From assembly GCF_030652235.1 (NCBI RefSeq), contig NZ_JAUSBA010000042.1, positions 1,205 through 65,204 of the forward strand: a stretch of 64,000 nt of DNA, in the 5' to 3' direction. The notes below the pieces were generated by a model that made no database searches, was not told the DNA's origin, and saw only the letters and a program-made list of their open reading frames with translations. Shown piece after piece: positions 1-64,000 of this stretch (positions are counted from its first letter, which is position 1; every line of letters starts with the position of its first letter). A program made the translations under genes and the position numbers. Source of the stretch: Cypionkella sp. (GTDB lineage: Bacteria > Pseudomonadota > Alphaproteobacteria > Rhodobacterales > Rhodobacteraceae).

Positions 1-365
1 CCTTCAAGCAGTTCGATGCCTTGCGCTTTCAATCGGTCTGCCGAGGCAAACACATCTTCGACTTCGAAACAAAGATGGGTGCCCCCGACTTCGGAATTCC
101 GCTTTGGGCGGGCTGAACTGTCTTCGCCGATGTATTCGAAAAGCTCGACATTGGTGCTGTCACCACACCGCAGGAAAACTAGATCGCGGATGCGGGTATG
201 TGCCGGTGTTCCAAGCTTGCGCTGCATGAAAGCGTCATCCACATCAAACGGGCCAGTGCGAAACACCTCGACCGCGCCAAAGACGGCTTTGAAGAAAGCG
301 ATGCCTTCCTCGATGTCGGGCACTGTGATGCCGATATGGTGCATCCCGAAAACATGTTCTGCCAT
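1..365 (-). CDS. VOC/glyoxalase family protein, truncated by the window edge (not in the ORF track)
   Basis: Manual translation from ATG at 365 after an AGGAG RBS: MAEHVFGMHHIGITVPDIEEGIAFFKAVFG...NVELFEY...GGTHLCFEVEDV; H-I-G-I-T-V-P-D and H-L-C-F-E-V are VOC metal-binding motifs. Confidence 0.85.
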   Translation of the reverse strand, partial: MAEHVFGMHHIGITVPDIEEGIAFFKAVFGAVEVFRTGPFDVDDAFMQRKLGTPAHTRIRDLVFLRCGDSTNVELFEYIGEDSSARPKRNSEVGGTHLCFEVEDVFASADRLKAQGIELLE

Positions 366-436
366 TCGATTTCTCCTTCTGCGAGTTATCTTTTCCTTGT
401 TTCACGTCAAAGGTAGCGCACTTATAGCAAGCGGAT

Positions 437-1636
437 TCAGACCCGCTCTAGCGCAATGGCGATACCCTGTCCGACGCCGATGCACATGGTCGACAGTGAC
501 CGCCTGCCCCCCGTCAAAGCCAATTCCAGCGCTGCTGTGCCAGTGATGCGCGCGCCAGACATGCCAAGAGGATGACCCAAGGCGATTGCGCCACCGTTGC
601 GGTTCACGCGGAGGTCATCGTCGGCGATACCCAAGTGCCGCAACGTGGCGATGCCTTGGGCGGCGAAGGCCTCGTTCAACTCGATCACGTCGAAATCGGC
701 GGCGGTAAGGCCCAGCCGCGCCATCAGTTTTTGGCTGGCGGGTGCAGGGCCAATGCCCATGATACGCGGCGGTACCCCCGCCGTGGCCCCACCCAATACC
801 CGCGCAATCGGGGTCAGTCCGTAACGCGCAGCCGTTTCGGCATTGGCCAGAAGTAGCGCCGCCGCCCCATCGTTGACGCCACTGGCGTTGCCTGCCGTCA
901 CTGATCCATTGGCGAAGATTGGCCGCAGTTTTGCCAGCGCCTCGGATGTGGTGGCGCGGGGATGTTCGTCCCGCGCCACCACCAACGCCTCGCCTTTGCG
1001 CTGCGGGACGGTCACCGCGGCAATTTCTTGGGCCAGCCGCCCGTTGGACTGTGCGGTTGCTGCCTTGGCCTGCGAGGCCAGCGCCATGACGTCTTGCGCT
1101 TCGCGGCTGATACCATAGTCATCAGCCACATTCTGCCCGGTTTGTGGCATCGAGTGGGTGCCATACGCCTTGTCCATCAACGGGTTTATAAAACGCCAGC
1201 CGATGGTGGTGTCGTAAATTTCGGCCTGCCGCGAGAAGGCCGCATCGGCCTTGGGCATCACAAACGGTGCCCGCGACATCGATTCTACGCCGCCCGCGAT
1301 CATCAGCCCGGCCTCGTCCGCCGCAATCGTCCGCGCCGCCATCAGCACCGCGTCCATGCCAGAGCCACAAAGTCGGTTGATCGTGGTGCCGCTCACCTCT
1401 AGCGGTAGGCCTGCCAGCAGCGCCGACATGCGGGCGACGTTGCGGTTGTCTTCACCCGCCTGGTTGGCGCAGCCAAAGATCACATCATCCACCGCCGCCC
1501 AATCCACGCCCGGATTGCGCGTCATCAACGCCCGCAAAGGCACTGCGCCCAGATCGTCAGGCCGGACTGATGCAAGCGCTCCGCCATAGCGACCGATAGG
1601 CGTGCGGATATAGTCGCAGATGAAAACCTCGGTCAT
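437..1636 (-). CDS. pcaF: 3-oxoadipyl-CoA thiolase
   Basis: Thiolase motifs NRLCGSG, NEAFA, GHPLG, MCIGVGQG; PcaF-type N-terminus; follows pcaIJ. Confidence 0.9.
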   Translation of the reverse strand: MTEVFICDYIRTPIGRYGGALASVRPDDLGAVPLRALMTRNPGVDWAAVDDVIFGCANQAGEDNRNVARMSALLAGLPLEVSGTTINRLCGSGMDAVLMAARTIAADEAGLMIAGGVESMSRAPFVMPKADAAFSRQAEIYDTTIGWRFINPLMDKAYGTHSMPQTGQNVADDYGISREAQDVMALASQAKAATAQSNGRLAQEIAAVTVPQRKGEALVVARDEHPRATTSEALAKLRPIFANGSVTAGNASGVNDGAAALLLANAETAARYGLTPIARVLGGATAGVPPRIMGIGPAPASQKLMARLGLTAADFDVIELNEAFAAQGIATLRHLGIADDDLRVNRNGGAIALGHPLGMSGARITGTAALELALTGGRRSLSTMCIGVGQGIAIALERV

Positions 1637-1637
1637 C

Positions 1638-2303
1638 TCAAAGCTCCGGTACGATCAAATCGGCCACGGTGCCCTCAAGATGCAGGGTGGCGGCCGTCAT
1701 TGCCTGCAATGCGTCCAGCGACAGCGCCGCCAGCTTTTCGCGCAGCACAAAGCGGCCACCAACAATATCGATCACCGCAAGGCTGGAGTAAATCCGCGTC
1801 ACGCAAGCAACGCCCGTCAGTGGCAAGGAACAGCGCTGCAGCAGTTTGGGCTTGCCGTCTTTGGTGACGTGATCGGTCATCACCGCCACCCGCTTGGCCC
1901 CATGCACAAGATCCATCGCGCCACCCACCGCAGGCACCCCTTTGGGCCCGGTGGACCAATTCGCCAGATCGCCCGTTTCGGCCACCTCATAGGCCCCCAA
2001 AATTGCGACATCCAGATGCCCGCCGCGCACCATGGCAAAGCTGTCGGCATGATGAAAGAACGCGGTGCCGGGTTTCAGTGTCACCGCCTTTTTTCCGGCA
2101 TTGATCAGATCCCAATCCTCAAGGCCCGGATCGGGGGCTTTTCCAAAGCCAAGGATGCCGTTTTCAGTATGGAAAATCGCCTCGCGGCCAAGAGGTTGGA
2201 ACTTGGCCACCATTTCAGGAAAGCCGATGCCAAGGTTGACATAGGCCCCGTCTTCGATGTCTTGCGCTGCGCGCCATGCCATTTGCGTGGGTGAAAGTTT
2301 CAT
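1638..2303 (-). CDS. pcaJ: 3-oxoadipate CoA-transferase subunit B
   Basis: YVNLGIG, catalytic ENG, GGAMDL motifs. Confidence 0.9.
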   Translation of the reverse strand: MKLSPTQMAWRAAQDIEDGAYVNLGIGFPEMVAKFQPLGREAIFHTENGILGFGKAPDPGLEDWDLINAGKKAVTLKPGTAFFHHADSFAMVRGGHLDVAILGAYEVAETGDLANWSTGPKGVPAVGGAMDLVHGAKRVAVMTDHVTKDGKPKLLQRCSLPLTGVACVTRIYSSLAVIDIVGGRFVLREKLAALSLDALQAMTAATLHLEGTVADLIVPEL

Positions 2304-3034
2304 GCGGCCACCTCTGGGTAAACTGCCCCGGCGCGGTTCAGGTCTTCTTCCTGCGCGGGATTTGGTGTCTCGACCACGCCCTGCACAAAGATGCCGGGGG
2401 TGATGACAGCCTCGGGGTCAATCTCGCCTGCTGCCACAATCCGGCTGACCTGCACGATGGTGACGGCCGCCGCCATGCACATCAAGGGGTTGAAATTGCG
2501 CGCCGCCATCCGGTAGGTCAGGTTGCCCAAAGGGTCGCCCAGATGTGCCTTGATCAGTGCAAAATCTGCCTTCAGCCAGCGTTCCTGCACATAAGGTCGC
2601 CCGTCGAACACCTCGACCGGTTTACCAATGGCAAGGTCGGTGCCATAGCTGGTCGGCGTGTAAAACGCCGGTATCCCAGCGCCGCCTGCGCGGATGCGTT
2701 CGGCCAAAGTGCCCTGCGGCACCAGTTCCAGCTCCAACCTGCCCGCAAGATACATCTGCGTGAACACCACCGGATCAGCCGAGCGTGGGAAAGAACAGAT
2801 CAGCTTGGCCATCATCCCCGCCTCGATCAGCGCAGCAAGGCCGACATGACCGTTGCCTGCGTTGTTGTTGACCACCGTCAAGCCACGGGGATGACCCGTC
2901 GCGAGAAAGCGGTCGATCAAGGCATGGATCAACTCAATCGGTGCGCCTGATCCGCCAAAGCCGCCGATCATCACTGTCGCGCCATCCGGGATACCCGCGA
3001 CCGCGGCGGCAAGATCGGGAAGTGTCTTATCCAT
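2300..3034 (-). CDS. pcaI: 3-oxoadipate CoA-transferase subunit A
   Basis: IGGFG, NNNAG, PQGTLAERIRAGGAGIPAFYT motifs; overlaps pcaJ. Confidence 0.9.
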   Translation of the reverse strand: MDKTLPDLAAAVAGIPDGATVMIGGFGGSGAPIELIHALIDRFLATGHPRGLTVVNNNAGNGHVGLAALIEAGMMAKLICSFPRSADPVVFTQMYLAGRLELELVPQGTLAERIRAGGAGIPAFYTPTSYGTDLAIGKPVEVFDGRPYVQERWLKADFALIKAHLGDPLGNLTYRMAARNFNPLMCMAAAVTIVQVSRIVAAGEIDPEAVITPGIFVQGVVETPNPAQEEDLNRAGAVYPEVAA

Positions 3035-3043
3035 GGGCCAGTC

Positions 3044-3376
3044 CTATTTCAGCGCAATGTATGTTTCAGGGTCCAGCGCCATAACACGGATGGCAACATG
3101 GGTATCGGTGGCGGCCTGCACCATGCGGCGCAGATGGGTGCAAACGGCCAGAACCACCTCTCGGCTGCGTTCCGATTTGGGCATGATCTGCATTTCAACA
3201 TTTACCCTTGGCAAGTCGGGCATGGCGCAAACCGGGATCACCGCAAACTGACACGCGGGCGCATCAACCCTCAGATCGCGGCACAGCATGTCGCGGATCG
3301 GACCAAGGGCGTTTGAAAGCCTTTCCCGGCAATCGGGATACAGCGCATCGTCAACATAGATCTTTACGTTTGGCAT
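3044..3376 (-). CDS. Tautomerase/MIF superfamily protein (CHMI-like)
   Basis: 110 aa beginning MP (Pro-1 after Met removal), double beta-alpha-beta-like pattern, operon-embedded. Confidence 0.65.
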   Translation of the reverse strand: MPNVKIYVDDALYPDCRERLSNALGPIRDMLCRDLRVDAPACQFAVIPVCAMPDLPRVNVEMQIMPKSERSREVVLAVCTHLRRMVQAATDTHVAIRVMALDPETYIALK

Positions 3377-3411
3377 CGTTGCCCTCGTTGCTGTTCGTGG
3401 GACCGATGGGT

Positions 3412-4443
3412 TCAGGCGGGCGGGTGTTCAAACAACAGGCGGGCGTTGTCGGGGTGTGCCGCCAAAACCCCTGCCTCGATCTGAAGCGCAACCTCGACCA
3501 CGCGTTGATTGACCGGGGCGCTGCGGCCATGGGCCTGTAGTATCTGCACCACCCAGCCATTCACCTCTTGCACCTCGGCCCGCCGTCCCTTGCGCCAATC
3601 TTGCAACGAGGTGGTCAGCGTGTCTTCGCGCGAAAAGGTTGACAGCACCTTTTCAAAAATCTCATCGACATAGCGTTCTGGATCATTGCTCATGGTGGGT
3701 GGCATTCCGATGATGGGCATGATCGTGGCGCCATCGGCAAGGGCCGCCTGCATCGCCTCGTACCCAGCGGCGCGCATCACATCCAGCATACCCGGCGCGC
3801 GCGCAGCATCGTTCAGCGCGGTGTCGATAATGGCCGAGGGGATCAGTTCGGCGGCGTTGACCACCAGTTTCATCCACTTGGCAGATCGGATATCCGTCGT
3901 CACCTCGACATGGCCGGAATGGCGCAACAGATCGGCCACGCCTTCAACCCGGTGCTGTTGGGCGGGGTCCAGCGCGCCCATGGCAAACCACGATTCGTCA
4001 TGATCGTTCTGGCGGTTGGTGACACCCGGCACCCACATGTTCGACGCAATTTCAATCACCGCGCCGATGGTGCGGTGACGGCCTACGACGGCGGCGATGT
4101 CTTCATGGGTCATGCCGTTTTGCAGGCCGATCACGAAACCATCGGCGGCCAGAACCGGCTTGATCAGTTGCGTGGCCCATGTGGTGTCATAGGCTTTGAC
4201 CACCAGAAAGATCAGATCGAAAGGCTGCTTGACCTCGGCCACCTGACATAAGTGCAGGGCAGGCACCTGCACGTTGATCTGCCGCGTGGGCAGGTTGACG
4301 GTAATTCCATTCGCGCGGATCGCCTCGATGTGCGCGGGCCATTGGTCGATGAACGTCACATCCAGCCCTGCAAGCGCAAAATCAGCCGCAATCGACGCGC
4401 CTTGCGCGCCAGTCCCCATAAACGCAATACGAGGGCCGGTCAT
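3412..4443 (-). CDS. Ketopantoate reductase (PanE/ApbA)-like NAD(P)H oxidoreductase
   Basis: GTGAQG Rossmann motif, VKAYD, LQNG, KWMKLVVN, SLQD...GRRAEV motifs. Confidence 0.8.
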   Translation of the reverse strand: MTGPRIAFMGTGAQGASIAADFALAGLDVTFIDQWPAHIEAIRANGITVNLPTRQINVQVPALHLCQVAEVKQPFDLIFLVVKAYDTTWATQLIKPVLAADGFVIGLQNGMTHEDIAAVVGRHRTIGAVIEIASNMWVPGVTNRQNDHDESWFAMGALDPAQQHRVEGVADLLRHSGHVEVTTDIRSAKWMKLVVNAAELIPSAIIDTALNDAARAPGMLDVMRAAGYEAMQAALADGATIMPIIGMPPTMSNDPERYVDEIFEKVLSTFSREDTLTTSLQDWRKGRRAEVQEVNGWVVQILQAHGRSAPVNQRVVEVALQIEAGVLAAHPDNARLLFEHPPA

Positions 4444-5291
4444 GCGGCACCTTTGTGCATCACGAAATCAAAGGTCGATCGCCATTTTGTTTCGCCTTCA
4501 GGTACTGGATCAAACGGCGCGATCAGGGATTGTTTCACGCCAAAGACGGCATCAGAGTGTAGATACTTATCACCCTCCACGAAAGTATGGGTGACGATGG
4601 TGTCAAATCCCGCGCGGCTGATGATGAAGTGCATATGCGCCGGGCGGTAAGGGTGGCGGCCCAGATGGCCCAGCATCTGGCCTACGGGACCATCATCTGG
4701 AATGGGGTAGGCCACAGGCTTGATCCCACGGAACCAATAGCGCCCGTCCGGGCCGGTGACAAAGATGCCGCGATTGTTGTGGGTCGGCTGCAGCCCCGGT
4801 TGCTGAACGTCGTAAAAACCATCCTCGTTGTCGGACCAGACGTCGATGCGGACGCCCTGCAAGGGGGTGCCGGCAAGGTCAGTAACGGTGCCTTCAAACA
4901 GGCAGGTTTCCTTGCCGCCCTCTTGGGTGATCGTCGCACCCATCGGATATTCCGGCACGCCGTCGACATGGAACGGCCCCAGAACGGTGTTTTCTGTGGC
5001 TCCGGTCGGGCGGCGATTGTTGATAGCGTCCACCAACATCGACACACCCAGAACGTCCGAAAGCAAGATGTATTCCTGCCGGTTGCCATCGCAGATCTGG
5101 CCTGTTCGGGTCAGAAACCCGATGGCATTGGCCCATTCTTCCTGCGTCAACTCCACATCCTTGATAAAGGCGTGCAGATGCGTGACCAGACGCGCCATGA
5201 CATGGGCAAGACGGGCATCCGTGGCCGGGCCCATCCGGCCGTTCACAGCCTCGACCGAATGGCTTTCGGTGAAATAGTCAATTGCGGTCAT
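4440..5291 (-). CDS. Intradiol ring-cleavage dioxygenase, hydroxyquinol/catechol 1,2-dioxygenase type
   Basis: LLSDVLGVS, TVLGPF, GFYDVQ, AYPIP, RPAHMHF (Tyr/Tyr/His/His Fe ligands); start set at ATG 5291 overlapping the upstream TGA. Confidence 0.9.
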   Translation of the reverse strand: MTAIDYFTESHSVEAVNGRMGPATDARLAHVMARLVTHLHAFIKDVELTQEEWANAIGFLTRTGQICDGNRQEYILLSDVLGVSMLVDAINNRRPTGATENTVLGPFHVDGVPEYPMGATITQEGGKETCLFEGTVTDLAGTPLQGVRIDVWSDNEDGFYDVQQPGLQPTHNNRGIFVTGPDGRYWFRGIKPVAYPIPDDGPVGQMLGHLGRHPYRPAHMHFIISRAGFDTIVTHTFVEGDKYLHSDAVFGVKQSLIAPFDPVPEGETKWRSTFDFVMHKGAA

Positions 5292-6379
5292 AGCCTTGTC
5301 CTTTCGGGTCCGGGTGATGCGGGCCGGGTTCCGGCCCAAGCGGCCTGCAACAGCGCCAGCACACCATCACGCGTCACGTCGCGCGGGTTGGCATAGGGGT
5401 TTTTCACGGCCAGATCAGCCAGGCGAGCCAGATCGCTTTGACTCACGCCCAAGTCTTTCAAAGCCGTGGGCGCCCCCAGCGACAGCGCCAGATCATAAAG
5501 CCCGCCGCCCAGATCGCCGCCAAACAGGGCGGCCGCCGGCCGCAAGGCGCTGTGCGCGGCTGCCGCGTTGAACGCCATCGTGTGCGGCAGCAGGATCGCA
5601 TGGGTTTCGGCATGGGGCAAATCCAGCGCCCCACCAAGCGTGTGGCAAAGCTTGTGGTGCAGCGCCATCGCCACCGCGCCCAGCACCGTGCCACACAGCC
5701 AAGACCCATAAAGCGCATCACCGCGCGCGGCCAAATCTGCCGGATCGCGGTAAATCGCAGGCAAGGCCCGTTGCAAAGCGGCAATGCCTTCGACCGCAAT
5801 AAGCGATGTCACCGGGTTGGCATCGGCAGCGTAAAGCCCCTCCGCCGCATGGGCCATGGCGTTCAGCCCGCTGGCCACGCTCATCGCCACCGGCAGGCCA
5901 AGGGTCAGTTCGGGGTCATAGATCACCGCCTCGGGACGGATGCGGGGGTCACGGCGGGTGGATTTCACGCCACCTTCGGTTTCGCCAAGGATATCGGTCA
6001 CCTCGGACCCGGCATAGGTGGTCGCCACCACAAGGTGTGCTGCGTCATTGCGCCATGCAATCGCTTTGCCCAACCCGATGGTGGACCCGCCGCCCAAGGA
6101 AACGATGCAATCCGCCCCACTTTGATCATAGGCCGTCAGCGCGCGGGCGGTGACGTCAACCGGCGTGTGCATCCGGGCCTCGGCAAAGACGCCCGCGGCC
6201 ATAGGACCAAGCCGGGCCGCCAGCCGATCTGCGTCATCCTTCTGGAATGGGGTCGACAGGATCAGGGCGCGGGTGCCACCGATCGCTGCAATCTCGTCGG
6301 CAACGTGACGCTGTGATCCCGCACCAAACCGCACCCGCACAGGGGCGGATTGGTAGATAAAGGTCTGTTCCATCGTCAT
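5288..6379 (-). CDS. Maleylacetate reductase (Fe-ADH family)
   Basis: LGGGSTIGLGKA, TTYAGSE, NAMAHAAE, LHHKLCHTLGG, HAETH motifs; next to the intradiol dioxygenase. Confidence 0.88.
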   Translation of the reverse strand: MTMEQTFIYQSAPVRVRFGAGSQRHVADEIAAIGGTRALILSTPFQKDDADRLAARLGPMAAGVFAEARMHTPVDVTARALTAYDQSGADCIVSLGGGSTIGLGKAIAWRNDAAHLVVATTYAGSEVTDILGETEGGVKSTRRDPRIRPEAVIYDPELTLGLPVAMSVASGLNAMAHAAEGLYAADANPVTSLIAVEGIAALQRALPAIYRDPADLAARGDALYGSWLCGTVLGAVAMALHHKLCHTLGGALDLPHAETHAILLPHTMAFNAAAAHSALRPAAALFGGDLGGGLYDLALSLGAPTALKDLGVSQSDLARLADLAVKNPYANPRDVTRDGVLALLQAAWAGTRPASPGPERTRL

Positions 6380-8886
6380 GCCTCGGCCTGTTTACGGGCG
6401 GTCGAATAGATCAGCGCTGCCGCAAGGATCAGCGCGCCTTGAAAAACATATTGATAGGTTTGCGACAGCCCAAGGAAGGAAACCGCGTTCAAAACCTCGG
6501 TCAGCAGAACAGCCCCCATCACCGTGCCAATGAACGTGCCCCGCCCGCCGCGCAGGCTGGTGCCGCCAAGCACCACCGCCGTGATGCTGCCCAGCGTATA
6601 GTTGACGCCCTGTGCCGGGTCGCCCACGCCGATCTGCACCATCAGCATGATCGCCCCCAGTGCGGTGAACAGGGACACCGCGATATAGCCGCCAATGATC
6701 ACCCGGTTCACCCGAATACCCATCCGCCGGGCAGATTCCTCATGCGAGCCGACCGCGCGGAATTGCCAGCCCAAGCGACGCTTGCGCAGAATGTATTCCG
6801 CCAGCAGTGCCACGATAACCAGCACGATAAACGCCACCGGCAACGGCCCCAGTTTCCAGCCGATCGTGTCCATGACGGCAAAGCTGATATAGCCCCCCGG
6901 CCCGTCGCGCAGAACGAAGCTAAGGCCCTGCAAACCGATATACATTGCCAAGGTGGCCGCAATCGGGGTGAAATTGGCAAACCGGATCAGAACGCCGTTG
7001 ATCGTGCCCACCACCAGTGCTGCCAGAAACATCAACGCAAATCCTAGCGCGAAGGTCTGCGGCGATTGTCCATCATTTATAAAGAACGACGCAATCACCA
7101 CCAGAAACCCGGCCAGCGGCCCAACGGACAGGTCAATCCCCCCCATCAAAAGCGCAATCGTTTGCCCAAGGGCGATAAACCCAAGTGCCGTCGCCAGCAA
7201 AAGAATGTTCGAGAGGTTGAAGGCCGAAAGATAATTCGCGTTCTGTCCGAACACATACAGCCCCAGCATCACGATCACCGCTGCCAGCGGAACGACGGTG
7301 GCATTGTCGCTTTGGATGAACTGACGCAACCTGTGCCCTGCGGTCTGCGCGGCCTTGGTCGCCGCCCCCACGCCGTCGACATGGGATTGCGCCCTGACCG
7401 CAGCGCCCACAATGCGGCCTTCGGTGATATCTTCCCCGCGCAGGGTTTCGGCCACACGCCCGCGCGACATCACGATCACCACATCGCAAAGCCCCTCCAA
7501 CTCGGCCGCATCGGATGAATTCACGATCACCGGTGTACCAGATTGCGACACCTCGCGCAGGATGCGGTAAATCTCGAACCGTGCGCCCACATCAACGCCT
7601 TGGGTGGGTTCATCGGCCAGAATGAAGCCGGGTTTTGACATCAGCGCCCGCGCCATCACCACCTTTTGCTGGTTGCCGCCCGACAGCGACAGGATACCCG
7701 CATCAAGTCCCGGCGTCTTGACCGCCAACGCGCCGAACACTTGGCCAACCGCGCCCAATTCCCTGCGGCGGCTTAGAATACCAAGAGTGCTAAACTGGTC
7801 CAGCGCCGAAAAGGTCGCATTTTCGCGCACGGTCAGGTCGGAAATGATGCCTTCCTGATGGCGGTCTGACGGCATGTAAGCGGTCTTGGCCTTCACCTCG
7901 GCCGCCGACAAGAGCGTATCGTTCAGGCGCACCTCCCCTTTCCACGGCTCTAGCCCCGCAAGGGCGCGCATCACGCCTGATTGCCCGTTGCCCTCAACCC
8001 CGGCGATGCCGATGATCTGGCCACGCCCAACAGCAAAGCTGACATCATGAATCGTGCGCCCCGACAGGCGCTGAACAGCAAGGTTGATTGCGGGGGCTGC
8101 CTCACTGCATTTCGGCGGAAAAGCCGATGCAAGGCTGCGTCCGACAATCATTCCCAACAAATCATCATCGCTGACATCCCTGACCAGCGCGCCGCCTTCA
8201 AGCCGCCCATCGCGCAACACTGTGACGCGGTGGGCGATCTGGCGCAATTCTGCCAGCCGGTGGGTGATGTAGATTACCGCCGTCCCCCCCGCCACCACGC
8301 TGCGGATACGGGCAAACAGCATTTCGGTGGCGTCCAGATCCAGCGCCGCTGTTGGTTCGTCAAGGATCAGCACGGGTGGCCGCGTGGCCAACGCCTTGGC
8401 AATCTCCAGCAGGTGCTTTTGCGCTACTGTCAGGCTGTCAGCCCGCGCATTCAGCGCGACATGCAGCCCCACATCATCCAGCATGGCGCGGGCAATCTCT
8501 GAAGGGTCCCCCGCCGCAAAAACCCGGGGCGGAAGCGCCACACGCAGGTTTTCCAGAACCGACAGGTCATCCAGCACTGCAGGATGCTGAAAAGAAATCG
8601 ACACGCCCAGCGCGGCTGAGCGTTCTGGCGTCATTGCGGCGATGACCTCGCCGTTGAATTCGATCGTGCCAGATGTTGGGCGGAACACGCCCGAGATAAT
8701 GTTCATCAGGGTGGTCTTGCCCGCCCCATTCTCGCCCAGAATCGCGTGAACCTCGCCGGGATAGATGTCGAGCGACACATTGGACAGCGCCACAACACCG
8801 CCGAACCTTTTGGTGATACCTGACAGCCGGATAGTGGGCCGTGCCGTCACCGTGCCTGCAAGCCGTTCGGTTTCCTGATCTTTCAT
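6376..8886 (-). CDS. Fused sugar-ABC (CUT2) double ATPase plus C-terminal permease
   Basis: Walker A GENGAGKT, DEPT, LSGGNQQKV in the first ~500 aa, then an RbsC-like hydrophobic domain (GIDLSVG, VVLGGTSLRGG) in one frame; start 8886 has a GGGAG RBS. Confidence 0.88.
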   Translation of the reverse strand: MKDQETERLAGTVTARPTIRLSGITKRFGGVVALSNVSLDIYPGEVHAILGENGAGKTTLMNIISGVFRPTSGTIEFNGEVIAAMTPERSAALGVSISFQHPAVLDDLSVLENLRVALPPRVFAAGDPSEIARAMLDDVGLHVALNARADSLTVAQKHLLEIAKALATRPPVLILDEPTAALDLDATEMLFARIRSVVAGGTAVIYITHRLAELRQIAHRVTVLRDGRLEGGALVRDVSDDDLLGMIVGRSLASAFPPKCSEAAPAINLAVQRLSGRTIHDVSFAVGRGQIIGIAGVEGNGQSGVMRALAGLEPWKGEVRLNDTLLSAAEVKAKTAYMPSDRHQEGIISDLTVRENATFSALDQFSTLGILSRRRELGAVGQVFGALAVKTPGLDAGILSLSGGNQQKVVMARALMSKPGFILADEPTQGVDVGARFEIYRILREVSQSGTPVIVNSSDAAELEGLCDVVIVMSRGRVAETLRGEDITEGRIVGAAVRAQSHVDGVGAATKAAQTAGHRLRQFIQSDNATVVPLAAVIVMLGLYVFGQNANYLSAFNLSNILLLATALGFIALGQTIALLMGGIDLSVGPLAGFLVVIASFFINDGQSPQTFALGFALMFLAALVVGTINGVLIRFANFTPIAATLAMYIGLQGLSFVLRDGPGGYISFAVMDTIGWKLGPLPVAFIVLVIVALLAEYILRKRRLGWQFRAVGSHEESARRMGIRVNRVIIGGYIAVSLFTALGAIMLMVQIGVGDPAQGVNYTLGSITAVVLGGTSLRGGRGTFIGTVMGAVLLTEVLNAVSFLGLSQTYQYVFQGALILAAALIYSTARKQAEA

Positions 8887-8981
8887 CGCAGCTCCCTCGG
8901 GCATGTCTTATCCTGCTGTCCTTGCGGTGCAATCTTACGGGGTCGGCCCCGGGCATGACCTGCCCGGGACCAAAGCTATTT

Positions 8982-10043
8982 TTACTGACCGACCGCCTTG
9001 GCCTGCGCGTCATCGGCCATTTCAGCCGACAGATAGATCGAGCCGGGCAGATCTTCACGGCAGGTTACGGGGTTCGGGGTGCCCGAGACCGAGTCTTCAT
9101 AAACCGGAGCCTTGAAGATGTTATCGGCGGGCGGGGTGCCGTCGGTTGCCAAGGCAACAGCCCACTGCACGGCCAGACGGACGTTATCGTTGCCAGTGGC
9201 AACAGTGAACAGTTTGAAGTCTGGGTTGGCCGCGTGGTTCTGCGCCCAGAAGCAGGACAGCGAGTTGCCGTCAGACGTGGCCAGCGCCGGGATCGACCGC
9301 TTGAATTCGGCAAACACCGGCAGTGCCCCCACCAATGACGGACCAAAGTCAGATACGATCACGTCGATCTTGTCATTCTTGGCGATTTCAGCCGACAGAA
9401 CCTGCTGGGTCAGGGACGGGTCCCAGTTGGTGACGGCAAAGGGCTCGGGGTTGATGAAGACGTATTTGTCGTCCAACACCTGTTTCATGCCTGCCAACTC
9501 GTCTGTGCCTTGGCTGTTGCCGGCCGGACCGCTTAGGAACAGAACATTGCCGCCTTCGGGCAAGACTTCCTTGATCCAGTTGCCCCAGCTGACACCGTCC
9601 TCGACAAAGGACGAGCCGATGAATTTCGCGTAGTTTTCACCCTCCACGCCACCAACGTTCACGCGGTACGGCACAACGATGGTGCCTGCACGGTGCGCAT
9701 TGGTCAGGGCTGGCAGAACAGCGGGGCCCGCGTCGCCAAACACCACCATCGCATTGATCCCGCGCGCGGCCATCGAGTTGATGTCCGAGATGGCCTTTTG
9801 GGTGTCGCCCTGACCATCAGCATATTCATACTGCGTGATCGAAGGGCACTTTGCGGCCTCTTCTGCGCCCGACGCGGTGGTCACCAAACGCCAGCTGTTG
9901 CCGCCAAAGCCATCCAGCAGCGCAAGCGATGCTTGCTTTGGCCCGCACCACGACGGGGTTTCAGCCAGCGCCGTTGTCCCGGCAAGGGCCATAGTCAAGG
10001 TTGCTGCAGCGAATGCCGCAGTCATCGTTTTTGATTTAAACAT
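8982..10043 (-). CDS. Sugar-type ABC periplasmic binding protein (RbsB-like)
   Basis: Signal peptide MFKSKTMTAAFAAATLTMALAGTTALA; Peripla_BP-like motifs (QISD-like QKAISDIN, GPAGNS, NWDP). Confidence 0.85.
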   Translation of the reverse strand: MFKSKTMTAAFAAATLTMALAGTTALAETPSWCGPKQASLALLDGFGGNSWRLVTTASGAEEAAKCPSITQYEYADGQGDTQKAISDINSMAARGINAMVVFGDAGPAVLPALTNAHRAGTIVVPYRVNVGGVEGENYAKFIGSSFVEDGVSWGNWIKEVLPEGGNVLFLSGPAGNSQGTDELAGMKQVLDDKYVFINPEPFAVTNWDPSLTQQVLSAEIAKNDKIDVIVSDFGPSLVGALPVFAEFKRSIPALATSDGNSLSCFWAQNHAANPDFKLFTVATGNDNVRLAVQWAVALATDGTPPADNIFKAPVYEDSVSGTPNPVTCREDLPGSIYLSAEMADDAQAKAVGQ

Positions 10044-11067
10044 TGTCCGTTTCCTCCGTTTTGGACTTTTGTGCAGTCTTGGTTGCCGCCTGTTTCCAGC
10101 GCAGCGAGTAAACACCGATCCCAAACACCAAGGCCAAAGCCTGAATGATGGTCTGGGCCGAAAAGGGCACACCGACAGCCAGCGCAAACTGACTTAACTG
10201 GTTCAGAAAGAACGCCGCGATGACGGTCGAGACTGGAAATCCGCGCCCCCCCAGCAAGGACGTTCCTGCCAGCACAACCACCGCAACCGATGGCAACAAC
10301 AGGCTGTCGCCCTGAAACGCGGTGGGTTCGCGGGTGATCCCGGAAATCAGGATCCCGGCCATGCAGTAGTGCAATTGGGCAAAGACATAAGCCATCGCCT
10401 GATAGAGCCGTACCCGCAGCCCAGCCGCGTGGGCAGCGGCAGGGTTTGCCCCAATCGCCTCAAACCGGCGGCCAACCACGGTTTTCTTCAGCACAAAGCT
10501 GACCAGCACCAGGATGGCTATCACAAACAGGATCGAGTTCGGGATGCCCATGATCTTGCCGCCTGCGATCTGCGCCATCATGGGTGTGGTGATGCGAGGC
10601 ACCCCGCCCGACACTGCAAAAACCGCGCCATACATCAGGGCGTTCATCCCGATGGTGGCGACAATCGCGTTCAGCCGCAGCACGCCGACAAGAATGCCAT
10701 TCGCCACCCCCGCCAAAATTGCGCAGGCAAAGGCAAGCGCGATGGCTCCGAGCAGGTGTGCGTCACTGCCGCCCGACATATGCGTGGTGATCACCACCGC
10801 CAGCGACACGCCCCCTGCCAGTGACAGATCGAACCCGCCCTGCTGCACCACCAGCATCTGGCCCAAGCCCACTATCGCAATGATCGCCGCAAATGGTAGG
10901 CTACCCGCCAGCCCCCCTGCCGAAATCGCTGACGGCGCAAAGAAGGCGCAGACCACGATCAGCGCAATTGTCGAAACCACCACCGTAACAAAGCCCCGTG
11001 CGGGTTTTAGTGACACCAGATTAAGCGCAAACCCGGTTGGGTCTGCTGATTGGTCGTACTGCGCCAT
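10036..11067 (-). CDS. Sugar-type ABC permease (RbsC-like)
   Basis: Multiple TM segments, GGFDLS, GRRFEAIGANPAAA, VVLAGTSLLGGRG. Confidence 0.88.
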   Translation of the reverse strand: MAQYDQSADPTGFALNLVSLKPARGFVTVVVSTIALIVVCAFFAPSAISAGGLAGSLPFAAIIAIVGLGQMLVVQQGGFDLSLAGGVSLAVVITTHMSGGSDAHLLGAIALAFACAILAGVANGILVGVLRLNAIVATIGMNALMYGAVFAVSGGVPRITTPMMAQIAGGKIMGIPNSILFVIAILVLVSFVLKKTVVGRRFEAIGANPAAAHAAGLRVRLYQAMAYVFAQLHYCMAGILISGITREPTAFQGDSLLLPSVAVVVLAGTSLLGGRGFPVSTVIAAFFLNQLSQFALAVGVPFSAQTIIQALALVFGIGVYSLRWKQAATKTAQKSKTEETDNV

Positions 11068-11095
11068 GGCCCCTCCCTTTCTGCGCCCGATTATC

Positions 11096-12076
11096 TCAGG
11101 CAATTTCCAATGTTATTTTCACCGCACGGGCCGGGTCTTTGCCCAGCGCGTAAGCTGTGATCGCATCATCCAAGCCAAAGCTATGGGTCTGGATCGGCGA
11201 CAGATCGATCGCCGTGCGTTCCAGAAACCGGATCGCGGCAGGCCACACACCGGGGGATCCGATACAGCCGCGTACTGTCAGATCCTTGATCTGGATCTTG
11301 CCCAACTCGACCGGAAATTTCTGGCCGATGTTGATGCCAACCATTGACACAAAACCCTCAGGCCGGGCGTAGTCGAAGACATTGGCCAGCGACGCAGCGT
11401 GCCCTGCCGCCTCGACCACCAGATCAGCACCGCCCTTGGTGATGTCAGTCACGGCCTCAACAGCGTGGCCTTCAGATGGGTCAACAGTGCCATAAGCGCC
11501 TAACTTCATTGCTATTTCACGGCGCAGCGGCACTGGATCAACGACGATCACCTTCGCTCCCATGCCAATCGCCGCTGCTGCCGATACCAGCCCAATGGTG
11601 CCGCCGCCCGAGACCACCACGGTCTGCGACGCATCCACGCCGCCATGGCGCAGCACCGCATAATAGCCGCAAGTGAAGGGTTCGATCAGCGCGCCCTTGG
11701 CGTCATCCACCCCGTCGGGCAGTTTGTGCAACCATTCCGGGCGGGCGGCAAAAAACTCACGGTTTGCACCGTCCATCGAAAAGCCAAAATGGTGGATACG
11801 CTCTGGCGTGCGGATCACACATTCGCCCACCACACGGTCACCACGCGCCAGACCCTTGACGTTGCGCCCAACCTCGACCACCTCGCCCACCCATTCATGA
11901 CCGGGCGTCACCGGATAAGAGATTGGGATGATGTAATTGCCCGACATAAGTTCATAATCCGAATGGCAAATGCCCACGCGGCGCGAGCGGATCATCACCT
12001 CGTTGTCAGTGATCGTCGGTATCGACACGTTGGTGACGACAGGCTTGTTCGGCTGATCGAAGATAAGGGCTTTCAT
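11096..12076 (-). CDS. Zn-dependent MDR dehydrogenase (sorbitol/threonine DH-like)
   Basis: GICHSD, GHE, GGGTIG; start MKALIF at 12076. Confidence 0.85.
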   Translation of the reverse strand: MKALIFDQPNKPVVTNVSIPTITDNEVMIRSRRVGICHSDYELMSGNYIIPISYPVTPGHEWVGEVVEVGRNVKGLARGDRVVGECVIRTPERIHHFGFSMDGANREFFAARPEWLHKLPDGVDDAKGALIEPFTCGYYAVLRHGGVDASQTVVVSGGGTIGLVSAAAAIGMGAKVIVVDPVPLRREIAMKLGAYGTVDPSEGHAVEAVTDITKGGADLVVEAAGHAASLANVFDYARPEGFVSMVGINIGQKFPVELGKIQIKDLTVRGCIGSPGVWPAAIRFLERTAIDLSPIQTHSFGLDDAITAYALGKDPARAVKITLEIA

Positions 12077-12101
12077 CTTGGTCCTCGTAAGAGTGTCTGG
12101 T

Positions 12102-13106
12102 TCAGGCCACGGTTTCGATGCGGCCACTGCGGGCCGAGGCGAATACCGCTTCCAGCAACGCAATATTGTTGATCAGATGGTCGGCAGTGATGGGATAACC
12201 GGCCCCGCGCACAGCACGCGCAAAGGCCACAAGGTTGTCTTTCACCGGTTCAGCATTGCCGATTTCGGTGGTGATGATCGGGCCGCCCGCCATCGCAGAT
12301 GTGACGATCCAGCCATCGGGGGCCTCGACATGCGCCTTATCCCGAATATCGATCCAGCCTTTGGACCCGAACACCGCAAAGCGCGAGATGAACGGGTTGG
12401 CCAGCGATGCCGACACATAAGACGTGCCACCGCCCTTGAACTTTATGAACGCAGCCACCGTATCGCCCTGAGGCAGATCGGACGACAACTGCTCGCAAAT
12501 GCACAGCACCGACTCTGCCGCCCCCAAAAGCCGCACTGACAGGTCCAACAAATGGATGCCCGTGGCCGTCATGCCCCCTGCCGGGGCCTGATCGGCCTTC
12601 AGCCGCCAGTTGTCACGCGCCAGTGACAGGAATTTATCATGGCTGAAGTTCGCCTCAATCTGGTGGATCCGGCCCAGCGACCCGGCATCCGCCATCGCCA
12701 GCATGTCTGCCACCGGAGGTTCAAACCGCCGCTCATGGCCCATGCCCAGCACCAGCCCCGCCGCGCGACACAGTGCGACCGACCGCTCCGCCTCGGCCTT
12801 GGTCAACGCCAGTGGTTTTTCACAGAAGATGTGCTTGCCCGCCGCCACCGCCGCCGCGATCTGGTCGGTATGCAGCGAATGGGGCGTGGCCAGCACCACC
12901 GCCTCGACGCTTGGATCGTTCAGCGCATCAGCGTAGTCTGCCGACAGGGCAATGCCTTTGCCCGCGCACAGCTCGCGCACGCTTTCAACATTGGGCTCAA
13001 CAGCGCGGACCACCTGAATGTCATCTGGTGCCGATTGCAGGACGGCCAGCATTTTCTGGCCCCACCAGCCCATGCCGACCAGCGCGATTTTGACAGGATG
13101 GGCCAT
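12102..13106 (-). CDS. Gfo/Idh/MocA family oxidoreductase
   Basis: GMGWWG, CEKP, GIHLLD motifs. Confidence 0.88.
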   Translation of the reverse strand: MAHPVKIALVGMGWWGQKMLAVLQSAPDDIQVVRAVEPNVESVRELCAGKGIALSADYADALNDPSVEAVVLATPHSLHTDQIAAAVAAGKHIFCEKPLALTKAEAERSVALCRAAGLVLGMGHERRFEPPVADMLAMADAGSLGRIHQIEANFSHDKFLSLARDNWRLKADQAPAGGMTATGIHLLDLSVRLLGAAESVLCICEQLSSDLPQGDTVAAFIKFKGGGTSYVSASLANPFISRFAVFGSKGWIDIRDKAHVEAPDGWIVTSAMAGGPIITTEIGNAEPVKDNLVAFARAVRGAGYPITADHLINNIALLEAVFASARSGRIETVA

Positions 13107-13390
13107 CAGCGGTTATCCACGCGCTTGGCAAACGGACGGATGGAAACGGTTTTCCACAGGCCCGCCTTGGCGAAGGGATCATTGCTGTTGAACGCCACAA
13201 CCTCGCCTAGGTTTGCGGCCTCCAGCACGAAACAACTGCCGATCATCGTCGCCTCATCATCGGCCAAAAGGGGGCCAGAGATCACGGTTTTCACCGCAGC
13301 GGCAGCCAGATAGGCCTTGTGCGCGTCATAATGAGACAGCCGCAAATCGATGGCACCGTCATGGTCAAGGCAATGGACGACGTAATGCAT
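13106..13390 (-). CDS. YciI family protein (TftG-like dimeric alpha-beta barrel)
   Basis: R..H...H..YL, SGPLL, GSCFV, DPF motifs; 94 aa from ATG 13390 with GGAGG RBS. Confidence 0.8.
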   Translation of the reverse strand: MHYVVHCLDHDGAIDLRLSHYDAHKAYLAAAAVKTVISGPLLADDEATMIGSCFVLEAANLGEVVAFNSNDPFAKAGLWKTVSIRPFAKRVDNR

Positions 13391-13400
13391 TTTTGCCTCC

Positions 13401-14471
13401 TTACGCGGGGATGATGCGACGGGCGCGCAGCTCGTCGAACACATCGGTGAAGCTGTTGCGGCTGGATTGATAGGCGTCAAAGCCAAGGCTCCGACTGTTG
13501 GTCATGTCGGTGAAACATTCCAACGTGCGGCCCAGATCGGCGTCGCTATGCCACCATGAGGCCAGCTTGCTCACCGCAATATCCTGCAAGCCATGCTGCG
13601 CCACGATCTGCGACCAGATTGTTTGCGCATCGGCCATCTGGCCTTCCAGCGGGGTCGGATTGCCCGGATAGGGGGCAGCCTCGATCTCAAAATAATCGGC
13701 GATCTGCTGCCAAAGCCAATACCAACGGAACACATCCCCATTTGCGGTGTTAAAGGGGGTATTCGCCGCCTCGGGCGTTGTCGCGGCCCAGTGCAACTGC
13801 TTTGCCAACAGGCGCGCGTCGGTCACGTCGGCCACAGCGTTCAACTGCTCTGGCGAGCCGGGATAGACGAAAGGCCGTCCGGTGTGTTTGCAGATGCTGG
13901 CATAAACAGCCAGCGTTACCGCCATGTTCATCGCATTGCCGATGACAAAACCGATCATCGTATGCGGGCGATGCACAGACCAAGTAAAGCCGCGCTTTTC
14001 CGCCATCTCAAACAGCACGTCTTCTTGGGCGTAATAAAAATTCAGGCCAGGCAAACGCGGGCTGCTTTCCAGAAACGGCGTATAGGGTTTGACCTTTGCA
14101 TAGTCGTCGAACGATCCAAGATAATGCTTCAGCCCGGTCACAAGTGCCGCGTGGCGGATGGGGGCGGCGGACAGACCGTCAAAAAGATTGCGGATCATCA
14201 GGGCATTGACGCGCACGTTTTCAGCCTCATTGGCCTGACGCGACCATGTGCAAAAGAACACATGGGTCACATCGCCCGCGGCCTTTAGCGCAATCGCCGA
14301 CGCCGCTGCATCTTGCAAATCCGCCGAGATATGGCGATCTGAAAACTCCAGATCAGCGGCACTGCGCGACAGGGTGACCACGGTCCAGCCCTGTTCTTTC
14401 AACAACTGGCCCGTATAGCTGCCAGATAGTCCCGTGGCACCCACGATTAGGGCGACGTTGTTCTTGCTCAT
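13401..14471 (-). CDS. PRISE (progesterone 5-beta-reductase/iridoid synthase-like) SDR
   Basis: GATGLSG, THVFFCTW, TGLKHYLG, PF.E..PR, NFYYAQED, WSVHRP, WWHSDADL are characteristic of VEP1/PRISE-type SDRs. Confidence 0.8.
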   Translation of the reverse strand: MSKNNVALIVGATGLSGSYTGQLLKEQGWTVVTLSRSAADLEFSDRHISADLQDAAASAIALKAAGDVTHVFFCTWSRQANEAENVRVNALMIRNLFDGLSAAPIRHAALVTGLKHYLGSFDDYAKVKPYTPFLESSPRLPGLNFYYAQEDVLFEMAEKRGFTWSVHRPHTMIGFVIGNAMNMAVTLAVYASICKHTGRPFVYPGSPEQLNAVADVTDARLLAKQLHWAATTPEAANTPFNTANGDVFRWYWLWQQIADYFEIEAAPYPGNPTPLEGQMADAQTIWSQIVAQHGLQDIAVSKLASWWHSDADLGRTLECFTDMTNSRSLGFDAYQSSRNSFTDVFDELRARRIIPA

Positions 14472-14500
14472 CTTGTTGTCTTTCTTGCTTTGGTGCTTGG

Positions 14501-15568
14501 TCAAGTCGTGACCAGTATTTTCAGATGTTCGCCCGCTGGGTCCAGCAGAGCCTCAAATCCCTTGGCCACCACATCGGCGGCGTCGATGCGGGCGGTGATG
14601 ACTTTTTCCACTGGGAATGTGCCTGCGGCGATCATGCGGGCGATGCGCGGCCACATGTGGGTGGGGTAGCACCATGTCGCCTCGACCGTGATGTCCTTCA
14701 GCGCCCAAAGCATGGCATCAATGCTGGCGGGTTTCATGTGCAGGCCGACCTGCACCACACGGCCTTGCCGCCGCACGGCCTGCACACAGGCGTTCAAAGA
14801 TGCTTCCAGCCCCACACATTCCAGCGCCACATCTACGCCGACGCCTTCCTCGGTCAGGTCGCCGACCACTTGCGCCAGATTGGCGCTGCGCGGATCAACC
14901 ACCACCGCATAGGGCGCGATTTCCGATATGATGCGGCGGCGGTTAGGGTTGGGTTCCGACACGATGATGATAGCCGCTCCCGCCGCCTTGGCCGCAAGCA
15001 CCGTCAGCGCCCCGATCGGACCCGCGCCGGAAACCAGAACCGTCGATCCGGCGGTGATCCCACCCCGGTCAACGCCGTACAGGGCGACCGCTGCAGGCTC
15101 GATCATAGCGGCCTGATCATCGGTGATGCTGTCGGGCACGGGTTGCGCGTTATAATCCTTGATCACGGCCTTTTCCGCCATGCCACCCCATGCCCAGCTT
15201 AGGCCGACACAGCCCATCGACGGTGACAGATGATACAGGCCCCGCTTGCCGTAATAGTCATTGCGCGGCGACAACAGCGGTTGGATCGAAATGCGATCTC
15301 CGGCGGACACATGGGACACCGCATCCCCCACTGCCAAAACGCGGGCGGAAAATTCGTGGCCAAGGATCTGTGGATTGGTGGCTCCGGTGTAGATATGCGG
15401 TTCTTTCGGCGTGACGATGGGGCCTGCAAGGTATTCATGCAGATCAGTGCCGCAAATGCCGGTAACTGCAGGCGCAATCAAGACATCATCGGGCGCAAGC
15501 GTGCCTGATGGCTCTGCCACGTCTTCGACACGGATATCTCTTGCTCCGTGAAACCGAACTGCTCTCAT
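14501..15568 (-). CDS. 2,3-butanediol dehydrogenase-like Zn-MDR; first gene of the operon
   Basis: GICGTDLHEY..GP, GHEFS, GAGPIG, KILV motifs. Confidence 0.85.
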   Translation of the reverse strand: MRAVRFHGARDIRVEDVAEPSGTLAPDDVLIAPAVTGICGTDLHEYLAGPIVTPKEPHIYTGATNPQILGHEFSARVLAVGDAVSHVSAGDRISIQPLLSPRNDYYGKRGLYHLSPSMGCVGLSWAWGGMAEKAVIKDYNAQPVPDSITDDQAAMIEPAAVALYGVDRGGITAGSTVLVSGAGPIGALTVLAAKAAGAAIIIVSEPNPNRRRIISEIAPYAVVVDPRSANLAQVVGDLTEEGVGVDVALECVGLEASLNACVQAVRRQGRVVQVGLHMKPASIDAMLWALKDITVEATWCYPTHMWPRIARMIAAGTFPVEKVITARIDAADVVAKGFEALLDPAGEHLKILVTT

Positions 15569-15782
15569 TCGCGTGCTCCCTGCGTCTGTCGCGCGCCGCT
15601 TTGCATGCGGCAGGCGCTCCCCGTCGTCCCGTCATGGTCTGTCGTCAACAACCCGCCAGTTTCTCGGTTGGCGGCGAAGGTACAGCAGCACCCTCGCCAG
15701 TCGCGTATTCTTGGCGGGTCGAAATGACGCAAATTCACTCCCTGCCAAATCGATAACAAATCCTGCTCGGACCGAATGCGCA

Positions 15783-15827
15783 AATTTATCCGTTTCGAAT
15801 AAATTATCGCAAACACCGTCATTGCGA
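15783..15827. promoter_or_regulatory. Two adjacent inverted repeats in the divergent promoter (candidate operators)
   Basis: AATTTAT-N9-ATAAATT (15783-15805) and TCGCAA-N9-TTGCGA (15807-15827) in an AT-rich intergenic region. Confidence 0.4.
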
Positions 15828-15865
15828 AGTTTTACACACAAGATGAAGTTAGCTCGGGGCGCAGC

Positions 15866-16777
15866 ATGAACAAAGACGTTGCAGAGATATCGCGCTTGGG
15901 TGTCGCGGGCATGGGTATTGGTTGGATCGGTGCGGGTAAAATGGGTGCGCCCATGATCCGCAATCTGCTGGCCGCTGGCGCAAGGTTGTCCGTGAGCGAG
16001 CCTGATGACGATGCCCGTGATGATCTGGTGCGCGCCGGGGCAACGGCTGCGGAAAACCTGTCAGCGCACAGCAGCAACAGCATCGTCTTTGCCACCTTGC
16101 CAAACGACAAGGTGCTGCGTGACGTTGTGTTGGGCGCCGCAGGGCTTGCGCAGCATATGGCTGCCGGATCGGTTCTTGTCGAGATGAGCACGGTTTCGCC
16201 AGAATGTTCTGCTGAAGTTGCATACGCATTGAAAGATAAACGGATTTTCTACCTGCGCGCGCCACTTTCTGGAAGCACGGCCATGGCAGAAACGGCCACC
16301 CTGACGGTTTTGGCCTCTGGCGATCAACAAGGCTGGGATACAGCAATTCCTGCGATCAGGCTGTTGTCATCGCGTCAGTTCTACCTGGGGCAAGCCGAAG
16401 AAGCCCGATACATGAAGCTGGTGATCAATACGTTGGTCGGTGCCACCTCTGCGATTCTGGCCGAGGCCATTGCCCTTGGGGCCAGTGGCGGCCTCAGCCC
16501 GGCCAGCATGATGGAGGTGATTTGCGAAAGCGCCGTCGCCTCGCCCCTGTTGAAATACAAGGCCGCCGCCGTTGTCGCTCAAGACTATGCCCCCGCCTTT
16601 AGTGTGCAACAGATGATCAAGGATTTCAGCCTGATCAGCGATGCAGGCCGTGCCAACGGCGTGCCGCTGCTCACCACGGGGCTTATCCTTGAATTGTACC
16701 GTGCGGCGGCCAATTCAGGCTTGCGGGATCAGGATTTCTTCGCTTTGGTGAAATGGCAGTCCGAAATCTCCGCTTAG
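15866..16777 (+). CDS. Beta-hydroxyacid dehydrogenase (3-hydroxyisobutyrate/6-phosphogluconate DH family)
   Basis: GAGKMG, EMSTVSP, APLSGS, catalytic MKLVIN, KDFSL. Confidence 0.85.
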   Translation: MNKDVAEISRLGVAGMGIGWIGAGKMGAPMIRNLLAAGARLSVSEPDDDARDDLVRAGATAAENLSAHSSNSIVFATLPNDKVLRDVVLGAAGLAQHMAAGSVLVEMSTVSPECSAEVAYALKDKRIFYLRAPLSGSTAMAETATLTVLASGDQQGWDTAIPAIRLLSSRQFYLGQAEEARYMKLVINTLVGATSAILAEAIALGASGGLSPASMMEVICESAVASPLLKYKAAAVVAQDYAPAFSVQQMIKDFSLISDAGRANGVPLLTTGLILELYRAAANSGLRDQDFFALVKWQSEISA

Positions 16778-16790
16778 CTGGATCACACTC

Positions 16791-18521
16791 TTGCAGCAGG
16801 TCAACACATCCATTGCCCCCACGTCAGAACTGACCAGCCACGAGCTGTCTCGGATCGTTGATTTTCTGCGCAAACTGCGCGCGCCGTTTGATACGCATAT
16901 GCCGGGTGCGACAAAGGACGTGTTCTGGAATGTGGTCCTGGAACTGGTCGATGCCCACTTGCGCAGGCGACCGATAGACAAATCCGGCTTGGTGACGCTG
17001 GCTGGTGTGCCTTACAGCACCGGAAACCGTCTGATCACAACCATGATCGCAGATAACCTGATCCGTCAGGTGCCCCGCGGTGGCGGGCTGAAAACCCATT
17101 TTCTGGAACCAACGGATGTGTTGCAGCACAGCTTTGTGAACTATGCCACCCATGTGAAAGGCCATCTGGCCAAAACATTCGGGCTGCGCCAAGGGTCGGA
17201 GGCCAACGAATACTACTTTGGCGGCAGCTACTTTGCGGCGCAAATCATCTCTCCTGTGCGGGGCGATGACATTTCCTCAAAGGTGTTGGGCGATATTCGG
17301 TTCCTTCTGAACGACGACAACTATTTCTCGGCAATGCGGAATATGTGGTCTGACTTCCGCAATGATCTGGGCCGCAAAAGCAGCTTTCAATTGCTGCGCC
17401 TGCCCGACCTTTATACCAGTGCCCACAAGGCCTTTGCCGCAGCCGCACCCGACCATGATGTTGTCGCCCTGAACATGCCTTGGCTGGGCGAATTCGTAGA
17501 AAAAGGCTGCCTTGCCCCGCTGGATGGTCTGTTGACCGATGCCGCCATCAACCCGCTTGATTTCCATCCATCCGTCTGGGGCACGGGCAATTGGAAAGGC
17601 ACCCAATACGGTATCCCGCTGTATTGCACAGTTGAGATTCTGGCGGCACGCAGTGATCTGTTCGAAGAAAAGCGGCTGTCCTACCCAACGACGTTTGATG
17701 AAACAATTCGCGCGGCACGAGCGCTGCACAATCCCGCGAAAGAGTTTTATGGAATCGCCTGGAATGGCCAAAGGGGCATGCCGATTGCCAATTCCTTCAT
17801 GTTCTTTCTTGCAGCCTGCCAAAAAACGATCATCGAAATGCCGATGCACAACCACGAAAGTTTGCATGCACGTCGGTTTGAAAAGCTGAAACTGCAGATC
17901 GATACGACTGACTCGATAGACGCCATCGACTACATGCGGCAACTGGCCGAGGTTTCGCCGCCTGATATTGCCGAGGTCGATTGGGAACGTGGGCTGTCGT
18001 ACTTTATGTATGGACAGGTTGGGCTGGCCTATTGCTGGACGATGCGTGCTGCACGTTTTGAACATGAACTCAGCTCAAAAGTCGCGCGCCGGGTGGCCTA
18101 TCTGCCGCCCCCATCGCGCCGGTTGCGAAAGATAGCCGCCCCGATCGGCGGCTTTCTGATGACCATTCCAGCCAACGTCCAGCCTGCCCGCCAACGCCAG
18201 ATCATGAACGCCATAGCCTGGATGGTCTCGCCCGAAGCGATGAAAGCCCATGTTAAGAATGGCTTTCCCGTCGCTCCCCGCTTTTCCGTTTGTGCCGACC
18301 CCGAGGCTCTTGCCTCGTCGCCCATCGTCAGCATGGTGGATCAAATGGCGCGCAGGAATGAACTGGTCACATGGGCTCGCCCACCAATTCCAGAGTTCAA
18401 CCTGATCGAGACCATTCTAGGCACAGAAATACATGACGCTGTTTTTGGCAAAAAACCCCCGCGCCAAGCGCTAAGGGATGCCGAAAATCGCATACATCGC
18501 GAATTGCTTCATCGCGGCTGA
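16791..18521 (+). CDS. Winged-helix/solute-binding-protein fusion, probable cytoplasmic one-component regulator
   Basis: TTG start; ~130-aa N-terminal wHTH-like segment (GLVTLAGVPYSTGNRLITTMIADNLI) with no signal peptide, followed by a family-1 SBP domain (PWLGEF, YGIP, F..G.VG, GGF). Confidence 0.75.
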   Translation: MQQVNTSIAPTSELTSHELSRIVDFLRKLRAPFDTHMPGATKDVFWNVVLELVDAHLRRRPIDKSGLVTLAGVPYSTGNRLITTMIADNLIRQVPRGGGLKTHFLEPTDVLQHSFVNYATHVKGHLAKTFGLRQGSEANEYYFGGSYFAAQIISPVRGDDISSKVLGDIRFLLNDDNYFSAMRNMWSDFRNDLGRKSSFQLLRLPDLYTSAHKAFAAAAPDHDVVALNMPWLGEFVEKGCLAPLDGLLTDAAINPLDFHPSVWGTGNWKGTQYGIPLYCTVEILAARSDLFEEKRLSYPTTFDETIRAARALHNPAKEFYGIAWNGQRGMPIANSFMFFLAACQKTIIEMPMHNHESLHARRFEKLKLQIDTTDSIDAIDYMRQLAEVSPPDIAEVDWERGLSYFMYGQVGLAYCWTMRAARFEHELSSKVARRVAYLPPPSRRLRKIAAPIGGFLMTIPANVQPARQRQIMNAIAWMVSPEAMKAHVKNGFPVAPRFSVCADPEALASSPIVSMVDQMARRNELVTWARPPIPEFNLIETILGTEIHDAVFGKKPPRQALRDAENRIHRELLHRG

Positions 18522-18527
18522 CGACGA

Positions 18528-19000
18528 TCATCCGTCTGGGTGCATCACGCCCAGATCGCCAGAGTGAAACCAGCCGTCAGAAAAGGCCTTAACGATGGCT
18601 TTAGGGTTACGGAAATAGCCCTTCATCACGACAATGCCGCGAAACATCGCCGCGCCCATGGTTTGGTCTTCACGCGGCACGGCTTGCAAGGTTTCGGGGT
18701 CCAGCACATCCACGCGCTCCAAGGGCAGACAGCACACGCCTTGGCGGGACCTCGGTGCGGCTTGCCGGGCTGCGGGCAAAAAGGACCGATTTTCGTGCCA
18801 GTCGTTCACGATGGGTGCGCCACACAAATGGGTCACGCCACCCAGCGCCGGCACCGTCCAGATCGGTTCGACCCGACCCTGACGCAGACAGATATAGGCG
18901 CCGACGATGGCCAACATCGTCCGAGGGAAACATCAGCCGTTGCAGGGAAACATCGGCCGCGTCCACAGATAGACTTCGTGTTTGCGCATGGACGGGCGAT
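18528..19000 (-). pseudogene. Degraded acyl-CoA synthetase (AMP-binding) fragment
   Basis: EVYLWTRPMFPCNG*CFP (stop where the family motif has W), VMKGYFRNP, GWFHSGDLGVMHPDG then stop; N- and C-terminal parts missing; 5' boundary approximate. Confidence 0.8.
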
Positions 19001-19118
19001 CTTGATGCTGCCGAGCACGATACCGCCGTTGCGAAAGGAAGCGTGGCAAGGGCCAACCTGGGGCGTGCGAACCGCAGCCGTCGTTGACATTCGGAAAAAC
19101 AACTCCCTTTTGCCTGAC

Positions 19119-19510
19119 ATGAAATTTATTGTCATCTCAGGAAGCCTGCGCGCGAACGCGTCCAACACGGCACTGCTGCGCCGCTGCAAACCGCGGCGGG
19201 GCCCGAACACAGCATTGCGATCTCGGATCACATCTCTAGATCACTGATATTTTCACCCGATCTTAAGCTTCTTGCCCCACCCGCTCCGGTTGACGATTTC
19301 GTCAAAGCCATCTAGGAGGCATATGAAATACTCATCGCAAGCCCTGAATATGTAAGCTCAATTCCGGGCGGGCTGAAAAATGCCGTCGATTGGCTCGGGT
19401 CAAGTGAGACTCTGGTCAGCAAGCCAATCGCACTTTCACATGGGTCGCATCGCAGCGATGACATGCTGGATCAATTGCGGATCGTGCTGGGTGCTGTCAG
19501 CAGCCGTGCT
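19119..19510 (+). pseudogene. Degraded NADPH-dependent FMN reductase (ChrR/SsuE-like)
   Basis: MKFIVISGSLRANASNTALL, then frame disruption and stops, later IASPEY..SIPGGLKNAVDWL..SKPIAL; 3' boundary approximate. Confidence 0.8.
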
Positions 19511-19593
19511 CGGTATCAGGCCTGCCCCGGATAAACCGCGTCCATAACCCCTCAAACATGCCCAGCTTCGACCCGAGCCTCCGCAGACAGACA

Positions 19594-19698
19594 TTGCTGT
19601 TTGCCAAATACTTCCCGCAGAGCGTCCAACATCCTACCCCGACCCAAGCCTGCAAAGCCATTCCCGGCAGCGCGGTTAAGCGCCGCCGCGATTGCGGC
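19594..19698 (+). repeat. ~105-bp intergenic repeat, copy A (direct repeat with 20330-20437)
   Basis: TTGCT.TTTGCCAAATACT.CCCGC.GAGCG ... CCCGGCAGCGCGGT.AAGCGCC shared with copy B. Confidence 0.75.
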
Positions 19699-19727
19699 CA
19701 AGACCGCCCGTCATCCCAAACACCCGC

Positions 19728-20153
19728 TCAGGTCTTTGAGAACCGCAACACCCCCGCCACTCGGTTTCCGCCGCCAGAATCCGCAGGATGCGCCACCCCG
19801 TTCAACACCAAAATCTCAGCAAAATCAAACGGTGACATCCCCGCAATACAGGCCACATTGACACCAAACTGCCCAGGGTCCGACCGGCGCTGATGATGGG
19901 TGTAGATGCCACAGGTCTTGCAGAAATAATGCCGCGCCACCCTCGTGTTGAACTGGTAAAGGTTCAAATTCTCCTCACCGCGCACAAACACAATCTCGCC
20001 AACCTGCGCCGAGACCACAACCGCCCCACGCATCCGGCACAGCGAGCAATCACAGCGGCGCGCGCTGGCCACCCCATCGCTCAGCCGCACCAGAAACTGC
20101 ACCGCCCCGCAATGACAGGCCGCCTCCAACATCCCGCCCGCTTCATCCGTCAT
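19728..20153 (-). CDS. GFA/CENP-V family Zn-binding protein
   Basis: ACHCGAV, CDCSLC, FCKTCG motifs. Confidence 0.88.
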   Translation of the reverse strand: MTDEAGGMLEAACHCGAVQFLVRLSDGVASARRCDCSLCRMRGAVVVSAQVGEIVFVRGEENLNLYQFNTRVARHYFCKTCGIYTHHQRRSDPGQFGVNVACIAGMSPFDFAEILVLNGVAHPADSGGGNRVAGVLRFSKT

Positions 20154-20329
20154 CGCACCAGCCTCCCCTTGCGTCAAAGCAGGCTATCGCCGTTGCGGAG
20201 TATCAGAAATCGAAAATTGCTGCCTCTCGCGATGTGCGACCGCATTTTTTCAATTTTTGTGTTTTTCGCGAAATCCAAAACCGCCCCGTCCGGACACATT
20301 AAAGTCCATTCCCTCAATCTCGCCATGAT

Positions 20330-20437
20330 TTGCTCTTTGCCAAATACTCCCCGCGGAGCGATCCACCATCGAAACCAGGCACCGCGTGGCAAAACCATCG
20401 CCCGGCAGCGCGGTCAAGCGCCCCCTCGATGGGGGCC
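20330..20437 (+). repeat. ~105-bp intergenic repeat, copy B
   Basis: See copy A; both copies end in a GC hairpin. Confidence 0.75.
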
Positions 20438-20549
20438 GAGACCGCACCCGGTTCAGGTCACGCCCAGCAGAGATTAACACCCTGTGAACGACCCAAGGCT
20501 CACCCGTTGAAATCCCACGCCCGCAAACCTGTCCACACGCAAACAGCCC

Positions 20550-21758
20550 TCAAACCCCAGCCCCCGCCGCGACCACCTGCGCCGCTGCCGCCAAGGCCCC
20601 CGGCCCATGCGGGATATCCAAAGCGATCATCCCGGCCTCCATCACCGCCAGCGCGCCCAGGGTCATATGGGCGTTCACATGCCCCATATGAGCCACCCGC
20701 AAAAACCCGTGATAAGCCGGGTCCGAACTCGGGGCCATGCCAAGCCCGATCCCCAAAGTCACCCCGGCGCGATGCTCGCACCATTCCCGCAGCCGCGTCG
20801 CATGTGGTGCGCCAAACCGCGCCGCCGTCACCGACCGCCCGCGATGCACAGCGTCCGCCACATTCAGCCCGATCAAAGGATTGCCCGCCGCCCAGCAGTC
20901 AAACGCCGCCCAAACTGTGCGCGCGAGGCAGTCATGCCGCGCCCAAACCGCAGGCAGCCCCTCCTCGCCGATCATCGTCAACGCCTCGCGCAGCCCATAA
21001 AGATGATGCGTCGGGGCGGTGCCGTTCCACAACTGCCAGAACTCCTCGCCGTCCGCGCGCGGGGTCCAATCCCAATACGGCGTGCGCAAATCCGCGCCCA
21101 AAGTCCGCGCCCGCGCCTTATCGGAAAACCAGATGAACCCCATCCCCGGCGGCGTCATCAGCCCCTTCTGGCTCGCCGCCACCGTGACATCGACCCCCCA
21201 ATCATCCATGCGGTATTCATCACACCCCAGTGATGCGATGCAATCCACCGCCAACAGCGCGCCATGCCCGGCGCTATCCATCACGGCCCGCAGTGCCGCC
21301 ACATCGGTGCGGATCGTGCTCGCCGTATCCACCTGCGTCGTCAGCACCGCCTTGATCCGGCCCGCCTTATCCGCGCGCAGCACCGCCTCCACGCGGCTCA
21401 TATCGACAGGCGCGGATTTGCCGAAATCCAGCACGTCCACATCAATCGCCATCGCGCGCGCCGAATTGGCCCAAGACAGCCCAAATTGCCCGGTCGCCAG
21501 CACCAAAGCCTTCTCGCCGCGCGAGAACATGTTGGCGTTCGCCGCCTCCCAGATCGCATGACCGTTGCCGATATAGGCCGCAACCGAAGCTTTGGTCCCC
21601 GCCAGCGCCTTCAGATCCGGCCAAAGCGAGGCCACCAGATCATACAAAGCCCCCTCATAGATGTTCGGCGCCGCCCGGTGCATCGCCGCAAGCACCCGGT
21701 CGGGCATCACCGAGGGGCCGGGAATGGCAAGGTAAGGACGGCCGTTGGCTAGGGTCAT
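20550..21758 (-). CDS. Class V PLP aminotransferase (serine/alanine-glyoxylate aminotransferase-like)
   Basis: IPGPS, VDTAS, DCIASL, ASQKGLMTPPG, RVAHMG. Confidence 0.88.
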   Translation of the reverse strand: MTLANGRPYLAIPGPSVMPDRVLAAMHRAAPNIYEGALYDLVASLWPDLKALAGTKASVAAYIGNGHAIWEAANANMFSRGEKALVLATGQFGLSWANSARAMAIDVDVLDFGKSAPVDMSRVEAVLRADKAGRIKAVLTTQVDTASTIRTDVAALRAVMDSAGHGALLAVDCIASLGCDEYRMDDWGVDVTVAASQKGLMTPPGMGFIWFSDKARARTLGADLRTPYWDWTPRADGEEFWQLWNGTAPTHHLYGLREALTMIGEEGLPAVWARHDCLARTVWAAFDCWAAGNPLIGLNVADAVHRGRSVTAARFGAPHATRLREWCEHRAGVTLGIGLGMAPSSDPAYHGFLRVAHMGHVNAHMTLGALAVMEAGMIALDIPHGPGALAAAAQVVAAGAGV

Positions 21759-21893
21759 GTCAGGCTCCAAATACAAACCTGACATGGCTATCCGGGCCGA
21801 TATGCCGCGTCAATCGCCGCCGACACCGCCCCGCCCGCGCAGCCGCAGCTAGGCTTGCCCTTACCGCCTGCGCAAGCTAGACCAAATCAGCCA

Positions 21894-21937
21894 TTCGCAA
21901 TCGCCAATCGTTCGCAATCGCCAATCGTTCGCAATCG
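21894..21937 (+). repeat. 17-bp tandem repeat, about 2.6 copies
   Basis: TTCGCAATCGCCAATCG twice plus TTCGCAATCG, ending 3 bp before the GTG at 21941. Confidence 0.85.
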
Positions 21938-21940
21938 AAA

Positions 21941-23701
21941 GTGCCCGTTTTGACCAAAACCAAAACCAGTCAACATGGGCCCAGCCTACTCCGGCGATTT
22001 TGGTCAAGCTATATCCGTCAGCACACATGGGGCATCCTGCTGTGCCTGCTGTTGATGATCATCGAGGGCAGCGCGCTGGGTGGGCTGTCGTACCTTCTAA
22101 AACCGCTGTTCGACGTGGTGTTCACTCCCGGAGGCGAGGCTGCCCTTTACGGGGTCGGCTTTGCGATTTTCGGCCTGTTCGCCACCCGTGCCTTCACTGT
22201 GGTGGTGTCGCGCACGCTGATCTGGTCGATCTCGCAGCGGGTGTCTGCGGCAATGCAATCCGACCTTTTGCGCCATATCCTGACACTGGACGCGCCGTTT
22301 TTCCAAACCAACCCGCCCGGCGTGCTGATTGAACGCGTGCAGGGCGACACAGGGGCGGTGCAGGGCATCTGGAGCGCCTTGGTCACCGGCATTGGCCGCG
22401 ACCTTTTGGGGCTGGCCGCGCTGCTTGCGGTGGCCGTCTCGATTGATCTGCGCTGGACACTGGCGGCGCTGATCGGCGCGCCTTTGCTGATCCTGCCCGC
22501 CGCGATGTTGCAACGCTATGTGCGGCGCAAATCCAATGAGTTGCGCGATCAGGCAGGCCAGCGCGCCACAAGATTGGATGAAATTTTCCACGGCATCAAT
22601 GCGGTCAAACTGAACCGGATGGAAGATTACCAAACCGGGCGCTTCCGCACGGTGCTAAAGTCAATCCGCCGCGCCGAAGTGCGCTCGATCTTCGCGCGCA
22701 GCCTGATGCCGGGGATGATTGATCTGGTCACCGGCCTTGGCTTTTTCGCCGTGCTGCTGATGGCGGGGGATGAAATTTCGTCTGGTCAGCGCACCACCGG
22801 CGATTTCATGTCGTTCTTCACCGCGATGTCGCTGACCTTCCAACCTTTGCGCCGGTTGGGCGAGATGGCGGGCACCTGGCAAGTCGCCTCTGCCAGTCTA
22901 GAGCGGATCTACGCGCTGTTCGATGCCCGCCCCGCCTATCCGCGCCCGGAAGTCAGCCTTGCGCTGCCCGCCGCCGGCGCACCAGAAATCCGGTTTGAGG
23001 ATGTCAGCTTCGCGCATGGCGACCAACCCGTGCTGCGCGGGCTGACCTTCACGGCTGAGGCAGGCAAGACCACAGCGCTGGTCGGGTCCTCTGGTGCAGG
23101 CAAAAGCACGGTGTTCCACCTGCTGACCGGCCTTTTGGAGCCCGCCAGTGGCGTGATTCATATCGGAGGTGTCGCCGCCTCTGGCCTCGCTTTGGCCGAT
23201 CAACGCGCGCTGTTTGCCACCGTCACGCAAGACTCGTCCCTGTTTGACGAAACCCTCGCCGAGAACATCGCCTTGGGCCGCAACGTGGCACCGGATGCGC
23301 TGGAGGCCGCCCTGCGCGCAGCCCATGTTGCAGATTTCCTGTCGGCTTTGGCGCGCGGCGTCGATACCCCGGTCGGTCCGCGCGGCTCTGCCCTGTCGGG
23401 CGGCCAGCGCCAACGCGTGGCGATTGCGCGGGCTTTGGTGCAGGACGCGCCCGTGCTGCTGCTGGATGAGGCCACCTCGGCCTTGGACGCGCAATCCGAA
23501 TCCATCGTGGCCGAAGCCCTCGCGCTCGGCAGCCAAGGCCGCACCACTTTGGTGATCGCGCACCGATTGGCCACTGTGCGCAATGCCGACAAAATCGTGG
23601 TGATGGACCATGGCAGGGTTGCGGAAACCGGCACACATGACCAACTTCTGGCACAGGGCGGGCTTTATGCCGGGCTCTACCGCTTGCAATTCAAGGACTA
23701 A
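21941..23701 (+). CDS. MsbA-like ABC exporter (TMD plus NBD)
   Basis: Six-TM N-half; GSSGAGKS, LSGGQRQR, LLLDEATSALD, IAHRL. Confidence 0.88.
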   Translation: MPVLTKTKTSQHGPSLLRRFWSSYIRQHTWGILLCLLLMIIEGSALGGLSYLLKPLFDVVFTPGGEAALYGVGFAIFGLFATRAFTVVVSRTLIWSISQRVSAAMQSDLLRHILTLDAPFFQTNPPGVLIERVQGDTGAVQGIWSALVTGIGRDLLGLAALLAVAVSIDLRWTLAALIGAPLLILPAAMLQRYVRRKSNELRDQAGQRATRLDEIFHGINAVKLNRMEDYQTGRFRTVLKSIRRAEVRSIFARSLMPGMIDLVTGLGFFAVLLMAGDEISSGQRTTGDFMSFFTAMSLTFQPLRRLGEMAGTWQVASASLERIYALFDARPAYPRPEVSLALPAAGAPEIRFEDVSFAHGDQPVLRGLTFTAEAGKTTALVGSSGAGKSTVFHLLTGLLEPASGVIHIGGVAASGLALADQRALFATVTQDSSLFDETLAENIALGRNVAPDALEAALRAAHVADFLSALARGVDTPVGPRGSALSGGQRQRVAIARALVQDAPVLLLDEATSALDAQSESIVAEALALGSQGRTTLVIAHRLATVRNADKIVVMDHGRVAETGTHDQLLAQGGLYAGLYRLQFKD

Positions 23702-23704
23702 ATC

Positions 23705-24469
23705 ATGCCCAGACAAACAAGCGGGGGCGAAACCGCCGCTGACCGCCGCGTCTATACCATCACCGGAGCGGATCGGCTAAGCTTCCTGCAAGGCATGGTC
23801 AGCAATGATGTGCTGGCCTTGGCGCGCGGCGATGGCATGGTTTGGGCGGCGCTGTTGACGCCGCAAGGCAAGTACCTCGCCGATTTCCTGCTGGTGGCGC
23901 AAGGCGACCGCCTGCTGTTGGACATCAAAGCCAGCAGTGCAGACGCCACAATCCGCCGTCTTTCGATGTACCGCCTGCGCGCCGATGTGCAATTTGCCGC
24001 CACCGACCTAAATGTGACGCGCGGCTTGGGCGATGCCCCAGCGGATGCCCTCCCCGACCCGCGCCACCCCGCCCTCGGCTGGCGCGCTTACGGCCCCTCA
24101 GGCACCGGCCCCAGCATCGACTGGGATGCCATCCGCGTGACCCATTGCATCCCCGAAACTGGCATCGAGTTGATCCCGGATGACAGCTACCTGCTCGAAT
24201 CCGGTTTTGAACGGCTGCACGGCGTCGATTTCCGCAAGGGCTGCTATGTCGGTCAAGAAGTCACCGCCCGGATGAAACACAAGACTGAGTTGAAAAAGGG
24301 CCTGATCACCGTCAGCATCGCAGGCGAGGCCCCCCCCGGCACGCCAATCGTGCAAGACGACAAACCCGCAGGCACCCTGTTCACGCAAAGCCAGGGCCGT
24401 GCCATCGCCTATCTGCGCTTTGATCGCGTCGATAACCTCACCGCAGGCAGCGCCAAAATCTCACTGTAA
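23705..24469 (+). CDS. ygfZ: YgfZ/GcvT-like folate-binding protein
   Basis: KGCYVGQE signature, LLTPQGK. Confidence 0.92.
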   Translation: MPRQTSGGETAADRRVYTITGADRLSFLQGMVSNDVLALARGDGMVWAALLTPQGKYLADFLLVAQGDRLLLDIKASSADATIRRLSMYRLRADVQFAATDLNVTRGLGDAPADALPDPRHPALGWRAYGPSGTGPSIDWDAIRVTHCIPETGIELIPDDSYLLESGFERLHGVDFRKGCYVGQEVTARMKHKTELKKGLITVSIAGEAPPGTPIVQDDKPAGTLFTQSQGRAIAYLRFDRVDNLTAGSAKISL

Positions 24470-24486
24470 AAGCTCTGCGCTGAAGG

Positions 24487-24520
24487 TCATCCTCTCTGCC
24501 CAAATATCCCCGCCTCAGGC
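24487..24520 (+). repeat. REP-like dispersed repeat copy
   Basis: TCATCCTCTCTGCCCAAATATCCCCGCCTCAGGC, similar to copies at 34604, 42122 and 43687-43756. Confidence 0.55.
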
Positions 24521-24547
24521 ATCCGCCGCCTCAGGCCGCGCAACAGA

Positions 24548-25363
24548 TCAATCTTCCAAAGCCACATAATCCCGCGCCACCCGGCTCCAAGTCGCTTCCG
24601 AATTGGCCACCACCAACACCCCAGCCCGCCGCGCCAGATCATACGCGCCGCCATCCAGAAACCGCGCCACGCCGCCCGCCGCCTGCACCGCCAGCACGCC
24701 GGCCGCATGGTCCCACGGATGCGGCTGCGGCCCCGAGATCACGAATTCCACATGCCCCTGCGCCATCAGCCGATATTCATGGCACGAGCAGCGCAAACTG
24801 GTCACGCGGCCATAAGACAACCCCGCCAGCACCGCCGCCCGCTTTCGATCCGCCGCAAACAGCCCCACCGGAATGAAGCCACACATCTGCGCCGGATCGC
24901 TGACCCCAGACACCGCCAACACCTGCGCCCGCCCATTCGCCTGTACGAACCGCGCAGGCCCGCCCGCGCTCACCTCAACCCAGTCATCCAGTAAAGGATC
25001 ATACAGCAGCCCATATTGCGTCACCCCATCCTGCACCGCCACCGCGATCATGCCAAAGGTCGAGATGCCCTTGGCGAAATTCCAAGTGCCATCGACAGGA
25101 TCGACGATCACCTGCCACCCCGCACCCGCCATCGCAGCGCGAAGGCGTGGATCTGCCGCAACAGCTTCTTCGCCCAGCACCCGCGCCTCTGGCCAAGTTT
25201 CTGCCAAAATCGCCCCAATCAAAGCCTCGGCTTCGGTATCCGCCACCGTCACCAGATCGGCAAAATCGGTTTTCTGCGAAATCTGATCCGCGCCCAAGGC
25301 CCGAAATCGCGGCGCCACTGCCGCCTTGCCCGCCGCCCGCAGCGCTTGCAAAATCACGTCCAT
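24548..25363 (-). CDS. Inositol monophosphatase family protein
   Basis: DLVTVAD, VLGEE, DPVDGTWNF, WDHAAG. Confidence 0.88.
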   Translation of the reverse strand: MDVILQALRAAGKAAVAPRFRALGADQISQKTDFADLVTVADTEAEALIGAILAETWPEARVLGEEAVAADPRLRAAMAGAGWQVIVDPVDGTWNFAKGISTFGMIAVAVQDGVTQYGLLYDPLLDDWVEVSAGGPARFVQANGRAQVLAVSGVSDPAQMCGFIPVGLFAADRKRAAVLAGLSYGRVTSLRCSCHEYRLMAQGHVEFVISGPQPHPWDHAAGVLAVQAAGGVARFLDGGAYDLARRAGVLVVANSEATWSRVARDYVALED

Positions 25364-25433
25364 CACAAACCTCCAAACAAAAGGCCGCCCCAAAAGGACG
25401 GCCCCAAATCCTTCACCAAGCAATCGCCAAAGC

Positions 25434-25997
25434 TTACGCCCTCTCAGAATATTCCATCAATTCGGTATGCACGATGATATCTTCGTCCGGCCCGATAAAT
25501 GGCGGGATCATGATCCGCACGCCGTTGTCCAAGATCGCAGGCTTAAAGCTGCTCGTCGCCGTCTGGCCCTTTTGCACAGGCTCGGTATCGACCACCTTGC
25601 AACGCACTTTTTGCGGCAGGCTGACGTTCAGCGGCTCTTCGCCGTAATAGTTCACCGTCGCCATCATGCCATCTTGCAAGAAGGGGCGACGGTCGCCCAG
25701 CAATTCGGCATCAATTTCAACTTGCTCGTAGGTCTCAGAGTCCATGAACACCAAACGCCCATCGGTCTCATACAAAAACTGCTGGTCCTTGTTTTCCAAC
25801 TCGACCCTTTCGACCTTGTCTTCCGAGCGGAACCGCTCGTTCAACTTGCGGCCATCGCGCAGATTTTTCAACTCTACCTGAGCGAAAGCGCCGCCTTTGC
25901 CGGGTTTGACATGGTTGACCTTGACCGCAGCCCAAAGCCCGCCGTCATGTTCCATGATGAAGCCCGGTTTGATTTCGTTTCCGTTGATCTTCGGCAT
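25434..25997 (-). CDS. efp: Elongation factor P
   Basis: [21 protein letters not shown]. Confidence 0.95.
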
Positions 25998-26212
25998 TTG
26001 TGGTAAAACCTTGTCAAAAGGTTGAAGTTAAACAAGCGCCCCCTATATAACGTGTTACGTTTGCAAGCAAGACGACTAGATACGGTAGACACACTCGCAA
26101 GCCATGCGCCATGCGCATGACAGATATGCGAAAGATAAACCCCCGAATCGTTATCAAAACGTTACAAGCACGAAGTTACGGAAATACAAGAGCAAGAAAA
26201 AAGGAACATGTG

Positions 26213-26539
26213 ATGTTGGGTACGGTTGACAGCACAGCCTTCAACTTTGAACAAGGCCAGCGGGCGCGCAAGCTTTTTGCGGCGGTGGTTTTGGCTGCTT
26301 TGGATGATGCCATTGCAGATGACAAGAAATACGGCAACGGCCCCGATCAAATCGCCCGTTGGGCACGCTCGCGCGATGGTCGTGAAGTGTTGTCCTGCGC
26401 CGGGATCGACCCGAATGAACGCGTGGTCAAGGGGCTGATGGAATTCGTGTCAAAAGGCGTGCGCACTTCGGTGGCACTGTCGCGCGAAGAATCCGAGCGC
26501 CGTCATGCGCTGGAGTTGGAGCATGCAGAAGCGGCATAA
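26213..26539 (+). CDS. Conserved Rhodobacteraceae protein (DUF6280-like)
   Basis: EQGQRARKLFAAVVLAALDDAIADDKKYGNG...SCAGIDPNERVV recognised from memory; start chosen at ATG 26213. Confidence 0.7.
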   Translation: MLGTVDSTAFNFEQGQRARKLFAAVVLAALDDAIADDKKYGNGPDQIARWARSRDGREVLSCAGIDPNERVVKGLMEFVSKGVRTSVALSREESERRHALELEHAEAA

Positions 26540-26561
26540 GCTGTCTCTGCATTAAGAATAG

Positions 26562-26587
26562 AAAAACGCGCCTTGTGGCGCGTTTTT
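26562..26587. terminator. Bidirectional intrinsic terminator
   Basis: AAAAACGCGCC-TTGT-GGCGCGTTTTT between convergent genes. Confidence 0.85.
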
Positions 26588-26636
26588 TATTTGGGATCAT
26601 TGGGTTACAGTCAGCCCCCGCCTGCGCCACCTGAAT

Positions 26637-27437
26637 CTATTCAAACTCTTGCGCGGCCAGCGCCCGCGCGATTTCGGCCCGCACCAGCTTGCGAATATTC
26701 CGGGTGATCCGCTCGCCCATTTTGCCCGCAAGTTCTTCGCGCAGCATGTCGCGCACCAACTCACGCAGTACATCTTCATCAAACCGCATTGCCTGATCGA
26801 ACGCTTCGTCGTCGTCCGCCGCATCCGGCTTCGCAAGTGCCGCCAGCACGCTGGCTTCGGCGGCATCGGCCCAGACTGGGTCTGGCTCTACCGTGCCACG
26901 CAGCGGCGCGGTGGTGGCTTCAGCCTCATCGTCTTGCGCGATCTCATCCTCTTGCGCCCAAGCCGGAGTTTGCGCCGGGGCAGCCGCCTCGGCCGCGTGA
27001 TACTCAAAGGGATCATGCGGCTCCAAGTCGTCCTCATTCGACGCCAGCGGCTCATCCACCAACACGTCATCAGCAGGCAGCGACCATGGATTGACCAAAC
27101 CCATATCCGGCTGGGGTGCACAATCGCCGGTTTCGGCTTCCCAATCATCCGGGCTTGCGTCGACCGCAGCCCCTACGCTGGCAACGACGTCGCCCAAACC
27201 ACTGCGCGGCGCATCCATCAGATTTGTGCGCGGCACCGCCACGAACATCGGCAGCGGGGCTGCCAAAGGCTCTGGCACCTCAGCCTCGGTCTGCACCACC
27301 CGCAACGCCGGGGTCAGGATCAGTTTATCTCCCGCAGCCGCCGCCAGCTTTGGGGTGGGCCGCATGTCATCCGACACCAGCCTGCGGATAGAGGACAGCA
27401 CATCCTCAATTTCGGTCGAACTCAACGGCTCTGACAT
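26637..27437 (-). CDS. PopZ-like acidic disordered scaffold protein
   Basis: N-terminal EIEDVLSSIRRLVS, P/E/D/A-rich middle, C-terminal helices ending RKLVRAEIARAL; directly downstream of pcm-tolC. Confidence 0.6.
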   Translation of the reverse strand: MSEPLSSTEIEDVLSSIRRLVSDDMRPTPKLAAAAGDKLILTPALRVVQTEAEVPEPLAAPLPMFVAVPRTNLMDAPRSGLGDVVASVGAAVDASPDDWEAETGDCAPQPDMGLVNPWSLPADDVLVDEPLASNEDDLEPHDPFEYHAAEAAAPAQTPAWAQEDEIAQDDEAEATTAPLRGTVEPDPVWADAAEASVLAALAKPDAADDDEAFDQAMRFDEDVLRELVRDMLREELAGKMGERITRNIRKLVRAEIARALAAQEFE

Positions 27438-27563
27438 CAACGGCGCCCTACGCATTTCAAACCCAGTTATTCATCGTCAGTCTAGCGACAGAAGCCACGC
27501 CTGACAAGGAATTGGCGCATTACCGAGAACGATCAAGCGGATAGACTGCTGACGAGTTTAACG

Positions 27564-27598
27564 AAAACGGCCCCCGCACCGCATCCGGGCAGGGGCCG
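27564..27598 (-). terminator. Intrinsic terminator after tolC
   Basis: CGGCCCC...GGGGCCG stem followed by TTTT on the minus strand. Confidence 0.6.
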
Positions 27599-27626
27599 CT
27601 GACACCTTAAGCAAATCTGAAACGGC

Positions 27627-29024
27627 TCAGTTGCCGATTTTCTCTAGGATCTTGTCCAGCCGCTTGCCGCGCGTCGAAGTCAGCGGGGCTTTCTTGATGG
27701 CGGTGTAATAAGCTTCTGGATCATAAGTGGTGATGCCAAGGTTCAACTGCTCCGCCGTCAACTGCCCCATGGTGGACAGCAGTTGATAAACGCCCACATA
27801 GCGGCTGGCTTCCGATTGCAGCTTGTCGGCGCGCGCGCTCAGCAGTTCCTGTTCGGCGTCCAGCACGTCCAAAGTGGTGCGCGCGCCCAACGTGGCTTCC
27901 TCGCGCACGCCGTCAAATGCCTTTTGTGCCGCCGTCACTTGCAAGCCCCCGGCTTGGATCGAGGCCTGCTGCACGATCACGTTCGACCAGGCATTGCCAA
28001 CGGCTTCCGACACTTCGACCACCGCCTGCAACTGCGCCGCCGCCGAAGATTCTTTGCCCGCCAAGGCTCGCCGATACAAAGCCGAGCGTTCGCCGCCCTG
28101 ATAGAGTGTATCGCTGAACTTCACCCCGGCCACGGCATTGCCCGAGCCCGACAGCCAATCCTCGCTGACCATCAAAGAGCTGCTGACCGTCGGCAGGAAA
28201 GCGGCTTCGGCGATTTTGACCCGAATGTCTGAAATCTTCACCTCATGCCCGGCCTGTTTGATCACCGGATGGTTGCGCACCGCAATCGCGCGCGCGGCTT
28301 CTTCGGATTTTGCGGCAACCGGCAGCTTCGGCAGGCCCGCCAGCTTGCCGGGATAATGGCCAATCGTCGCTTTATAGCGTTCCCGCGCGGCTTCCAGCGC
28401 CCCTTGCGCCGCAGCCAGACCCGATTGCGCCGCAGCCTGCCGCGCTTCGGCCAAAGACACATCGGTCAGCGTCACTTCGCCAACATCAAAACGATCTTTT
28501 GCCGCCTGCAATTCCTGGCTGATCAGCCGCACGTTGGATTCGCGCAAAGCCACAGTCTCGATCTGCAAACGCACATCCACATAGGCTGAAACCGCCGACA
28601 GCAACACTTGCTGCTCGACATTCACCAAAGCCTCCCGCGTCGACAGCACACTTTCCCGCGCCACATCGATGGCCATCTTGCCACGCCCGCCCGCATAGAT
28701 CAGAAACGTCGCGCTCAGTTGTGCCGAGGCATCGGCGGATTCAGCATAGGCTGGAAGGCTTTGCCCCAAAGTACTGCGAAATGGCAAGTCATTGTCCTGC
28801 TTGGTCCATGTCGCCTGCGTGGCAAAACTGATCACAGGGCGCAGTTGCGCCAAAGCCACCGCGGCATCTTCATCCGCCGCCCGTAACACAGCCTGATTTC
28901 TATCCAGCAGATGCGATGTCTTGTAGGCAGAGATCAGCGCATCCGCCAAAGTCTCTGACTCCGCGGCGGGGGCCGCCACCATCGCCGCCGTCACCGCCAC
29001 TGCTGCCCAAAACTTCTGCATCAC
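27627..29024 (-). CDS. tolC: TolC family outer membrane protein
   Basis: Signal peptide; RFDVGEVTLTDV and GARTTLDVLDAEQEL motifs. Confidence 0.9.
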   Translation of the reverse strand: MMQKFWAAVAVTAAMVAAPAAESETLADALISAYKTSHLLDRNQAVLRAADEDAAVALAQLRPVISFATQATWTKQDNDLPFRSTLGQSLPAYAESADASAQLSATFLIYAGGRGKMAIDVARESVLSTREALVNVEQQVLLSAVSAYVDVRLQIETVALRESNVRLISQELQAAKDRFDVGEVTLTDVSLAEARQAAAQSGLAAAQGALEAARERYKATIGHYPGKLAGLPKLPVAAKSEEAARAIAVRNHPVIKQAGHEVKISDIRVKIAEAAFLPTVSSSLMVSEDWLSGSGNAVAGVKFSDTLYQGGERSALYRRALAGKESSAAAQLQAVVEVSEAVGNAWSNVIVQQASIQAGGLQVTAAQKAFDGVREEATLGARTTLDVLDAEQELLSARADKLQSEASRYVGVYQLLSTMGQLTAEQLNLGITTYDPEAYYTAIKKAPLTSTRGKRLDKILEKIGN

Positions 29025-29097
29025 GACCTCATATGTAGCTGCGCGTTTTGCGCTTGTTGTCAGCGGCCAGACCCGGTCCAGCCGCCACGTCTATTGT

Positions 29098-29736
29098 TTA
29101 CAGCGCAAAGGCCGAAGCCTTGGCAAATCCCGGCAAAATCGGTGCCGTAGCGTTAAACGAAAACCGCCAAGTCACCCGACCGTCAGCCTTATGGCCGATT
29201 TTCACCGACCCAAGCGCGCCCTGCATGAAAATCGCGGCAATCCGGCCACCTTCGGCCAGTTGCGCAAGCAGCGCCTCGGGCACCTGCTGCACGCCGCCCT
29301 CAATCAGGATCACATCATACGATCCCGCCGCGCCATCCTCCAGCGGCCCGGTCACCACCGAGACTTTGCCCGCGCCAAAAGTCGCCTGCGCCGCGCCCGC
29401 CAGCCCCGCATCGGACTCAACCATCACCACCGAAGCCAGCATCCGCCCCAGCACCGCAGCGCCATAGCCCAGACCACCCGCGATATACAAAGCGCGGTCG
29501 CTTGGTTGCACATCCAGCGCCTCCAGCATCTTGGCCAAAGTGCGGGCTTCCACCATCACCCGACCATTGCCGATCTCAAGGTTCTCACCGACGTAAGCCG
29601 CTTCGGATTTTGAGTGTGGCACATAGGCCTCGCGCGGCACCGCAAGCATCGCCGCGATAATGGGAAATTTTGTGACGTCGGACGGGCGCACCTGAGTGTC
29701 GACCATCATCACGCGGCGGGCAGAAAAATCGCTCAT
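29098..29736 (-). CDS. pcm: Protein-L-isoaspartate O-methyltransferase
   Basis: MVDTQVRPSDVT, VPRE.YVP, YDVILIEG. Confidence 0.88.
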   Translation of the reverse strand: MSDFSARRVMMVDTQVRPSDVTKFPIIAAMLAVPREAYVPHSKSEAAYVGENLEIGNGRVMVEARTLAKMLEALDVQPSDRALYIAGGLGYGAAVLGRMLASVVMVESDAGLAGAAQATFGAGKVSVVTGPLEDGAAGSYDVILIEGGVQQVPEALLAQLAEGGRIAAIFMQGALGSVKIGHKADGRVTWRFSFNATAPILPGFAKASAFAL

Positions 29737-29845
29737 TTGGCTAAACTCACCAGTCTAGATTGCGTCTGTTTTGTCTTGCCACATCTGACCCGACAGAGCA
29801 ACGGCCCATCGCAACCGCGCATAGATTGTGACGAAGTGTTGCCCG

Positions 29846-30490
29846 TTAAACCGCAGGTGCGCCGCTAAATTTGGCACCCGCCCAAGTTGCCGCCCGTGTG
29901 TCCAACTCTTTGAATTTCACCGTTGCAGCCTCCAACTTCGCCCGCCAGACCGGATCAGGCTGCTGGCCTTGCGTCACTTTGAAGAACACCTGCAACAGGC
30001 AGGCAATCGCAAAGGGCTCAATCAGCGCCGCTGTCACCGCCCAGTCAAACAAAATGGCAAACACAAACCCGCCCGCCGACCATGACCCGGAGATCAGGCA
30101 AACCACCAAAGCCGCCGGGGCCAGCATCACCAGAAACACCACGAACGACAGCCCACAGCTGAACAGGGTCAGCCAAGCCGCATTGATCAACAAGGGCTTG
30201 GCGTTCTGCGCATACAGCACCAAGCCGTCCTGCGCCGGACTCCAAGGATTTTCTGCCTCGGTCCTGATGCCATGCGCCAAAATCACCTCATCGATCAGCC
30301 CAACCGAGACTTTCAGATCGGCCCGCACCACCCCCATCGTTTGATCCGCTTTTGGGATAGGCACGATACCCAAAATCCCCTGCATCAGCCCGATGATCAC
30401 CCCCACCACGCCCTTGATCAACCGATCCAGCGCAAGAAGCGCGGTCTTGCGCATCAGCCCAAGCGCCTGCGCCAGCGAAAAATCTCACAG
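29846..30490 (-). pseudogene. Internally deleted conserved membrane protein gene
   Basis: 5' end reads L*DFSLAQALGLMRKTA and runs straight into LLALDRLIKGVV; remainder IDEVILAHGIRT...LVLYAQNAKP..LIEPFAIAC resembles a larger family recalled as starting MWDFS. Confidence 0.6.
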
Positions 30491-30666
30491 ATAAAGCTCC
30501 AAAACTGTCTGCCGAATACCCGGCTAGAATCTGCCTGAGCGGCGTGCAATGCAAGAAAATTTATCATCGCGATTTCAGGGCAAGTCTTCGCGCAAGGGCA
30601 GATCGAAACCGATCCTTAACCCCTGCCCCACATCCTATTCAGACAAAGCCGCAACAGGAGAATCCT

Positions 30667-30840
30667 ATGCAAAACCTAAGTCCCGCCGATGAACTCTGCG
30701 AAATCCGCGCCGCCGTCGCGCGCCTGCAAGCGCGTGAGGCGAGCCTTTGCGCCACCCTGCAACACGCGGCCCAAACACCAACGCTGCCCACGCCCCGCCC
30801 CGGCTGGCCGATCCGGCGTAACGCGGCAGAATTGCATTAA
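30667..30840 (+). CDS. Small hypothetical protein, 57 aa, with a coiled-coil-like N-half
   Basis: CAGGAG RBS 6 nt upstream; SPADELCEIRAAVARLQAREASL heptad-like pattern. Confidence 0.55.
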   Translation: MQNLSPADELCEIRAAVARLQAREASLCATLQHAAQTPTLPTPRPGWPIRRNAAELH

Positions 30841-30998
30841 GCGATCTGCGCAAAACGCTGTTCCCGGCGGTGCAAAATCGCAGCCCAAGCGGCACAACCA
30901 CAATATGTTGTGGAAAATGCCCTCAAAACTGCCCAGAAATACAAGCCACTCCCAGCTGGGAAGACGTTCAGGCGAACAGCACCCGGTCTGCAAACATG

Positions 30999-31040
30999 GG
31001 CAACACTTCGGAAGGCAACACTCTGGAAGGCAGCACCCTA
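30999..31040 (+). repeat. 15-bp imperfect tandem repeat, about 2.8 copies
   Basis: GGCAACACTTCGGAA / GGCAACACTCTGGAA / GGCAGCACCCTA abutting the CoA-ligase stop. Confidence 0.65.
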
Positions 31041-32660
31041 AGCCCCGTCCCTCAGCCGGAACCGCTGAATTTTCCCGGTTTGGGTTTTCGGCAAAGCCTG
31101 CACAAAATGCACCGCGCGTGGATATTTATACGGCGCAATCACCCGCTTCACATGATCCTGCAACGCCTTGATCATCACAGCATCGCCCACTCGCCCCTGC
31201 GCCAACACCACATGCGCCTCGACAATCTGCCCACGTTCCTCATCCGCCCGCCCGATCACCGCACATTCCAGCACATCGGGGTGCGACAACAGTGCCGCCT
31301 CCACCTCTGGCCCCGCGATGTTATAGCCCGACGAGATAATCATATCGTCCGAGCGCGCGGCAAAGTGGAACCGCCCCTCGTCATCCTGCCAGAAGCTATC
31401 CCCGGTCAGGTTCCAGCCATCCCGCACATATTTCCCTTGCCGATCATCCGCCAAGTACCGACACCCCGTAGGCCCGCGCACCGCCAAGCGGCCCACTTCA
31501 CCGCGCGGCAGTTCTGCCATATCCGGCCCCACAACCCGCGCTTCATAGCCCTTAACCGGCCGCCCCGTGCAACCCGGTTGGTGATCTTCAAACCGATTGG
31601 TCAGGAAAATGTGCAACATCTCGGTGGCACCAATGCCATCCAGCATCGGCTTGCCGGTCTTCGCCATCCATTCTTCATAGACCGGCGCAGGCAAAGTCTC
31701 CCCCGCAGAGACCGCCGCGCGCAAAGATGACAAATCCGCCCCCTCCGCCATCGCCTTCAGCATCACCCGATAGGCCGTGGGCGCGGTAAAACACACTGTC
31801 GCTTTGTGGGTCTGGATCAGCTCAATCATATTGCCCGGCGTCGCCTGCTCCAACAAAGCCGCCGCCGCACCAAACCGCAAGGGGAACACCGCAAGACCGC
31901 CCAGACCAAAAGTGAACGCCAGAGGCGGGCTGCCTACAAACACATCTTCCGGCGTGACGTTCAAAACCTCTTTCGCATACCCATCCGCGATGATCAGAAT
32001 ATCGCGGTGAAACGCCATCGCGCCCTTCGGCTCTCCGGTCGTCCCCGAGGTAAACCCGATCAGCGCCACATCATCACGCCCCACCGGCGGCGGGCTAAAC
32101 CGTACCGATTTCGACAAAGCTGCCCGGTCCAGCTCCGCATCATGGTTCGCCGTGCCGTCAAAGCCGACCACGGTTTTCAGAAACCCCGAGGTCTTGGCGC
32201 AAGTCACCAACTCCTCCATCAACCTTGTGTCGCACAGGGCCAAAGCGATCTCGGCTTTATCGACAATCTGCACCAGCTCGCCCGCCCGCAGCATCGGCAT
32301 GGTGTTGACCACCACCGCCCCGGCCTTGGTCGCGGCCAACCAACAGGCCACCATCGCAGGATTGTTGGCAGAGCGAATAAGCACACGATTGCCGGGTTTT
32401 ATGCCGTAATCCTCAACCAACACATGCGCCAAACGGTTCGACCAATCAGTCAGTTCTTTATAGGTACGCTGCCGCCCGTTTCCGATCAAAGCCGTGTGGT
32501 CGCCAAAGCCCTTTTCGACCATCCGATCCGTCAGCTCGACCGCTGCGTTCAGATACTCGGGGTAATCAAAGCCCTCCAGCAGAAACTCTGGCTGCTGATC
32601 AGCAGGTGGCAAACGGTCACGGGTGAACGTATCACTATGCCCAGTCGGCCCCAACATCAC
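31038..32660 (-). CDS. abmG: 2-aminobenzoate-CoA ligase (benzoate-CoA ligase family)
   Basis: FTSGTTGEPKG, SAGETL, DGIGATE, KYPR, KTQTGK; last gene of an abm-like cluster. Confidence 0.8.
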   Translation of the reverse strand: MMLGPTGHSDTFTRDRLPPADQQPEFLLEGFDYPEYLNAAVELTDRMVEKGFGDHTALIGNGRQRTYKELTDWSNRLAHVLVEDYGIKPGNRVLIRSANNPAMVACWLAATKAGAVVVNTMPMLRAGELVQIVDKAEIALALCDTRLMEELVTCAKTSGFLKTVVGFDGTANHDAELDRAALSKSVRFSPPPVGRDDVALIGFTSGTTGEPKGAMAFHRDILIIADGYAKEVLNVTPEDVFVGSPPLAFTFGLGGLAVFPLRFGAAAALLEQATPGNMIELIQTHKATVCFTAPTAYRVMLKAMAEGADLSSLRAAVSAGETLPAPVYEEWMAKTGKPMLDGIGATEMLHIFLTNRFEDHQPGCTGRPVKGYEARVVGPDMAELPRGEVGRLAVRGPTGCRYLADDRQGKYVRDGWNLTGDSFWQDDEGRFHFAARSDDMIISSGYNIAGPEVEAALLSHPDVLECAVIGRADEERGQIVEAHVVLAQGRVGDAVMIKALQDHVKRVIAPYKYPRAVHFVQALPKTQTGKIQRFRLRDGA

Positions 32661-33061
32661 ACAGCCTCCGGAATAACGGCGGTCGCCTCAATCTCAACTT
32701 TCGCGCGGTCCTCGACCAAAGCCACCACCTGCACCAGCGCCATCGCCGGATAATGCCGCCCGATCACGTCTTTGTAAATCGCACCCAGGCCCTTCAGATT
32801 GCTTAGATATTCGTTCTTATCGGTGACATACCACGTCAAACGTACAAGATGCTCGGGCCGCGCCCCGGCGCAAGCCAGCACTTCGACAATCCCCCGCAAC
32901 GCCGTCTCAACCTGGCCCACAAAATCATCGGTTTCAAACTCTTGATCGACGTTCCAACCGATCAGGCCGCCAGTGAAAACCATCCGTCCCGAGGCCGCCA
33001 TGCCATTGGCATAGCCCCGTGCAGGCTTCCAGTTTTTCGGGTGCAAAACCTCATGACTCAT
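32657..33061 (-). CDS. RidA/YjgF family protein (AbmF-like)
   Basis: RGYANG, YPAMALVQV..L, AKVEIEATA. Confidence 0.85.
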   Translation of the reverse strand: MSHEVLHPKNWKPARGYANGMAASGRMVFTGGLIGWNVDQEFETDDFVGQVETALRGIVEVLACAGARPEHLVRLTWYVTDKNEYLSNLKGLGAIYKDVIGRHYPAMALVQVVALVEDRAKVEIEATAVIPEAV

Positions 33062-33468
33062 GCCGCGTCCTCCATATATGCCATCAGGCGCGCCCGCATC
33101 GCGTCGGGCCAAGCCGCCGCTTTCATGCCGTCGATCCACACCAAAGTCAGCGCCACGCGCAGTCGCAATTCGGCGCCCATATGGCCCGCAATCTTCAAAC
33201 TGACCGAAGAGCGCCCGATTTTCTCAATCGTCAGTGAAAACAGCACCTTATCGCCAAGACGGGACGGGGCTACAAATTCCGCCGCAAGCGCCACCGTCGG
33301 CACACCGTTCGCGGCACCCCGATGCATCGAGGCAAAACTGCGCCCGACCACATCGTTGAAAAAGTTCTCCACGACCGAGTTGGTCATCTCAAAATAGCGC
33401 GGATAAAACACGATCCCCGCCGGGTCGCAGTGGTTGAACTCGATCTGAATCTCGCGGGTATAAGTCAT
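33058..33468 (-). CDS. 4-hydroxybenzoyl-CoA thioesterase family protein (AbmE-like)
   Basis: [12 protein letters not shown] hotdog motif. Confidence 0.85.
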
Positions 33469-34601
33469 CCCAAAATACTCCGCGCGATCACGATGCGCTG
33501 CACATCTGACGCACCTTCATAAATCCGCAGCGCCCTGATTTCGCGGTACAAAGCCTCGACTGCAAAGCCATGCCGCACGCCATCACCGCCATGCAGCTGC
33601 ACCGCCATATCAATCACCTTCTGCGCCGCTTCGGTGGCATAAAGCTTAGCCATTGCGGCCTCCCGGCTGATCCGCGCTGCGCCTTGATCCTTCACCCAAG
33701 CCGCGCGGTAGATCAGCAGCGCCGAGGCATCAACCTGCAACGCCATATCCGCCAGATGCCCCTGCACCATCTGCAATTCGCTTAACGCCGCACCCTGAAT
33801 CCGACGGTTTTGAACGCGTGTCAAAGCCTCATCCAGTGCGCGCCGCGCAAAGCCCAAAGCCGCAGCGCCAACGGTAGAGCGGAACACATCCAACACCGAC
33901 ATCGCGATCTTAAAGCCGTCCCCGGCCCGCCCGATCAGCGCGGTTTCCGGCAACACAACTTCCTGCAACGCCAAATGCGCCAGTGGATGCGGCGCAATCA
34001 CTTCGATCCGCTCTACCACCCGCAACCCAGGCGTATCGGCAGGCAACAAAAACGCCGATAGCCCCTTCGCGCCCAGAGCCTCGCCCGTCCGCGCGATGAT
34101 CACATAGACATCGGCAATCCCGCCGTTCGAGATATAGGTCTTCTCGCCGTTCAGCACCCAGCCCTGCGGCCCCGGCACCGCAGTGGTGCTGGTCGCCGCC
34201 ACATCCGACCCCGATGCCGGTTCAGTCAAAGCAAATCCCGAAATCGCCGTTCCCGCGCGCGTCCGCCCCAACCATTCGCGCTGCACATCCGAACCAAACA
34301 GCGACACCGCCCCCATGCCAAGCCCCTGCATTGCAAAGGCAAAATCTGCCAACCCATCATGGCGGGCCAAAATCTCGCGGATCAGACACAGACTGCGCAC
34401 GTCCAGGTTTTCGCCGATCCCTGCGCCAGAGTGCTGCAGCCAACCGCCCGCCCCCAGCATCGCCACCAGCCCCCGGCACGCCGCATCGACATCACCATGA
34501 TCAACGGGCAGATGCACCGCAGCCCAAGCCTCCAAAGCCGCCGCCAACGCCCGATGACGGTCCTCAAAAAACGGCCAGCTTAGAAAACTTTGGTCCGACA
34601 T
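33465..34601 (-). CDS. Acyl-CoA dehydrogenase (AbmD-like)
   Basis: [35 protein letters not shown]. Confidence 0.88.
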
Positions 34602-34603
34602 AG

Positions 34604-34669
34604 TTCATCCTCTGCGCTCAAATATTCCAGGTGCCTATTGGTTTTGCCATTGGCTCAAGAAACCAATAG
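34604..34669 (+). repeat. REP-like copy followed by a 10-bp inverted repeat
   Basis: TTCATCCTCTGCGCTCAAATATTCC then CTATTGGTTT-N15-AAACCAATAG (34635-34669). Confidence 0.55.
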
Positions 34670-34704
34670 ACGGGGGCAGTACCCCGGGGCTTGCCAAAGG
34701 CGCA

Positions 34705-35526
34705 TCAATCCCCCGCGAAAACCGGCTTTTGCTTGGCCACGAACGCGCGATAAGCGCGTTCAAAATCTTTCGTCTGCATACAGATCGCTTGCGCCTGCGC
34801 TTCGGCTTCAATCGCCGCCAGCAGACCCATGTCCCATTCCTGCAACAATTGCGTCTTGGTCACGCCATGCGCAAAGCACGGACCCGCCGCCAAGCGCCGC
34901 GCCAGCACCAGCGCCTCGGCTTCCAGCGCATCGACACCGTGCAAAGCATTCCAGAAGCCCCAGCGCTCGCCTTCTGCCGCCGTCATCACCCGGCCCGTGT
35001 ACAGCAATTCCGCAGCCCGACCCTGCCCGATAATCCGCGGCAGCATCGCGCACGCCCCCATATCGCAGCCCGCAAGCCCGACCCGGGTGAACAAAAATGC
35101 GCATTTCGCCTCCGGCGTCGCCAGCCGCAGATCGGCGGCCATCGCAAGGATCGCCCCTGCGCCCACGGCCACGCCATCCACCGCCGCAATGATCGGTTTG
35201 CCGCAGGAAATCATCGCCTTGACCAAATCTCCGGTCATCCGGGTAAACGCCAGCAAATCCTTCATCGGCAGCCCGATCAGCGGCCCGATGATATCATGCA
35301 CATCGCCGCCCGAGCAGAAATTACCACCGTTCGACGCCAGCACCACCACATCGACATCCGTCGCGTAGACCAGATTGCGAAACAAATCGCGCAGCTCGGC
35401 ATAGCTCTCAAACGTCAGCGGGTTCTTGCGCTCGGGTCGGTTCAACCGCAGCACAGCGACCCGGTCGGTGACGTCCCACAGAAAATGCGCGGGCTTAAAA
35501 TCCGCCAGTTTGATGCCTTCGGTCAT
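34705..35526 (-). CDS. Enoyl-CoA hydratase/isomerase (AbmC-like)
   Basis: [21 protein letters not shown]; crotonase fold. Confidence 0.88.
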
Positions 35527-35954
35527 GCTCGGCCCATCCTTTTCAAAATCTCGGTCAGGCTGTCCAAATCTGGCTCTGACAGCCCACCAAACAGCCGATC
35601 CACCTCGCGCTCGTGGTCGCTCGCCAGCCCCTCAAAATCCGCCAGACCCTGCGGCGTCAGCGCCACAAACACCGTGCGACGGTCCTGATCGCTTTGGGTG
35701 CGCAGAACGAGGCCGTCTTTTTCCAGCCGATCCACCACCGCCGTCGCGTTGCCGTTAGAGACCAGCAGCATCCGGGAAAGCTCTGACATCGTCACGCCAT
35801 CCCGCCGCCGGTACAGAGCTGCCAGCACGTCAAAACGCGGCAAAGTGGTGTCGTGTTTCACCCGCAGAAACTCGCGCAGGTGCGACTCGGAACTGCGCGT
35901 CACCCCCAACATCCGGATCCACATCTTCAGACGCCGCTTTGACAGATCACTCAC
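35523..35954 (-). CDS. MarR family regulator
   Basis: [32 protein letters not shown]...LT..G; GTG start overlapping the upstream TGA. Confidence 0.88.
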
Positions 35955-36721
35955 AATTCCCCCCCCGCAATCGTCAAAGCCTGCCCGTTCACCCCTTCCG
36001 AGCCCGGCCCACACAGAAACAACGCCATCGCGGTGACTTCCGAAGGCGCGATCAGCCGCCCCTGCGGGTTCATCGCCGCCAAAACGGCCCGCGCTTCATC
36101 CAAGGATTTCCCGGTTTTCTCGGCAATCACCTCAACCGAGTGATCGGTCATCGGCGTGTCGAGAAACCCCGGACAAATCGCATTCACCGTCACCGGACGC
36201 TTGGCAATTTCCAAGGCCAAAGACCGCGTCAGCCCAATCACCCCGTGCTTTGCCGCCGCATAGGGGGCGACCTTGGCATAGCCCTTCAGCCCCGCTGTTG
36301 ACGCCACCGAGATCAACCGCCCCCAGCCCGGCATCTGGTTCAAGCCGTCGCGCAGGGTCAAAAACACCCCCGTCAGGTTCACCGCAATCATCGTATTCCA
36401 CTGGGCAAGCGAGGTCTTCGCCATCACCGTCGAATCCGCGGCCCCGGCATTGGCGATCACCACATCGCATGGCCCGGCTTGCGCAAACATCGCCCGCACC
36501 GAGGCTTCATCGGTCACATCCGCCTGCACCGCCCGGATACCCGGCGACAACAAAGCCACCGCCTGCAACGCCTCGATCCGACGCCCCGCGATCACCACTT
36601 CGGCCCCCGCTTGCGCAAAGCCCAGCGCAAGGTTCTCGCCTGCACCCGAGCCGCCCCCGGTGATCAAAACGCGTTTGCCAGCCAGACTGTTACCCGAGAG
36701 GATCATACCCGGCCCAGTCAT
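35951..36721 (-). CDS. SDR oxidoreductase (AbmB-like)
   Basis: [20 protein letters not shown]. Confidence 0.85.
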
Positions 36722-39000
36722 ACCCGGATCGGGCCTTCCGACTTCTGCACCAACCGCCGTGCCTGATCACGGCCCGCAAGATAGGGTTTCGGCCATGCGG
36801 TGCCTGTGTCGCCCAAGGCCACCGACTGATGCAAAGTCCAATACGGATCGGCCAGATGCACCCGTGCCAAGCAGACCAAATCCGCCCGCCCCGCAAGCAA
36901 TATCTGGTTCACCTGATCGGCCTCAGTGATATTGCCAACCGCCATCGTCGCAAGTCCCGCCTCATTCTTGATGCGGTCCGAGAAGGGCGTCTGGAACATC
37001 CGACCATATACAGGCTTCGCGTCCATCGAGGTCTGCCCCGCCGATACGTCAATAATATCAGCGCCTTCTGCCGCGAACATCTGGGCAATCTGCACAGCCT
37101 CCGCAGGCGTCACCCCACCTTCCGCCCAGTCATTGGCAGAAATCCGCACCGACATCGGCTTATGCCCCGGCCAATAGCGCCGCATCTCGCGGAACACTTC
37201 CAGCGGATAACGCATCCGGTTTTCCAAACTGCCGCCGTATTCATCTTCCCGCACATTCGACAACGGCGAGATGAACGACGAGATCAGATAGCCATGCGCC
37301 GCGTGAAGCTCGATCATGTCGAAATCCGAGCCCTCGGCCATCTCGGTTGCCTTGATGAACTGGCGCAGAACGCTGTCCATATCATCGCGGTCCATGGCTT
37401 TCGGGGTCGCATTGCCCTCTTGCCACGGGATTGCAGAAGCGCTGAGCAACGGCCAATTCCCCGACACCAGCGGTGCATCGGCATCGGCCCAGCCGACTTG
37501 CGTCGATCCCTTGCGCCCGGAATGACCAATCTGGCAGCAGGTCTTGGCTTTTGTCTCAGCATGGATAAAATCGTTGATCCGCTTCCACGCCAATTCGTGC
37601 TTGGGCGTATACAGCCCCGTGCAACCCGGCGTGATCCGGCCATTGGCGGACACGCAGGTCATCTCGGTATACACCAGCCCAGCGCCGCCTTTGGCGCGCT
37701 CTGCGTAATGTACGAAATGCCAATCGCCCGGCACGCCTTCGACCGCACGATATTGCGCCATCGGCGACACCACCACGCGGTTTTCCAGCGTCATGCCGCG
37801 CAACTGAAACGGCGTGAACATCGGCGCACGGCCAGGCGCACCGCCATATTGTGCTGCAAACCAATCCTCGGCCGATCGCAGCCACGCCGGATCGCGCATC
37901 CGCAAATTCTCATGGCTGATCCGCTGCGAACGCGTCAGCAGCGAATAGGCAAACTGCGGCGCGGGCATATCGAGATAACGCTCGACCTCCTCAAACCACT
38001 CCAGCGAATTGCGCGCCGCCGATTGCAGCCGCAACACTTCCACCCGTCGCTCTGCCTGATAGCGCTCAAACGCCGCCTCTTTGGTCGGCTCCGAATGCAG
38101 ATATTCCGCCAAAGCAATCGCGCTATCAAACGCCAGCCGGGTGCCAGAACCGATTGAGAAATGGCTGGTCGCCGTCGCATCGCCCATCAGCACCACATTC
38201 TCATGATACCATTGCGCGCAAATCACCCGTGGAAACTGCATCCACACCGCCGAGCCGCGCAAATGCGCCGCGTTCGACATCAGATCATGGCCGCCGAGAT
38301 GCCGTTCAAAGATCTTGCGGCAGGTTTCCACCGTTTCCTCTTTGGTCATATCCTCGAAGCCCCACAGCTCCCAAGTATCCGGGCTACATTCGACGATGAA
38401 GGTCGCGGTATCGGCGTCAAACTGGTAAACATGCGCCCAGACCCAGCCGTATTCGGTTTTCTCGAAGATGAAGGTAAAGGCGTCCTCAAATTTGGCGTGC
38501 GTCCCCAGCCAAACAAACTTACACTTGCGCACATCAATATCCGGCTGAAACACCTCGGCATATTCGCGCCGCACAAGACTGTTAAGACCATCCGTCGCCA
38601 CCACAAGATCATAGTCCTTGCGGTATTCTTCCGCCGATTTGAACTCTGTCTCAAACCGCAGATCGACGCCCAATTCCCGCGCCCGCGCTTGCAGCAGGAT
38701 CAGCAGCGCCTTACGGCCAATCCCGGCAAAGCCATGCCCGCCCGACACCGTGCGCACACCGTTATGTACGACCGCAATATCGTCCCAATAGGCGAACTGA
38801 TCGCGAATGGCCTGTGTCGAGATCGGATCGTTCGCAGCCATCCGCCCCAAAGCATCATCCGACAACACCACCCCCCAGCCAAAGGTATCATTGGCTTTGT
38901 TACGCTCCATCACCACAACGTCGTGTGAGGCATCGCGCAGCTTCATCGAGATCGCGAAATACAAGCCCGCCGGACCACCGCCCAAACACAGAACCTTCAT
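36718..39000 (-). CDS. abmA: 2-aminobenzoyl-CoA monooxygenase/reductase (bifunctional flavoprotein hydroxylase plus OYE-like reductase)
   Basis: GGGPAG and GDA...HFSIGSGT in the N-half; PMAQY and HAAHGYL OYE motifs in the C-half; 760 aa. Confidence 0.85.
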
Positions 39001-39047
39001 GGCAATCCCTCCAATGCGTTTGCATCAGCCTGCCATCACGGCAAAAC

Positions 39048-39079
39048 AATTTCAAGCTTGAAATTTCTCGCTTGAAATT
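39048..39079. promoter_or_regulatory. Palindromic operator plus an overlapping imperfect copy (candidate MarR site)
   Basis: Perfect 18-bp palindrome AATTTCAAGCTTGAAATT (39048-39065) and AATTTCTCGCTTGAAATT (39062-39079) in the divergent promoter. Confidence 0.7.
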
Positions 39080-39105
39080 TTTCGCCCACCCCGCATAGTG
39101 CGTCC

Positions 39106-39864
39106 ATGGAAAACTTGGCTATCACCCCGCACCCATTCTGGCTGCACATCGCGCTGAACCGCCCTGCGGTAAAGAACGCGCTGAACACCGCGACGCTTGC
39201 GGCTTTGGCCGATACGCTGACCCAAGCCGCCACCGACCCCAAGATCCGCGCAGTCCTGCTCTCCGGCACCGAGGGCAATTTTGCGGCAGGCGCCGACATC
39301 ACCGAAATCGAGGCCAAAACCAGCGCGCAGGCCGTCGCCGACCCCCGCAAAGCCTATTGGGCCACGATCCGCGCCTTCCCCAAACCGCTGATCGCCGCAA
39401 TCGACGGCTTTGCTTTAGGTGGCGGGCTGGAACTCGCCCTGATGGCCGACCTTATCGTTCTGGGCGAAACCGCAAAACTCGGCCTGCCCGAAACCAACCT
39501 TGGCCTGATCCCCGGCGCAGGCGGCACCCAGCGGTTGCTGGCGCTTGCAGGCCGCGCCCGCGCCAGCCGGATGATCCTGACCGGGGAAATCATCGACGCG
39601 CAAACCGCCCACGCCTGGGGCATCGCTGCCTACCTCACGGAAGGCTCCGCCCTGCCCGACGCCATCAACCTTACCGCAAAACTCAGCCAACGCGCGCCCC
39701 TCGCGCTGCAAGCCGCCAAAGCCGCCCTTGTCGCAGGCGACGAAACCGCTCGCGCCTTCGCCTTGGAACGCGCAAATTTTGAATCCCTGATGGACACCGC
39801 CGACAAAGCCGAAGGCATCCGCGCCTTCCGCGACAAGCGCAAACCCAGCTTCACAGGCACCTGA
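39106..39864 (+). CDS. Enoyl-CoA hydratase (PaaF-like)
   Basis: NFAAGADI, GGGLE, PETNLGLIPG. Confidence 0.88.
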   Translation: MENLAITPHPFWLHIALNRPAVKNALNTATLAALADTLTQAATDPKIRAVLLSGTEGNFAAGADITEIEAKTSAQAVADPRKAYWATIRAFPKPLIAAIDGFALGGGLELALMADLIVLGETAKLGLPETNLGLIPGAGGTQRLLALAGRARASRMILTGEIIDAQTAHAWGIAAYLTEGSALPDAINLTAKLSQRAPLALQAAKAALVAGDETARAFALERANFESLMDTADKAEGIRAFRDKRKPSFTGT

Positions 39865-40988
39865 TGCAGCCCAGCAATAGCCCCAAAATCGGCATCATCG
39901 GTCTCGGCACAATGGGCTTAGGGATCGCGCAAATCTTTGTACAGGCTGGTTTTTTCACCATCGCCACCGATGCCCAGCCGCTTGCGCGCGCCAGTGCCCG
40001 TCAACGCATGTCCGACGCCCTGAACGCCCGCGTCAGCGCTGAAAAACTCACGCCAGAGGCCCGCGATGCGACGCTGTCCAACCTGCACATCACCGCAAGC
40101 ATAGCCGAGATCGCGCCCTGCGATCTGGTGATCGAGGCCATCATCGAGCGCCTCGATGCCAAACAGGCGCTCTTTGCCGAACTTGAAACCATCCTGACGC
40201 CAAATGCCGTGCTCGCCACCAACACCTCCTCAATCCCCGTAGCAAGCATCGCCAGCACCGCCCGACACCCTGACCGCATCCTTGCGCTGCACTTCTTCAA
40301 CCCGCCCACCGCGATGAAATTGGTCGAACTCGCCCCCCACGCAGGCACTTCTGCCGCCGCCCTCACGCTCGCCCGCCAGATCACCGAAGCGGCTGGCAAG
40401 ACCGTCATCCAATGCCCTGACCGCCCCGGCTTCATCGTCAACCGCTGTGCGCGCCCCTATTACGGCGAAGCCCTCGCCCTACTGGAAGAAGGCCACGCCG
40501 TGCAAGACATCGACGCCGCGATGATGGCCGCAGGCTACCGTCTTGGCCCCTTCGCGCTGATTGACCTGATCGGTGCCGACATCAACCTTGCGGCCACCGA
40601 GGGCCTTGCAAGCGCTATGCAAAACCATCCCCGCTACCACGTCTTCGCAGCCCTGAAAGCCCAAGTCGCCAGCGGCAACTTGGGTCGCAAATCCAGCCAA
40701 GGCTTCCTATACCCCGCGCAAGCCATTGCAAAAGCCAACCCCAAAATCGCCCTGCGCATCGAAGCCACCTTAGTCAACGAGGCCGCATGGCTGCTCGCCG
40801 AAGGCGGCACCACGCCCGAAGGCATCGACACCGCTTTGAAGCTTGGCCTCAACTTCCCGCGCGGCCCGTTCGAGACCCTCGCCCTTCACACAACCCCAAA
40901 AGTCCTCGCCACCCTGCAAAGCCTTGCAGAAAACGCCCCCGAGGCCCTGAAACCCCGCTACGCCCCCGCCCCCTTCCTCACCCGGTGA
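39864..40988 (+). CDS. 3-hydroxyacyl-CoA dehydrogenase (short PaaH-like)
   Basis: GLGTMG, EAIIE, TNTSS, HFFNP, PGFIVNR. Confidence 0.88.
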   Translation: MQPSNSPKIGIIGLGTMGLGIAQIFVQAGFFTIATDAQPLARASARQRMSDALNARVSAEKLTPEARDATLSNLHITASIAEIAPCDLVIEAIIERLDAKQALFAELETILTPNAVLATNTSSIPVASIASTARHPDRILALHFFNPPTAMKLVELAPHAGTSAAALTLARQITEAAGKTVIQCPDRPGFIVNRCARPYYGEALALLEEGHAVQDIDAAMMAAGYRLGPFALIDLIGADINLAATEGLASAMQNHPRYHVFAALKAQVASGNLGRKSSQGFLYPAQAIAKANPKIALRIEATLVNEAAWLLAEGGTTPEGIDTALKLGLNFPRGPFETLALHTTPKVLATLQSLAENAPEALKPRYAPAPFLTR

Positions 40989-40993
40989 TCCCC

Positions 40994-42118
40994 ATGTCTG
41001 ACGCCTATTTCCTTTACCATTCCATCGGCATGTATCCCGGCAAGACCGCCGATCTCGCAGCCGCAATGACCGAATTTGCGGGTGTTTGGGGCAAGCCCGA
41101 TGACAGCCAATGGGCCTATGCCCTTGGAAAACGGCAGAATTTCATCGACCGCTGGCGCGCTATCCTGAACGCCGCCAGCCAATCCATCACCGCCACCGAA
41201 AACGTCACCGCCGGTTTCCACGCGCTGTTGACCTCGCTACCGGAAAGCCACCTGAAGGGCCGCAAAGTGCTGATCGGGGCCGATTGCTTCCCGTCCAACC
41301 ACTTCCTGCTCAATGGCATGGCCGAGAAATACGGCTTCACCCTGCACACCGTGCCCCTGCGCCAAGGCATGGGCTATGTCGAGGATGACGATTTCCTCGA
41401 AGCATGGACGCCAGACGTTGGCCTCGCGCTGCTGACATGGGTGTCCTCGCTCACCTCGCACCGCATTGATCTCAAACGCATGGTGGCCCACGGTCGGCGC
41501 ATGGGCAGCCTGATCGGCACCGATATCACCCAAGCCGCTGGCCTGCTCCCCTATGACGTGATGGCGCCCGAGGTGGATTTCACCGTCTCCACCAGTCTCA
41601 AATGGATGTGCGGCACCCCCGGCGCAGGGATCCTCTACGTCAGCCCCCGCCTGACGCCACATTGTCATCCCGAACTGCGCGGCTGGTTCAGCCAGGAAAA
41701 CCCGTTCAACTGGGACATCACTGCGTTCCAATACGCCCCCGACATTCGCCGTTACGACAGCGGCACCCCCGGCACCATGGCAGCATTGGCCAGCCTACCC
41801 GCATTGGACTGGCACGCGACCCAAAACCAAGCTGACCTGCTGGCCCACAACCGCCACCTCACCGCCCGCCTGATCAAGGCCGCCGATGATCTAAACCTCA
41901 CCCTGCTCACCCCCCGCGCGCCTGAAAAACGCGGCGGCTCGATCATGTTGCGCCTGCCAGAAACCCACAAAGCCGCCGAAATCGTCGGCATCCTGCGCGC
42001 CCAACGCATCACCACCGACGCCCGCAGCCAAACCCTTCGCCTCTCACCCGGCAATTTGACGACGATGGCAGGCACCGAAACCCTGATCGCGGCGCTGACA
42101 AAACTGCTGCGCCCTTAA
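40994..42118 (+). CDS. Kynureninase-like class V PLP enzyme
   Basis: DITQAAG, SLKWMCGTPGAG (PLP Lys), GWFSQENPF, YDSGTP; start at ATG 40994. Confidence 0.65.
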   Translation: MSDAYFLYHSIGMYPGKTADLAAAMTEFAGVWGKPDDSQWAYALGKRQNFIDRWRAILNAASQSITATENVTAGFHALLTSLPESHLKGRKVLIGADCFPSNHFLLNGMAEKYGFTLHTVPLRQGMGYVEDDDFLEAWTPDVGLALLTWVSSLTSHRIDLKRMVAHGRRMGSLIGTDITQAAGLLPYDVMAPEVDFTVSTSLKWMCGTPGAGILYVSPRLTPHCHPELRGWFSQENPFNWDITAFQYAPDIRRYDSGTPGTMAALASLPALDWHATQNQADLLAHNRHLTARLIKAADDLNLTLLTPRAPEKRGGSIMLRLPETHKAAEIVGILRAQRITTDARSQTLRLSPGNLTTMAGTETLIAALTKLLRP

Positions 42119-42121
42119 CCA

Positions 42122-42153
42122 TTCACCTTGGCAAAAATACTCCCGCCGGAGGC
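42122..42153 (+). repeat. REP-like dispersed repeat copy
   Basis: TTCACCTTGGCAAAAATACTCCCGCCGGAGGC. Confidence 0.7.
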
Positions 42154-42351
42154 TTCAACCTCCCACCAAAAACCCCCGGCGCAGAACAGACCCCTTCCGC
42201 CAAAGCCTTAACAAACCCTAAACGCCCAAAACCACCCCTTTGATAAACAACAATTTTCCAAACGGTCCCAACGCGGGACTTCGTCATACTTTCCCGTTGC
42301 CCGACTCTGCTGGCCAGCCTACCCTGCGCCCATTCATTCCCGGAGGATACC

Positions 42352-43638
42352 ATGACCGCACCCCTAGGCTTCGATACCCTTGCCATCCACGCAGGCACCG
42401 CCCCCGACCCCGCGACGGGCGCGCGGCAGGTCCCGATCTACCAAACCACGGCCTACGTTTTCCGCGACGCCGAACACGCCCGCAAACTTTTCGGCCTGCA
42501 AGAAATCGGCTACATCTATTCCCGCCTGACCAACCCCACCGTCTCGGCGCTGGCCGACCGGGTCTGCGCTCTTGAAGGCGGCGCGGGGGCGATCTGCTGC
42601 TCCTCAGGTCATGCAGCGCAAATCATGGCGCTGTTTCCCCTGATGGGGCCGGGCCTTAACATCGTCGCCTCGTCGCGGCTTTATGGCGGCACGATCACCC
42701 AATTCAGCCAGACCATAAAACGCTTCGGCTGGTCGGCAAAATTCGTTGATACCGAAGACCTGCTGGCGGTCGAACACGCCATTGACGCCAACACCCGCGC
42801 GATTTTCTGCGAAACCATCGCCAATCCCGGCGGCTATGTCAGCGACCTCGATGCTCTCGCCCGCATCGCCGATCAGGCGGGCATCCCCTTGATCGTCGAC
42901 AACACCACCGCCACACCTTATCTCTGCAAACCCATCGAACATGGGGCCACCCTGGTGGTCCATTCCGCCACCAAATACCTGACCGGCAACGGCACGGTCA
43001 CCGGTGGGGTCGTCGTCGACAGCGGCAAATTCGACTGGTCGGCGAGCGATAAATTCCCCAGCCTCAGCCAACCCGAACCCGCTTATCACGGCCTTACCTT
43101 CCATGCGGCATTGGGCGCGATGGCCTTTACCTTCCACTCCATCGCTGTCGGCCTGCGCGATCTCGGGATGACGATGAACCCGCAGGGCGCGCATTACACG
43201 CTGATGGGGATTGAAACCCTTGGCCTGCGGATGCAGCGCCATGTTGAGAACGCCAAGATCGTCGCGGAATATCTGGAGCAAGACCCTCGGGTGGAGTTCG
43301 TGACCTATGCTGGCCTGGATTCCTCGCCCTACCGCAAACGCGCCGAGTCAATCACCCCTAAGGGTGCAGGGGCGTTGTTCACCTTCGCGGTGAATGGCGG
43401 CTATGACGCCTGCGTCAAGCTGGTGGATAATGTGAAACTGTTCAGCCATGTTGCCAACCTCGGCGATACCCGCAGCCTGATCATCCATCCGGCCTCGACC
43501 ACCCACAGCCAGTTGGACGATGAGGCAAAAATCCGCTCGGGAGCCGCGCCGAATGTGGTGCGTCTGTCGATCGGGATTGAGGATGTGCGCGATATCATCG
43601 CCGATCTGGATCAGGCCCTGACGGCGGCTACAGCGTAA
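42352..43638 (+). CDS. metY: O-acetylhomoserine aminocarboxypropyltransferase
   Basis: PIYQTTAY, YSRLTNPT, VDNT, HSATKY, ANLGD.RSLIIHPASTTH. Confidence 0.85.
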   Translation: MTAPLGFDTLAIHAGTAPDPATGARQVPIYQTTAYVFRDAEHARKLFGLQEIGYIYSRLTNPTVSALADRVCALEGGAGAICCSSGHAAQIMALFPLMGPGLNIVASSRLYGGTITQFSQTIKRFGWSAKFVDTEDLLAVEHAIDANTRAIFCETIANPGGYVSDLDALARIADQAGIPLIVDNTTATPYLCKPIEHGATLVVHSATKYLTGNGTVTGGVVVDSGKFDWSASDKFPSLSQPEPAYHGLTFHAALGAMAFTFHSIAVGLRDLGMTMNPQGAHYTLMGIETLGLRMQRHVENAKIVAEYLEQDPRVEFVTYAGLDSSPYRKRAESITPKGAGALFTFAVNGGYDACVKLVDNVKLFSHVANLGDTRSLIIHPASTTHSQLDDEAKIRSGAAPNVVRLSIGIEDVRDIIADLDQALTAATA

Positions 43639-43643
43639 AAACC

Positions 43644-43684
43644 AGCAAGCCCAGACCGTTATCCCGTCTGGGCTTGCTCTTTTT
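43644..43684 (+). terminator. Intrinsic terminator after metY
   Basis: AGCAAGCCCAGAC...GTCTGGGCTTGCT stem followed by CTTTTT. Confidence 0.8.
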
Positions 43685-43686
43685 GA

Positions 43687-43756
43687 AATACTCCCGCCGG
43701 AGGCTTCTAAGGCAAGTCTCGGATGCCTCCGGCGGGGATATTTATGAACAGATGAA
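43687..43756. repeat. Inverted pair of REP-like repeats
   Basis: AATACTCCCGCCGGAGGC (43687-43704) and GCCTCCGGCGGGGATATTTATGAACAGATGAA (43725-43756). Confidence 0.75.
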
Positions 43757-43764
43757 ACGCAAAG

Positions 43765-44454
43765 TTACTCCACGATCGCGTAGGTGATCGTCACGGAAGC
43801 CGTCATACCGATCTGACCAGAGGCCACAGGCACCGCCGAAGCCGCTTTGGATTCGTCGCGGAACATCGGCATCGGCGCACCGTAACCTGCGCTTTCGGCG
43901 ATCGTCTCGATCTTGCCCAGTTTCACACCTGCTGCCGTGGTCAGTAATTCAGCGCGGGCCTTCGCGTCAGCGACAGCGGCTTTGCGGGCTTCATCTTGCG
44001 CCGGGCGCGGGGCCGCAAGATCAAAGGTGATGCCGTTCAGCGTGTTCGCGCCATCGGTGATGCTGGCATCCAGCACAGTGCCCAGCGTATCCAACGCCCG
44101 CACCCGCACGCTGAGCATGTTCGAGGCCACATAGCCTGCGATTTTCGGGGTTTGGCCCGCATCATAGCCGACCCAATTCGGGTTCAGCGACAGGTTTGAG
44201 GTTTGCAGATCGCGGTCTTCGATCCCCGCCGATTTCAAACGGTCAATCACGGCTTGCAGCGCCTTGGAATTGGCCGCCATCGCCTCGGCTGCCGACGAAC
44301 CATCTGTGGTGACACCCAGCGAGATCGTCGCCATATCGGGGGTGACCTGAACCGTGCCTTCACCCGTCACGGTGATCACATTTTCGGCAAGGGCCGGGGC
44401 CGCAATCGGCAGGACGAAAGCGGCAGACAGCAGCAGGGCATTAAGAACACGCAT
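43765..44454 (-). CDS. SIMPL domain (DUF541) periplasmic protein
   Basis: Signal peptide; ITVTGEG.V...PD.A, A...A.ADA..RAE..A motifs. Confidence 0.88.
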   Translation of the reverse strand: MRVLNALLLSAAFVLPIAAPALAENVITVTGEGTVQVTPDMATISLGVTTDGSSAAEAMAANSKALQAVIDRLKSAGIEDRDLQTSNLSLNPNWVGYDAGQTPKIAGYVASNMLSVRVRALDTLGTVLDASITDGANTLNGITFDLAAPRPAQDEARKAAVADAKARAELLTTAAGVKLGKIETIAESAGYGAPMPMFRDESKAASAVPVASGQIGMTASVTITYAIVE

Positions 44455-44626
44455 GGGAACCTCCAAATGTTATACGTCTTAGGTGTAATGCTATGACGGG
44501 CGCCGCAAGCCATTCCTTGGCGGTCTACCTGCCTTTTTCTTTCCTTCGGCAAAAAGCTGCTATAGGAAGAGCAAAACCAGCCGTAGAGCGTTTCCGGCGG
44601 TACCCCCAATGTGCTAGACCCGTGAA

Positions 44627-47600
44627 ATGAAACCAGCTTTTGCACTCGACTTCCGGGATGAAACCATCAGCTTGCTGCACCGCTCTGGCGGTGGCTGGCA
44701 GTTGGTGGGGACTGTTCCGCTTGACACGCCCGATCTGACCGAGGCTTTGGGCTATCTGCGCGCTACAGCCCTTGGCCTGTCGCCGCGCGGGATGACCACC
44801 AAGCTGGTGATCCCGAATGAACAGATCCTGTATCTCACCGTCCACGCGCCAGGGCCGGATGAGGCCACGCGCCACGCGCAGGTTGTGGCGGCGCTAGAAG
44901 GCCGCACGCCATACGATGTCGCCGATCTGGCGTTTGATTACACCGGGACGGGGTCAGAAGTGCAGGTGGCGGTGATCGCCAAAGAGACCTTGGCCGAGGC
45001 GGAAAGTTTTGCCGCCGAGCATCGCTTGAACCCGATTGCCTTCGTCGCAGCCCCCGAGCCCGACAGCTTTGCGGCAGAGCCTTGGTTTGGCCTGTCGGCG
45101 ATGGCCGCCTCACTGATCCCGAAAGGGGCAAAGGTCGAGCGCGACAGCGGCCCAGTGATGATCGTGGCGCGCAGCTTCGGCGCTGCGGCGCAGGCCGTTG
45201 AGCCTGTCGTTCAGACGCCAGTTGAAGCGCTGGCACCGATACTGAAGAGTGCGCCCGAGTTTGAGGTTGTGAGTGAGCCTGAGGTTTTGCAGCCTGAGGT
45301 TTTGGACCCTATGGTTGCGGTACCTGCGGCCGCGGTTGAGCCCAAAGTTGTGGTTGAGCCGGAAACTGTCATCGCAGCTGACGATCTGTCCAAGACGGAA
45401 GTCAGCCCCACGCCCGAAGACCTGCGCGCGTTGGACGAGGTGGTTGAGCCCGAAGCCCTTGTCGCGGCACCCAATGATATCCCGCCGGCAGCGGTTGCGG
45501 CGGAAGAAACCTGGCTGCCTACAGATTATGCTTCGCGTGCCGCACATGTAGATAATACGCGGCCCGCGCGATCCGAGCCCGCCGCATCATTAGATGACGA
45601 CAACGCGTTGATCGCAGCCCTCGCCGATACGCTGTCGGCCCCGATCCCGCAGCCTGCACTGCCTCCGCCTGCACCCCGCAAGCCGGTGGTCGAGGTGGAA
45701 GAAGCGCCGATGGCTTTGGATGTCTTCGATGAGGCGGCTGAGGGTGATGACGAGCCGCAGGGTGCCGATGTGATCCGGGCCGCGATTTCGGCCAAGGCGG
45801 CACGGGTGATTGATCCGGTTATCGCCGATGATTTGCCGCCGATGCCTGCGGCTGCGGCTTTGGGTGCGTTCTCCAGCCGCCGTCAGGGCAATGAGCCGCT
45901 GTTGAACAAGGCCCCGGCGCTGGGGGCGGCAAAATCTGGGGTGCCGCGCCCGGCGGCGGCAAAACCACTGGCCGGGATGCAAGGGTTTGGGGCGCAAGGA
46001 TCGGGTATAGCGCGCGCGTCGATGTCAAAACCGGATCTGACTGTAAAGTCAGCAAAGCCCAGCAAACCCGGTTTGCGCGGCCTGTCGGCTTTGGTCTCGG
46101 GATCAAGTGCCACTGCTGCCAAACCCCGCAGCAAGGTCGCGATCCCTTCGGCGCTACCGCCGCTGAAATCCACAGACTCTGCGGGTGCAGGCCTGCCGAA
46201 GCCGCCAGTGACGCGCCCCGCTTCTGCACGCGGCCCCGGTGGATTTGCGGCCCGCGAACCAGTGCGTGGCAAACCGCGTTATCTTGGGCTGCTGCTGACG
46301 GTGGTCTTGCTGTTTCTATTGGCGATGATTGCAGCTTGGTCTTCTTATTCGCTGGGCGCGTGGAACACCGGGGCAGATGCGCCGGTGCAGGTTGGCGCGG
46401 ACAATCCAGATGGCACGGCGATTCCTGCGACGGAAATGCCGGATGCCAATGATGAGATGTTGGCCGATATGCAAGACCCGGCAGAGTTGTCGGATACGGC
46501 TTCGGCCAGCGATCCGGCTGTGCCCATGGTGGACGGCGACGTGGCCTCGCCTGATGCGGCAGATCTAAGTGGCACCGACCCCGAGCCTGCGCCCGCTCTG
46601 GATGTTGCCGATGAGACCACAGCCCCGGTGAACCCGACGACGGGCACCGATGATGAGATTTTCCTCGCTTCGATGGATGCAGCACCGCTGCCGCCCGATC
46701 CCCTGTCGCTGGTGCAGCCGCTGGCGCAAGGTGACCAGATGCCCGCGGCACAGCCCGCGCCGCCGCCATTTGGCACGGTGTATCAGTTTGAATCCAATGG
46801 CGCGATCACGCCGACGCCCGAGGGAATTATCACGCCTGAGGGCGTTTTTCTGCGGGCGGGCAAGCCGTCACGAGTGCCAACCGCGCGGACCGAGGCAGTG
46901 ATCGCGGCAGCGGCTGCCGCAAAACCGGTAGTTGAGGACGCAGCTTTGCCCGGTTCAGTGGCCAGCGCTGAAACTGCCCCAACTGTTTATGCCGACCCCG
47001 CTTTGGCAGGCAAAAAGCCAAAAACCCGGCCCGAGGGGCTGACGCCACCCACCGCCGCCGATCAGGGCGTGTTGGCGCCCGAGGTCGACAGCCGCCTTGC
47101 CGGGCTGCGCCCCTCTGCCCGCCCGGCGACGATCCTGTCAGCGGGACGCCAAGCGCAGCAAGCCTCGGCGGCGGCGTCACTGACAGCGCAAGCCGAGATG
47201 CTGAACCAAGAGGCGGCCTTAACCAGCGGATCGAAGCTGGCGGTGGCGATCAGCCGCAAGCCTGCCGCGCGTCCGCGAGACCTGAGCCGCGCCGTCGAAG
47301 CCGCCGTTGCAGCAGTTGCCCGCGAACCAGAGCCCGAACCCGCCGCAGAACCGCAGCCGAGACTGGCGGCGATCCCTGACAAGAACTCTAGCGCCGAAGC
47401 CGATGGTGAGCCGGATGTGGCCTCTGCGGCACCAAGGATTCCGACCAAGGCGACTGTGGCCAAGCAGGCGACGTTCAAGAATGCAATCAACCTATCAAAA
47501 CTGAATCTGATTGGGGTATATGGCACGCAATCAAAGCGTTACGCTTTGGTGCGCACCGCAGCTGGACGCTACAAGAAAGTGCGGGTTGGCGATACCATTG

Positions 47601-47692
47601 ACGGTGGTGGCCGCGTCGCCGCGATCACCGCAACCGAAGTGCGCTATCAAAAAGGCGGCCGTTTGGTGGCCTTGGCGATGCCCAAGGGCTAG
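44627..47692 (+). CDS. Large single-pass membrane protein: PilM/GspL-like N-domain, disordered linkers, PilP-like C-domain
   Basis: N-terminal KLVIP..QILY...LEGRTPY...LAFDY...VQVAV; one TM (YLGLLLTVVLLFLLAMIAAW); C-terminal LNLIGVYG...ALVR...YKKVRVGD. Confidence 0.6.
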   Translation: MKPAFALDFRDETISLLHRSGGGWQLVGTVPLDTPDLTEALGYLRATALGLSPRGMTTKLVIPNEQILYLTVHAPGPDEATRHAQVVAALEGRTPYDVADLAFDYTGTGSEVQVAVIAKETLAEAESFAAEHRLNPIAFVAAPEPDSFAAEPWFGLSAMAASLIPKGAKVERDSGPVMIVARSFGAAAQAVEPVVQTPVEALAPILKSAPEFEVVSEPEVLQPEVLDPMVAVPAAAVEPKVVVEPETVIAADDLSKTEVSPTPEDLRALDEVVEPEALVAAPNDIPPAAVAAEETWLPTDYASRAAHVDNTRPARSEPAASLDDDNALIAALADTLSAPIPQPALPPPAPRKPVVEVEEAPMALDVFDEAAEGDDEPQGADVIRAAISAKAARVIDPVIADDLPPMPAAAALGAFSSRRQGNEPLLNKAPALGAAKSGVPRPAAAKPLAGMQGFGAQGSGIARASMSKPDLTVKSAKPSKPGLRGLSALVSGSSATAAKPRSKVAIPSALPPLKSTDSAGAGLPKPPVTRPASARGPGGFAAREPVRGKPRYLGLLLTVVLLFLLAMIAAWSSYSLGAWNTGADAPVQVGADNPDGTAIPATEMPDANDEMLADMQDPAELSDTASASDPAVPMVDGDVASPDAADLSGTDPEPAPALDVADETTAPVNPTTGTDDEIFLASMDAAPLPPDPLSLVQPLAQGDQMPAAQPAPPPFGTVYQFESNGAITPTPEGIITPEGVFLRAGKPSRVPTARTEAVIAAAAAAKPVVEDAALPGSVASAETAPTVYADPALAGKKPKTRPEGLTPPTAADQGVLAPEVDSRLAGLRPSARPATILSAGRQAQQASAAASLTAQAEMLNQEAALTSGSKLAVAISRKPAARPRDLSRAVEAAVAAVAREPEPEPAAEPQPRLAAIPDKNSSAEADGEPDVASAAPRIPTKATVAKQATFKNAINLSKLNLIGVYGTQSKRYALVRTAAGRYKKVRVGDTIDGGGRVAAITATEVRYQKGGRLVALAMPKG

Positions 47693-47792
47693 AGCGTTTG
47701 CACTTATCTTGAACGGCACTGCAACGGCACTGCGCGCCAAGACCTGCGCGCAGTGTGATGGTGTTGTGTCAGATAGAACCAAACCGCCTTGA

Positions 47793-48878
47793 TCAGCCGG
47801 CTGTCAGCACGCCACGATCAATCTGATCCTGCTCTATGCTTTCAAACAGGGCGCGGAAATTGCCCTCGCCAAAGCCATCATCTCCCTTGCGCTGAATGAA
47901 CTCGAAAAAGATCGGGCCGATCACAGTTTTGGAGAAGATTTGCAGCAGGATGCGAGTCTCACCGCCATCCACCACGCCTTCACCATCAATCAGGATGCCA
48001 TGCCTGGCCATCGCCTCCAGCGGTTCTTGATGGCCAGCCACGCGGGTTTTCGACAGCTCATAATAGGCCATCAGCGGCTTCGGCATGAACTTCAGCCCAC
48101 GTGCAGCAATCTCATCGGTGGCTGTGTAAATGTCCTGCGCGCCGACCGCGATATGCTGGATGCCCTCGCCATTGTAACGCTTGAGGTATTCGACAATCTG
48201 CCCGGTTTCCCCGCGATCTTCATTGATCGGGATGCGAATACGCCCGCAGGCTGAGGTCAGCGCGCGGCTGAACAGGCCAGAGTGTTTGCCCGCGATGTCA
48301 AAGAAGCGGATCTGTTTGAAGCCAAAGATTCGGCCATAAAAATCAAACCACTTGTCCATATTGCCTTTGTGGACATTGTGGGTGAGGTGGTCGAGATAAT
48401 AAAAGCCGACGCCCTTGGGGTGATGATCGGTGAAGGTGAAGTCCTTGTAGGGGTTTGCTGCGCCGTATTGATCGATAAAATAGATCAGAGAGCCGCCAAT
48501 ACCAACAATCGCCGGAACCTCTAGCGTCTTTGCGCCTTCAAATGGGGCTGCCCCACTCGCGACAGCATGGTCAAACGCCTGCGCCGCATCAACCACGCGC
48601 CAACCCATCGCGGGGGCGCAGGGGCCGTGCTGCGCGACGAAATCGCGGCCATGGCTGCCGGGTTCATCGTTCAGGATATAAGTGATGTCGCCCTGCTGCC
48701 AAAGTTCGATCGCTTTGCTGTTGTGCCGCGCGGTCAGGTTGTAACCCATGCGGGTGAACAGATCGCGCAACTCTTGCGGATTTGGGTGGGCGAATTCGAC
48801 AAACTCCATACCATCGGTGCCCGCCGGATTGGCTGGGCTGATGCTGGCTTTTGCGGCGGCGTGCGGAAACGGACCCAT
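47793..48878 (-). CDS. hppD: 4-hydroxyphenylpyruvate dioxygenase
   Basis: DHLTHNV, IPINE, GIQHIA, FFEFIQRKG..GFGEGNF.ALF. Confidence 0.93.
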   Translation of the reverse strand: MGPFPHAAAKASISPANPAGTDGMEFVEFAHPNPQELRDLFTRMGYNLTARHNSKAIELWQQGDITYILNDEPGSHGRDFVAQHGPCAPAMGWRVVDAAQAFDHAVASGAAPFEGAKTLEVPAIVGIGGSLIYFIDQYGAANPYKDFTFTDHHPKGVGFYYLDHLTHNVHKGNMDKWFDFYGRIFGFKQIRFFDIAGKHSGLFSRALTSACGRIRIPINEDRGETGQIVEYLKRYNGEGIQHIAVGAQDIYTATDEIAARGLKFMPKPLMAYYELSKTRVAGHQEPLEAMARHGILIDGEGVVDGGETRILLQIFSKTVIGPIFFEFIQRKGDDGFGEGNFRALFESIEQDQIDRGVLTAG

Positions 48879-49010
48879 GGCGTGCCTCTTTTAATTGCAT
48901 TTTATCATAATAACGCATTAGTGACACGCCGTTTGCGCGTAATTTGATTGCTTTGCCACTATGTGCGCGCGATACACGCAGCATACCTGAATTTGACGCG
49001 AGAAACCCGC

Positions 49011-49466
49011 ATGTTGGATGCTATCGACTCACGTCTGCTGGCCGAGATACAGGCCAATGCGATGCTGACAACGCAGGAACTGGGCGAGCGGTTGAACCTG
49101 TCACCCAGCCAAGCCGCGCGGCGCAGGCAGCGTCTGGAGGCCGAAGGCTTTGTGGTCGGCTATGCGGCACGGCTGTCGCCAGCCAAGGTTGGGCTGACGG
49201 TGCAGGCGTTTGTGCAGGTGCAAATGGCCACGCATTCGCCGGATGCCGCGCGCAGTTTTGGCACGCTGGTGTCGACTTGCCCTGAGATTATCTCGGCTTG
49301 GACGCTGACTGGTGAGGCCGATTACCTGCTGCGGGTCTGGTGCGCCGATCTGCCGGATTTGAACCGGGTGATCCACACGCTTTTGCTGCCGCATCCGGCC
49401 GTGGCGCGGGTGCAGAGCCAAATTGTGATGGACCAATTCAAGGCGGATGCCCCGCTGCCGACTTAA
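49011..49466 (+). CDS. Lrp/AsnC family regulator, divergent from hppD
   Basis: LDAIDSRLL..Q.N, LSPSQAARRRQRLE, LTGEADYLL. Confidence 0.9.
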   Translation: MLDAIDSRLLAEIQANAMLTTQELGERLNLSPSQAARRRQRLEAEGFVVGYAARLSPAKVGLTVQAFVQVQMATHSPDAARSFGTLVSTCPEIISAWTLTGEADYLLRVWCADLPDLNRVIHTLLLPHPAVARVQSQIVMDQFKADAPLPT

Positions 49467-49523
49467 TGCTGTTGCCAACCTAAATTTATTGCTGATGTAA
49501 AGCCGCTGCCAATCTGAAAGTGC

Positions 49524-51488
49524 GTGATGGAAAGTTTTCTGCTGCAAGCCTCAATCTATCTAGGTGCCGCTGTTTGCGTAGTGCCTTTGGCGGTGCGTTT
49601 GGGTTTGGGATCGGTGCTGGGCTATCTGGCCGCCGGAATTCTGATGGGCCCAATTTTGGGCGTTGCAGGTGCGGAAACCGCCGATCTGCAGCACTTCGCC
49701 GAGTTCGGCGTGGTGCTGATGCTGTTCCTGATTGGGCTAGAGCTAGAGCCAAAATCTTTGTGGGAAATGCGGCATAAACTGCTCGGGATGGGCGGCGCAC
49801 AGGTGGTTCTGACCACGGCAAGCGTGGCTATGGGTTTGATTTGGTTCGGTGTTACGCCTGCGGTGGCTCTGGTTCTGGGTATGATGGCTTCACTGTCATC
49901 CACCGCCATCGTGCTGCAAACCCTGTCTGAAAAGAACCTGATGCGCACGCAAGGTGGGCGCTCGGCGTTCTCGGTGCTGCTGACGCAGGATATGGCGGTG
50001 ATCCCGATGCTGGCGATCATTCCGCTGCTGGCACTGCCAGAAATGGTTAGCACGACGTCCGAGGTTTACGGTGTCAGCAATCCACAGGAATTGGTCGAAC
50101 AGGCCGCGACCTCAGAACTGATCACCACGGTGCAATCGCTGCCGGGTTGGGGCGCGGGGCTGCTGACGCTGGCGATTGTCGCGGGGATCGTGCTGGCGGG
50201 CCACTACTTAAGTCGGCCGATTTTCCGCTTTGTCCATGCCGCGAAACTGCCCGAGATGAGCACGTTTATCAGCCTGCTGATGGTGCTGGGCATCGCGTTT
50301 CTGATGATGCTGGTCGGGCTGTCCCCGGCTTTGGGCACCTTTGTGGCCGGCGTGGTGCTGGCGAACTCGGAGTTCCGCCATCAGTTGGAGGCCGATTTGA
50401 AACCATTCAAGGGCCTGCTGCTGGGGTTGTTCTTTATGACCGTTGGCGTTGGGATCAACTTTAAGATGCTGGCGCGAGAGCCGATGACCGTGCTGGGGCT
50501 GACCCTTGGATTAATGCTGCTGAAGGCGCTGATTCTGGTGGCGATTTCGCTGGTGTTCAAATTGAAGCGGCAAGACCGTTGGTTGTTTTCGCTGAGTTTG
50601 GCGCAGGGTGGCGAGTTTGGGTTTCTGATCGTCAGCTTTGCCCGCTCAGAAAGCGCGCTACCGTTGGCGGCAGGCCAAATGGGGCTGTTGGTGATCAGCC
50701 TGTCGATGCTGCTGACGCCATTGCTGTTCATCGGCTATGATTGGCTTAGCGCCCGCTTTGCCCACCGCACGCCCGATCAAGCCCCCGATGAGATCGACGA
50801 AAAAGGCCAGGTGATCATCGCGGGAATCGGGCGGTTTGGCCAAGTGGTCAATCGCCTGATCCGCACCTCGGGCATCCCGACGGTGGTGCTCGATAACGAC
50901 ATGACCACGATTGAAACGATGCGCAAATTTGGCGTGAAAGGGTTTTTCGGCGATCCTGCACGGCCCGAATTGCTGGAGGCGGCAGGTCTGGCCGAGGCAC
51001 AGGTGATCGTGATTGCCGTTGATGACAGCGACACTGCAATCCGGATCGTGCGCTATGCCAGATCACGTCGCCCTGACATCCATATCGTCGCGCGCGCGCG
51101 GGATCGGGTGCATGTCTATGAGTTGTATCAGGCGGGTGCCAATGACATCGTGCGCGAAACCTTTGACAGCTCGATACGGGCGGGGCGTTATGTACTGGAA
51201 AATATGGGGTTTTCTGAGTACGAGGCCGCGAAAGTGTCGCAGGCCTATTACCGGGTGGATCGCGGCGCGATGCGCGATCTGGCCGAAGTGTGGGTGCCAG
51301 GACAGCCCACCCATCTGAATGACGCCTACATTGCGCGCGCCAAGCAGTTGGACCGCGATCTGGAAATTGCGCTGATGGAAGAGTTGCACGATGTTAAACC
51401 AATGGCGGCAGACGAACCCGCCGAGGTGATTGAAGCCATGCTGTTCCCCGATATGGACGAGCCACGCGACAGACAGGCCGAGCAATAA
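49524..51488 (+). CDS. CPA2 K+/H+ antiporter, KefB/KefC-like with a TrkA-N (KTN) domain
   Basis: AEFGVVLMLFLIGLE, SSTAIVLQ, AQGGEFGF, IAGIGRFG, FGD. Confidence 0.9.
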   Translation: MMESFLLQASIYLGAAVCVVPLAVRLGLGSVLGYLAAGILMGPILGVAGAETADLQHFAEFGVVLMLFLIGLELEPKSLWEMRHKLLGMGGAQVVLTTASVAMGLIWFGVTPAVALVLGMMASLSSTAIVLQTLSEKNLMRTQGGRSAFSVLLTQDMAVIPMLAIIPLLALPEMVSTTSEVYGVSNPQELVEQAATSELITTVQSLPGWGAGLLTLAIVAGIVLAGHYLSRPIFRFVHAAKLPEMSTFISLLMVLGIAFLMMLVGLSPALGTFVAGVVLANSEFRHQLEADLKPFKGLLLGLFFMTVGVGINFKMLAREPMTVLGLTLGLMLLKALILVAISLVFKLKRQDRWLFSLSLAQGGEFGFLIVSFARSESALPLAAGQMGLLVISLSMLLTPLLFIGYDWLSARFAHRTPDQAPDEIDEKGQVIIAGIGRFGQVVNRLIRTSGIPTVVLDNDMTTIETMRKFGVKGFFGDPARPELLEAAGLAEAQVIVIAVDDSDTAIRIVRYARSRRPDIHIVARARDRVHVYELYQAGANDIVRETFDSSIRAGRYVLENMGFSEYEAAKVSQAYYRVDRGAMRDLAEVWVPGQPTHLNDAYIARAKQLDRDLEIALMEELHDVKPMAADEPAEVIEAMLFPDMDEPRDRQAEQ

Positions 51489-51514
51489 AAAAGGCGGCCC
51501 GAAGACCACCTTTT
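51487..51514 (-). terminator. Intrinsic terminator for carD (C-UUCG-G tetraloop)
   Basis: Minus strand AGGTGGTC-TTCG-GGCCGCCT-TTTTT with G-U pairs. Confidence 0.75.
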
Positions 51515-51532
51515 CCGAAATTTCAAACCAGA

Positions 51533-52042
51533 TCAGGCAGCGCGGCTGATCAGCACATCGCCGACTTTCTTCTGCGCACCCGCCTCATCAACGCCAGAAA
51601 CGGCGGCAACTTCACGGGTCAGACGCTCCAACGCTGCTTCGTAAAGCTGACGCTCAGAATATGACTGCTCACGCTGATCATCGCAGCGGTGCAGGTCACG
51701 CACGACTTCTGCAATCGCCATCAGATCGCCCGAGTTGATCTTTTGTTCGTATTCCTGCGCCCGACGCGACCACATCGCACGTTTGACGCGCGCCTTACCC
51801 TTCAGGGTATCCAGCGCTTTGGTGACGAGATCCGGCGAAGACAGCGAGCGCATGCCCACATCGGTGGCCTTATGGGTCGGAACCCGCAATGTCATCTTGT
51901 CTTTTTCGAAGGAAATCACGAACAGTTCCAAAACGAACCCGGCAATTTCTTGTTCTTCGATCGAGATGATGCGGCCAACGCCATGGGCAGGATACACAAC
52001 GAACTCATTCGGACGAAAATCAGGCTTCTTCGATTTGGTCAT
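51533..52042 (-). CDS. carD: CarD family RNA polymerase-binding regulator
   Basis: VVYPAHGVG, WSRRAQEY, EVVRDL, SERQLY. Confidence 0.92.
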   Translation of the reverse strand: MTKSKKPDFRPNEFVVYPAHGVGRIISIEEQEIAGFVLELFVISFEKDKMTLRVPTHKATDVGMRSLSSPDLVTKALDTLKGKARVKRAMWSRRAQEYEQKINSGDLMAIAEVVRDLHRCDDQREQSYSERQLYEAALERLTREVAAVSGVDEAGAQKKVGDVLISRAA

Positions 52043-52331
52043 TCAGTCGCTTCCTCGGCAGGAGCCTGTTCCGCAAAAAACATCACCGTCCCGGGGAATC
52101 ACCCCGATCGAACGGCTTAAGTTTTCAGCTAGATTTTCACCCCAAGCGGGCAGCTTTGAGGTTTTTCAGGCGTCCGTGTTTATTTGTAACTTCTGTATAA
52201 CACAAAAATGCACTGATTCCAACCACTGCAACAGATAAGCGCCAGCGCTTTACCCGTTGGAATCACGGTATTTTCCGGGTTGTGCCTGATTCGTTACGAC
52301 TGCTATGCCGAATCAGCAATGCATCATTGGC

Positions 52332-52670
52332 TCAGTTGCCCTGCCCCGGCGCCTCCGAGAAGTACTTCTCACGCTTGCCGGTTTCGCCATCGCGGTCTTC
52401 GTATCCCGGCATCGGGTCTTTTTTGGTGACGATCACCGGCCACATTTCGGAATATTTGCGATTGAAGGTGACCCAAGCGTCCATATCCGGCTCGGTATCC
52501 GGGCGTATTGCGTCTGCGGGGCATTCCGGCTCGCACACGCCGCAGTCGATGCATTCATCCGGGTGGATGACCAGCATGTTCTCGCCCTCATAGAAGCAAT
52601 CTACCGGGCACACTTCGACGCAATCGGTGTATTTGCACGCAATGCAGTTGTCGATCACAACGTAGGTCAT
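52332..52670 (-). CDS. fdxA: 7Fe ferredoxin
   Basis: [30 protein letters not shown]. Confidence 0.92.
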
Positions 52671-52718
52671 GGGGCAGGCTCCTCTTTCCGCGCTGTCTGA
52701 CTACTAAAGCTGAAGCGA

Positions 52719-53040
52719 TCATTCAAGCGGTGCATCGGCGGATGGTGCAAGATCGTGATAAAGCGCTCGAGCTTCTTGGGCTGGCCCCCGGCGTTCGTTC
52801 CGACAGCACCAGCACGCGGACCACGCGCAAACCGCGGCCCTGCGAAAAGGTCAGCGTATCGACTTCCATCACGCTATGCCCCGGCTTGCGGCAACGCTAG
52901 CCGTTCAGCCGCAGATGGCCGCTTTCTATCATTTCGGAGGCGAGGTCCCTTGTCTTAAAGAACCGTGCCGCGAAAAGCCATTTGTCCAGCCGAAGTTTCG
53001 GCTGAACGTCTTTTTGTGGCTTTGCCCCCTGCCCGGCCAA
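52719..53040 (-). pseudogene. hslR: Hsp15/S4 RNA-binding protein gene with an in-frame amber and a 4-bp duplication (not in the ORF track)
   Basis: LRLDKWLFAARFFKTRDLA...GHLRLNG*RCRKPG (TAG at 52899-52897); removing one AACG from GAACGAACGC restores ERRGPAQEARALY and a 106-codon frame. Confidence 0.8.
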
Positions 53041-53054
53041 TCAGATTCCGAAAA

Positions 53055-55970
53055 TCAGAGTTTGGCCTTCAACGCCATCAAAGCGGCGAAGGGGTTGTCG
53101 GGATCGATCGGCTTTTCAGCGCGCGGTGAGCGCTGTTCGTAGGTTTTCGGCTTGGTATCGCGGTCATTTGGCTTGCCGCCATGCGGTTTGTTGCCCTTAT
53201 AACCTTCGCGCTTTTCACCATCGCGACGCGGGCCACGATCTGCTTGTGCAGGCTTGTCACCTTCAACACGCGGCGCGCGGTCGGGACGCGGGCCACGGTC
53301 GCCGCTGGGCGTATCGCCCTCCTTCTTCGGGCCGCGATCTGGCCTAGGCCCACGATCCGGGCGCGGACCACGCTCGGCAGCAGGCGCGTCGGCACGGGGC
53401 GCACGCTCAGGACGCGCGGGGCGTTCCGGGCGCGGGCGCGGTTTTGGCGCCCAAGTGAAGGTGTAGAACGACTCCATCTCTGGCGCCGCTTCTGGGTCGG
53501 GCAGAACGAACGCCGATTCGCCTTCCGGGATCGGTTGCACAGGGGCAGCAGGATCAACCGCCACCGGGATCGGAACCGCCTTAACCTTGGCACGCTCGGC
53601 CTTTTCGCCCTTATAGCCCAAACCACCCATCAGGTCGTTGAACTGCTCCAGCGTCATGCCTGTGATCGACAGCATATCCGGCGTCGCTTCAAATCCTGCA
53701 CGGCTATCTTTGGTGCGCAGGATGTCGGCCAGACGTTCCAGCATATCAATGCGGATCGCGCGTGCGCCTGAAGGGTGATAGCCCGCCAGTGTGTAGTGCA
53801 TTTTCGGCACGGCGGGGATGTTCGGGATGGTCACAAGGCCCGGAGGCGGGCTTTCGGGAAATTCATCCAAGCCATTCCACAGCGACCACAACACCAACCG
53901 CAACCGTGTCGGCGCGGGTTTCAGCAACGCGGGCAGGAACACGGTGAACTGACCAAACCGCACGCCATGCTTGCGCAACGCGCCACGGGCTTCTTGGTCC
54001 AGTTCTTTAACTTCATTGGCGATATTCTCGCGGGGGATCACACCCAGACCTTCGGCCAGACGGAAGGCAAAGCCGCGGGCAAGCCCGGTCAGGGTTTCAT
54101 CGCGGCCCATCGCCAGCAAGGGTTCAAAGTTTGCGGCCACCTTGCGGTCGATGAAGTGCTGCAAACGCCGACGCACTTTATCGGCGACATCCGGGCCAGC
54201 TTCTTCATCCACAAACGCTTCGACGCCGGGACGCGCAGGTTCAGCGCCCTTGATCAGCTTGCCCATCGCTTGGGTGCCCCACATCAGGCCCCCCTGCTCG
54301 GTGAAATCCAGCTCGGTATCGGGTGCGTTATAAAAACGATCCGCCCGCAGATGGAATTCCGGCTTTAGCGCCGCGAAGGCCGCTTGCCGCAGCGTTGCCG
54401 CCTCTTCATTGGAAGTGGTCGCATCCTGACGGAAACGGAACCCCTCAAGACGGCCGACGAACTCGCCTGCAACCGTCACTTCGCCCTTGTCATTCACCTC
54501 GGCCACGAGGGTCTCCTTCTGCTTCAACCGCCGCAACAGCACGGACGTGCGCCGGTCAACAAATCGTTGCGTCAAAGCGCCATGCAGCGCATCCGACAAT
54601 CGGTCTTCTACAGCGCGCGTCTCGGCGCGCCAATGGCTTTCGTTATCAGTCCAGCCCTTGCGCTGCGCAACATAGGTCCAGGTGCGGATATAGGCCAGCC
54701 GTTTCGAGATGGTATCAATGTCGCCGCCCGCTTTATCTATCCGCGCGAGGGCCTTTTCCAGCCAATCCGACGGGATTCGGGTTTGCGCAAGGCCGCGCCC
54801 GGTCAGGAAATCGAAAATTCGCGCGAGCAAAGTGAAATGCTCATTCCCCGCTGCGTTGCGGAAATCGGGGATGCGGCAAACCTCCCACAACAGTTTTATC
54901 CGCTGCGGCGTGTTCAGCTTTTCTTTCACCTCGGGCAGTTCCGACAGGTATTTCAGCGCCAGCATGTCATCGGCATCGCGGGCGCGGGCCAGCCATTTGT
55001 TTTGCGTCGGGGCCTCAAGGCTGCGAATCAGCCGCTCAACGCTGCCAAACTCTAGATCGTGGTTGCGCCATTCGAGTTTACGCACCGGATCAAAGCGATG
55101 CTCTTGGATCGCCTCGACAGTCTCATCTTCCATCGGGCGCACCTCGCCCGTCACCCCGAAGGTGCCGTTTTCCTGATAGCGCCCTGCCCGTCCGGCAATC
55201 TGCGCGAGTTCCTGCGGATAAAGCGCGCGCATCCGCCGGCCGTCAAACTTCGACGTGGCAGCAAAGGCGATGTGCTTGATATCGAGATTCAGCCCCATGC
55301 CAATCGCATCGGTCGCCACCAGATAATCGACATCGCCGTTCTGATACAAGGCCACCTGCGCGTTGCGGGTGCGCGGGCTCAGCGCGCCCATCACCACCGC
55401 GCAACCGCCCTTGGTGCGGCGGATCAGCTCGGCAATCGCATAGACGTTTTCCACCGAAAACCCAACGATGGCAGAGCGTTCTGGCATCCGGCTGATTTTT
55501 TTCGAGCCGGTATAGGTCAGCTCGGAAAACCGTTCGCGCTTGATGAATTGCACATTCTTGATCAACCCAGCGATGGCCGGACGCATGGTTTCCGCCCCCA
55601 GAAACAGCGTCTCATGCAGGCCCCGCGCCCGCAGCAAACGGTCGGTGAACACATGACCCCGCTCTGGATCGGCACAAAGTTGAATCTCATCCACCGCGAC
55701 AAAATCGGCACCCAGGTCCAGCGGCATTGCCTCAACGGTGCAGACCCAATACTGCGCGCGGTCGGGCACTATGCGTTCTTCGCCCGTGACCAGTGCCACC
55801 ACTGAAGGGCCGCGCGAGGCGACAATCCTGTCGTAAACTTCGCGGGCCAACAGCCGCAGCGGCAGGCCAATAACCCCAGTGCGATGTCCCAACATCCGCT
55901 CGATCGCGTAATGAGTTTTTCCGGTGTTGGTCGGCCCAAGCACCGCCGTCACCTGGCCGGCAGCCATCAT
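53055..55970 (-). CDS. Suv3/MgpS-like SF2 helicase with a low-complexity RGPR-repeat tail
   Basis: GPTNTGKT, VDEIQ, ATDAIGMG, QIAGRAGR. Confidence 0.88.
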   Translation of the reverse strand: MMAAGQVTAVLGPTNTGKTHYAIERMLGHRTGVIGLPLRLLAREVYDRIVASRGPSVVALVTGEERIVPDRAQYWVCTVEAMPLDLGADFVAVDEIQLCADPERGHVFTDRLLRARGLHETLFLGAETMRPAIAGLIKNVQFIKRERFSELTYTGSKKISRMPERSAIVGFSVENVYAIAELIRRTKGGCAVVMGALSPRTRNAQVALYQNGDVDYLVATDAIGMGLNLDIKHIAFAATSKFDGRRMRALYPQELAQIAGRAGRYQENGTFGVTGEVRPMEDETVEAIQEHRFDPVRKLEWRNHDLEFGSVERLIRSLEAPTQNKWLARARDADDMLALKYLSELPEVKEKLNTPQRIKLLWEVCRIPDFRNAAGNEHFTLLARIFDFLTGRGLAQTRIPSDWLEKALARIDKAGGDIDTISKRLAYIRTWTYVAQRKGWTDNESHWRAETRAVEDRLSDALHGALTQRFVDRRTSVLLRRLKQKETLVAEVNDKGEVTVAGEFVGRLEGFRFRQDATTSNEEAATLRQAAFAALKPEFHLRADRFYNAPDTELDFTEQGGLMWGTQAMGKLIKGAEPARPGVEAFVDEEAGPDVADKVRRRLQHFIDRKVAANFEPLLAMGRDETLTGLARGFAFRLAEGLGVIPRENIANEVKELDQEARGALRKHGVRFGQFTVFLPALLKPAPTRLRLVLWSLWNGLDEFPESPPPGLVTIPNIPAVPKMHYTLAGYHPSGARAIRIDMLERLADILRTKDSRAGFEATPDMLSITGMTLEQFNDLMGGLGYKGEKAERAKVKAVPIPVAVDPAAPVQPIPEGESAFVLPDPEAAPEMESFYTFTWAPKPRPRPERPARPERAPRADAPAAERGPRPDRGPRPDRGPKKEGDTPSGDRGPRPDRAPRVEGDKPAQADRGPRRDGEKREGYKGNKPHGGKPNDRDTKPKTYEQRSPRAEKPIDPDNPFAALMALKAKL

Positions 55971-55985
55971 ATCTGTGGTCCTGCC

Positions 55986-56546
55986 CTATAGGTCTTTGCC
56001 CTGAAGCTCGGTTTCAATGCGTGAAACAGTCTCAACCACCCCCGGCGCGTGCGGATCAATCACCAGCACCGCGTTATAGACCTCCAGCGCCTGCGACGGC
56101 TTGCCGAGTTCTTCAAAGATTGAACCCAAGCCCGACAACGCCCCGAAGTGTTTCGGGTTCAGCGTGAGCACATGGCCAATATCCGCAATCGCCGGGCCAA
56201 ACTGCCCAAGCTGATAATAGGCGGTTGCCCGCGCATTCCAACCTTCAGCGAAATCCGGCGCGTGATCGACCAACGCCGTCAAATGCTGCACCGCGACATC
56301 GGGCTGACCATTCGCCATCGCATCCTTGCCGCGCTGCAACAACAAATCCATCGCGGGCGAGCCGGATTGCGACCACTCCATCCAGATATCAGATTCGATT
56401 TGGCTCGCTTCGGCCGCATCTGCCTTTTGCAAACGCTTAAAAAGATCGTCCAGCTTGTCGGTTTGGGCGGACACAGGCAGGCATGACAGAAAAACCAGCA
56501 TAAATGCCGTTACGATACGATTGTGTAACGAATAATGCGCTTTCAT
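55986..56546 (-). CDS. TPR-repeat protein, probably exported
   Basis: Hydrophobic N-terminus; AEGWNARATAYY and P.HFGALSGLG TPR motifs; start uncertain (56546 or 56594). Confidence 0.8.
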   Translation of the reverse strand: MKAHYSLHNRIVTAFMLVFLSCLPVSAQTDKLDDLFKRLQKADAAEASQIESDIWMEWSQSGSPAMDLLLQRGKDAMANGQPDVAVQHLTALVDHAPDFAEGWNARATAYYQLGQFGPAIADIGHVLTLNPKHFGALSGLGSIFEELGKPSQALEVYNAVLVIDPHAPGVVETVSRIETELQGKDL

Positions 56547-56609
56547 AAAGGTATAAGTAACGCAACGGGCAGGGAATTCCAGCCCCGCCTGCACAGATCG
56601 GAGAATGTG

Positions 56610-56897
56610 ATGAGCGATGTGATCTCGACCGCCGTGGAAGCTTTAGCGAAAAAGCTGCCAAATGGCTTTGATGGCGTGGCGAAGTTTGTGCTGGTGGGCG
56701 AAGGCTCGATCATGGTCGATCCTTCGGGCGCAAGGGCGGGGGATGAGCCTTCGGATGTGACGCTGACCGCTGAGCCCGAGGTTTTTCAGGCCATGCTGGC
56801 GGGTGAGATGAACCCGACCACGGCTTTTATGACGGGAAAACTGAGCGTTGAGGGCAGCATGGGCCTTGCAATGCAACTCGGCGCGGCGATGTCGTGA
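56610..56897 (+). CDS. SCP2 sterol-binding domain protein
   Basis: MNPTTAFMTGKLSVEGSMGLAM motif; GGAGA RBS. Confidence 0.85.
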   Translation: MSDVISTAVEALAKKLPNGFDGVAKFVLVGEGSIMVDPSGARAGDEPSDVTLTAEPEVFQAMLAGEMNPTTAFMTGKLSVEGSMGLAMQLGAAMS

Positions 56898-57826
56898 GCG
56901 AGGCTCCCCTTTACGACGTTGCCGAAGGTCCTGCGGGCGGGCGGGCTTTCTGGCTGACCACCGCCGATGGCGTGCGGCTGCGCGTGGGTCTGTGGACGCA
57001 TGTGGGCGCACATGGAACAGTGCTGCTGCTGCCTGGGCGGACGGAATATGTCGAGAAGTACGGCCGTGCGGCGGGCGATCTGCGCGCACGCGGTTTTACG
57101 ACTTTGGTGATCGACTGGCGTGGTCAGGGTCTGGCTGACCGTGCTTTGGATGACCCAATGGGCGGCCATGTCGGTGATTTTGCCGAATATCAGCTGGATT
57201 TTGATGAAATGCTGGGTTTTGCCCGCGCGCAAGGTCTGCCGGAACCCTATTACCTGATGGCGCATTCGATGGGTGGTTGCATCGGATTGCGGGCACTGAT
57301 GCGCGGGGCTCCGGTGAAAGCCGCTGCGTTCTCGGCCCCAATGTGGGGGATTCTGATCGCCGCTTGGATGCGCCCAATGGCACTGGCGCTGACCACCGCG
57401 TCACGTTGGTTCAAGTTTGACGACCGCTATGCGCCGGGAACCGGGGCAAAATCCTATGTGCTGACCGCCGATTTCACGGGCAATTCGCTAACCACAGATG
57501 CCGAAATGTGGGATTATATGCGCAAGCAGGCGCTCGCGCATCCCGAACTGGGCCTTGGCGGCCCCAGCCTTGGCTGGCTGAAAGCTGCATTGACAGAATG
57601 CCACGCGCTGAGCCTGCTGCCTTCGCCGACAGTGCCGACCGTCACCGCCCTCGGCGCGCAAGAAAAGATTGTAGACACCGCCCCGATCCATGCCCGCATG
57701 GCGATCTGGCCGGAGGGGAGGTTGGATCTTTACCCCGGCAGCGAGCATGAAATTCTGATGGAACGCGCCGCATCTCGAAGCCGATTTTTTGACACATCAA
57801 CGGAGTTGTATCTGAAACATCGCTGA
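56894..57826 (+). CDS. Alpha/beta hydrolase, lysophospholipase L2 (PldB)-like
   Basis: PGRTEYVEKY, DWRGQG, AHSMGG, HEILME. Confidence 0.85.
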   Translation: MSEAPLYDVAEGPAGGRAFWLTTADGVRLRVGLWTHVGAHGTVLLLPGRTEYVEKYGRAAGDLRARGFTTLVIDWRGQGLADRALDDPMGGHVGDFAEYQLDFDEMLGFARAQGLPEPYYLMAHSMGGCIGLRALMRGAPVKAAAFSAPMWGILIAAWMRPMALALTTASRWFKFDDRYAPGTGAKSYVLTADFTGNSLTTDAEMWDYMRKQALAHPELGLGGPSLGWLKAALTECHALSLLPSPTVPTVTALGAQEKIVDTAPIHARMAIWPEGRLDLYPGSEHEILMERAASRSRFFDTSTELYLKHR

Positions 57827-57907
57827 CCCTGCGCGCAGATGTTCTCAAAATCCGCCGGTTGCGTCCCCGCGGAATCCGATTTCTTCGCAGAAATCGGGAC
57901 CGTCGCC

Positions 57908-58633
57908 TTACAAGGTGATCTGTGTGAACCCATCGCGCAAAGCCTTGGACCAAGCTTCGGACATCGCCCGAAAACTCTCATCCCCCGCCTCAATCCGCCG
58001 CTTGCGGCTGACACGGCAGGCGTCTTTTTCGATCACGCAGAGATCGAGCGGCATCCCCACCGAAAGGTTGGAGCGCAACGTCGAATCCATCGACAGCAGC
58101 ACCGCTTTTTCGGCATCGGCCAAAGACGTGCCAGGGTTTACCACCCGGTCCAGAATCGGTTTGCCATACTTATGCTCACCAATCTGCAAGAACGGAGTGT
58201 CCTCGGTGGCCTCGATGAAATTGCCCTCAGGATAGATCAAAAACAACCGCATCGCTCCGCCGCGACGCTGCGCGGCGACGATCATGCTGGCCGAAGCGCC
58301 CTGATTCATCGTGGCCATTTTCTCATCAATCTCTTGCCGGACGCTCGACAGCGTATTTCCGATGATCAGCGCCACCTTTAGCATGGTCGGGGCTTTCATA
58401 ATTGAGCTCGTCTCGGTCGCGTCCGGATCGTCGATCGCTTCGCGCAGCCGCGCGATGGTGGTTTGCGTCACAGACAAAGACCCAGCGGTGACGATCGAGA
58501 TCACCCGTTCGCCCGGTTCTTCAAAATGGAACATTTTGCGATAGGTCGCGATGTTGTCCAAGCCCGCATTGGTACGGGTATCCGACAGCAACACCATGCC
58601 CGCATTCAACAAAAGTCCGACGCAATAGGTCAT
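57908..58633 (-). CDS. Anbu proteasome-type protease
   Basis: M-TYCVG (Thr-1), SDTRTNAG.D, QIGEHKYGKPILDR, SNLSVG.PLD. Confidence 0.9.
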   Translation of the reverse strand: MTYCVGLLLNAGMVLLSDTRTNAGLDNIATYRKMFHFEEPGERVISIVTAGSLSVTQTTIARLREAIDDPDATETSSIMKAPTMLKVALIIGNTLSSVRQEIDEKMATMNQGASASMIVAAQRRGGAMRLFLIYPEGNFIEATEDTPFLQIGEHKYGKPILDRVVNPGTSLADAEKAVLLSMDSTLRSNLSVGMPLDLCVIEKDACRVSRKRRIEAGDESFRAMSEAWSKALRDGFTQITL

Positions 58634-58662
58634 GGCACGCTCCGATTTTAGGTCGGGAGACC

Positions 58663-59472
58663 CTATTGCTCCTGCGTCTGGACCGCAACCGTCACCGACA
58701 AGATTTCCGATCCCGAACCGCGCGAAATCCCCCGAATGGGCGCTGCATCTTGTGCATCAAGTCCTGATCCGATCCGAATATAGCGATCGTCCGGGCAGCA
58801 ACGGTTCGCGGGATCAAATCCAATCCAGCCGATGCCGGCGATGTACAACTCGCCCCAAGCATGAGCGGCTTCGTGATCCATGCCGTCTTGGCCCGATTGC
58901 AGGTAGCCCGAGACATAGCGGGCGGGAATCCCACCCGAGCGTGCAGCCGAAATCAGCGCCTGCGCGTGATCCTGACACACGCCCTCGCCTTGCGCCAAAG
59001 CCTCTGCCGCGGTGGTGTGCGCACGGGTAGAGCCGGGCTTGTAGGCAATCGCATCGGAAATCGCGTCGGTCAGGTTGTGGCAACCCCCCAAGGGCGATTC
59101 GGCGGCGGCGATGATCTGACCCAGTTCTTGCAGCGCCGCGTCGGCAAAGGTGGCTTCGGTGTTGCGCAGATAGGCCTCTGGCGGCACCAGTTCTTTATGG
59201 CCGCGCAAAATCCCAGCTAGATCGGTGGTCAGCACCCGGCCTGACACCCGGACCTCAATTTCATCGACAGGGCCTGCGACTGTCCAGCCCTGCACCCAAT
59301 CGCCTGCGCCATCGCGAAACGCGCTACCCAACTCGCCGCCGGTCATTGTCACCGACCAATCCAGCACCTTTTGGCCGTCAAATTTTGACGGCATCAAGCG
59401 GTGGCTTTGCACCACGCCGCGTACCGGGCGGTCATAGCGATACACCGTGACATGTTCGACGCTGAGCAACAT
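58663..59472 (-). CDS. Transglutaminase-like protein
   Basis: GVCQDHAQ, ARYVSGYL, HAWGE, GFDPAN (Cys-His-Asp triad). Confidence 0.9.
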   Translation of the reverse strand: MLLSVEHVTVYRYDRPVRGVVQSHRLMPSKFDGQKVLDWSVTMTGGELGSAFRDGAGDWVQGWTVAGPVDEIEVRVSGRVLTTDLAGILRGHKELVPPEAYLRNTEATFADAALQELGQIIAAAESPLGGCHNLTDAISDAIAYKPGSTRAHTTAAEALAQGEGVCQDHAQALISAARSGGIPARYVSGYLQSGQDGMDHEAAHAWGELYIAGIGWIGFDPANRCCPDDRYIRIGSGLDAQDAAPIRGISRGSGSEILSVTVAVQTQEQ

Positions 59473-60419
59473 TATTGCATATCCCCCGAGAGATAAGAAT
59501 TGTGGATGATCGCGCCCAGGCCTGCGGCCTCACCAATAAAGCGGGTCAGAAACTCGTGCAGACCTTCTTCAAAAATCTGCTCGGTCGACTGCTTCTCCAG
59601 ATCATGCAGCAGTCGGGTGGCCACCGATTGCGCCTCGCTTTCGCGGCCATAAAGCTTCGCCAGACGGGTCAAATGGTTGTTCACCCCCGCCATGCAGGTG
59701 ATCAAACTGCGCGGACATTGCGGGTTCAAAATTAGGAAATGCGCGATCTTGCCAGAGGTGATCTCACCGCCGTAAGCCCAATGAAACGCCCGATTGGCCG
59801 ACATCGCCCGCAGCAGCATCGCCCACTGATCATTGTCGAGCCCCGATCCGACATAATCGGCGCGCGGCAGCAAAACGTAGTACTTCACATCCATCAGGCG
59901 CGCGGTGCTATCGCCGCGTTCTAGATAATAGCCGATATTCAACACGTTATAACCGTCGTTGCGCAACTGAGTCGCATCAATAGCGCCCCGCACCATCGCC
60001 GTATGGCGCGTCACCCAATCGGTCAGACGCGAGAGTTCATGCGGCGTGGTCTGCGCCGAAAGCTGGCGAAGTTCCTGAAACGCGGTGTTCAAAGCATCCC
60101 AAACTTGCGTGGTCAAAGCGGTGCGGATGATGCGGGCATTCTCGCGCGCATTGGTGATGCAGGACGCCACCGAGTTCGGATTGTCGCGGTCGAAAAACAG
60201 ATAAGATTCGATCTGCGCTTGCGCAGGATGCCCGTATTTCGCGGCATAGCCGTTGGCGTTACCCGAGGCACGCAACAGGCTGTCCCAATCGTTGCGGTAG
60301 CCTTGGGCGGTGGGCAGTAGCGAGATACGCGCGCCCACTTCCAGCAGGCGAGCGGCGGTTTCAGCGCGCTCCATATTGCGGGCGATCCAATAGAGGTTGT
60401 CGGCGGTTCTGCTCAGCAT
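59472..60419 (-). CDS. Alpha-E domain protein
   Basis: MLSRTADNLYW..RNMERAE, ERGDSTAR, PRSL (two ER motifs). Confidence 0.9.
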   Translation of the reverse strand: MLSRTADNLYWIARNMERAETAARLLEVGARISLLPTAQGYRNDWDSLLRASGNANGYAAKYGHPAQAQIESYLFFDRDNPNSVASCITNARENARIIRTALTTQVWDALNTAFQELRQLSAQTTPHELSRLTDWVTRHTAMVRGAIDATQLRNDGYNVLNIGYYLERGDSTARLMDVKYYVLLPRADYVGSGLDNDQWAMLLRAMSANRAFHWAYGGEITSGKIAHFLILNPQCPRSLITCMAGVNNHLTRLAKLYGRESEAQSVATRLLHDLEKQSTEQIFEEGLHEFLTRFIGEAAGLGAIIHNSYLSGDMQ

Positions 60420-60422
60420 GAT

Positions 60423-61835
60423 TTACTCCGCCAATACCCAAGTGTCTTTAACGCCGCCGCCTTGCGAAGAGTTCACTACCAATGAACCTTCGCGCAAAGC
60501 CACGCGGGTCAGGCCACCAGGGACCAATTCGATGCGTTCACCGACCAAGCAATAGGGGCGCAGATCGACGTGGCGCGGCGCGATGCCTTCTTCGACAAAG
60601 GTGGGCGTGGTCGACAAAGCCAAGGTCGGCTGGGCGATGTAATTGCCGGGATTGGCAAGGATCAGCGCGCGAAAATCTTCGACCTGCTGTTTGGTCGATT
60701 TCGGGCCAACGAGCATGCCGTAGCCGCCCGAGCCGTGTACTTCCTTCACCACCAGTTCGTGCAGATTCTCGGTGACATATTTCAGATCAGACGCTTCACC
60801 ACATTTCCAAGTGGGGACATTGCTCAGGATCGGTTCTTCACCGAGGTAGAACCTAATCATCTCGGGCACATAGGTGTAGACCGCCTTATCATCGGCCACC
60901 CCTGCCCCCGGTGCCGAGCAAATCGACACCCCTCCCGAGCGATACACATCCATCAGTCCCGGCACGCCCAGCATGGAATCGGGGCGGAAGCATAAAGGAT
61001 CAATGTAGTCGTCGTCCAAGCGGCGATAGATCACGTCAACGCGCTTTGGGCCCTCGGTGGTGCGCATATAGACGAAGGCACCATCGACGAACAAATCTTG
61101 CCCCTCGACCAGTTCCACGCCCATCAGATCGGCAAGGAAGCTGTGCTCATAATAGGCCGAGTTGAAATGGCCGGGCGTCAGGATCACCACGGTCGGGTCG
61201 CGGTCGCATTTGGCGGGGGCGACGGAGGCGAGGGTGCGGCGGAGTTTGTAGGGGTAGCTGTCAATCGGTTCGATGCGGTTTTCGCGGAAGAGGTCTGGGA
61301 ACATCCGCATCATCATCTCGCGGGATTCGAGCATGTAACTTACCCCGGACGGCGTGCGGCAGTTGTCCTCCAGAACGTAAAACTCGCTCGGCCCGGTGCG
61401 CACTATGTCGATGCCAACGATATGAGAATACACGCCTTTTGGCGGGACAAAGCCGCAGACTGATTTCTCATAGGCTGCGTTCTGATAGACCAGCTTTGCC
61501 GGAATCCGCCCCGCACGCACGATCTCGCCGCGTCCATAGACATCGACCAAAAACGCGTTCAAAGCCCGCGCGCGCTGTTTGATGCCGCGCTCTAGTTTTG
61601 CCCATTCGTTGGCAGTGAACACGCGCGGGAACATATCAAACGGGATCAACCTATCCGGGTCGCCGCCCTCGCCGTAAACCGCGAAGGTGATGCCGATGCG
61701 GCGGAAAAGCGCTTCGGCCTCTGCCTGTTTGGCCAGCCGAATGTTGGCGGGCATATCAGCGCTCCAGCCTTCCAAACGGGCATAAGGCGGGCGCACCGCG
61801 TTATTTTGGAACATTTCGTTGAAATAAGGGGTCAT
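60423..61835 (-). CDS. Circularly permuted type 2 ATP-grasp protein
   Basis: GITFAVY, VLEDNCRTPSGVSY, RVDVIYRR, GVADDK, PGGLTRVA, NSSQGGG.KDTWV. Confidence 0.9.
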   Translation of the reverse strand: MTPYFNEMFQNNAVRPPYARLEGWSADMPANIRLAKQAEAEALFRRIGITFAVYGEGGDPDRLIPFDMFPRVFTANEWAKLERGIKQRARALNAFLVDVYGRGEIVRAGRIPAKLVYQNAAYEKSVCGFVPPKGVYSHIVGIDIVRTGPSEFYVLEDNCRTPSGVSYMLESREMMMRMFPDLFRENRIEPIDSYPYKLRRTLASVAPAKCDRDPTVVILTPGHFNSAYYEHSFLADLMGVELVEGQDLFVDGAFVYMRTTEGPKRVDVIYRRLDDDYIDPLCFRPDSMLGVPGLMDVYRSGGVSICSAPGAGVADDKAVYTYVPEMIRFYLGEEPILSNVPTWKCGEASDLKYVTENLHELVVKEVHGSGGYGMLVGPKSTKQQVEDFRALILANPGNYIAQPTLALSTTPTFVEEGIAPRHVDLRPYCLVGERIELVPGGLTRVALREGSLVVNSSQGGGVKDTWVLAE

Positions 61836-61932
61836 GCGGTGCCGCCTTTTCGTGCTGATTGATCCAAGTAAAGGCCGCTGAATTTGCGCCGTAAAGGGCA
61901 GAAGATTGAAAGCGCTTCGATTTTCACATATC

Positions 61933-61971
61933 CGCCCGAAATAACCGCAAGGTGCCGCCTAAATTATAGGC
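61933..61971. promoter_or_regulatory. Candidate tandem NtrC-type site
   Basis: CGCC-N9-CGC-N7-CGCC-N9-GGC, ~100-135 bp upstream of the ATP-grasp start; compared with the recalled Rhodobacter NtrC consensus CGCC-N9-GGC. Confidence 0.5.
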
Positions 61972-62057
61972 AAACACCTTTGCTCACCTTTCCGCGCGCT
62001 GCCTTGCACAACGCCCCCTTTGCCCCCTAGATACATCCAACAATCAAAGAGGTTCCC

Positions 62058-63899
62058 ATGTCGCTTCCCCTGCCCCGTCCCGGCCACAAAGCCGCGGTTT
62101 TTGATGCCCGCATCGGCTCGAACTCGTTTGGCGATCTGCCCGATTGGGATCTGAGCGACCTTTACCCTGCCCCGGATGCGCCAGAACTGACGCGGGATCT
62201 GGCGTGGCTCGACAAGGCTTGCGTTGATTTTGCGGCGAAATACGAAGGCAAACTGGCGGGTCTGAAGGCTGCAGACCTGCTGGCCTGCGTGACGGAATAT
62301 GAGGCGATTGACGTGATCGCTGGCCGGATCGGGTCTTATGCGGGCCTGCGTTACTACCAAAACACCATGGATTCCGAGCGTGCCAAATTCATGGCCGATG
62401 TGCAGGACAACATCACCAATTTCACCACCCCTTTGGTGTTTTTCAGCCTTGAATTCAACCGCTTGGACGATGATCTTCTAGCGAAACTGACCGCCGAGAA
62501 CGCGGCGCTTGCCCGCTACAATCCGGTGTTCGCCCGGATGCGCGCGATGCGGCCGCATCAATTGTCGGATGAGATGGAAAAATACCTGCACGACGCTTCG
62601 GTTGTGGGGGCATCGGCATGGAACAAGCTATTTGATGAGACGATGGCGGGCCTGATGTTCACCGTTGCAGGGGAAGAAGAAGACCTGAACCTAGAGGCCA
62701 CGCTGAACCTTTTGACCGACGCTGATCGCGCCAAGCGCGAGGCCGCAAGCCGTGCTTTGGCCGAGGTTTTTGACAAACACATCAAACTGTTTGCCCGCGT
62801 TCACAACACCTTGGCGAAGGAAAAAGAAATCGAAGACCGCTGGCGCAAGATGCCCAGCCCGCAGTACTCGCGCCACCTAGCCAATCATGTGGAGCCTGAG
62901 GTGGTCGAGGCGTTGCGCAATGCGGTTGTGGCGGCCTATCCCAAGCTAAGCCACCGCTATTACAAGCTGAAAGCCAAATGGATGGGCCTTGACCGCCTGC
63001 AAACCTGGGACCGCAACGCGCCTTTGCTGACCGAAGCGCCGCGCTTGGTGAACTGGGCGGAAGCCACCGAAACCGTGCTGTCGGCCTATGCCGCTTTTGA
63101 TCCGCGCATGGCCGAGATTGCCAAACCGTTCTTCACCGATGGTTGGATTGATGCGGGGGTAAAACCCGGCAAGGCACCGGGGGCGTTTGCGCATCCGACC
63201 GTCACCACCGTTCATCCCTATGTGATGCTGAACTACTTGGGCAAACCGCGCGATGTGATGACGCTGGCGCATGAGTTGGGCCATGGCGTGCATCAGGTTT
63301 TGGCGGCGGGTCAGGGCGAGTTGTTGTCCTCGACCCCGCTGACTTTGGCGGAAACCGCGAGCGTTTTTGGCGAGATGCTGACTTTCCGTAAGCTGCTCGA
63401 CGGGGCCAAGACGCCTGCCGAGCGCAAAACTCTGCTCGCGGGCAAGGTGGAAGACATGATCAACACCGTGGTGCGCCAGATCGCATTCTACGATTTCGAA
63501 TGTAAACTCCACGCCGCCCGTGCCGAAGGTGAACTTACGCCCGACGATATCAACGCGCTCTGGATGTCAGTGCAGGCGCAGTCTTTGGGCGAAGTGTTTG
63601 ATTTTGCGGATGGATATGAAACCTTCTGGGCCTATATCCCGCATTTCGTCCACTCGCCGTTCTACGTCTACGCCTATGCGTTTGGCGACGGCTTGGTCAA
63701 CGCGCTTTATGCCGCCTATGCCGATGGTCTGCCGGATTTCCAAGAGAAGTACTTCCAGATGCTGAAAGCGGGCGGCTCAAAACACCATAAGGAATTGTTG
63801 GCCCCATTTGGGCTGGACGCGTCTGACCCAAAATTCTGGGACAAGGGCCTGTCGATGATCGCGGGCTTCATTGACGAGTTGGAAGCGATGGAAGACTAA
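62058..63899 (+). CDS. pepF: M3 family oligoendopeptidase F
   Basis: HELGH zincin motif, LAETASVFGE, HFVHSPFYVYAY. Confidence 0.88.
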   Translation: MSLPLPRPGHKAAVFDARIGSNSFGDLPDWDLSDLYPAPDAPELTRDLAWLDKACVDFAAKYEGKLAGLKAADLLACVTEYEAIDVIAGRIGSYAGLRYYQNTMDSERAKFMADVQDNITNFTTPLVFFSLEFNRLDDDLLAKLTAENAALARYNPVFARMRAMRPHQLSDEMEKYLHDASVVGASAWNKLFDETMAGLMFTVAGEEEDLNLEATLNLLTDADRAKREAASRALAEVFDKHIKLFARVHNTLAKEKEIEDRWRKMPSPQYSRHLANHVEPEVVEALRNAVVAAYPKLSHRYYKLKAKWMGLDRLQTWDRNAPLLTEAPRLVNWAEATETVLSAYAAFDPRMAEIAKPFFTDGWIDAGVKPGKAPGAFAHPTVTTVHPYVMLNYLGKPRDVMTLAHELGHGVHQVLAAGQGELLSSTPLTLAETASVFGEMLTFRKLLDGAKTPAERKTLLAGKVEDMINTVVRQIAFYDFECKLHAARAEGELTPDDINALWMSVQAQSLGEVFDFADGYETFWAYIPHFVHSPFYVYAYAFGDGLVNALYAAYADGLPDFQEKYFQMLKAGGSKHHKELLAPFGLDASDPKFWDKGLSMIAGFIDELEAMED

Positions 63900-64000
63900 C
63901 GCTGCGCAAAGTAGCCTGTTGCTGCAATCTTGGCCAAAACCTCTTCGCCAAGGCGAGGGGATCGCAGTGACAGGCAGTTTTGCTTATAAAACCAATAGAG

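Follow-up and report, generated by a model that had tools for sequence, protein, structure and literature searches.

The window, the whole 64,000-nucleotide stretch of Cypionkella sp. DNA that was analysed, begins with a minus-strand operon (positions 1-15568) that, as predicted from its genes, links a ribose-type importer and a set of six NAD(P) oxidoreductases with the ring cleavage of hydroxyquinol. In this report, we tentatively propose, with a confidence just short of even, that the operon is a self-contained unit for the catabolism of an uncharged carbocycle with a six-membered, polyhydroxylated ring, which would be imported, aromatised to hydroxyquinol and then cleaved; candidate substrates would be cyclitols, for example quercitol (a deoxy-inositol), a cyclohexanetetrol or an isomer of inositol. 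The features of the region are as follows.

14501-15568, minus strand: MDR1, Zn-dependent medium-chain dehydrogenase of polyol-dehydrogenase type, first operon gene (Pfam ADH_N and ADH_zinc_N)
13401-14471, minus strand: PRISE/VEP1-type extended SDR (Pfam PF22917, 66.9 bits, cut-off 27)
13106-13390, minus strand: YciI-family protein, candidate eliminase/aromatase (Pfam YCII)
12102-13106, minus strand: Gfo/Idh/MocA oxidoreductase (GFO), cluster-specific marker (Pfam)
11096-12076, minus strand: MDR2, second Zn-dependent polyol-type dehydrogenase (Pfam)
10036-11103, minus strand: ABC permease, BPD_transp_2, ribose/CUT2 type (Pfam)
8982-10043, minus strand: periplasmic substrate-binding protein, Peripla_BP_4 (Pfam)
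6376-8904, minus strand: double ABC ATPase and permease fusion, 842 aa (Pfam; two ABC_tran stretches, BPD_transp_2 at residues 563-829)
5288-6379, minus strand: maleylacetate reductase (Pfam Fe-ADH; matches solved enzymes of this type, 3w5s and 3hl0, at 461 bits)
4440-5291, minus strand: hydroxyquinol-type intradiol dioxygenase (412 bits to 8r2x)
3412-4443, minus strand: PanE/ApbA-family reductase (Pfam ApbA and ApbA_C)
3044-3376, minus strand: tautomerase-superfamily protein, 110 aa, two beta-alpha-beta units, Pro-1 (fold match and invariant Pro)
2300-3034, minus strand: PcaI, 3-oxoadipate/3-oxoacid CoA-transferase subunit A (Pfam CoA_trans)
1638-2303, minus strand: PcaJ, CoA-transferase subunit B (Pfam CoA_trans)
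437-1636, minus strand: PcaF, 3-oxoadipyl-CoA thiolase (Pfam Thiolase_N/C)
1-365, minus strand: VOC (glyoxalase/dioxygenase-fold) protein, last operon gene, running past the window edge (translation)
15783-15805, no strand: candidate operator in the divergent promoter region, inverted repeat AATTTAT-N9-ATAAATT (read from sequence)
15866-16777, plus strand: 3-hydroxyisobutyrate-dehydrogenase-like (HIBADH-like) NAD(P) oxidoreductase (Pfam NAD_binding_2 and NAD_binding_11)
16791-18521, plus strand: 576-aa SBP-domain protein, candidate ligand sensor/regulator (Pfam SBP_bac_1/8 at residues 207-511)

Open reading frames and Pfam matches define 16 contiguous minus-strand genes with overlapping or near-touching ends, in agreement with a first-pass annotation that had claimed at least 15 packed genes and whose family calls all hold. 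From the coordinates, 4-nt ATGA overlaps join the ABC fusion to the maleylacetate reductase, the latter to the dioxygenase, the dioxygenase to the PanE-like gene and PcaI to PcaJ; overlaps of 1-8 nt are found at YciI/GFO, MDR2/permease (given a TTG start for the permease) and permease/binding protein, and gaps of 1-77 nt at the other junctions. Reading on past position 1, as had been suggested, was possible in the closest relative, L001, where the operon stops after the VOC gene, with no monooxygenase, and the next 900 bp or so contain no substantial ORF. The VOC orthologue there is full-length (173 aa) and matches the Pfam families Glyoxalase_4 and Glyoxalase, and the gene is kept in most related clusters, Rhizobiaceae ones among them. 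Among sequencing runs, the window sequence occurs in metagenomic DNA runs only.

The lower pathway is firmly of hydroxyquinol type as judged from sequence relationships, and this claim of the first-pass annotation is borne out. Most aligned positions of the dioxygenase are identical to those of 8r2x, and it scores 220-250 bits against other hydroxyquinol dioxygenases versus about 125 bits against catechol 1,2-dioxygenases; by its solved relatives, the product of 5288-6379 is classed as a bona fide maleylacetate reductase. The pcaIJF region has 78% DNA identity to an annotated Paracoccus pcaIJF region, and pcaF is so annotated in the matching Paracoccus plasmids. The 110-aa ORF had been called a tautomerase, and this call stands at the level of fold and of an invariant Pro-1 but not of family, since no match was found in Pfam or NCBIfam and the DUF1904 match is weak. 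Its AF2 model (pLDDT 86) gave top Foldseek matches that all belong to the tautomerase superfamily (7yxv, MIF, cis-CaaD and Cg10062; TM 0.6-0.76), and Pro2, the Pro-1 that follows Met, is invariant in 25 homologues. In classical monooxygenase-containing clusters, a tautomerase homologue lies directly downstream of the dioxygenase; because of this pairing, we set aside the tautomerase as the aromatisation enzyme and place it in the lower pathway. The PanE-like protein reaches only 84 bits against ketopantoate reductases, and its gene always adjoins the dioxygenase, with 78-80% identity in the four Rhizobiaceae loci inspected (L024, L029, L033 and L034).

Classical clusters with the same dioxygenase-tautomerase pair contain FAD monooxygenases, unlike the operon described here. 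The reported lack of a ring-hydroxylating oxygenase was confirmed within positions 1-18521, and no flavin or Rieske oxygenase adjoins the cluster at any inspected locus. Likewise, no cluster version inspected contains a flavin monooxygenase, Rieske oxygenase, glycosidase, kinase or aldolase.

The gene set is found again in Paracoccaceae, in Roseobacteraceae and, with altered gene order, in Rhizobiaceae. Of 23 informative Rhodobacterales-type genome loci, 21 have the dioxygenase as the next gene after the transporter, and all 23 contain the PanE-like gene. L019 and L024 are two loci with no dioxygenase nearby. In Rhizobium sp. WL3, R. tumorigenes and Sinorhizobium sp. B11, the dioxygenase and reductase lie between the dehydrogenases and the transporter, the gene set being unchanged, while Rhizobium indicum keeps the enzyme set with the transporter swapped for two other Peripla_BP_4 (ribose-type) ABC systems. 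Only nine PLSDB records contain a GFO orthologue at 61% identity or above; all five inspected carry the cluster, and the match positions in the remaining four fit the same layout. Upstream enzymes of four Rhizobiaceae clusters are 77-94% identical, and the dioxygenases of these four fall into two lineages, 56-58% identical to one another, one of which shares 78% identity with a dioxygenase from a classical Paracoccus cluster. At least three lineages have supplied replacement dioxygenases, with the upstream enzymes remaining orthologous, which points to independent recruitment of the lower pathway. On this comparative evidence, the import/redox and ring-cleavage genes form one co-conserved unit that survives transporter swap and dioxygenase replacement. 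The coupling first proposed thus stands as co-conservation in Rhodobacterales and Rhizobiaceae, but is looser for the maleylacetate reductase, which only 12 of 23 genome loci have in the cluster, and for pcaIJF, present in only about half of related clusters. The supporting loci come mostly from two alphaproteobacterial orders, and shared ancestry inflates these counts.

The importer had been described as RbsB/C/A-type; the family is upheld, with the ATPase refined to a fusion with a second permease, likewise annotated in Loktanella and Rhizobium clusters, and the implied sugar specificity is weakened. The same fused architecture occurs in homologues at 35-42% identity that adjoin nitrile hydratase/amidase, FAH/CoA-lyase or lactonase genes, and because these contexts are not those of sugars, the importer family is judged not diagnostic of sugars. 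The best solved relatives of the binding protein reach E 4e-7, no closer, and its AF2 model (pLDDT 84) retrieves, in Foldseek and at 13-20% identity, generic binders of ribose, allose, threitol, xylitol and inositol; that the likeness to sugar binders is at fold level only counts against the proposal. The binding protein has 1915 homologues, the best 120 of which are 74-98% identical. A glycoside, which the first-pass annotation had listed as a possible substrate, is unlikely: the cluster encodes neither a glycosidase nor a lyase nor a sugar-salvage function, and these enzymes could not turn a pyranose into a benzene ring, which they would reach from a pre-formed carbocycle only.

For such a carbocycle, uptake would occur through the CUT2 ABC system, whose domains are assigned, and ring hydroxyls would be oxidised to ketones by GFO and the two Zn dehydrogenases. 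MDR1 shares 87-97% identity with its counterparts in related Paracoccaceae loci and 69-71% with those of Rhizobiaceae clusters. Its closest solved relatives are sorbitol dehydrogenase and, at 210 bits, (R,R)-butanediol dehydrogenase, and it falls far under the Tdh and IolM cut-offs of NCBIfam. MDR2 matches IolM best in NCBIfam (152.9 bits, cut-off 450), its solved relatives at about 100-110 bits being dehydrogenases of sorbitol, threonine and butanediol, and GFO is weakly IolG-like (113.9 bits, cut-off 355), with every solved relative below 92 bits. That all upstream dehydrogenases fall far under the equivalog cut-offs for inositol enzymes counts against the proposal. The resulting hydroxy-ketones would lose water by beta-elimination, and ketone/enone reductions by the PRISE, PanE-like or HIBADH-like candidates may tune redox level and stereochemistry. 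PRISE enzymes are enone reducers, and this SDR, which matches plant progesterone 5-beta-reductase and iridoid synthase structures at E 1e-74, is predicted to be an enone C=C reductase; as the R. tumorigenes cluster does not contain it, we regard it as accessory.

The last elimination and aromatisation to hydroxyquinol, possibly via 2-hydroxy-1,4-benzoquinone, would fall to YciI and/or VOC. The operon encodes no member of a recognised dehydratase family (IolE-type, dehydroquinase, enolase), which again counts against the proposal, and eliminations are therefore ascribed to these two proteins by analogy only. The best solved and closest characterised relative of YciI is TftG (E 2.8e-12), a 5-chloro-2-hydroxyhydroquinone dehydrochlorinase that removes HCl from a tautomer of hydroxyquinol; in YciI, the His of AHKAYL and the Asp of NDPF line up with TftG and HI0828, and TftG requires a His-Asp dyad (PMC7641849). 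Chemical dehydration of an inosose to tetrahydroxybenzene has been described (PMC11467972). Since C6H12O6 minus three H2O equals C6H6O3, an inositol-to-hydroxyquinol route would be redox-neutral, which fits the mixture of oxidising and reducing enzymes. Intradiol cleavage by the dioxygenase, clearly assigned to its family, would then give 3-hydroxy-cis,cis-muconate, whose enol-keto conversion to maleylacetate may be aided by the tautomerase-fold protein, given its constant position after the dioxygenase; maleylacetate reductase, PcaIJ and PcaF, again with family assignments in hand, would yield succinyl-CoA and acetyl-CoA.

Beyond the minus-strand run, two divergent plus-strand genes occupy 15866-18521, a pair within the range of the first-pass annotation yet absent from its description. 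The HIBADH-like gene is kept beside the cluster in Rhodobacterales and Rhizobiaceae, and the 576-aa protein is the only conserved candidate regulator across all cluster versions. Its N-terminal 170-180 or so residues match no family, and no hydrophobic leader or signal peptide is evident in its sequence. At least 85% of 22 aligned intergenic regions (the window and 21 loci) share the operator core AATTT.T.C..A..GG..AAATT; a sigma-70 consensus was looked for in the divergent promoter region and not found. The 576-aa protein is probably a substrate sensor that controls the two promoters via the conserved inverted repeat.

In the full-text literature searched, we found no described pathway with this gene set, as the first-pass annotation had stated, and no description of an oxygenase-free carbocycle-to-hydroxyquinol operon or route. 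If the proposed route is true, a ring-shaped polyol would be converted to an aromatic compound and then ring-cleaved, with hydroxyquinol being formed without a hydroxylase.

One operon organizes the island. The first-pass annotation had described a single tight run of minus-strand genes, and ORF listing, translation, Pfam and NCBIfam bear this out with 16 genes, listed in order of transcription and followed by the two divergent genes:

14501-15568, minus strand: MDR1, a Zn-dependent medium-chain dehydrogenase (Zn-MDR), first transcribed
13401-14471, minus strand: PRISE (progesterone 5-beta-reductase/iridoid synthase-like) SDR, second in transcription order
13106-13390, minus strand: YciI protein
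12102-13106, minus strand: Gfo/Idh/MocA oxidoreductase (GFO)
11096-12076, minus strand: MDR2, second Zn-MDR
10036-11103, minus strand: permease
8982-10043, minus strand: Peripla_BP_4 binding protein
6376-8904, minus strand: tandem ABC ATPase fused to the second permease, 842 aa
5288-6379, minus strand: maleylacetate reductase
4440-5291, minus strand: intradiol dioxygenase
3412-4443, minus strand: PanE/ApbA-like reductase
3044-3376, minus strand: 110-aa ORF with a tautomerase fold
2300-3034, minus strand: PcaI
1638-2303, minus strand: PcaJ
437-1636, minus strand: PcaF
<1-365, minus strand: VOC protein, running off the window edge
15866-16777, plus strand, divergent: 3-hydroxyisobutyrate-dehydrogenase-like (HIBADH-like) oxidoreductase
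16791-18521, plus strand, divergent: 576-aa SBP_bac_1-domain protein

Genes of the operon overlap by 1-8 nt or are separated by gaps of at most 77 nt, and the operon and the plus-strand pair are divergently transcribed from a 297-bp intergenic region. An 85-aa ORF at 15565-15822 lies in this divergent promoter region, has no family match and was taken as non-coding. Next to the plus-strand pair, the C-terminal part of a 129-aa minus-strand ORF (18528-18917) resembles the end of an AMP-binding acyl-CoA synthetase (FRGIVVMKGYF...GWFHSGDLG); no Pfam match at 1e-5 was found for it, and it may be a gene remnant that bounds the island. The window sequence occurs in sequencing runs from groundwater (100% of sampled words) and from samples of lake, wastewater, freshwater and ice; all of these are DNA metagenomes, with no RNA runs among them. 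Its host is a freshwater member of the Paracoccaceae closely related to a Cypionkella MAG.

By its enzyme families, the lower half of the operon represents the hydroxyquinol/3-oxoadipate pathway in its ordinary form, with hydroxyquinol as the predicted substrate of ring cleavage; the gene set proposed earlier for this route is borne out by the matches of the dioxygenase, maleylacetate reductase and PcaIJF. The closest solved relative of the dioxygenase is 8r2x, named '6-chlorohydroxyquinol 1,2-dioxygenase', at 412 bits and with a majority of aligned positions identical. Other solved hydroxyquinol dioxygenases (1tmx, 3n9t, 8r2v and 8r2w) follow at 220-250 bits and catechol/chlorocatechol dioxygenases at only about 125 bits, which places the enzyme in the hydroxyquinol clade. 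For the reductase, the matches at 461 bits are two maleylacetate reductases of solved structure, 3w5s (GraC-type) and 3hl0, and the CoA-transferase and thiolase are assigned by Pfam CoA_trans (two genes) and Thiolase_N/C. The pcaF and CoA-transferase genes are 78% identical in DNA to annotated counterparts, and pcaIJF was the sole part matched in a near-identity search against plasmids.

Neither Pfam nor NCBIfam recognises the 110-aa ORF, but in its AlphaFold (AF2) model (pLDDT 86) strand-helix-strand occurs twice, giving a duplicated beta-alpha-beta topology. Foldseek matched this model to 217 structures at E <= 1e-3, and almost all of the best 50 belong to the tautomerase superfamily. The proline after the initiator Met (Pro2; Pro-1 after Met removal) is invariant in 25 homologues, so that both the fold and the N-terminal proline of this superfamily are present. 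In pPAN2 of Paracoccus pantotrophus and pAt2 of Agrobacterium fabrum, the same gene directly follows a hydroxyquinol-type dioxygenase in classical clusters that also carry FAD monooxygenases; because it partners the dioxygenase there too, we assign it to the ring-cleavage module, where by inference it most plausibly catalyzes the enol-keto step from 3-hydroxy-cis,cis-muconate to maleylacetate. A dedicated tautomerase step in the hydroxyquinol pathway was not found in the literature searched. As a separate observation, the tautomerase-fold protein is a constant downstream partner of the dioxygenase in classical monooxygenase-containing clusters on Paracoccus, Agrobacterium and Rhizobium plasmids (43 plasmid records; for example, loci L035, 11157-12333, and L036, 9152-10333).

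Hydroxyquinol is normally reached by hydroxylating aromatics. Classical hydroxyquinol clusters, such as those for resorcinol, gamma-resorcylate and p-nitrophenol (for example, gra of Rhizobium sp. MTP-10005) and those on pPAN2 and pAt2, share the dioxygenase, maleylacetate reductase and PcaIJF, as well as the dioxygenase-tautomerase gene pair, with the window cluster; however, they carry an FAD monooxygenase/hydroxylase and Liv-type or MFS transporters, whereas the window cluster has neither and instead encodes six NAD(P) oxidoreductases, YciI, VOC and a ribose-type importer. Pfam confirms the first-pass impression that no ring-hydroxylating oxygenase is visible in window 1-18521, and no flavin or Rieske oxygenase was found in six compared loci (L012, L028, L029, L033, L034 and L037). 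It had also been asked whether one lies just beyond position 1; in L001, the corresponding locus of a Cypionkella MAG, the operon ends after VOC with no oxygenase downstream, and in L012 it ends after the dioxygenase, the PanE-like gene and the tautomerase. No inspected version of the cluster contains a glycosidase, and IolE, IolD, IolB, IolC and IolJ domains are absent from the 18 genes and from annotated relatives.

The sole FAD_binding_3 protein in the window, a 760-aa FAD_binding_3 monooxygenase/OYE-type reductase fusion at 36718-39000, lies 18 kb from the island and was rejected as a hydroxyquinol source, being part of a separate CoA-ligase/acyl-CoA dehydrogenase cluster. This minus-strand cluster (31038-42118) also includes an AMP-binding CoA ligase (31038-32660), an acyl-CoA dehydrogenase (33465-34601) and a kynureninase-like gene (40787-42118). 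The fusion architecture presumably matches 2-aminobenzoyl-CoA monooxygenase/reductase, and the cluster as a whole resembles a tryptophan/anthranilate route through CoA esters that has no relation to the island.

Whether upstream and ring-cleavage genes belong together is best judged from their conservation, for which a neighbourhood search had been proposed. When genomes were scanned with the binding protein, 27 loci were obtained, most of them from Paracoccaceae (Cypionkella, Tabrizicola, Gemmobacter/Paragemmobacter, Rhodobacter ruber and Yoonia), of which 23 reach past the transporter and were used for counting; L001 is 87-97% identical to the window cluster, protein by protein. The gene set proved to be co-conserved: the dioxygenase lies directly downstream of the transporter in 21 of the 23 loci, a PanE-like gene is present in all 23, and the cluster contains maleylacetate reductase in 12 and pcaIJF in about half. 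One locus, L027, has every gene in 2-4 frame-shifted pieces; although it resembled a degenerate cluster at first, we assumed long-read assembly indels rather than pseudogenisation and left the locus out of the counts. As the 23 loci are mutually related, the stronger evidence comes from gene order, transporter exchange, dioxygenase replacement and marker distribution. Rhizobium sp. WL3, R. tumorigenes and Sinorhizobium sp. B11 have the same gene set in another order, with the dioxygenase and reductase, and in the first two also the PanE-like gene, between the dehydrogenases and the transporter. R. indicum retains the candidate regulator, HIBADH-like gene, MDR1, YciI, GFO, MDR2, PRISE, dioxygenase and reductase, but has two other Peripla_BP_4 ABC systems in place of the transporter and two additional classical SDRs. 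Across these four Rhizobiaceae clusters the upstream enzymes are 77-94% identical, whereas the dioxygenases form two lineages that share only 56-58% identity, and one of these is 78% identical to the dioxygenase of a classical Paracoccus cluster; on more than one occasion, therefore, a ring-cleavage gene has come in by replacement or recruitment without the association being lost. GFO orthologues (at least 61% identity) occur in only nine plasmid records, of which all five inspected carry the cluster, and match positions in the remaining four fit the same layout.

These data make functional coupling of the upstream and ring-cleavage modules very probable. They bear equally on the proposal of two unrelated modules that happen to be adjacent, a polyol or sugar operon and a lower pathway fed with hydroxyquinol from an aromatic by an oxygenase encoded elsewhere. 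Two loci (L019 and L024) do have the upstream module without a dioxygenase nearby, and related bacteria carry the dioxygenase-tautomerase pair in clusters of the classical type. We nevertheless consider this proposal very improbable, given that the Rhizobiaceae dioxygenase and reductase are embedded between dehydrogenases and transporter, that the coupling outlasts rearrangement of the genes, exchange of the transporter and the use of at least three lineages of dioxygenase, and that stop and start codons of neighbouring genes overlap within the single operon (ORF listing). Moreover, the upstream module lacks a kinase, aldolase or other outlet to central metabolism and therefore has no end point without the ring-cleavage genes.

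The importer belongs to the CUT2 type by its Peripla_BP_4 binding protein, BPD_transp_2 permeases and tandem-ABC ATPase (Pfam and binding-protein fold), with the feature, unusual for CUT2, that the ATPase is fused to one permease (about 840 aa). CUT2 systems typically carry neutral polyols. By fold (AF2 and Foldseek), the binding protein resembles generic CUT2 sugar/polyol binders at 13-20% identity, a level that does not discriminate between ligands, and a PDB sequence search likewise returned generic binders of this kind. Homologues 35-42% identical, with the same fused ATPase-permease, occur in other contexts (L030, L031 and L032): with nitrile hydratase and amidase genes in Thioclava, with FAH-family, CoA-ester lyase and MaoC genes in Rhodococcus ruber, and with dehydrogenase and lactonase genes in Mesorhizobium. 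The fused-transporter subfamily is thus not restricted to sugars, and the transporter alone is no proof of a carbohydrate-like ligand; the recruitment of two further ribose-type systems by R. indicum argues for one.

The sole conserved candidate regulator is the 576-aa protein, which invariably accompanies the HIBADH-like gene on the side facing away from the operon (counterparts at 5492-7222 in L028 of Loktanella salsilacus and 976-2742 in L029 of Rhizobium sp. WL3). Proteins of this type are annotated elsewhere as 'extracellular solute-binding protein'; this one has an SBP_bac_1 domain, no evident signal peptide and about 170 N-terminal residues without a family match, and may be a one-component sensor with an architecture not described before. 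A candidate operator in the intergenic region between the two transcription units is the inverted repeat AATTTAT-N9-ATAAATT (15783-15805), the core of which is kept in at least 85% of 22 aligned intergenic regions; a promoter/terminator scan of 15400-16000 found nothing.

None of the upstream enzymes is an oxygenase, hydrolase, kinase or aldolase. The nearest relatives of MDR1 and MDR2 are butanediol, sorbitol and threonine dehydrogenases, and their nearest NCBIfam models, IolM and Tdh, are reached at one third of the cut-off scores: the Thermotoga-type IolM equivalog NF041097 gives 145.6 and 152.9 bits against a cut-off of 450. GFO similarly falls short of the IolG equivalog (TIGR04380, 113.9 bits against 355) and scores below 92 bits against all solved relatives, so its kinship to characterised members is distant; in its homologue search, the matches listed all had at least 83% identity and no distant contexts. 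The SDR is a PRISE member by its domain (Pfam PF22917, 66.9 bits against a cut-off of 27) and by full-length homology to plant progesterone 5-beta-reductase/iridoid synthase (2v6f, E 1e-74 over residues 5-355), enzymes that reduce the C=C bond of an enone. The YciI protein (Pfam YCII, 53.8 bits) has TftG as its best solved relative. TftG forms hydroxybenzoquinone by eliminating HCl from a 5-chlorohydroxyquinol tautomer. The His and Asp of the window protein align with those of TftG and HI0828, so that the conserved YCII dyad is present, and a His-Asp dyad is cited as required in TftG (PMC7641849). Small alpha+beta-barrel companions of the cluster vary by host: Rhizobium sp. WL3 (L029, 10795-11094) and R. 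tumorigenes have a Dabb protein, Loktanella (L028, 5117-5428) has an ABM 'quinol monooxygenase-like' protein and Sinorhizobium sp. B11 (L034, 12260-12544) has a second YciI. This variation suggests that a tautomerisation or elimination step is served by a small catalyst that can be exchanged.

Our data suggest a model whereby a cyclitol-type carbocycle is imported, aromatised to hydroxyquinol and then cleaved, a reading to which we give about an even chance. A pyranose cannot be turned into a benzene ring by these enzymes, so the imported compound should already be a six-membered carbocycle, and as no hydroxylase is present, its oxygens should already be on the ring. On the simplest reading, the cyclitol would be oxidised to a hydroxy-ketone and water would then be lost by beta-elimination, with reductions setting the redox level and stereochemistry. 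A deoxy-inositol would need one oxidation and two dehydrations, and a cyclohexanetetrol two oxidations and one dehydration. For inositol the conversion is redox-neutral (C6H12O6 - 3 H2O = C6H6O3) and would hence require oxidation as well as reduction, in keeping with the set of six oxidoreductases: GFO would oxidise inositol to inosose, elimination of water would give trihydroxycyclohexane-1,2-dione, the PanE-like enzyme would reduce the 2-oxo group to yield a deoxy-inosose, and two more eliminations would lead to hydroxyquinol. Alternatively, the last part of the route might pass through hydroxybenzoquinone, formed by the TftG-like YciI protein and then reduced. We infer all steps ahead of ring cleavage, and the main weakness of the mechanism is that it has no recognised dehydratase, YciI and VOC, the latter a fold known to stabilise vicinal-oxygen enediolates, being the sole candidates. 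Acid dehydration of inosose to tetrahydroxybenzene provides a chemical precedent (PMC11467972).

The missing dehydratase family would be accounted for if the substrate were already aromatic or quinonoid, a polyhydroxy- or halo-substituted benzoquinone or hydroquinone (dihydroxy- or tetrahydroxy-benzoquinone, tetrahydroxybenzene or a substituted hydroxyquinol, for example). The 'dehydrogenases' would then be quinone/ketone reductases, YciI would strip a substituent as TftG does, and PRISE and the PanE-like enzyme would dehydroxylate reductively to hydroxyquinol. The nearest characterised YciI relative is indeed a dehydrochlorinase, the nearest solved dioxygenase bears a chlorohydroxyquinol name, and the transporter subfamily is found in non-sugar contexts. 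We judge this alternative unlikely, however, since both MDRs are nearest to butanediol/sorbitol dehydrogenases and not quinone reductases, the ABC systems recruited by R. indicum are two more of the ribose type, the SBP_bac_1 domain of the candidate sensor is of a carbohydrate type, and hydroxylated quinones are scarce, reactive and mostly anionic, which fits poorly with the neutral polyols that CUT2 systems typically carry. The known tft module comprises the dehydrochlorinase TftG, dioxygenase TftH, maleylacetate reductase TftE and glutathione reductase TftF. The window cluster shares the YCII protein with its aligned His and Asp, the hydroxyquinol dioxygenase and the maleylacetate reductase with tftEFGH of Burkholderia AC1100, but it lacks TftF, any tft-type glutathione reductase or transferase and the upstream TftAB/CD oxygenases, and its YciI gene lies among the dehydrogenases, away from the dioxygenase. 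A chlorinated substrate is unlikely given that the hosts live in unpolluted freshwater and plant habitats.

A cyclitol could also be aromatised to a more hydroxylated ring, with 1,2,3,4-, 1,2,3,5- or 1,2,4,5-tetrahydroxybenzene or pyrogallol as the compound cleaved; the PanE-like reductase would then process the hydroxylated cleavage product, and maleylacetate reductase and pcaIJF would be optional. The universal PanE-like gene beside the dioxygenase (23/23, against 12/23 for maleylacetate reductase) speaks for this variant, as does the capacity of the PanE family to reduce 2-oxo acids. In addition, chemical dehydration of inosose gives tetrahydroxybenzene and not hydroxyquinol (PMC11467972). 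Nevertheless, we regard the variant as improbable: the dioxygenase is interchangeable with lineages of classical hydroxyquinol clusters, maleylacetate reductase accompanies pcaIJF in the window and is present in all five inspected Rhizobiaceae plasmid clusters, and genomes without an in-cluster reductase may encode one elsewhere.

DgpA and glycoside 3-dehydrogenases oxidise sugars at C3, and the weak similarity of GFO to DgpA (75 bits) and to glycoside 3-dehydrogenase models raises the case of an aryl O- or C-glycoside, in which oxidation of the sugar at C3 by GFO and elimination would free a phenolic aglycone for cleavage. We hold this to be highly unlikely, because a DgpB/C-type lyase, a sugar-phosphate isomerase fold, a glycosidase and sugar-salvage genes are absent from every version of the cluster, common aglycones such as hydroquinone would still require a hydroxylase, and the modelled fold of the binding protein suggests a monosaccharide-size class.

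Aromatisation of a cyclitol would follow the logic of quinate/shikimate catabolism, in which a hydroaromatic polyol is oxidised, dehydrated, aromatised and cleaved with no oxygenase before cleavage, feeding the 3-oxoadipate pathway; that route uses a dehydrogenase, dehydroquinase and dehydroshikimate dehydratase to reach protocatechuate. The window cluster has no homologous enzymes, neither dehydroquinase nor dehydroshikimate dehydratase, and its proposed product is hydroxyquinol, from a substrate without a carboxylate or having lost it. In Loktanella salsilacus, the cluster adjoins quinate/shikimate genes (L028, 21459-27576) for shikimate dehydrogenase, a dehydroshikimate dehydratase-like protein, a TRAP transporter, type II dehydroquinase and pcaF, so that two hydroaromatic-to-aromatic routes would be grouped together. 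With the myo-inositol system iolGEDBCJA and Thermotoga IolG/IolM/IolN/IolO, the cluster shares a Gfo/Idh/MocA dehydrogenase, sub-threshold IolM-like Zn dehydrogenases and a CUT2-type importer; however, it lacks IolE, IolD, IolB, IolC, IolJ, IolN and IolO homologues, and its ring would be aromatised and cleaved by an oxygenase, whereas the iol ring is opened hydrolytically. Membership in the iol systems fails every test beyond distant family resemblance. The closest chemical parallel is the inosose aromatisation of Frost, where one hydroxyl is likewise oxidised and water is lost until the ring is aromatic; 2-deoxy-scyllo-inosose reportedly gives hydroxyquinol in this way. From myo-inosose, 1,2,3,4-tetrahydroxybenzene is obtained (PMC11467972). 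This chemistry is carried out in the laboratory under acid catalysis and is not known as a route of catabolism.

A description of this gene set was not found in the full-text literature searched, the coverage of which is incomplete, so that an earlier description elsewhere is possible; what we propose would be new as a peripheral route into a known central pathway. Tentatively, we propose that members of two alphaproteobacterial orders convert a common plant or algal cyclitol (deoxy-inositol, cyclohexanetetrol or inositol) to hydroxyquinol independently of oxygenases, by NAD(P)-linked redox steps and eliminations only, which would give first physiological roles to a YciI dehydratase/aromatase, a bacterial PRISE/VEP1 enzyme and an SBP_bac_1 one-component sensor. 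Several cultured strains carry the cluster (Loktanella salsilacus 1A07899, Rhizobium sp. WL3, Sinorhizobium sp. B11, R. tumorigenes 932, Tabrizicola sp. TH137, Paragemmobacter straminiformis CAM-8 and Gemmobacter aquarius), and the hypothesis is therefore directly testable. If it is true, saturated ring polyols would be a new entry into the 3-oxoadipate pathway, linking a large plant and algal cyclitol pool to 'aromatic' catabolic genes, and hydroxyquinol dioxygenase genes in genomes and metagenomes would not always be a sign of aromatic or pollutant degradation. The enzymes could also serve to make benzene-free benzenetriol from sugars, which at present needs an acid-catalysed chemical step, and functions open to testing could be assigned to YciI proteins and to the PRISE/VEP1 homologues of bacteria, two widespread groups that are for the most part uncharacterised.
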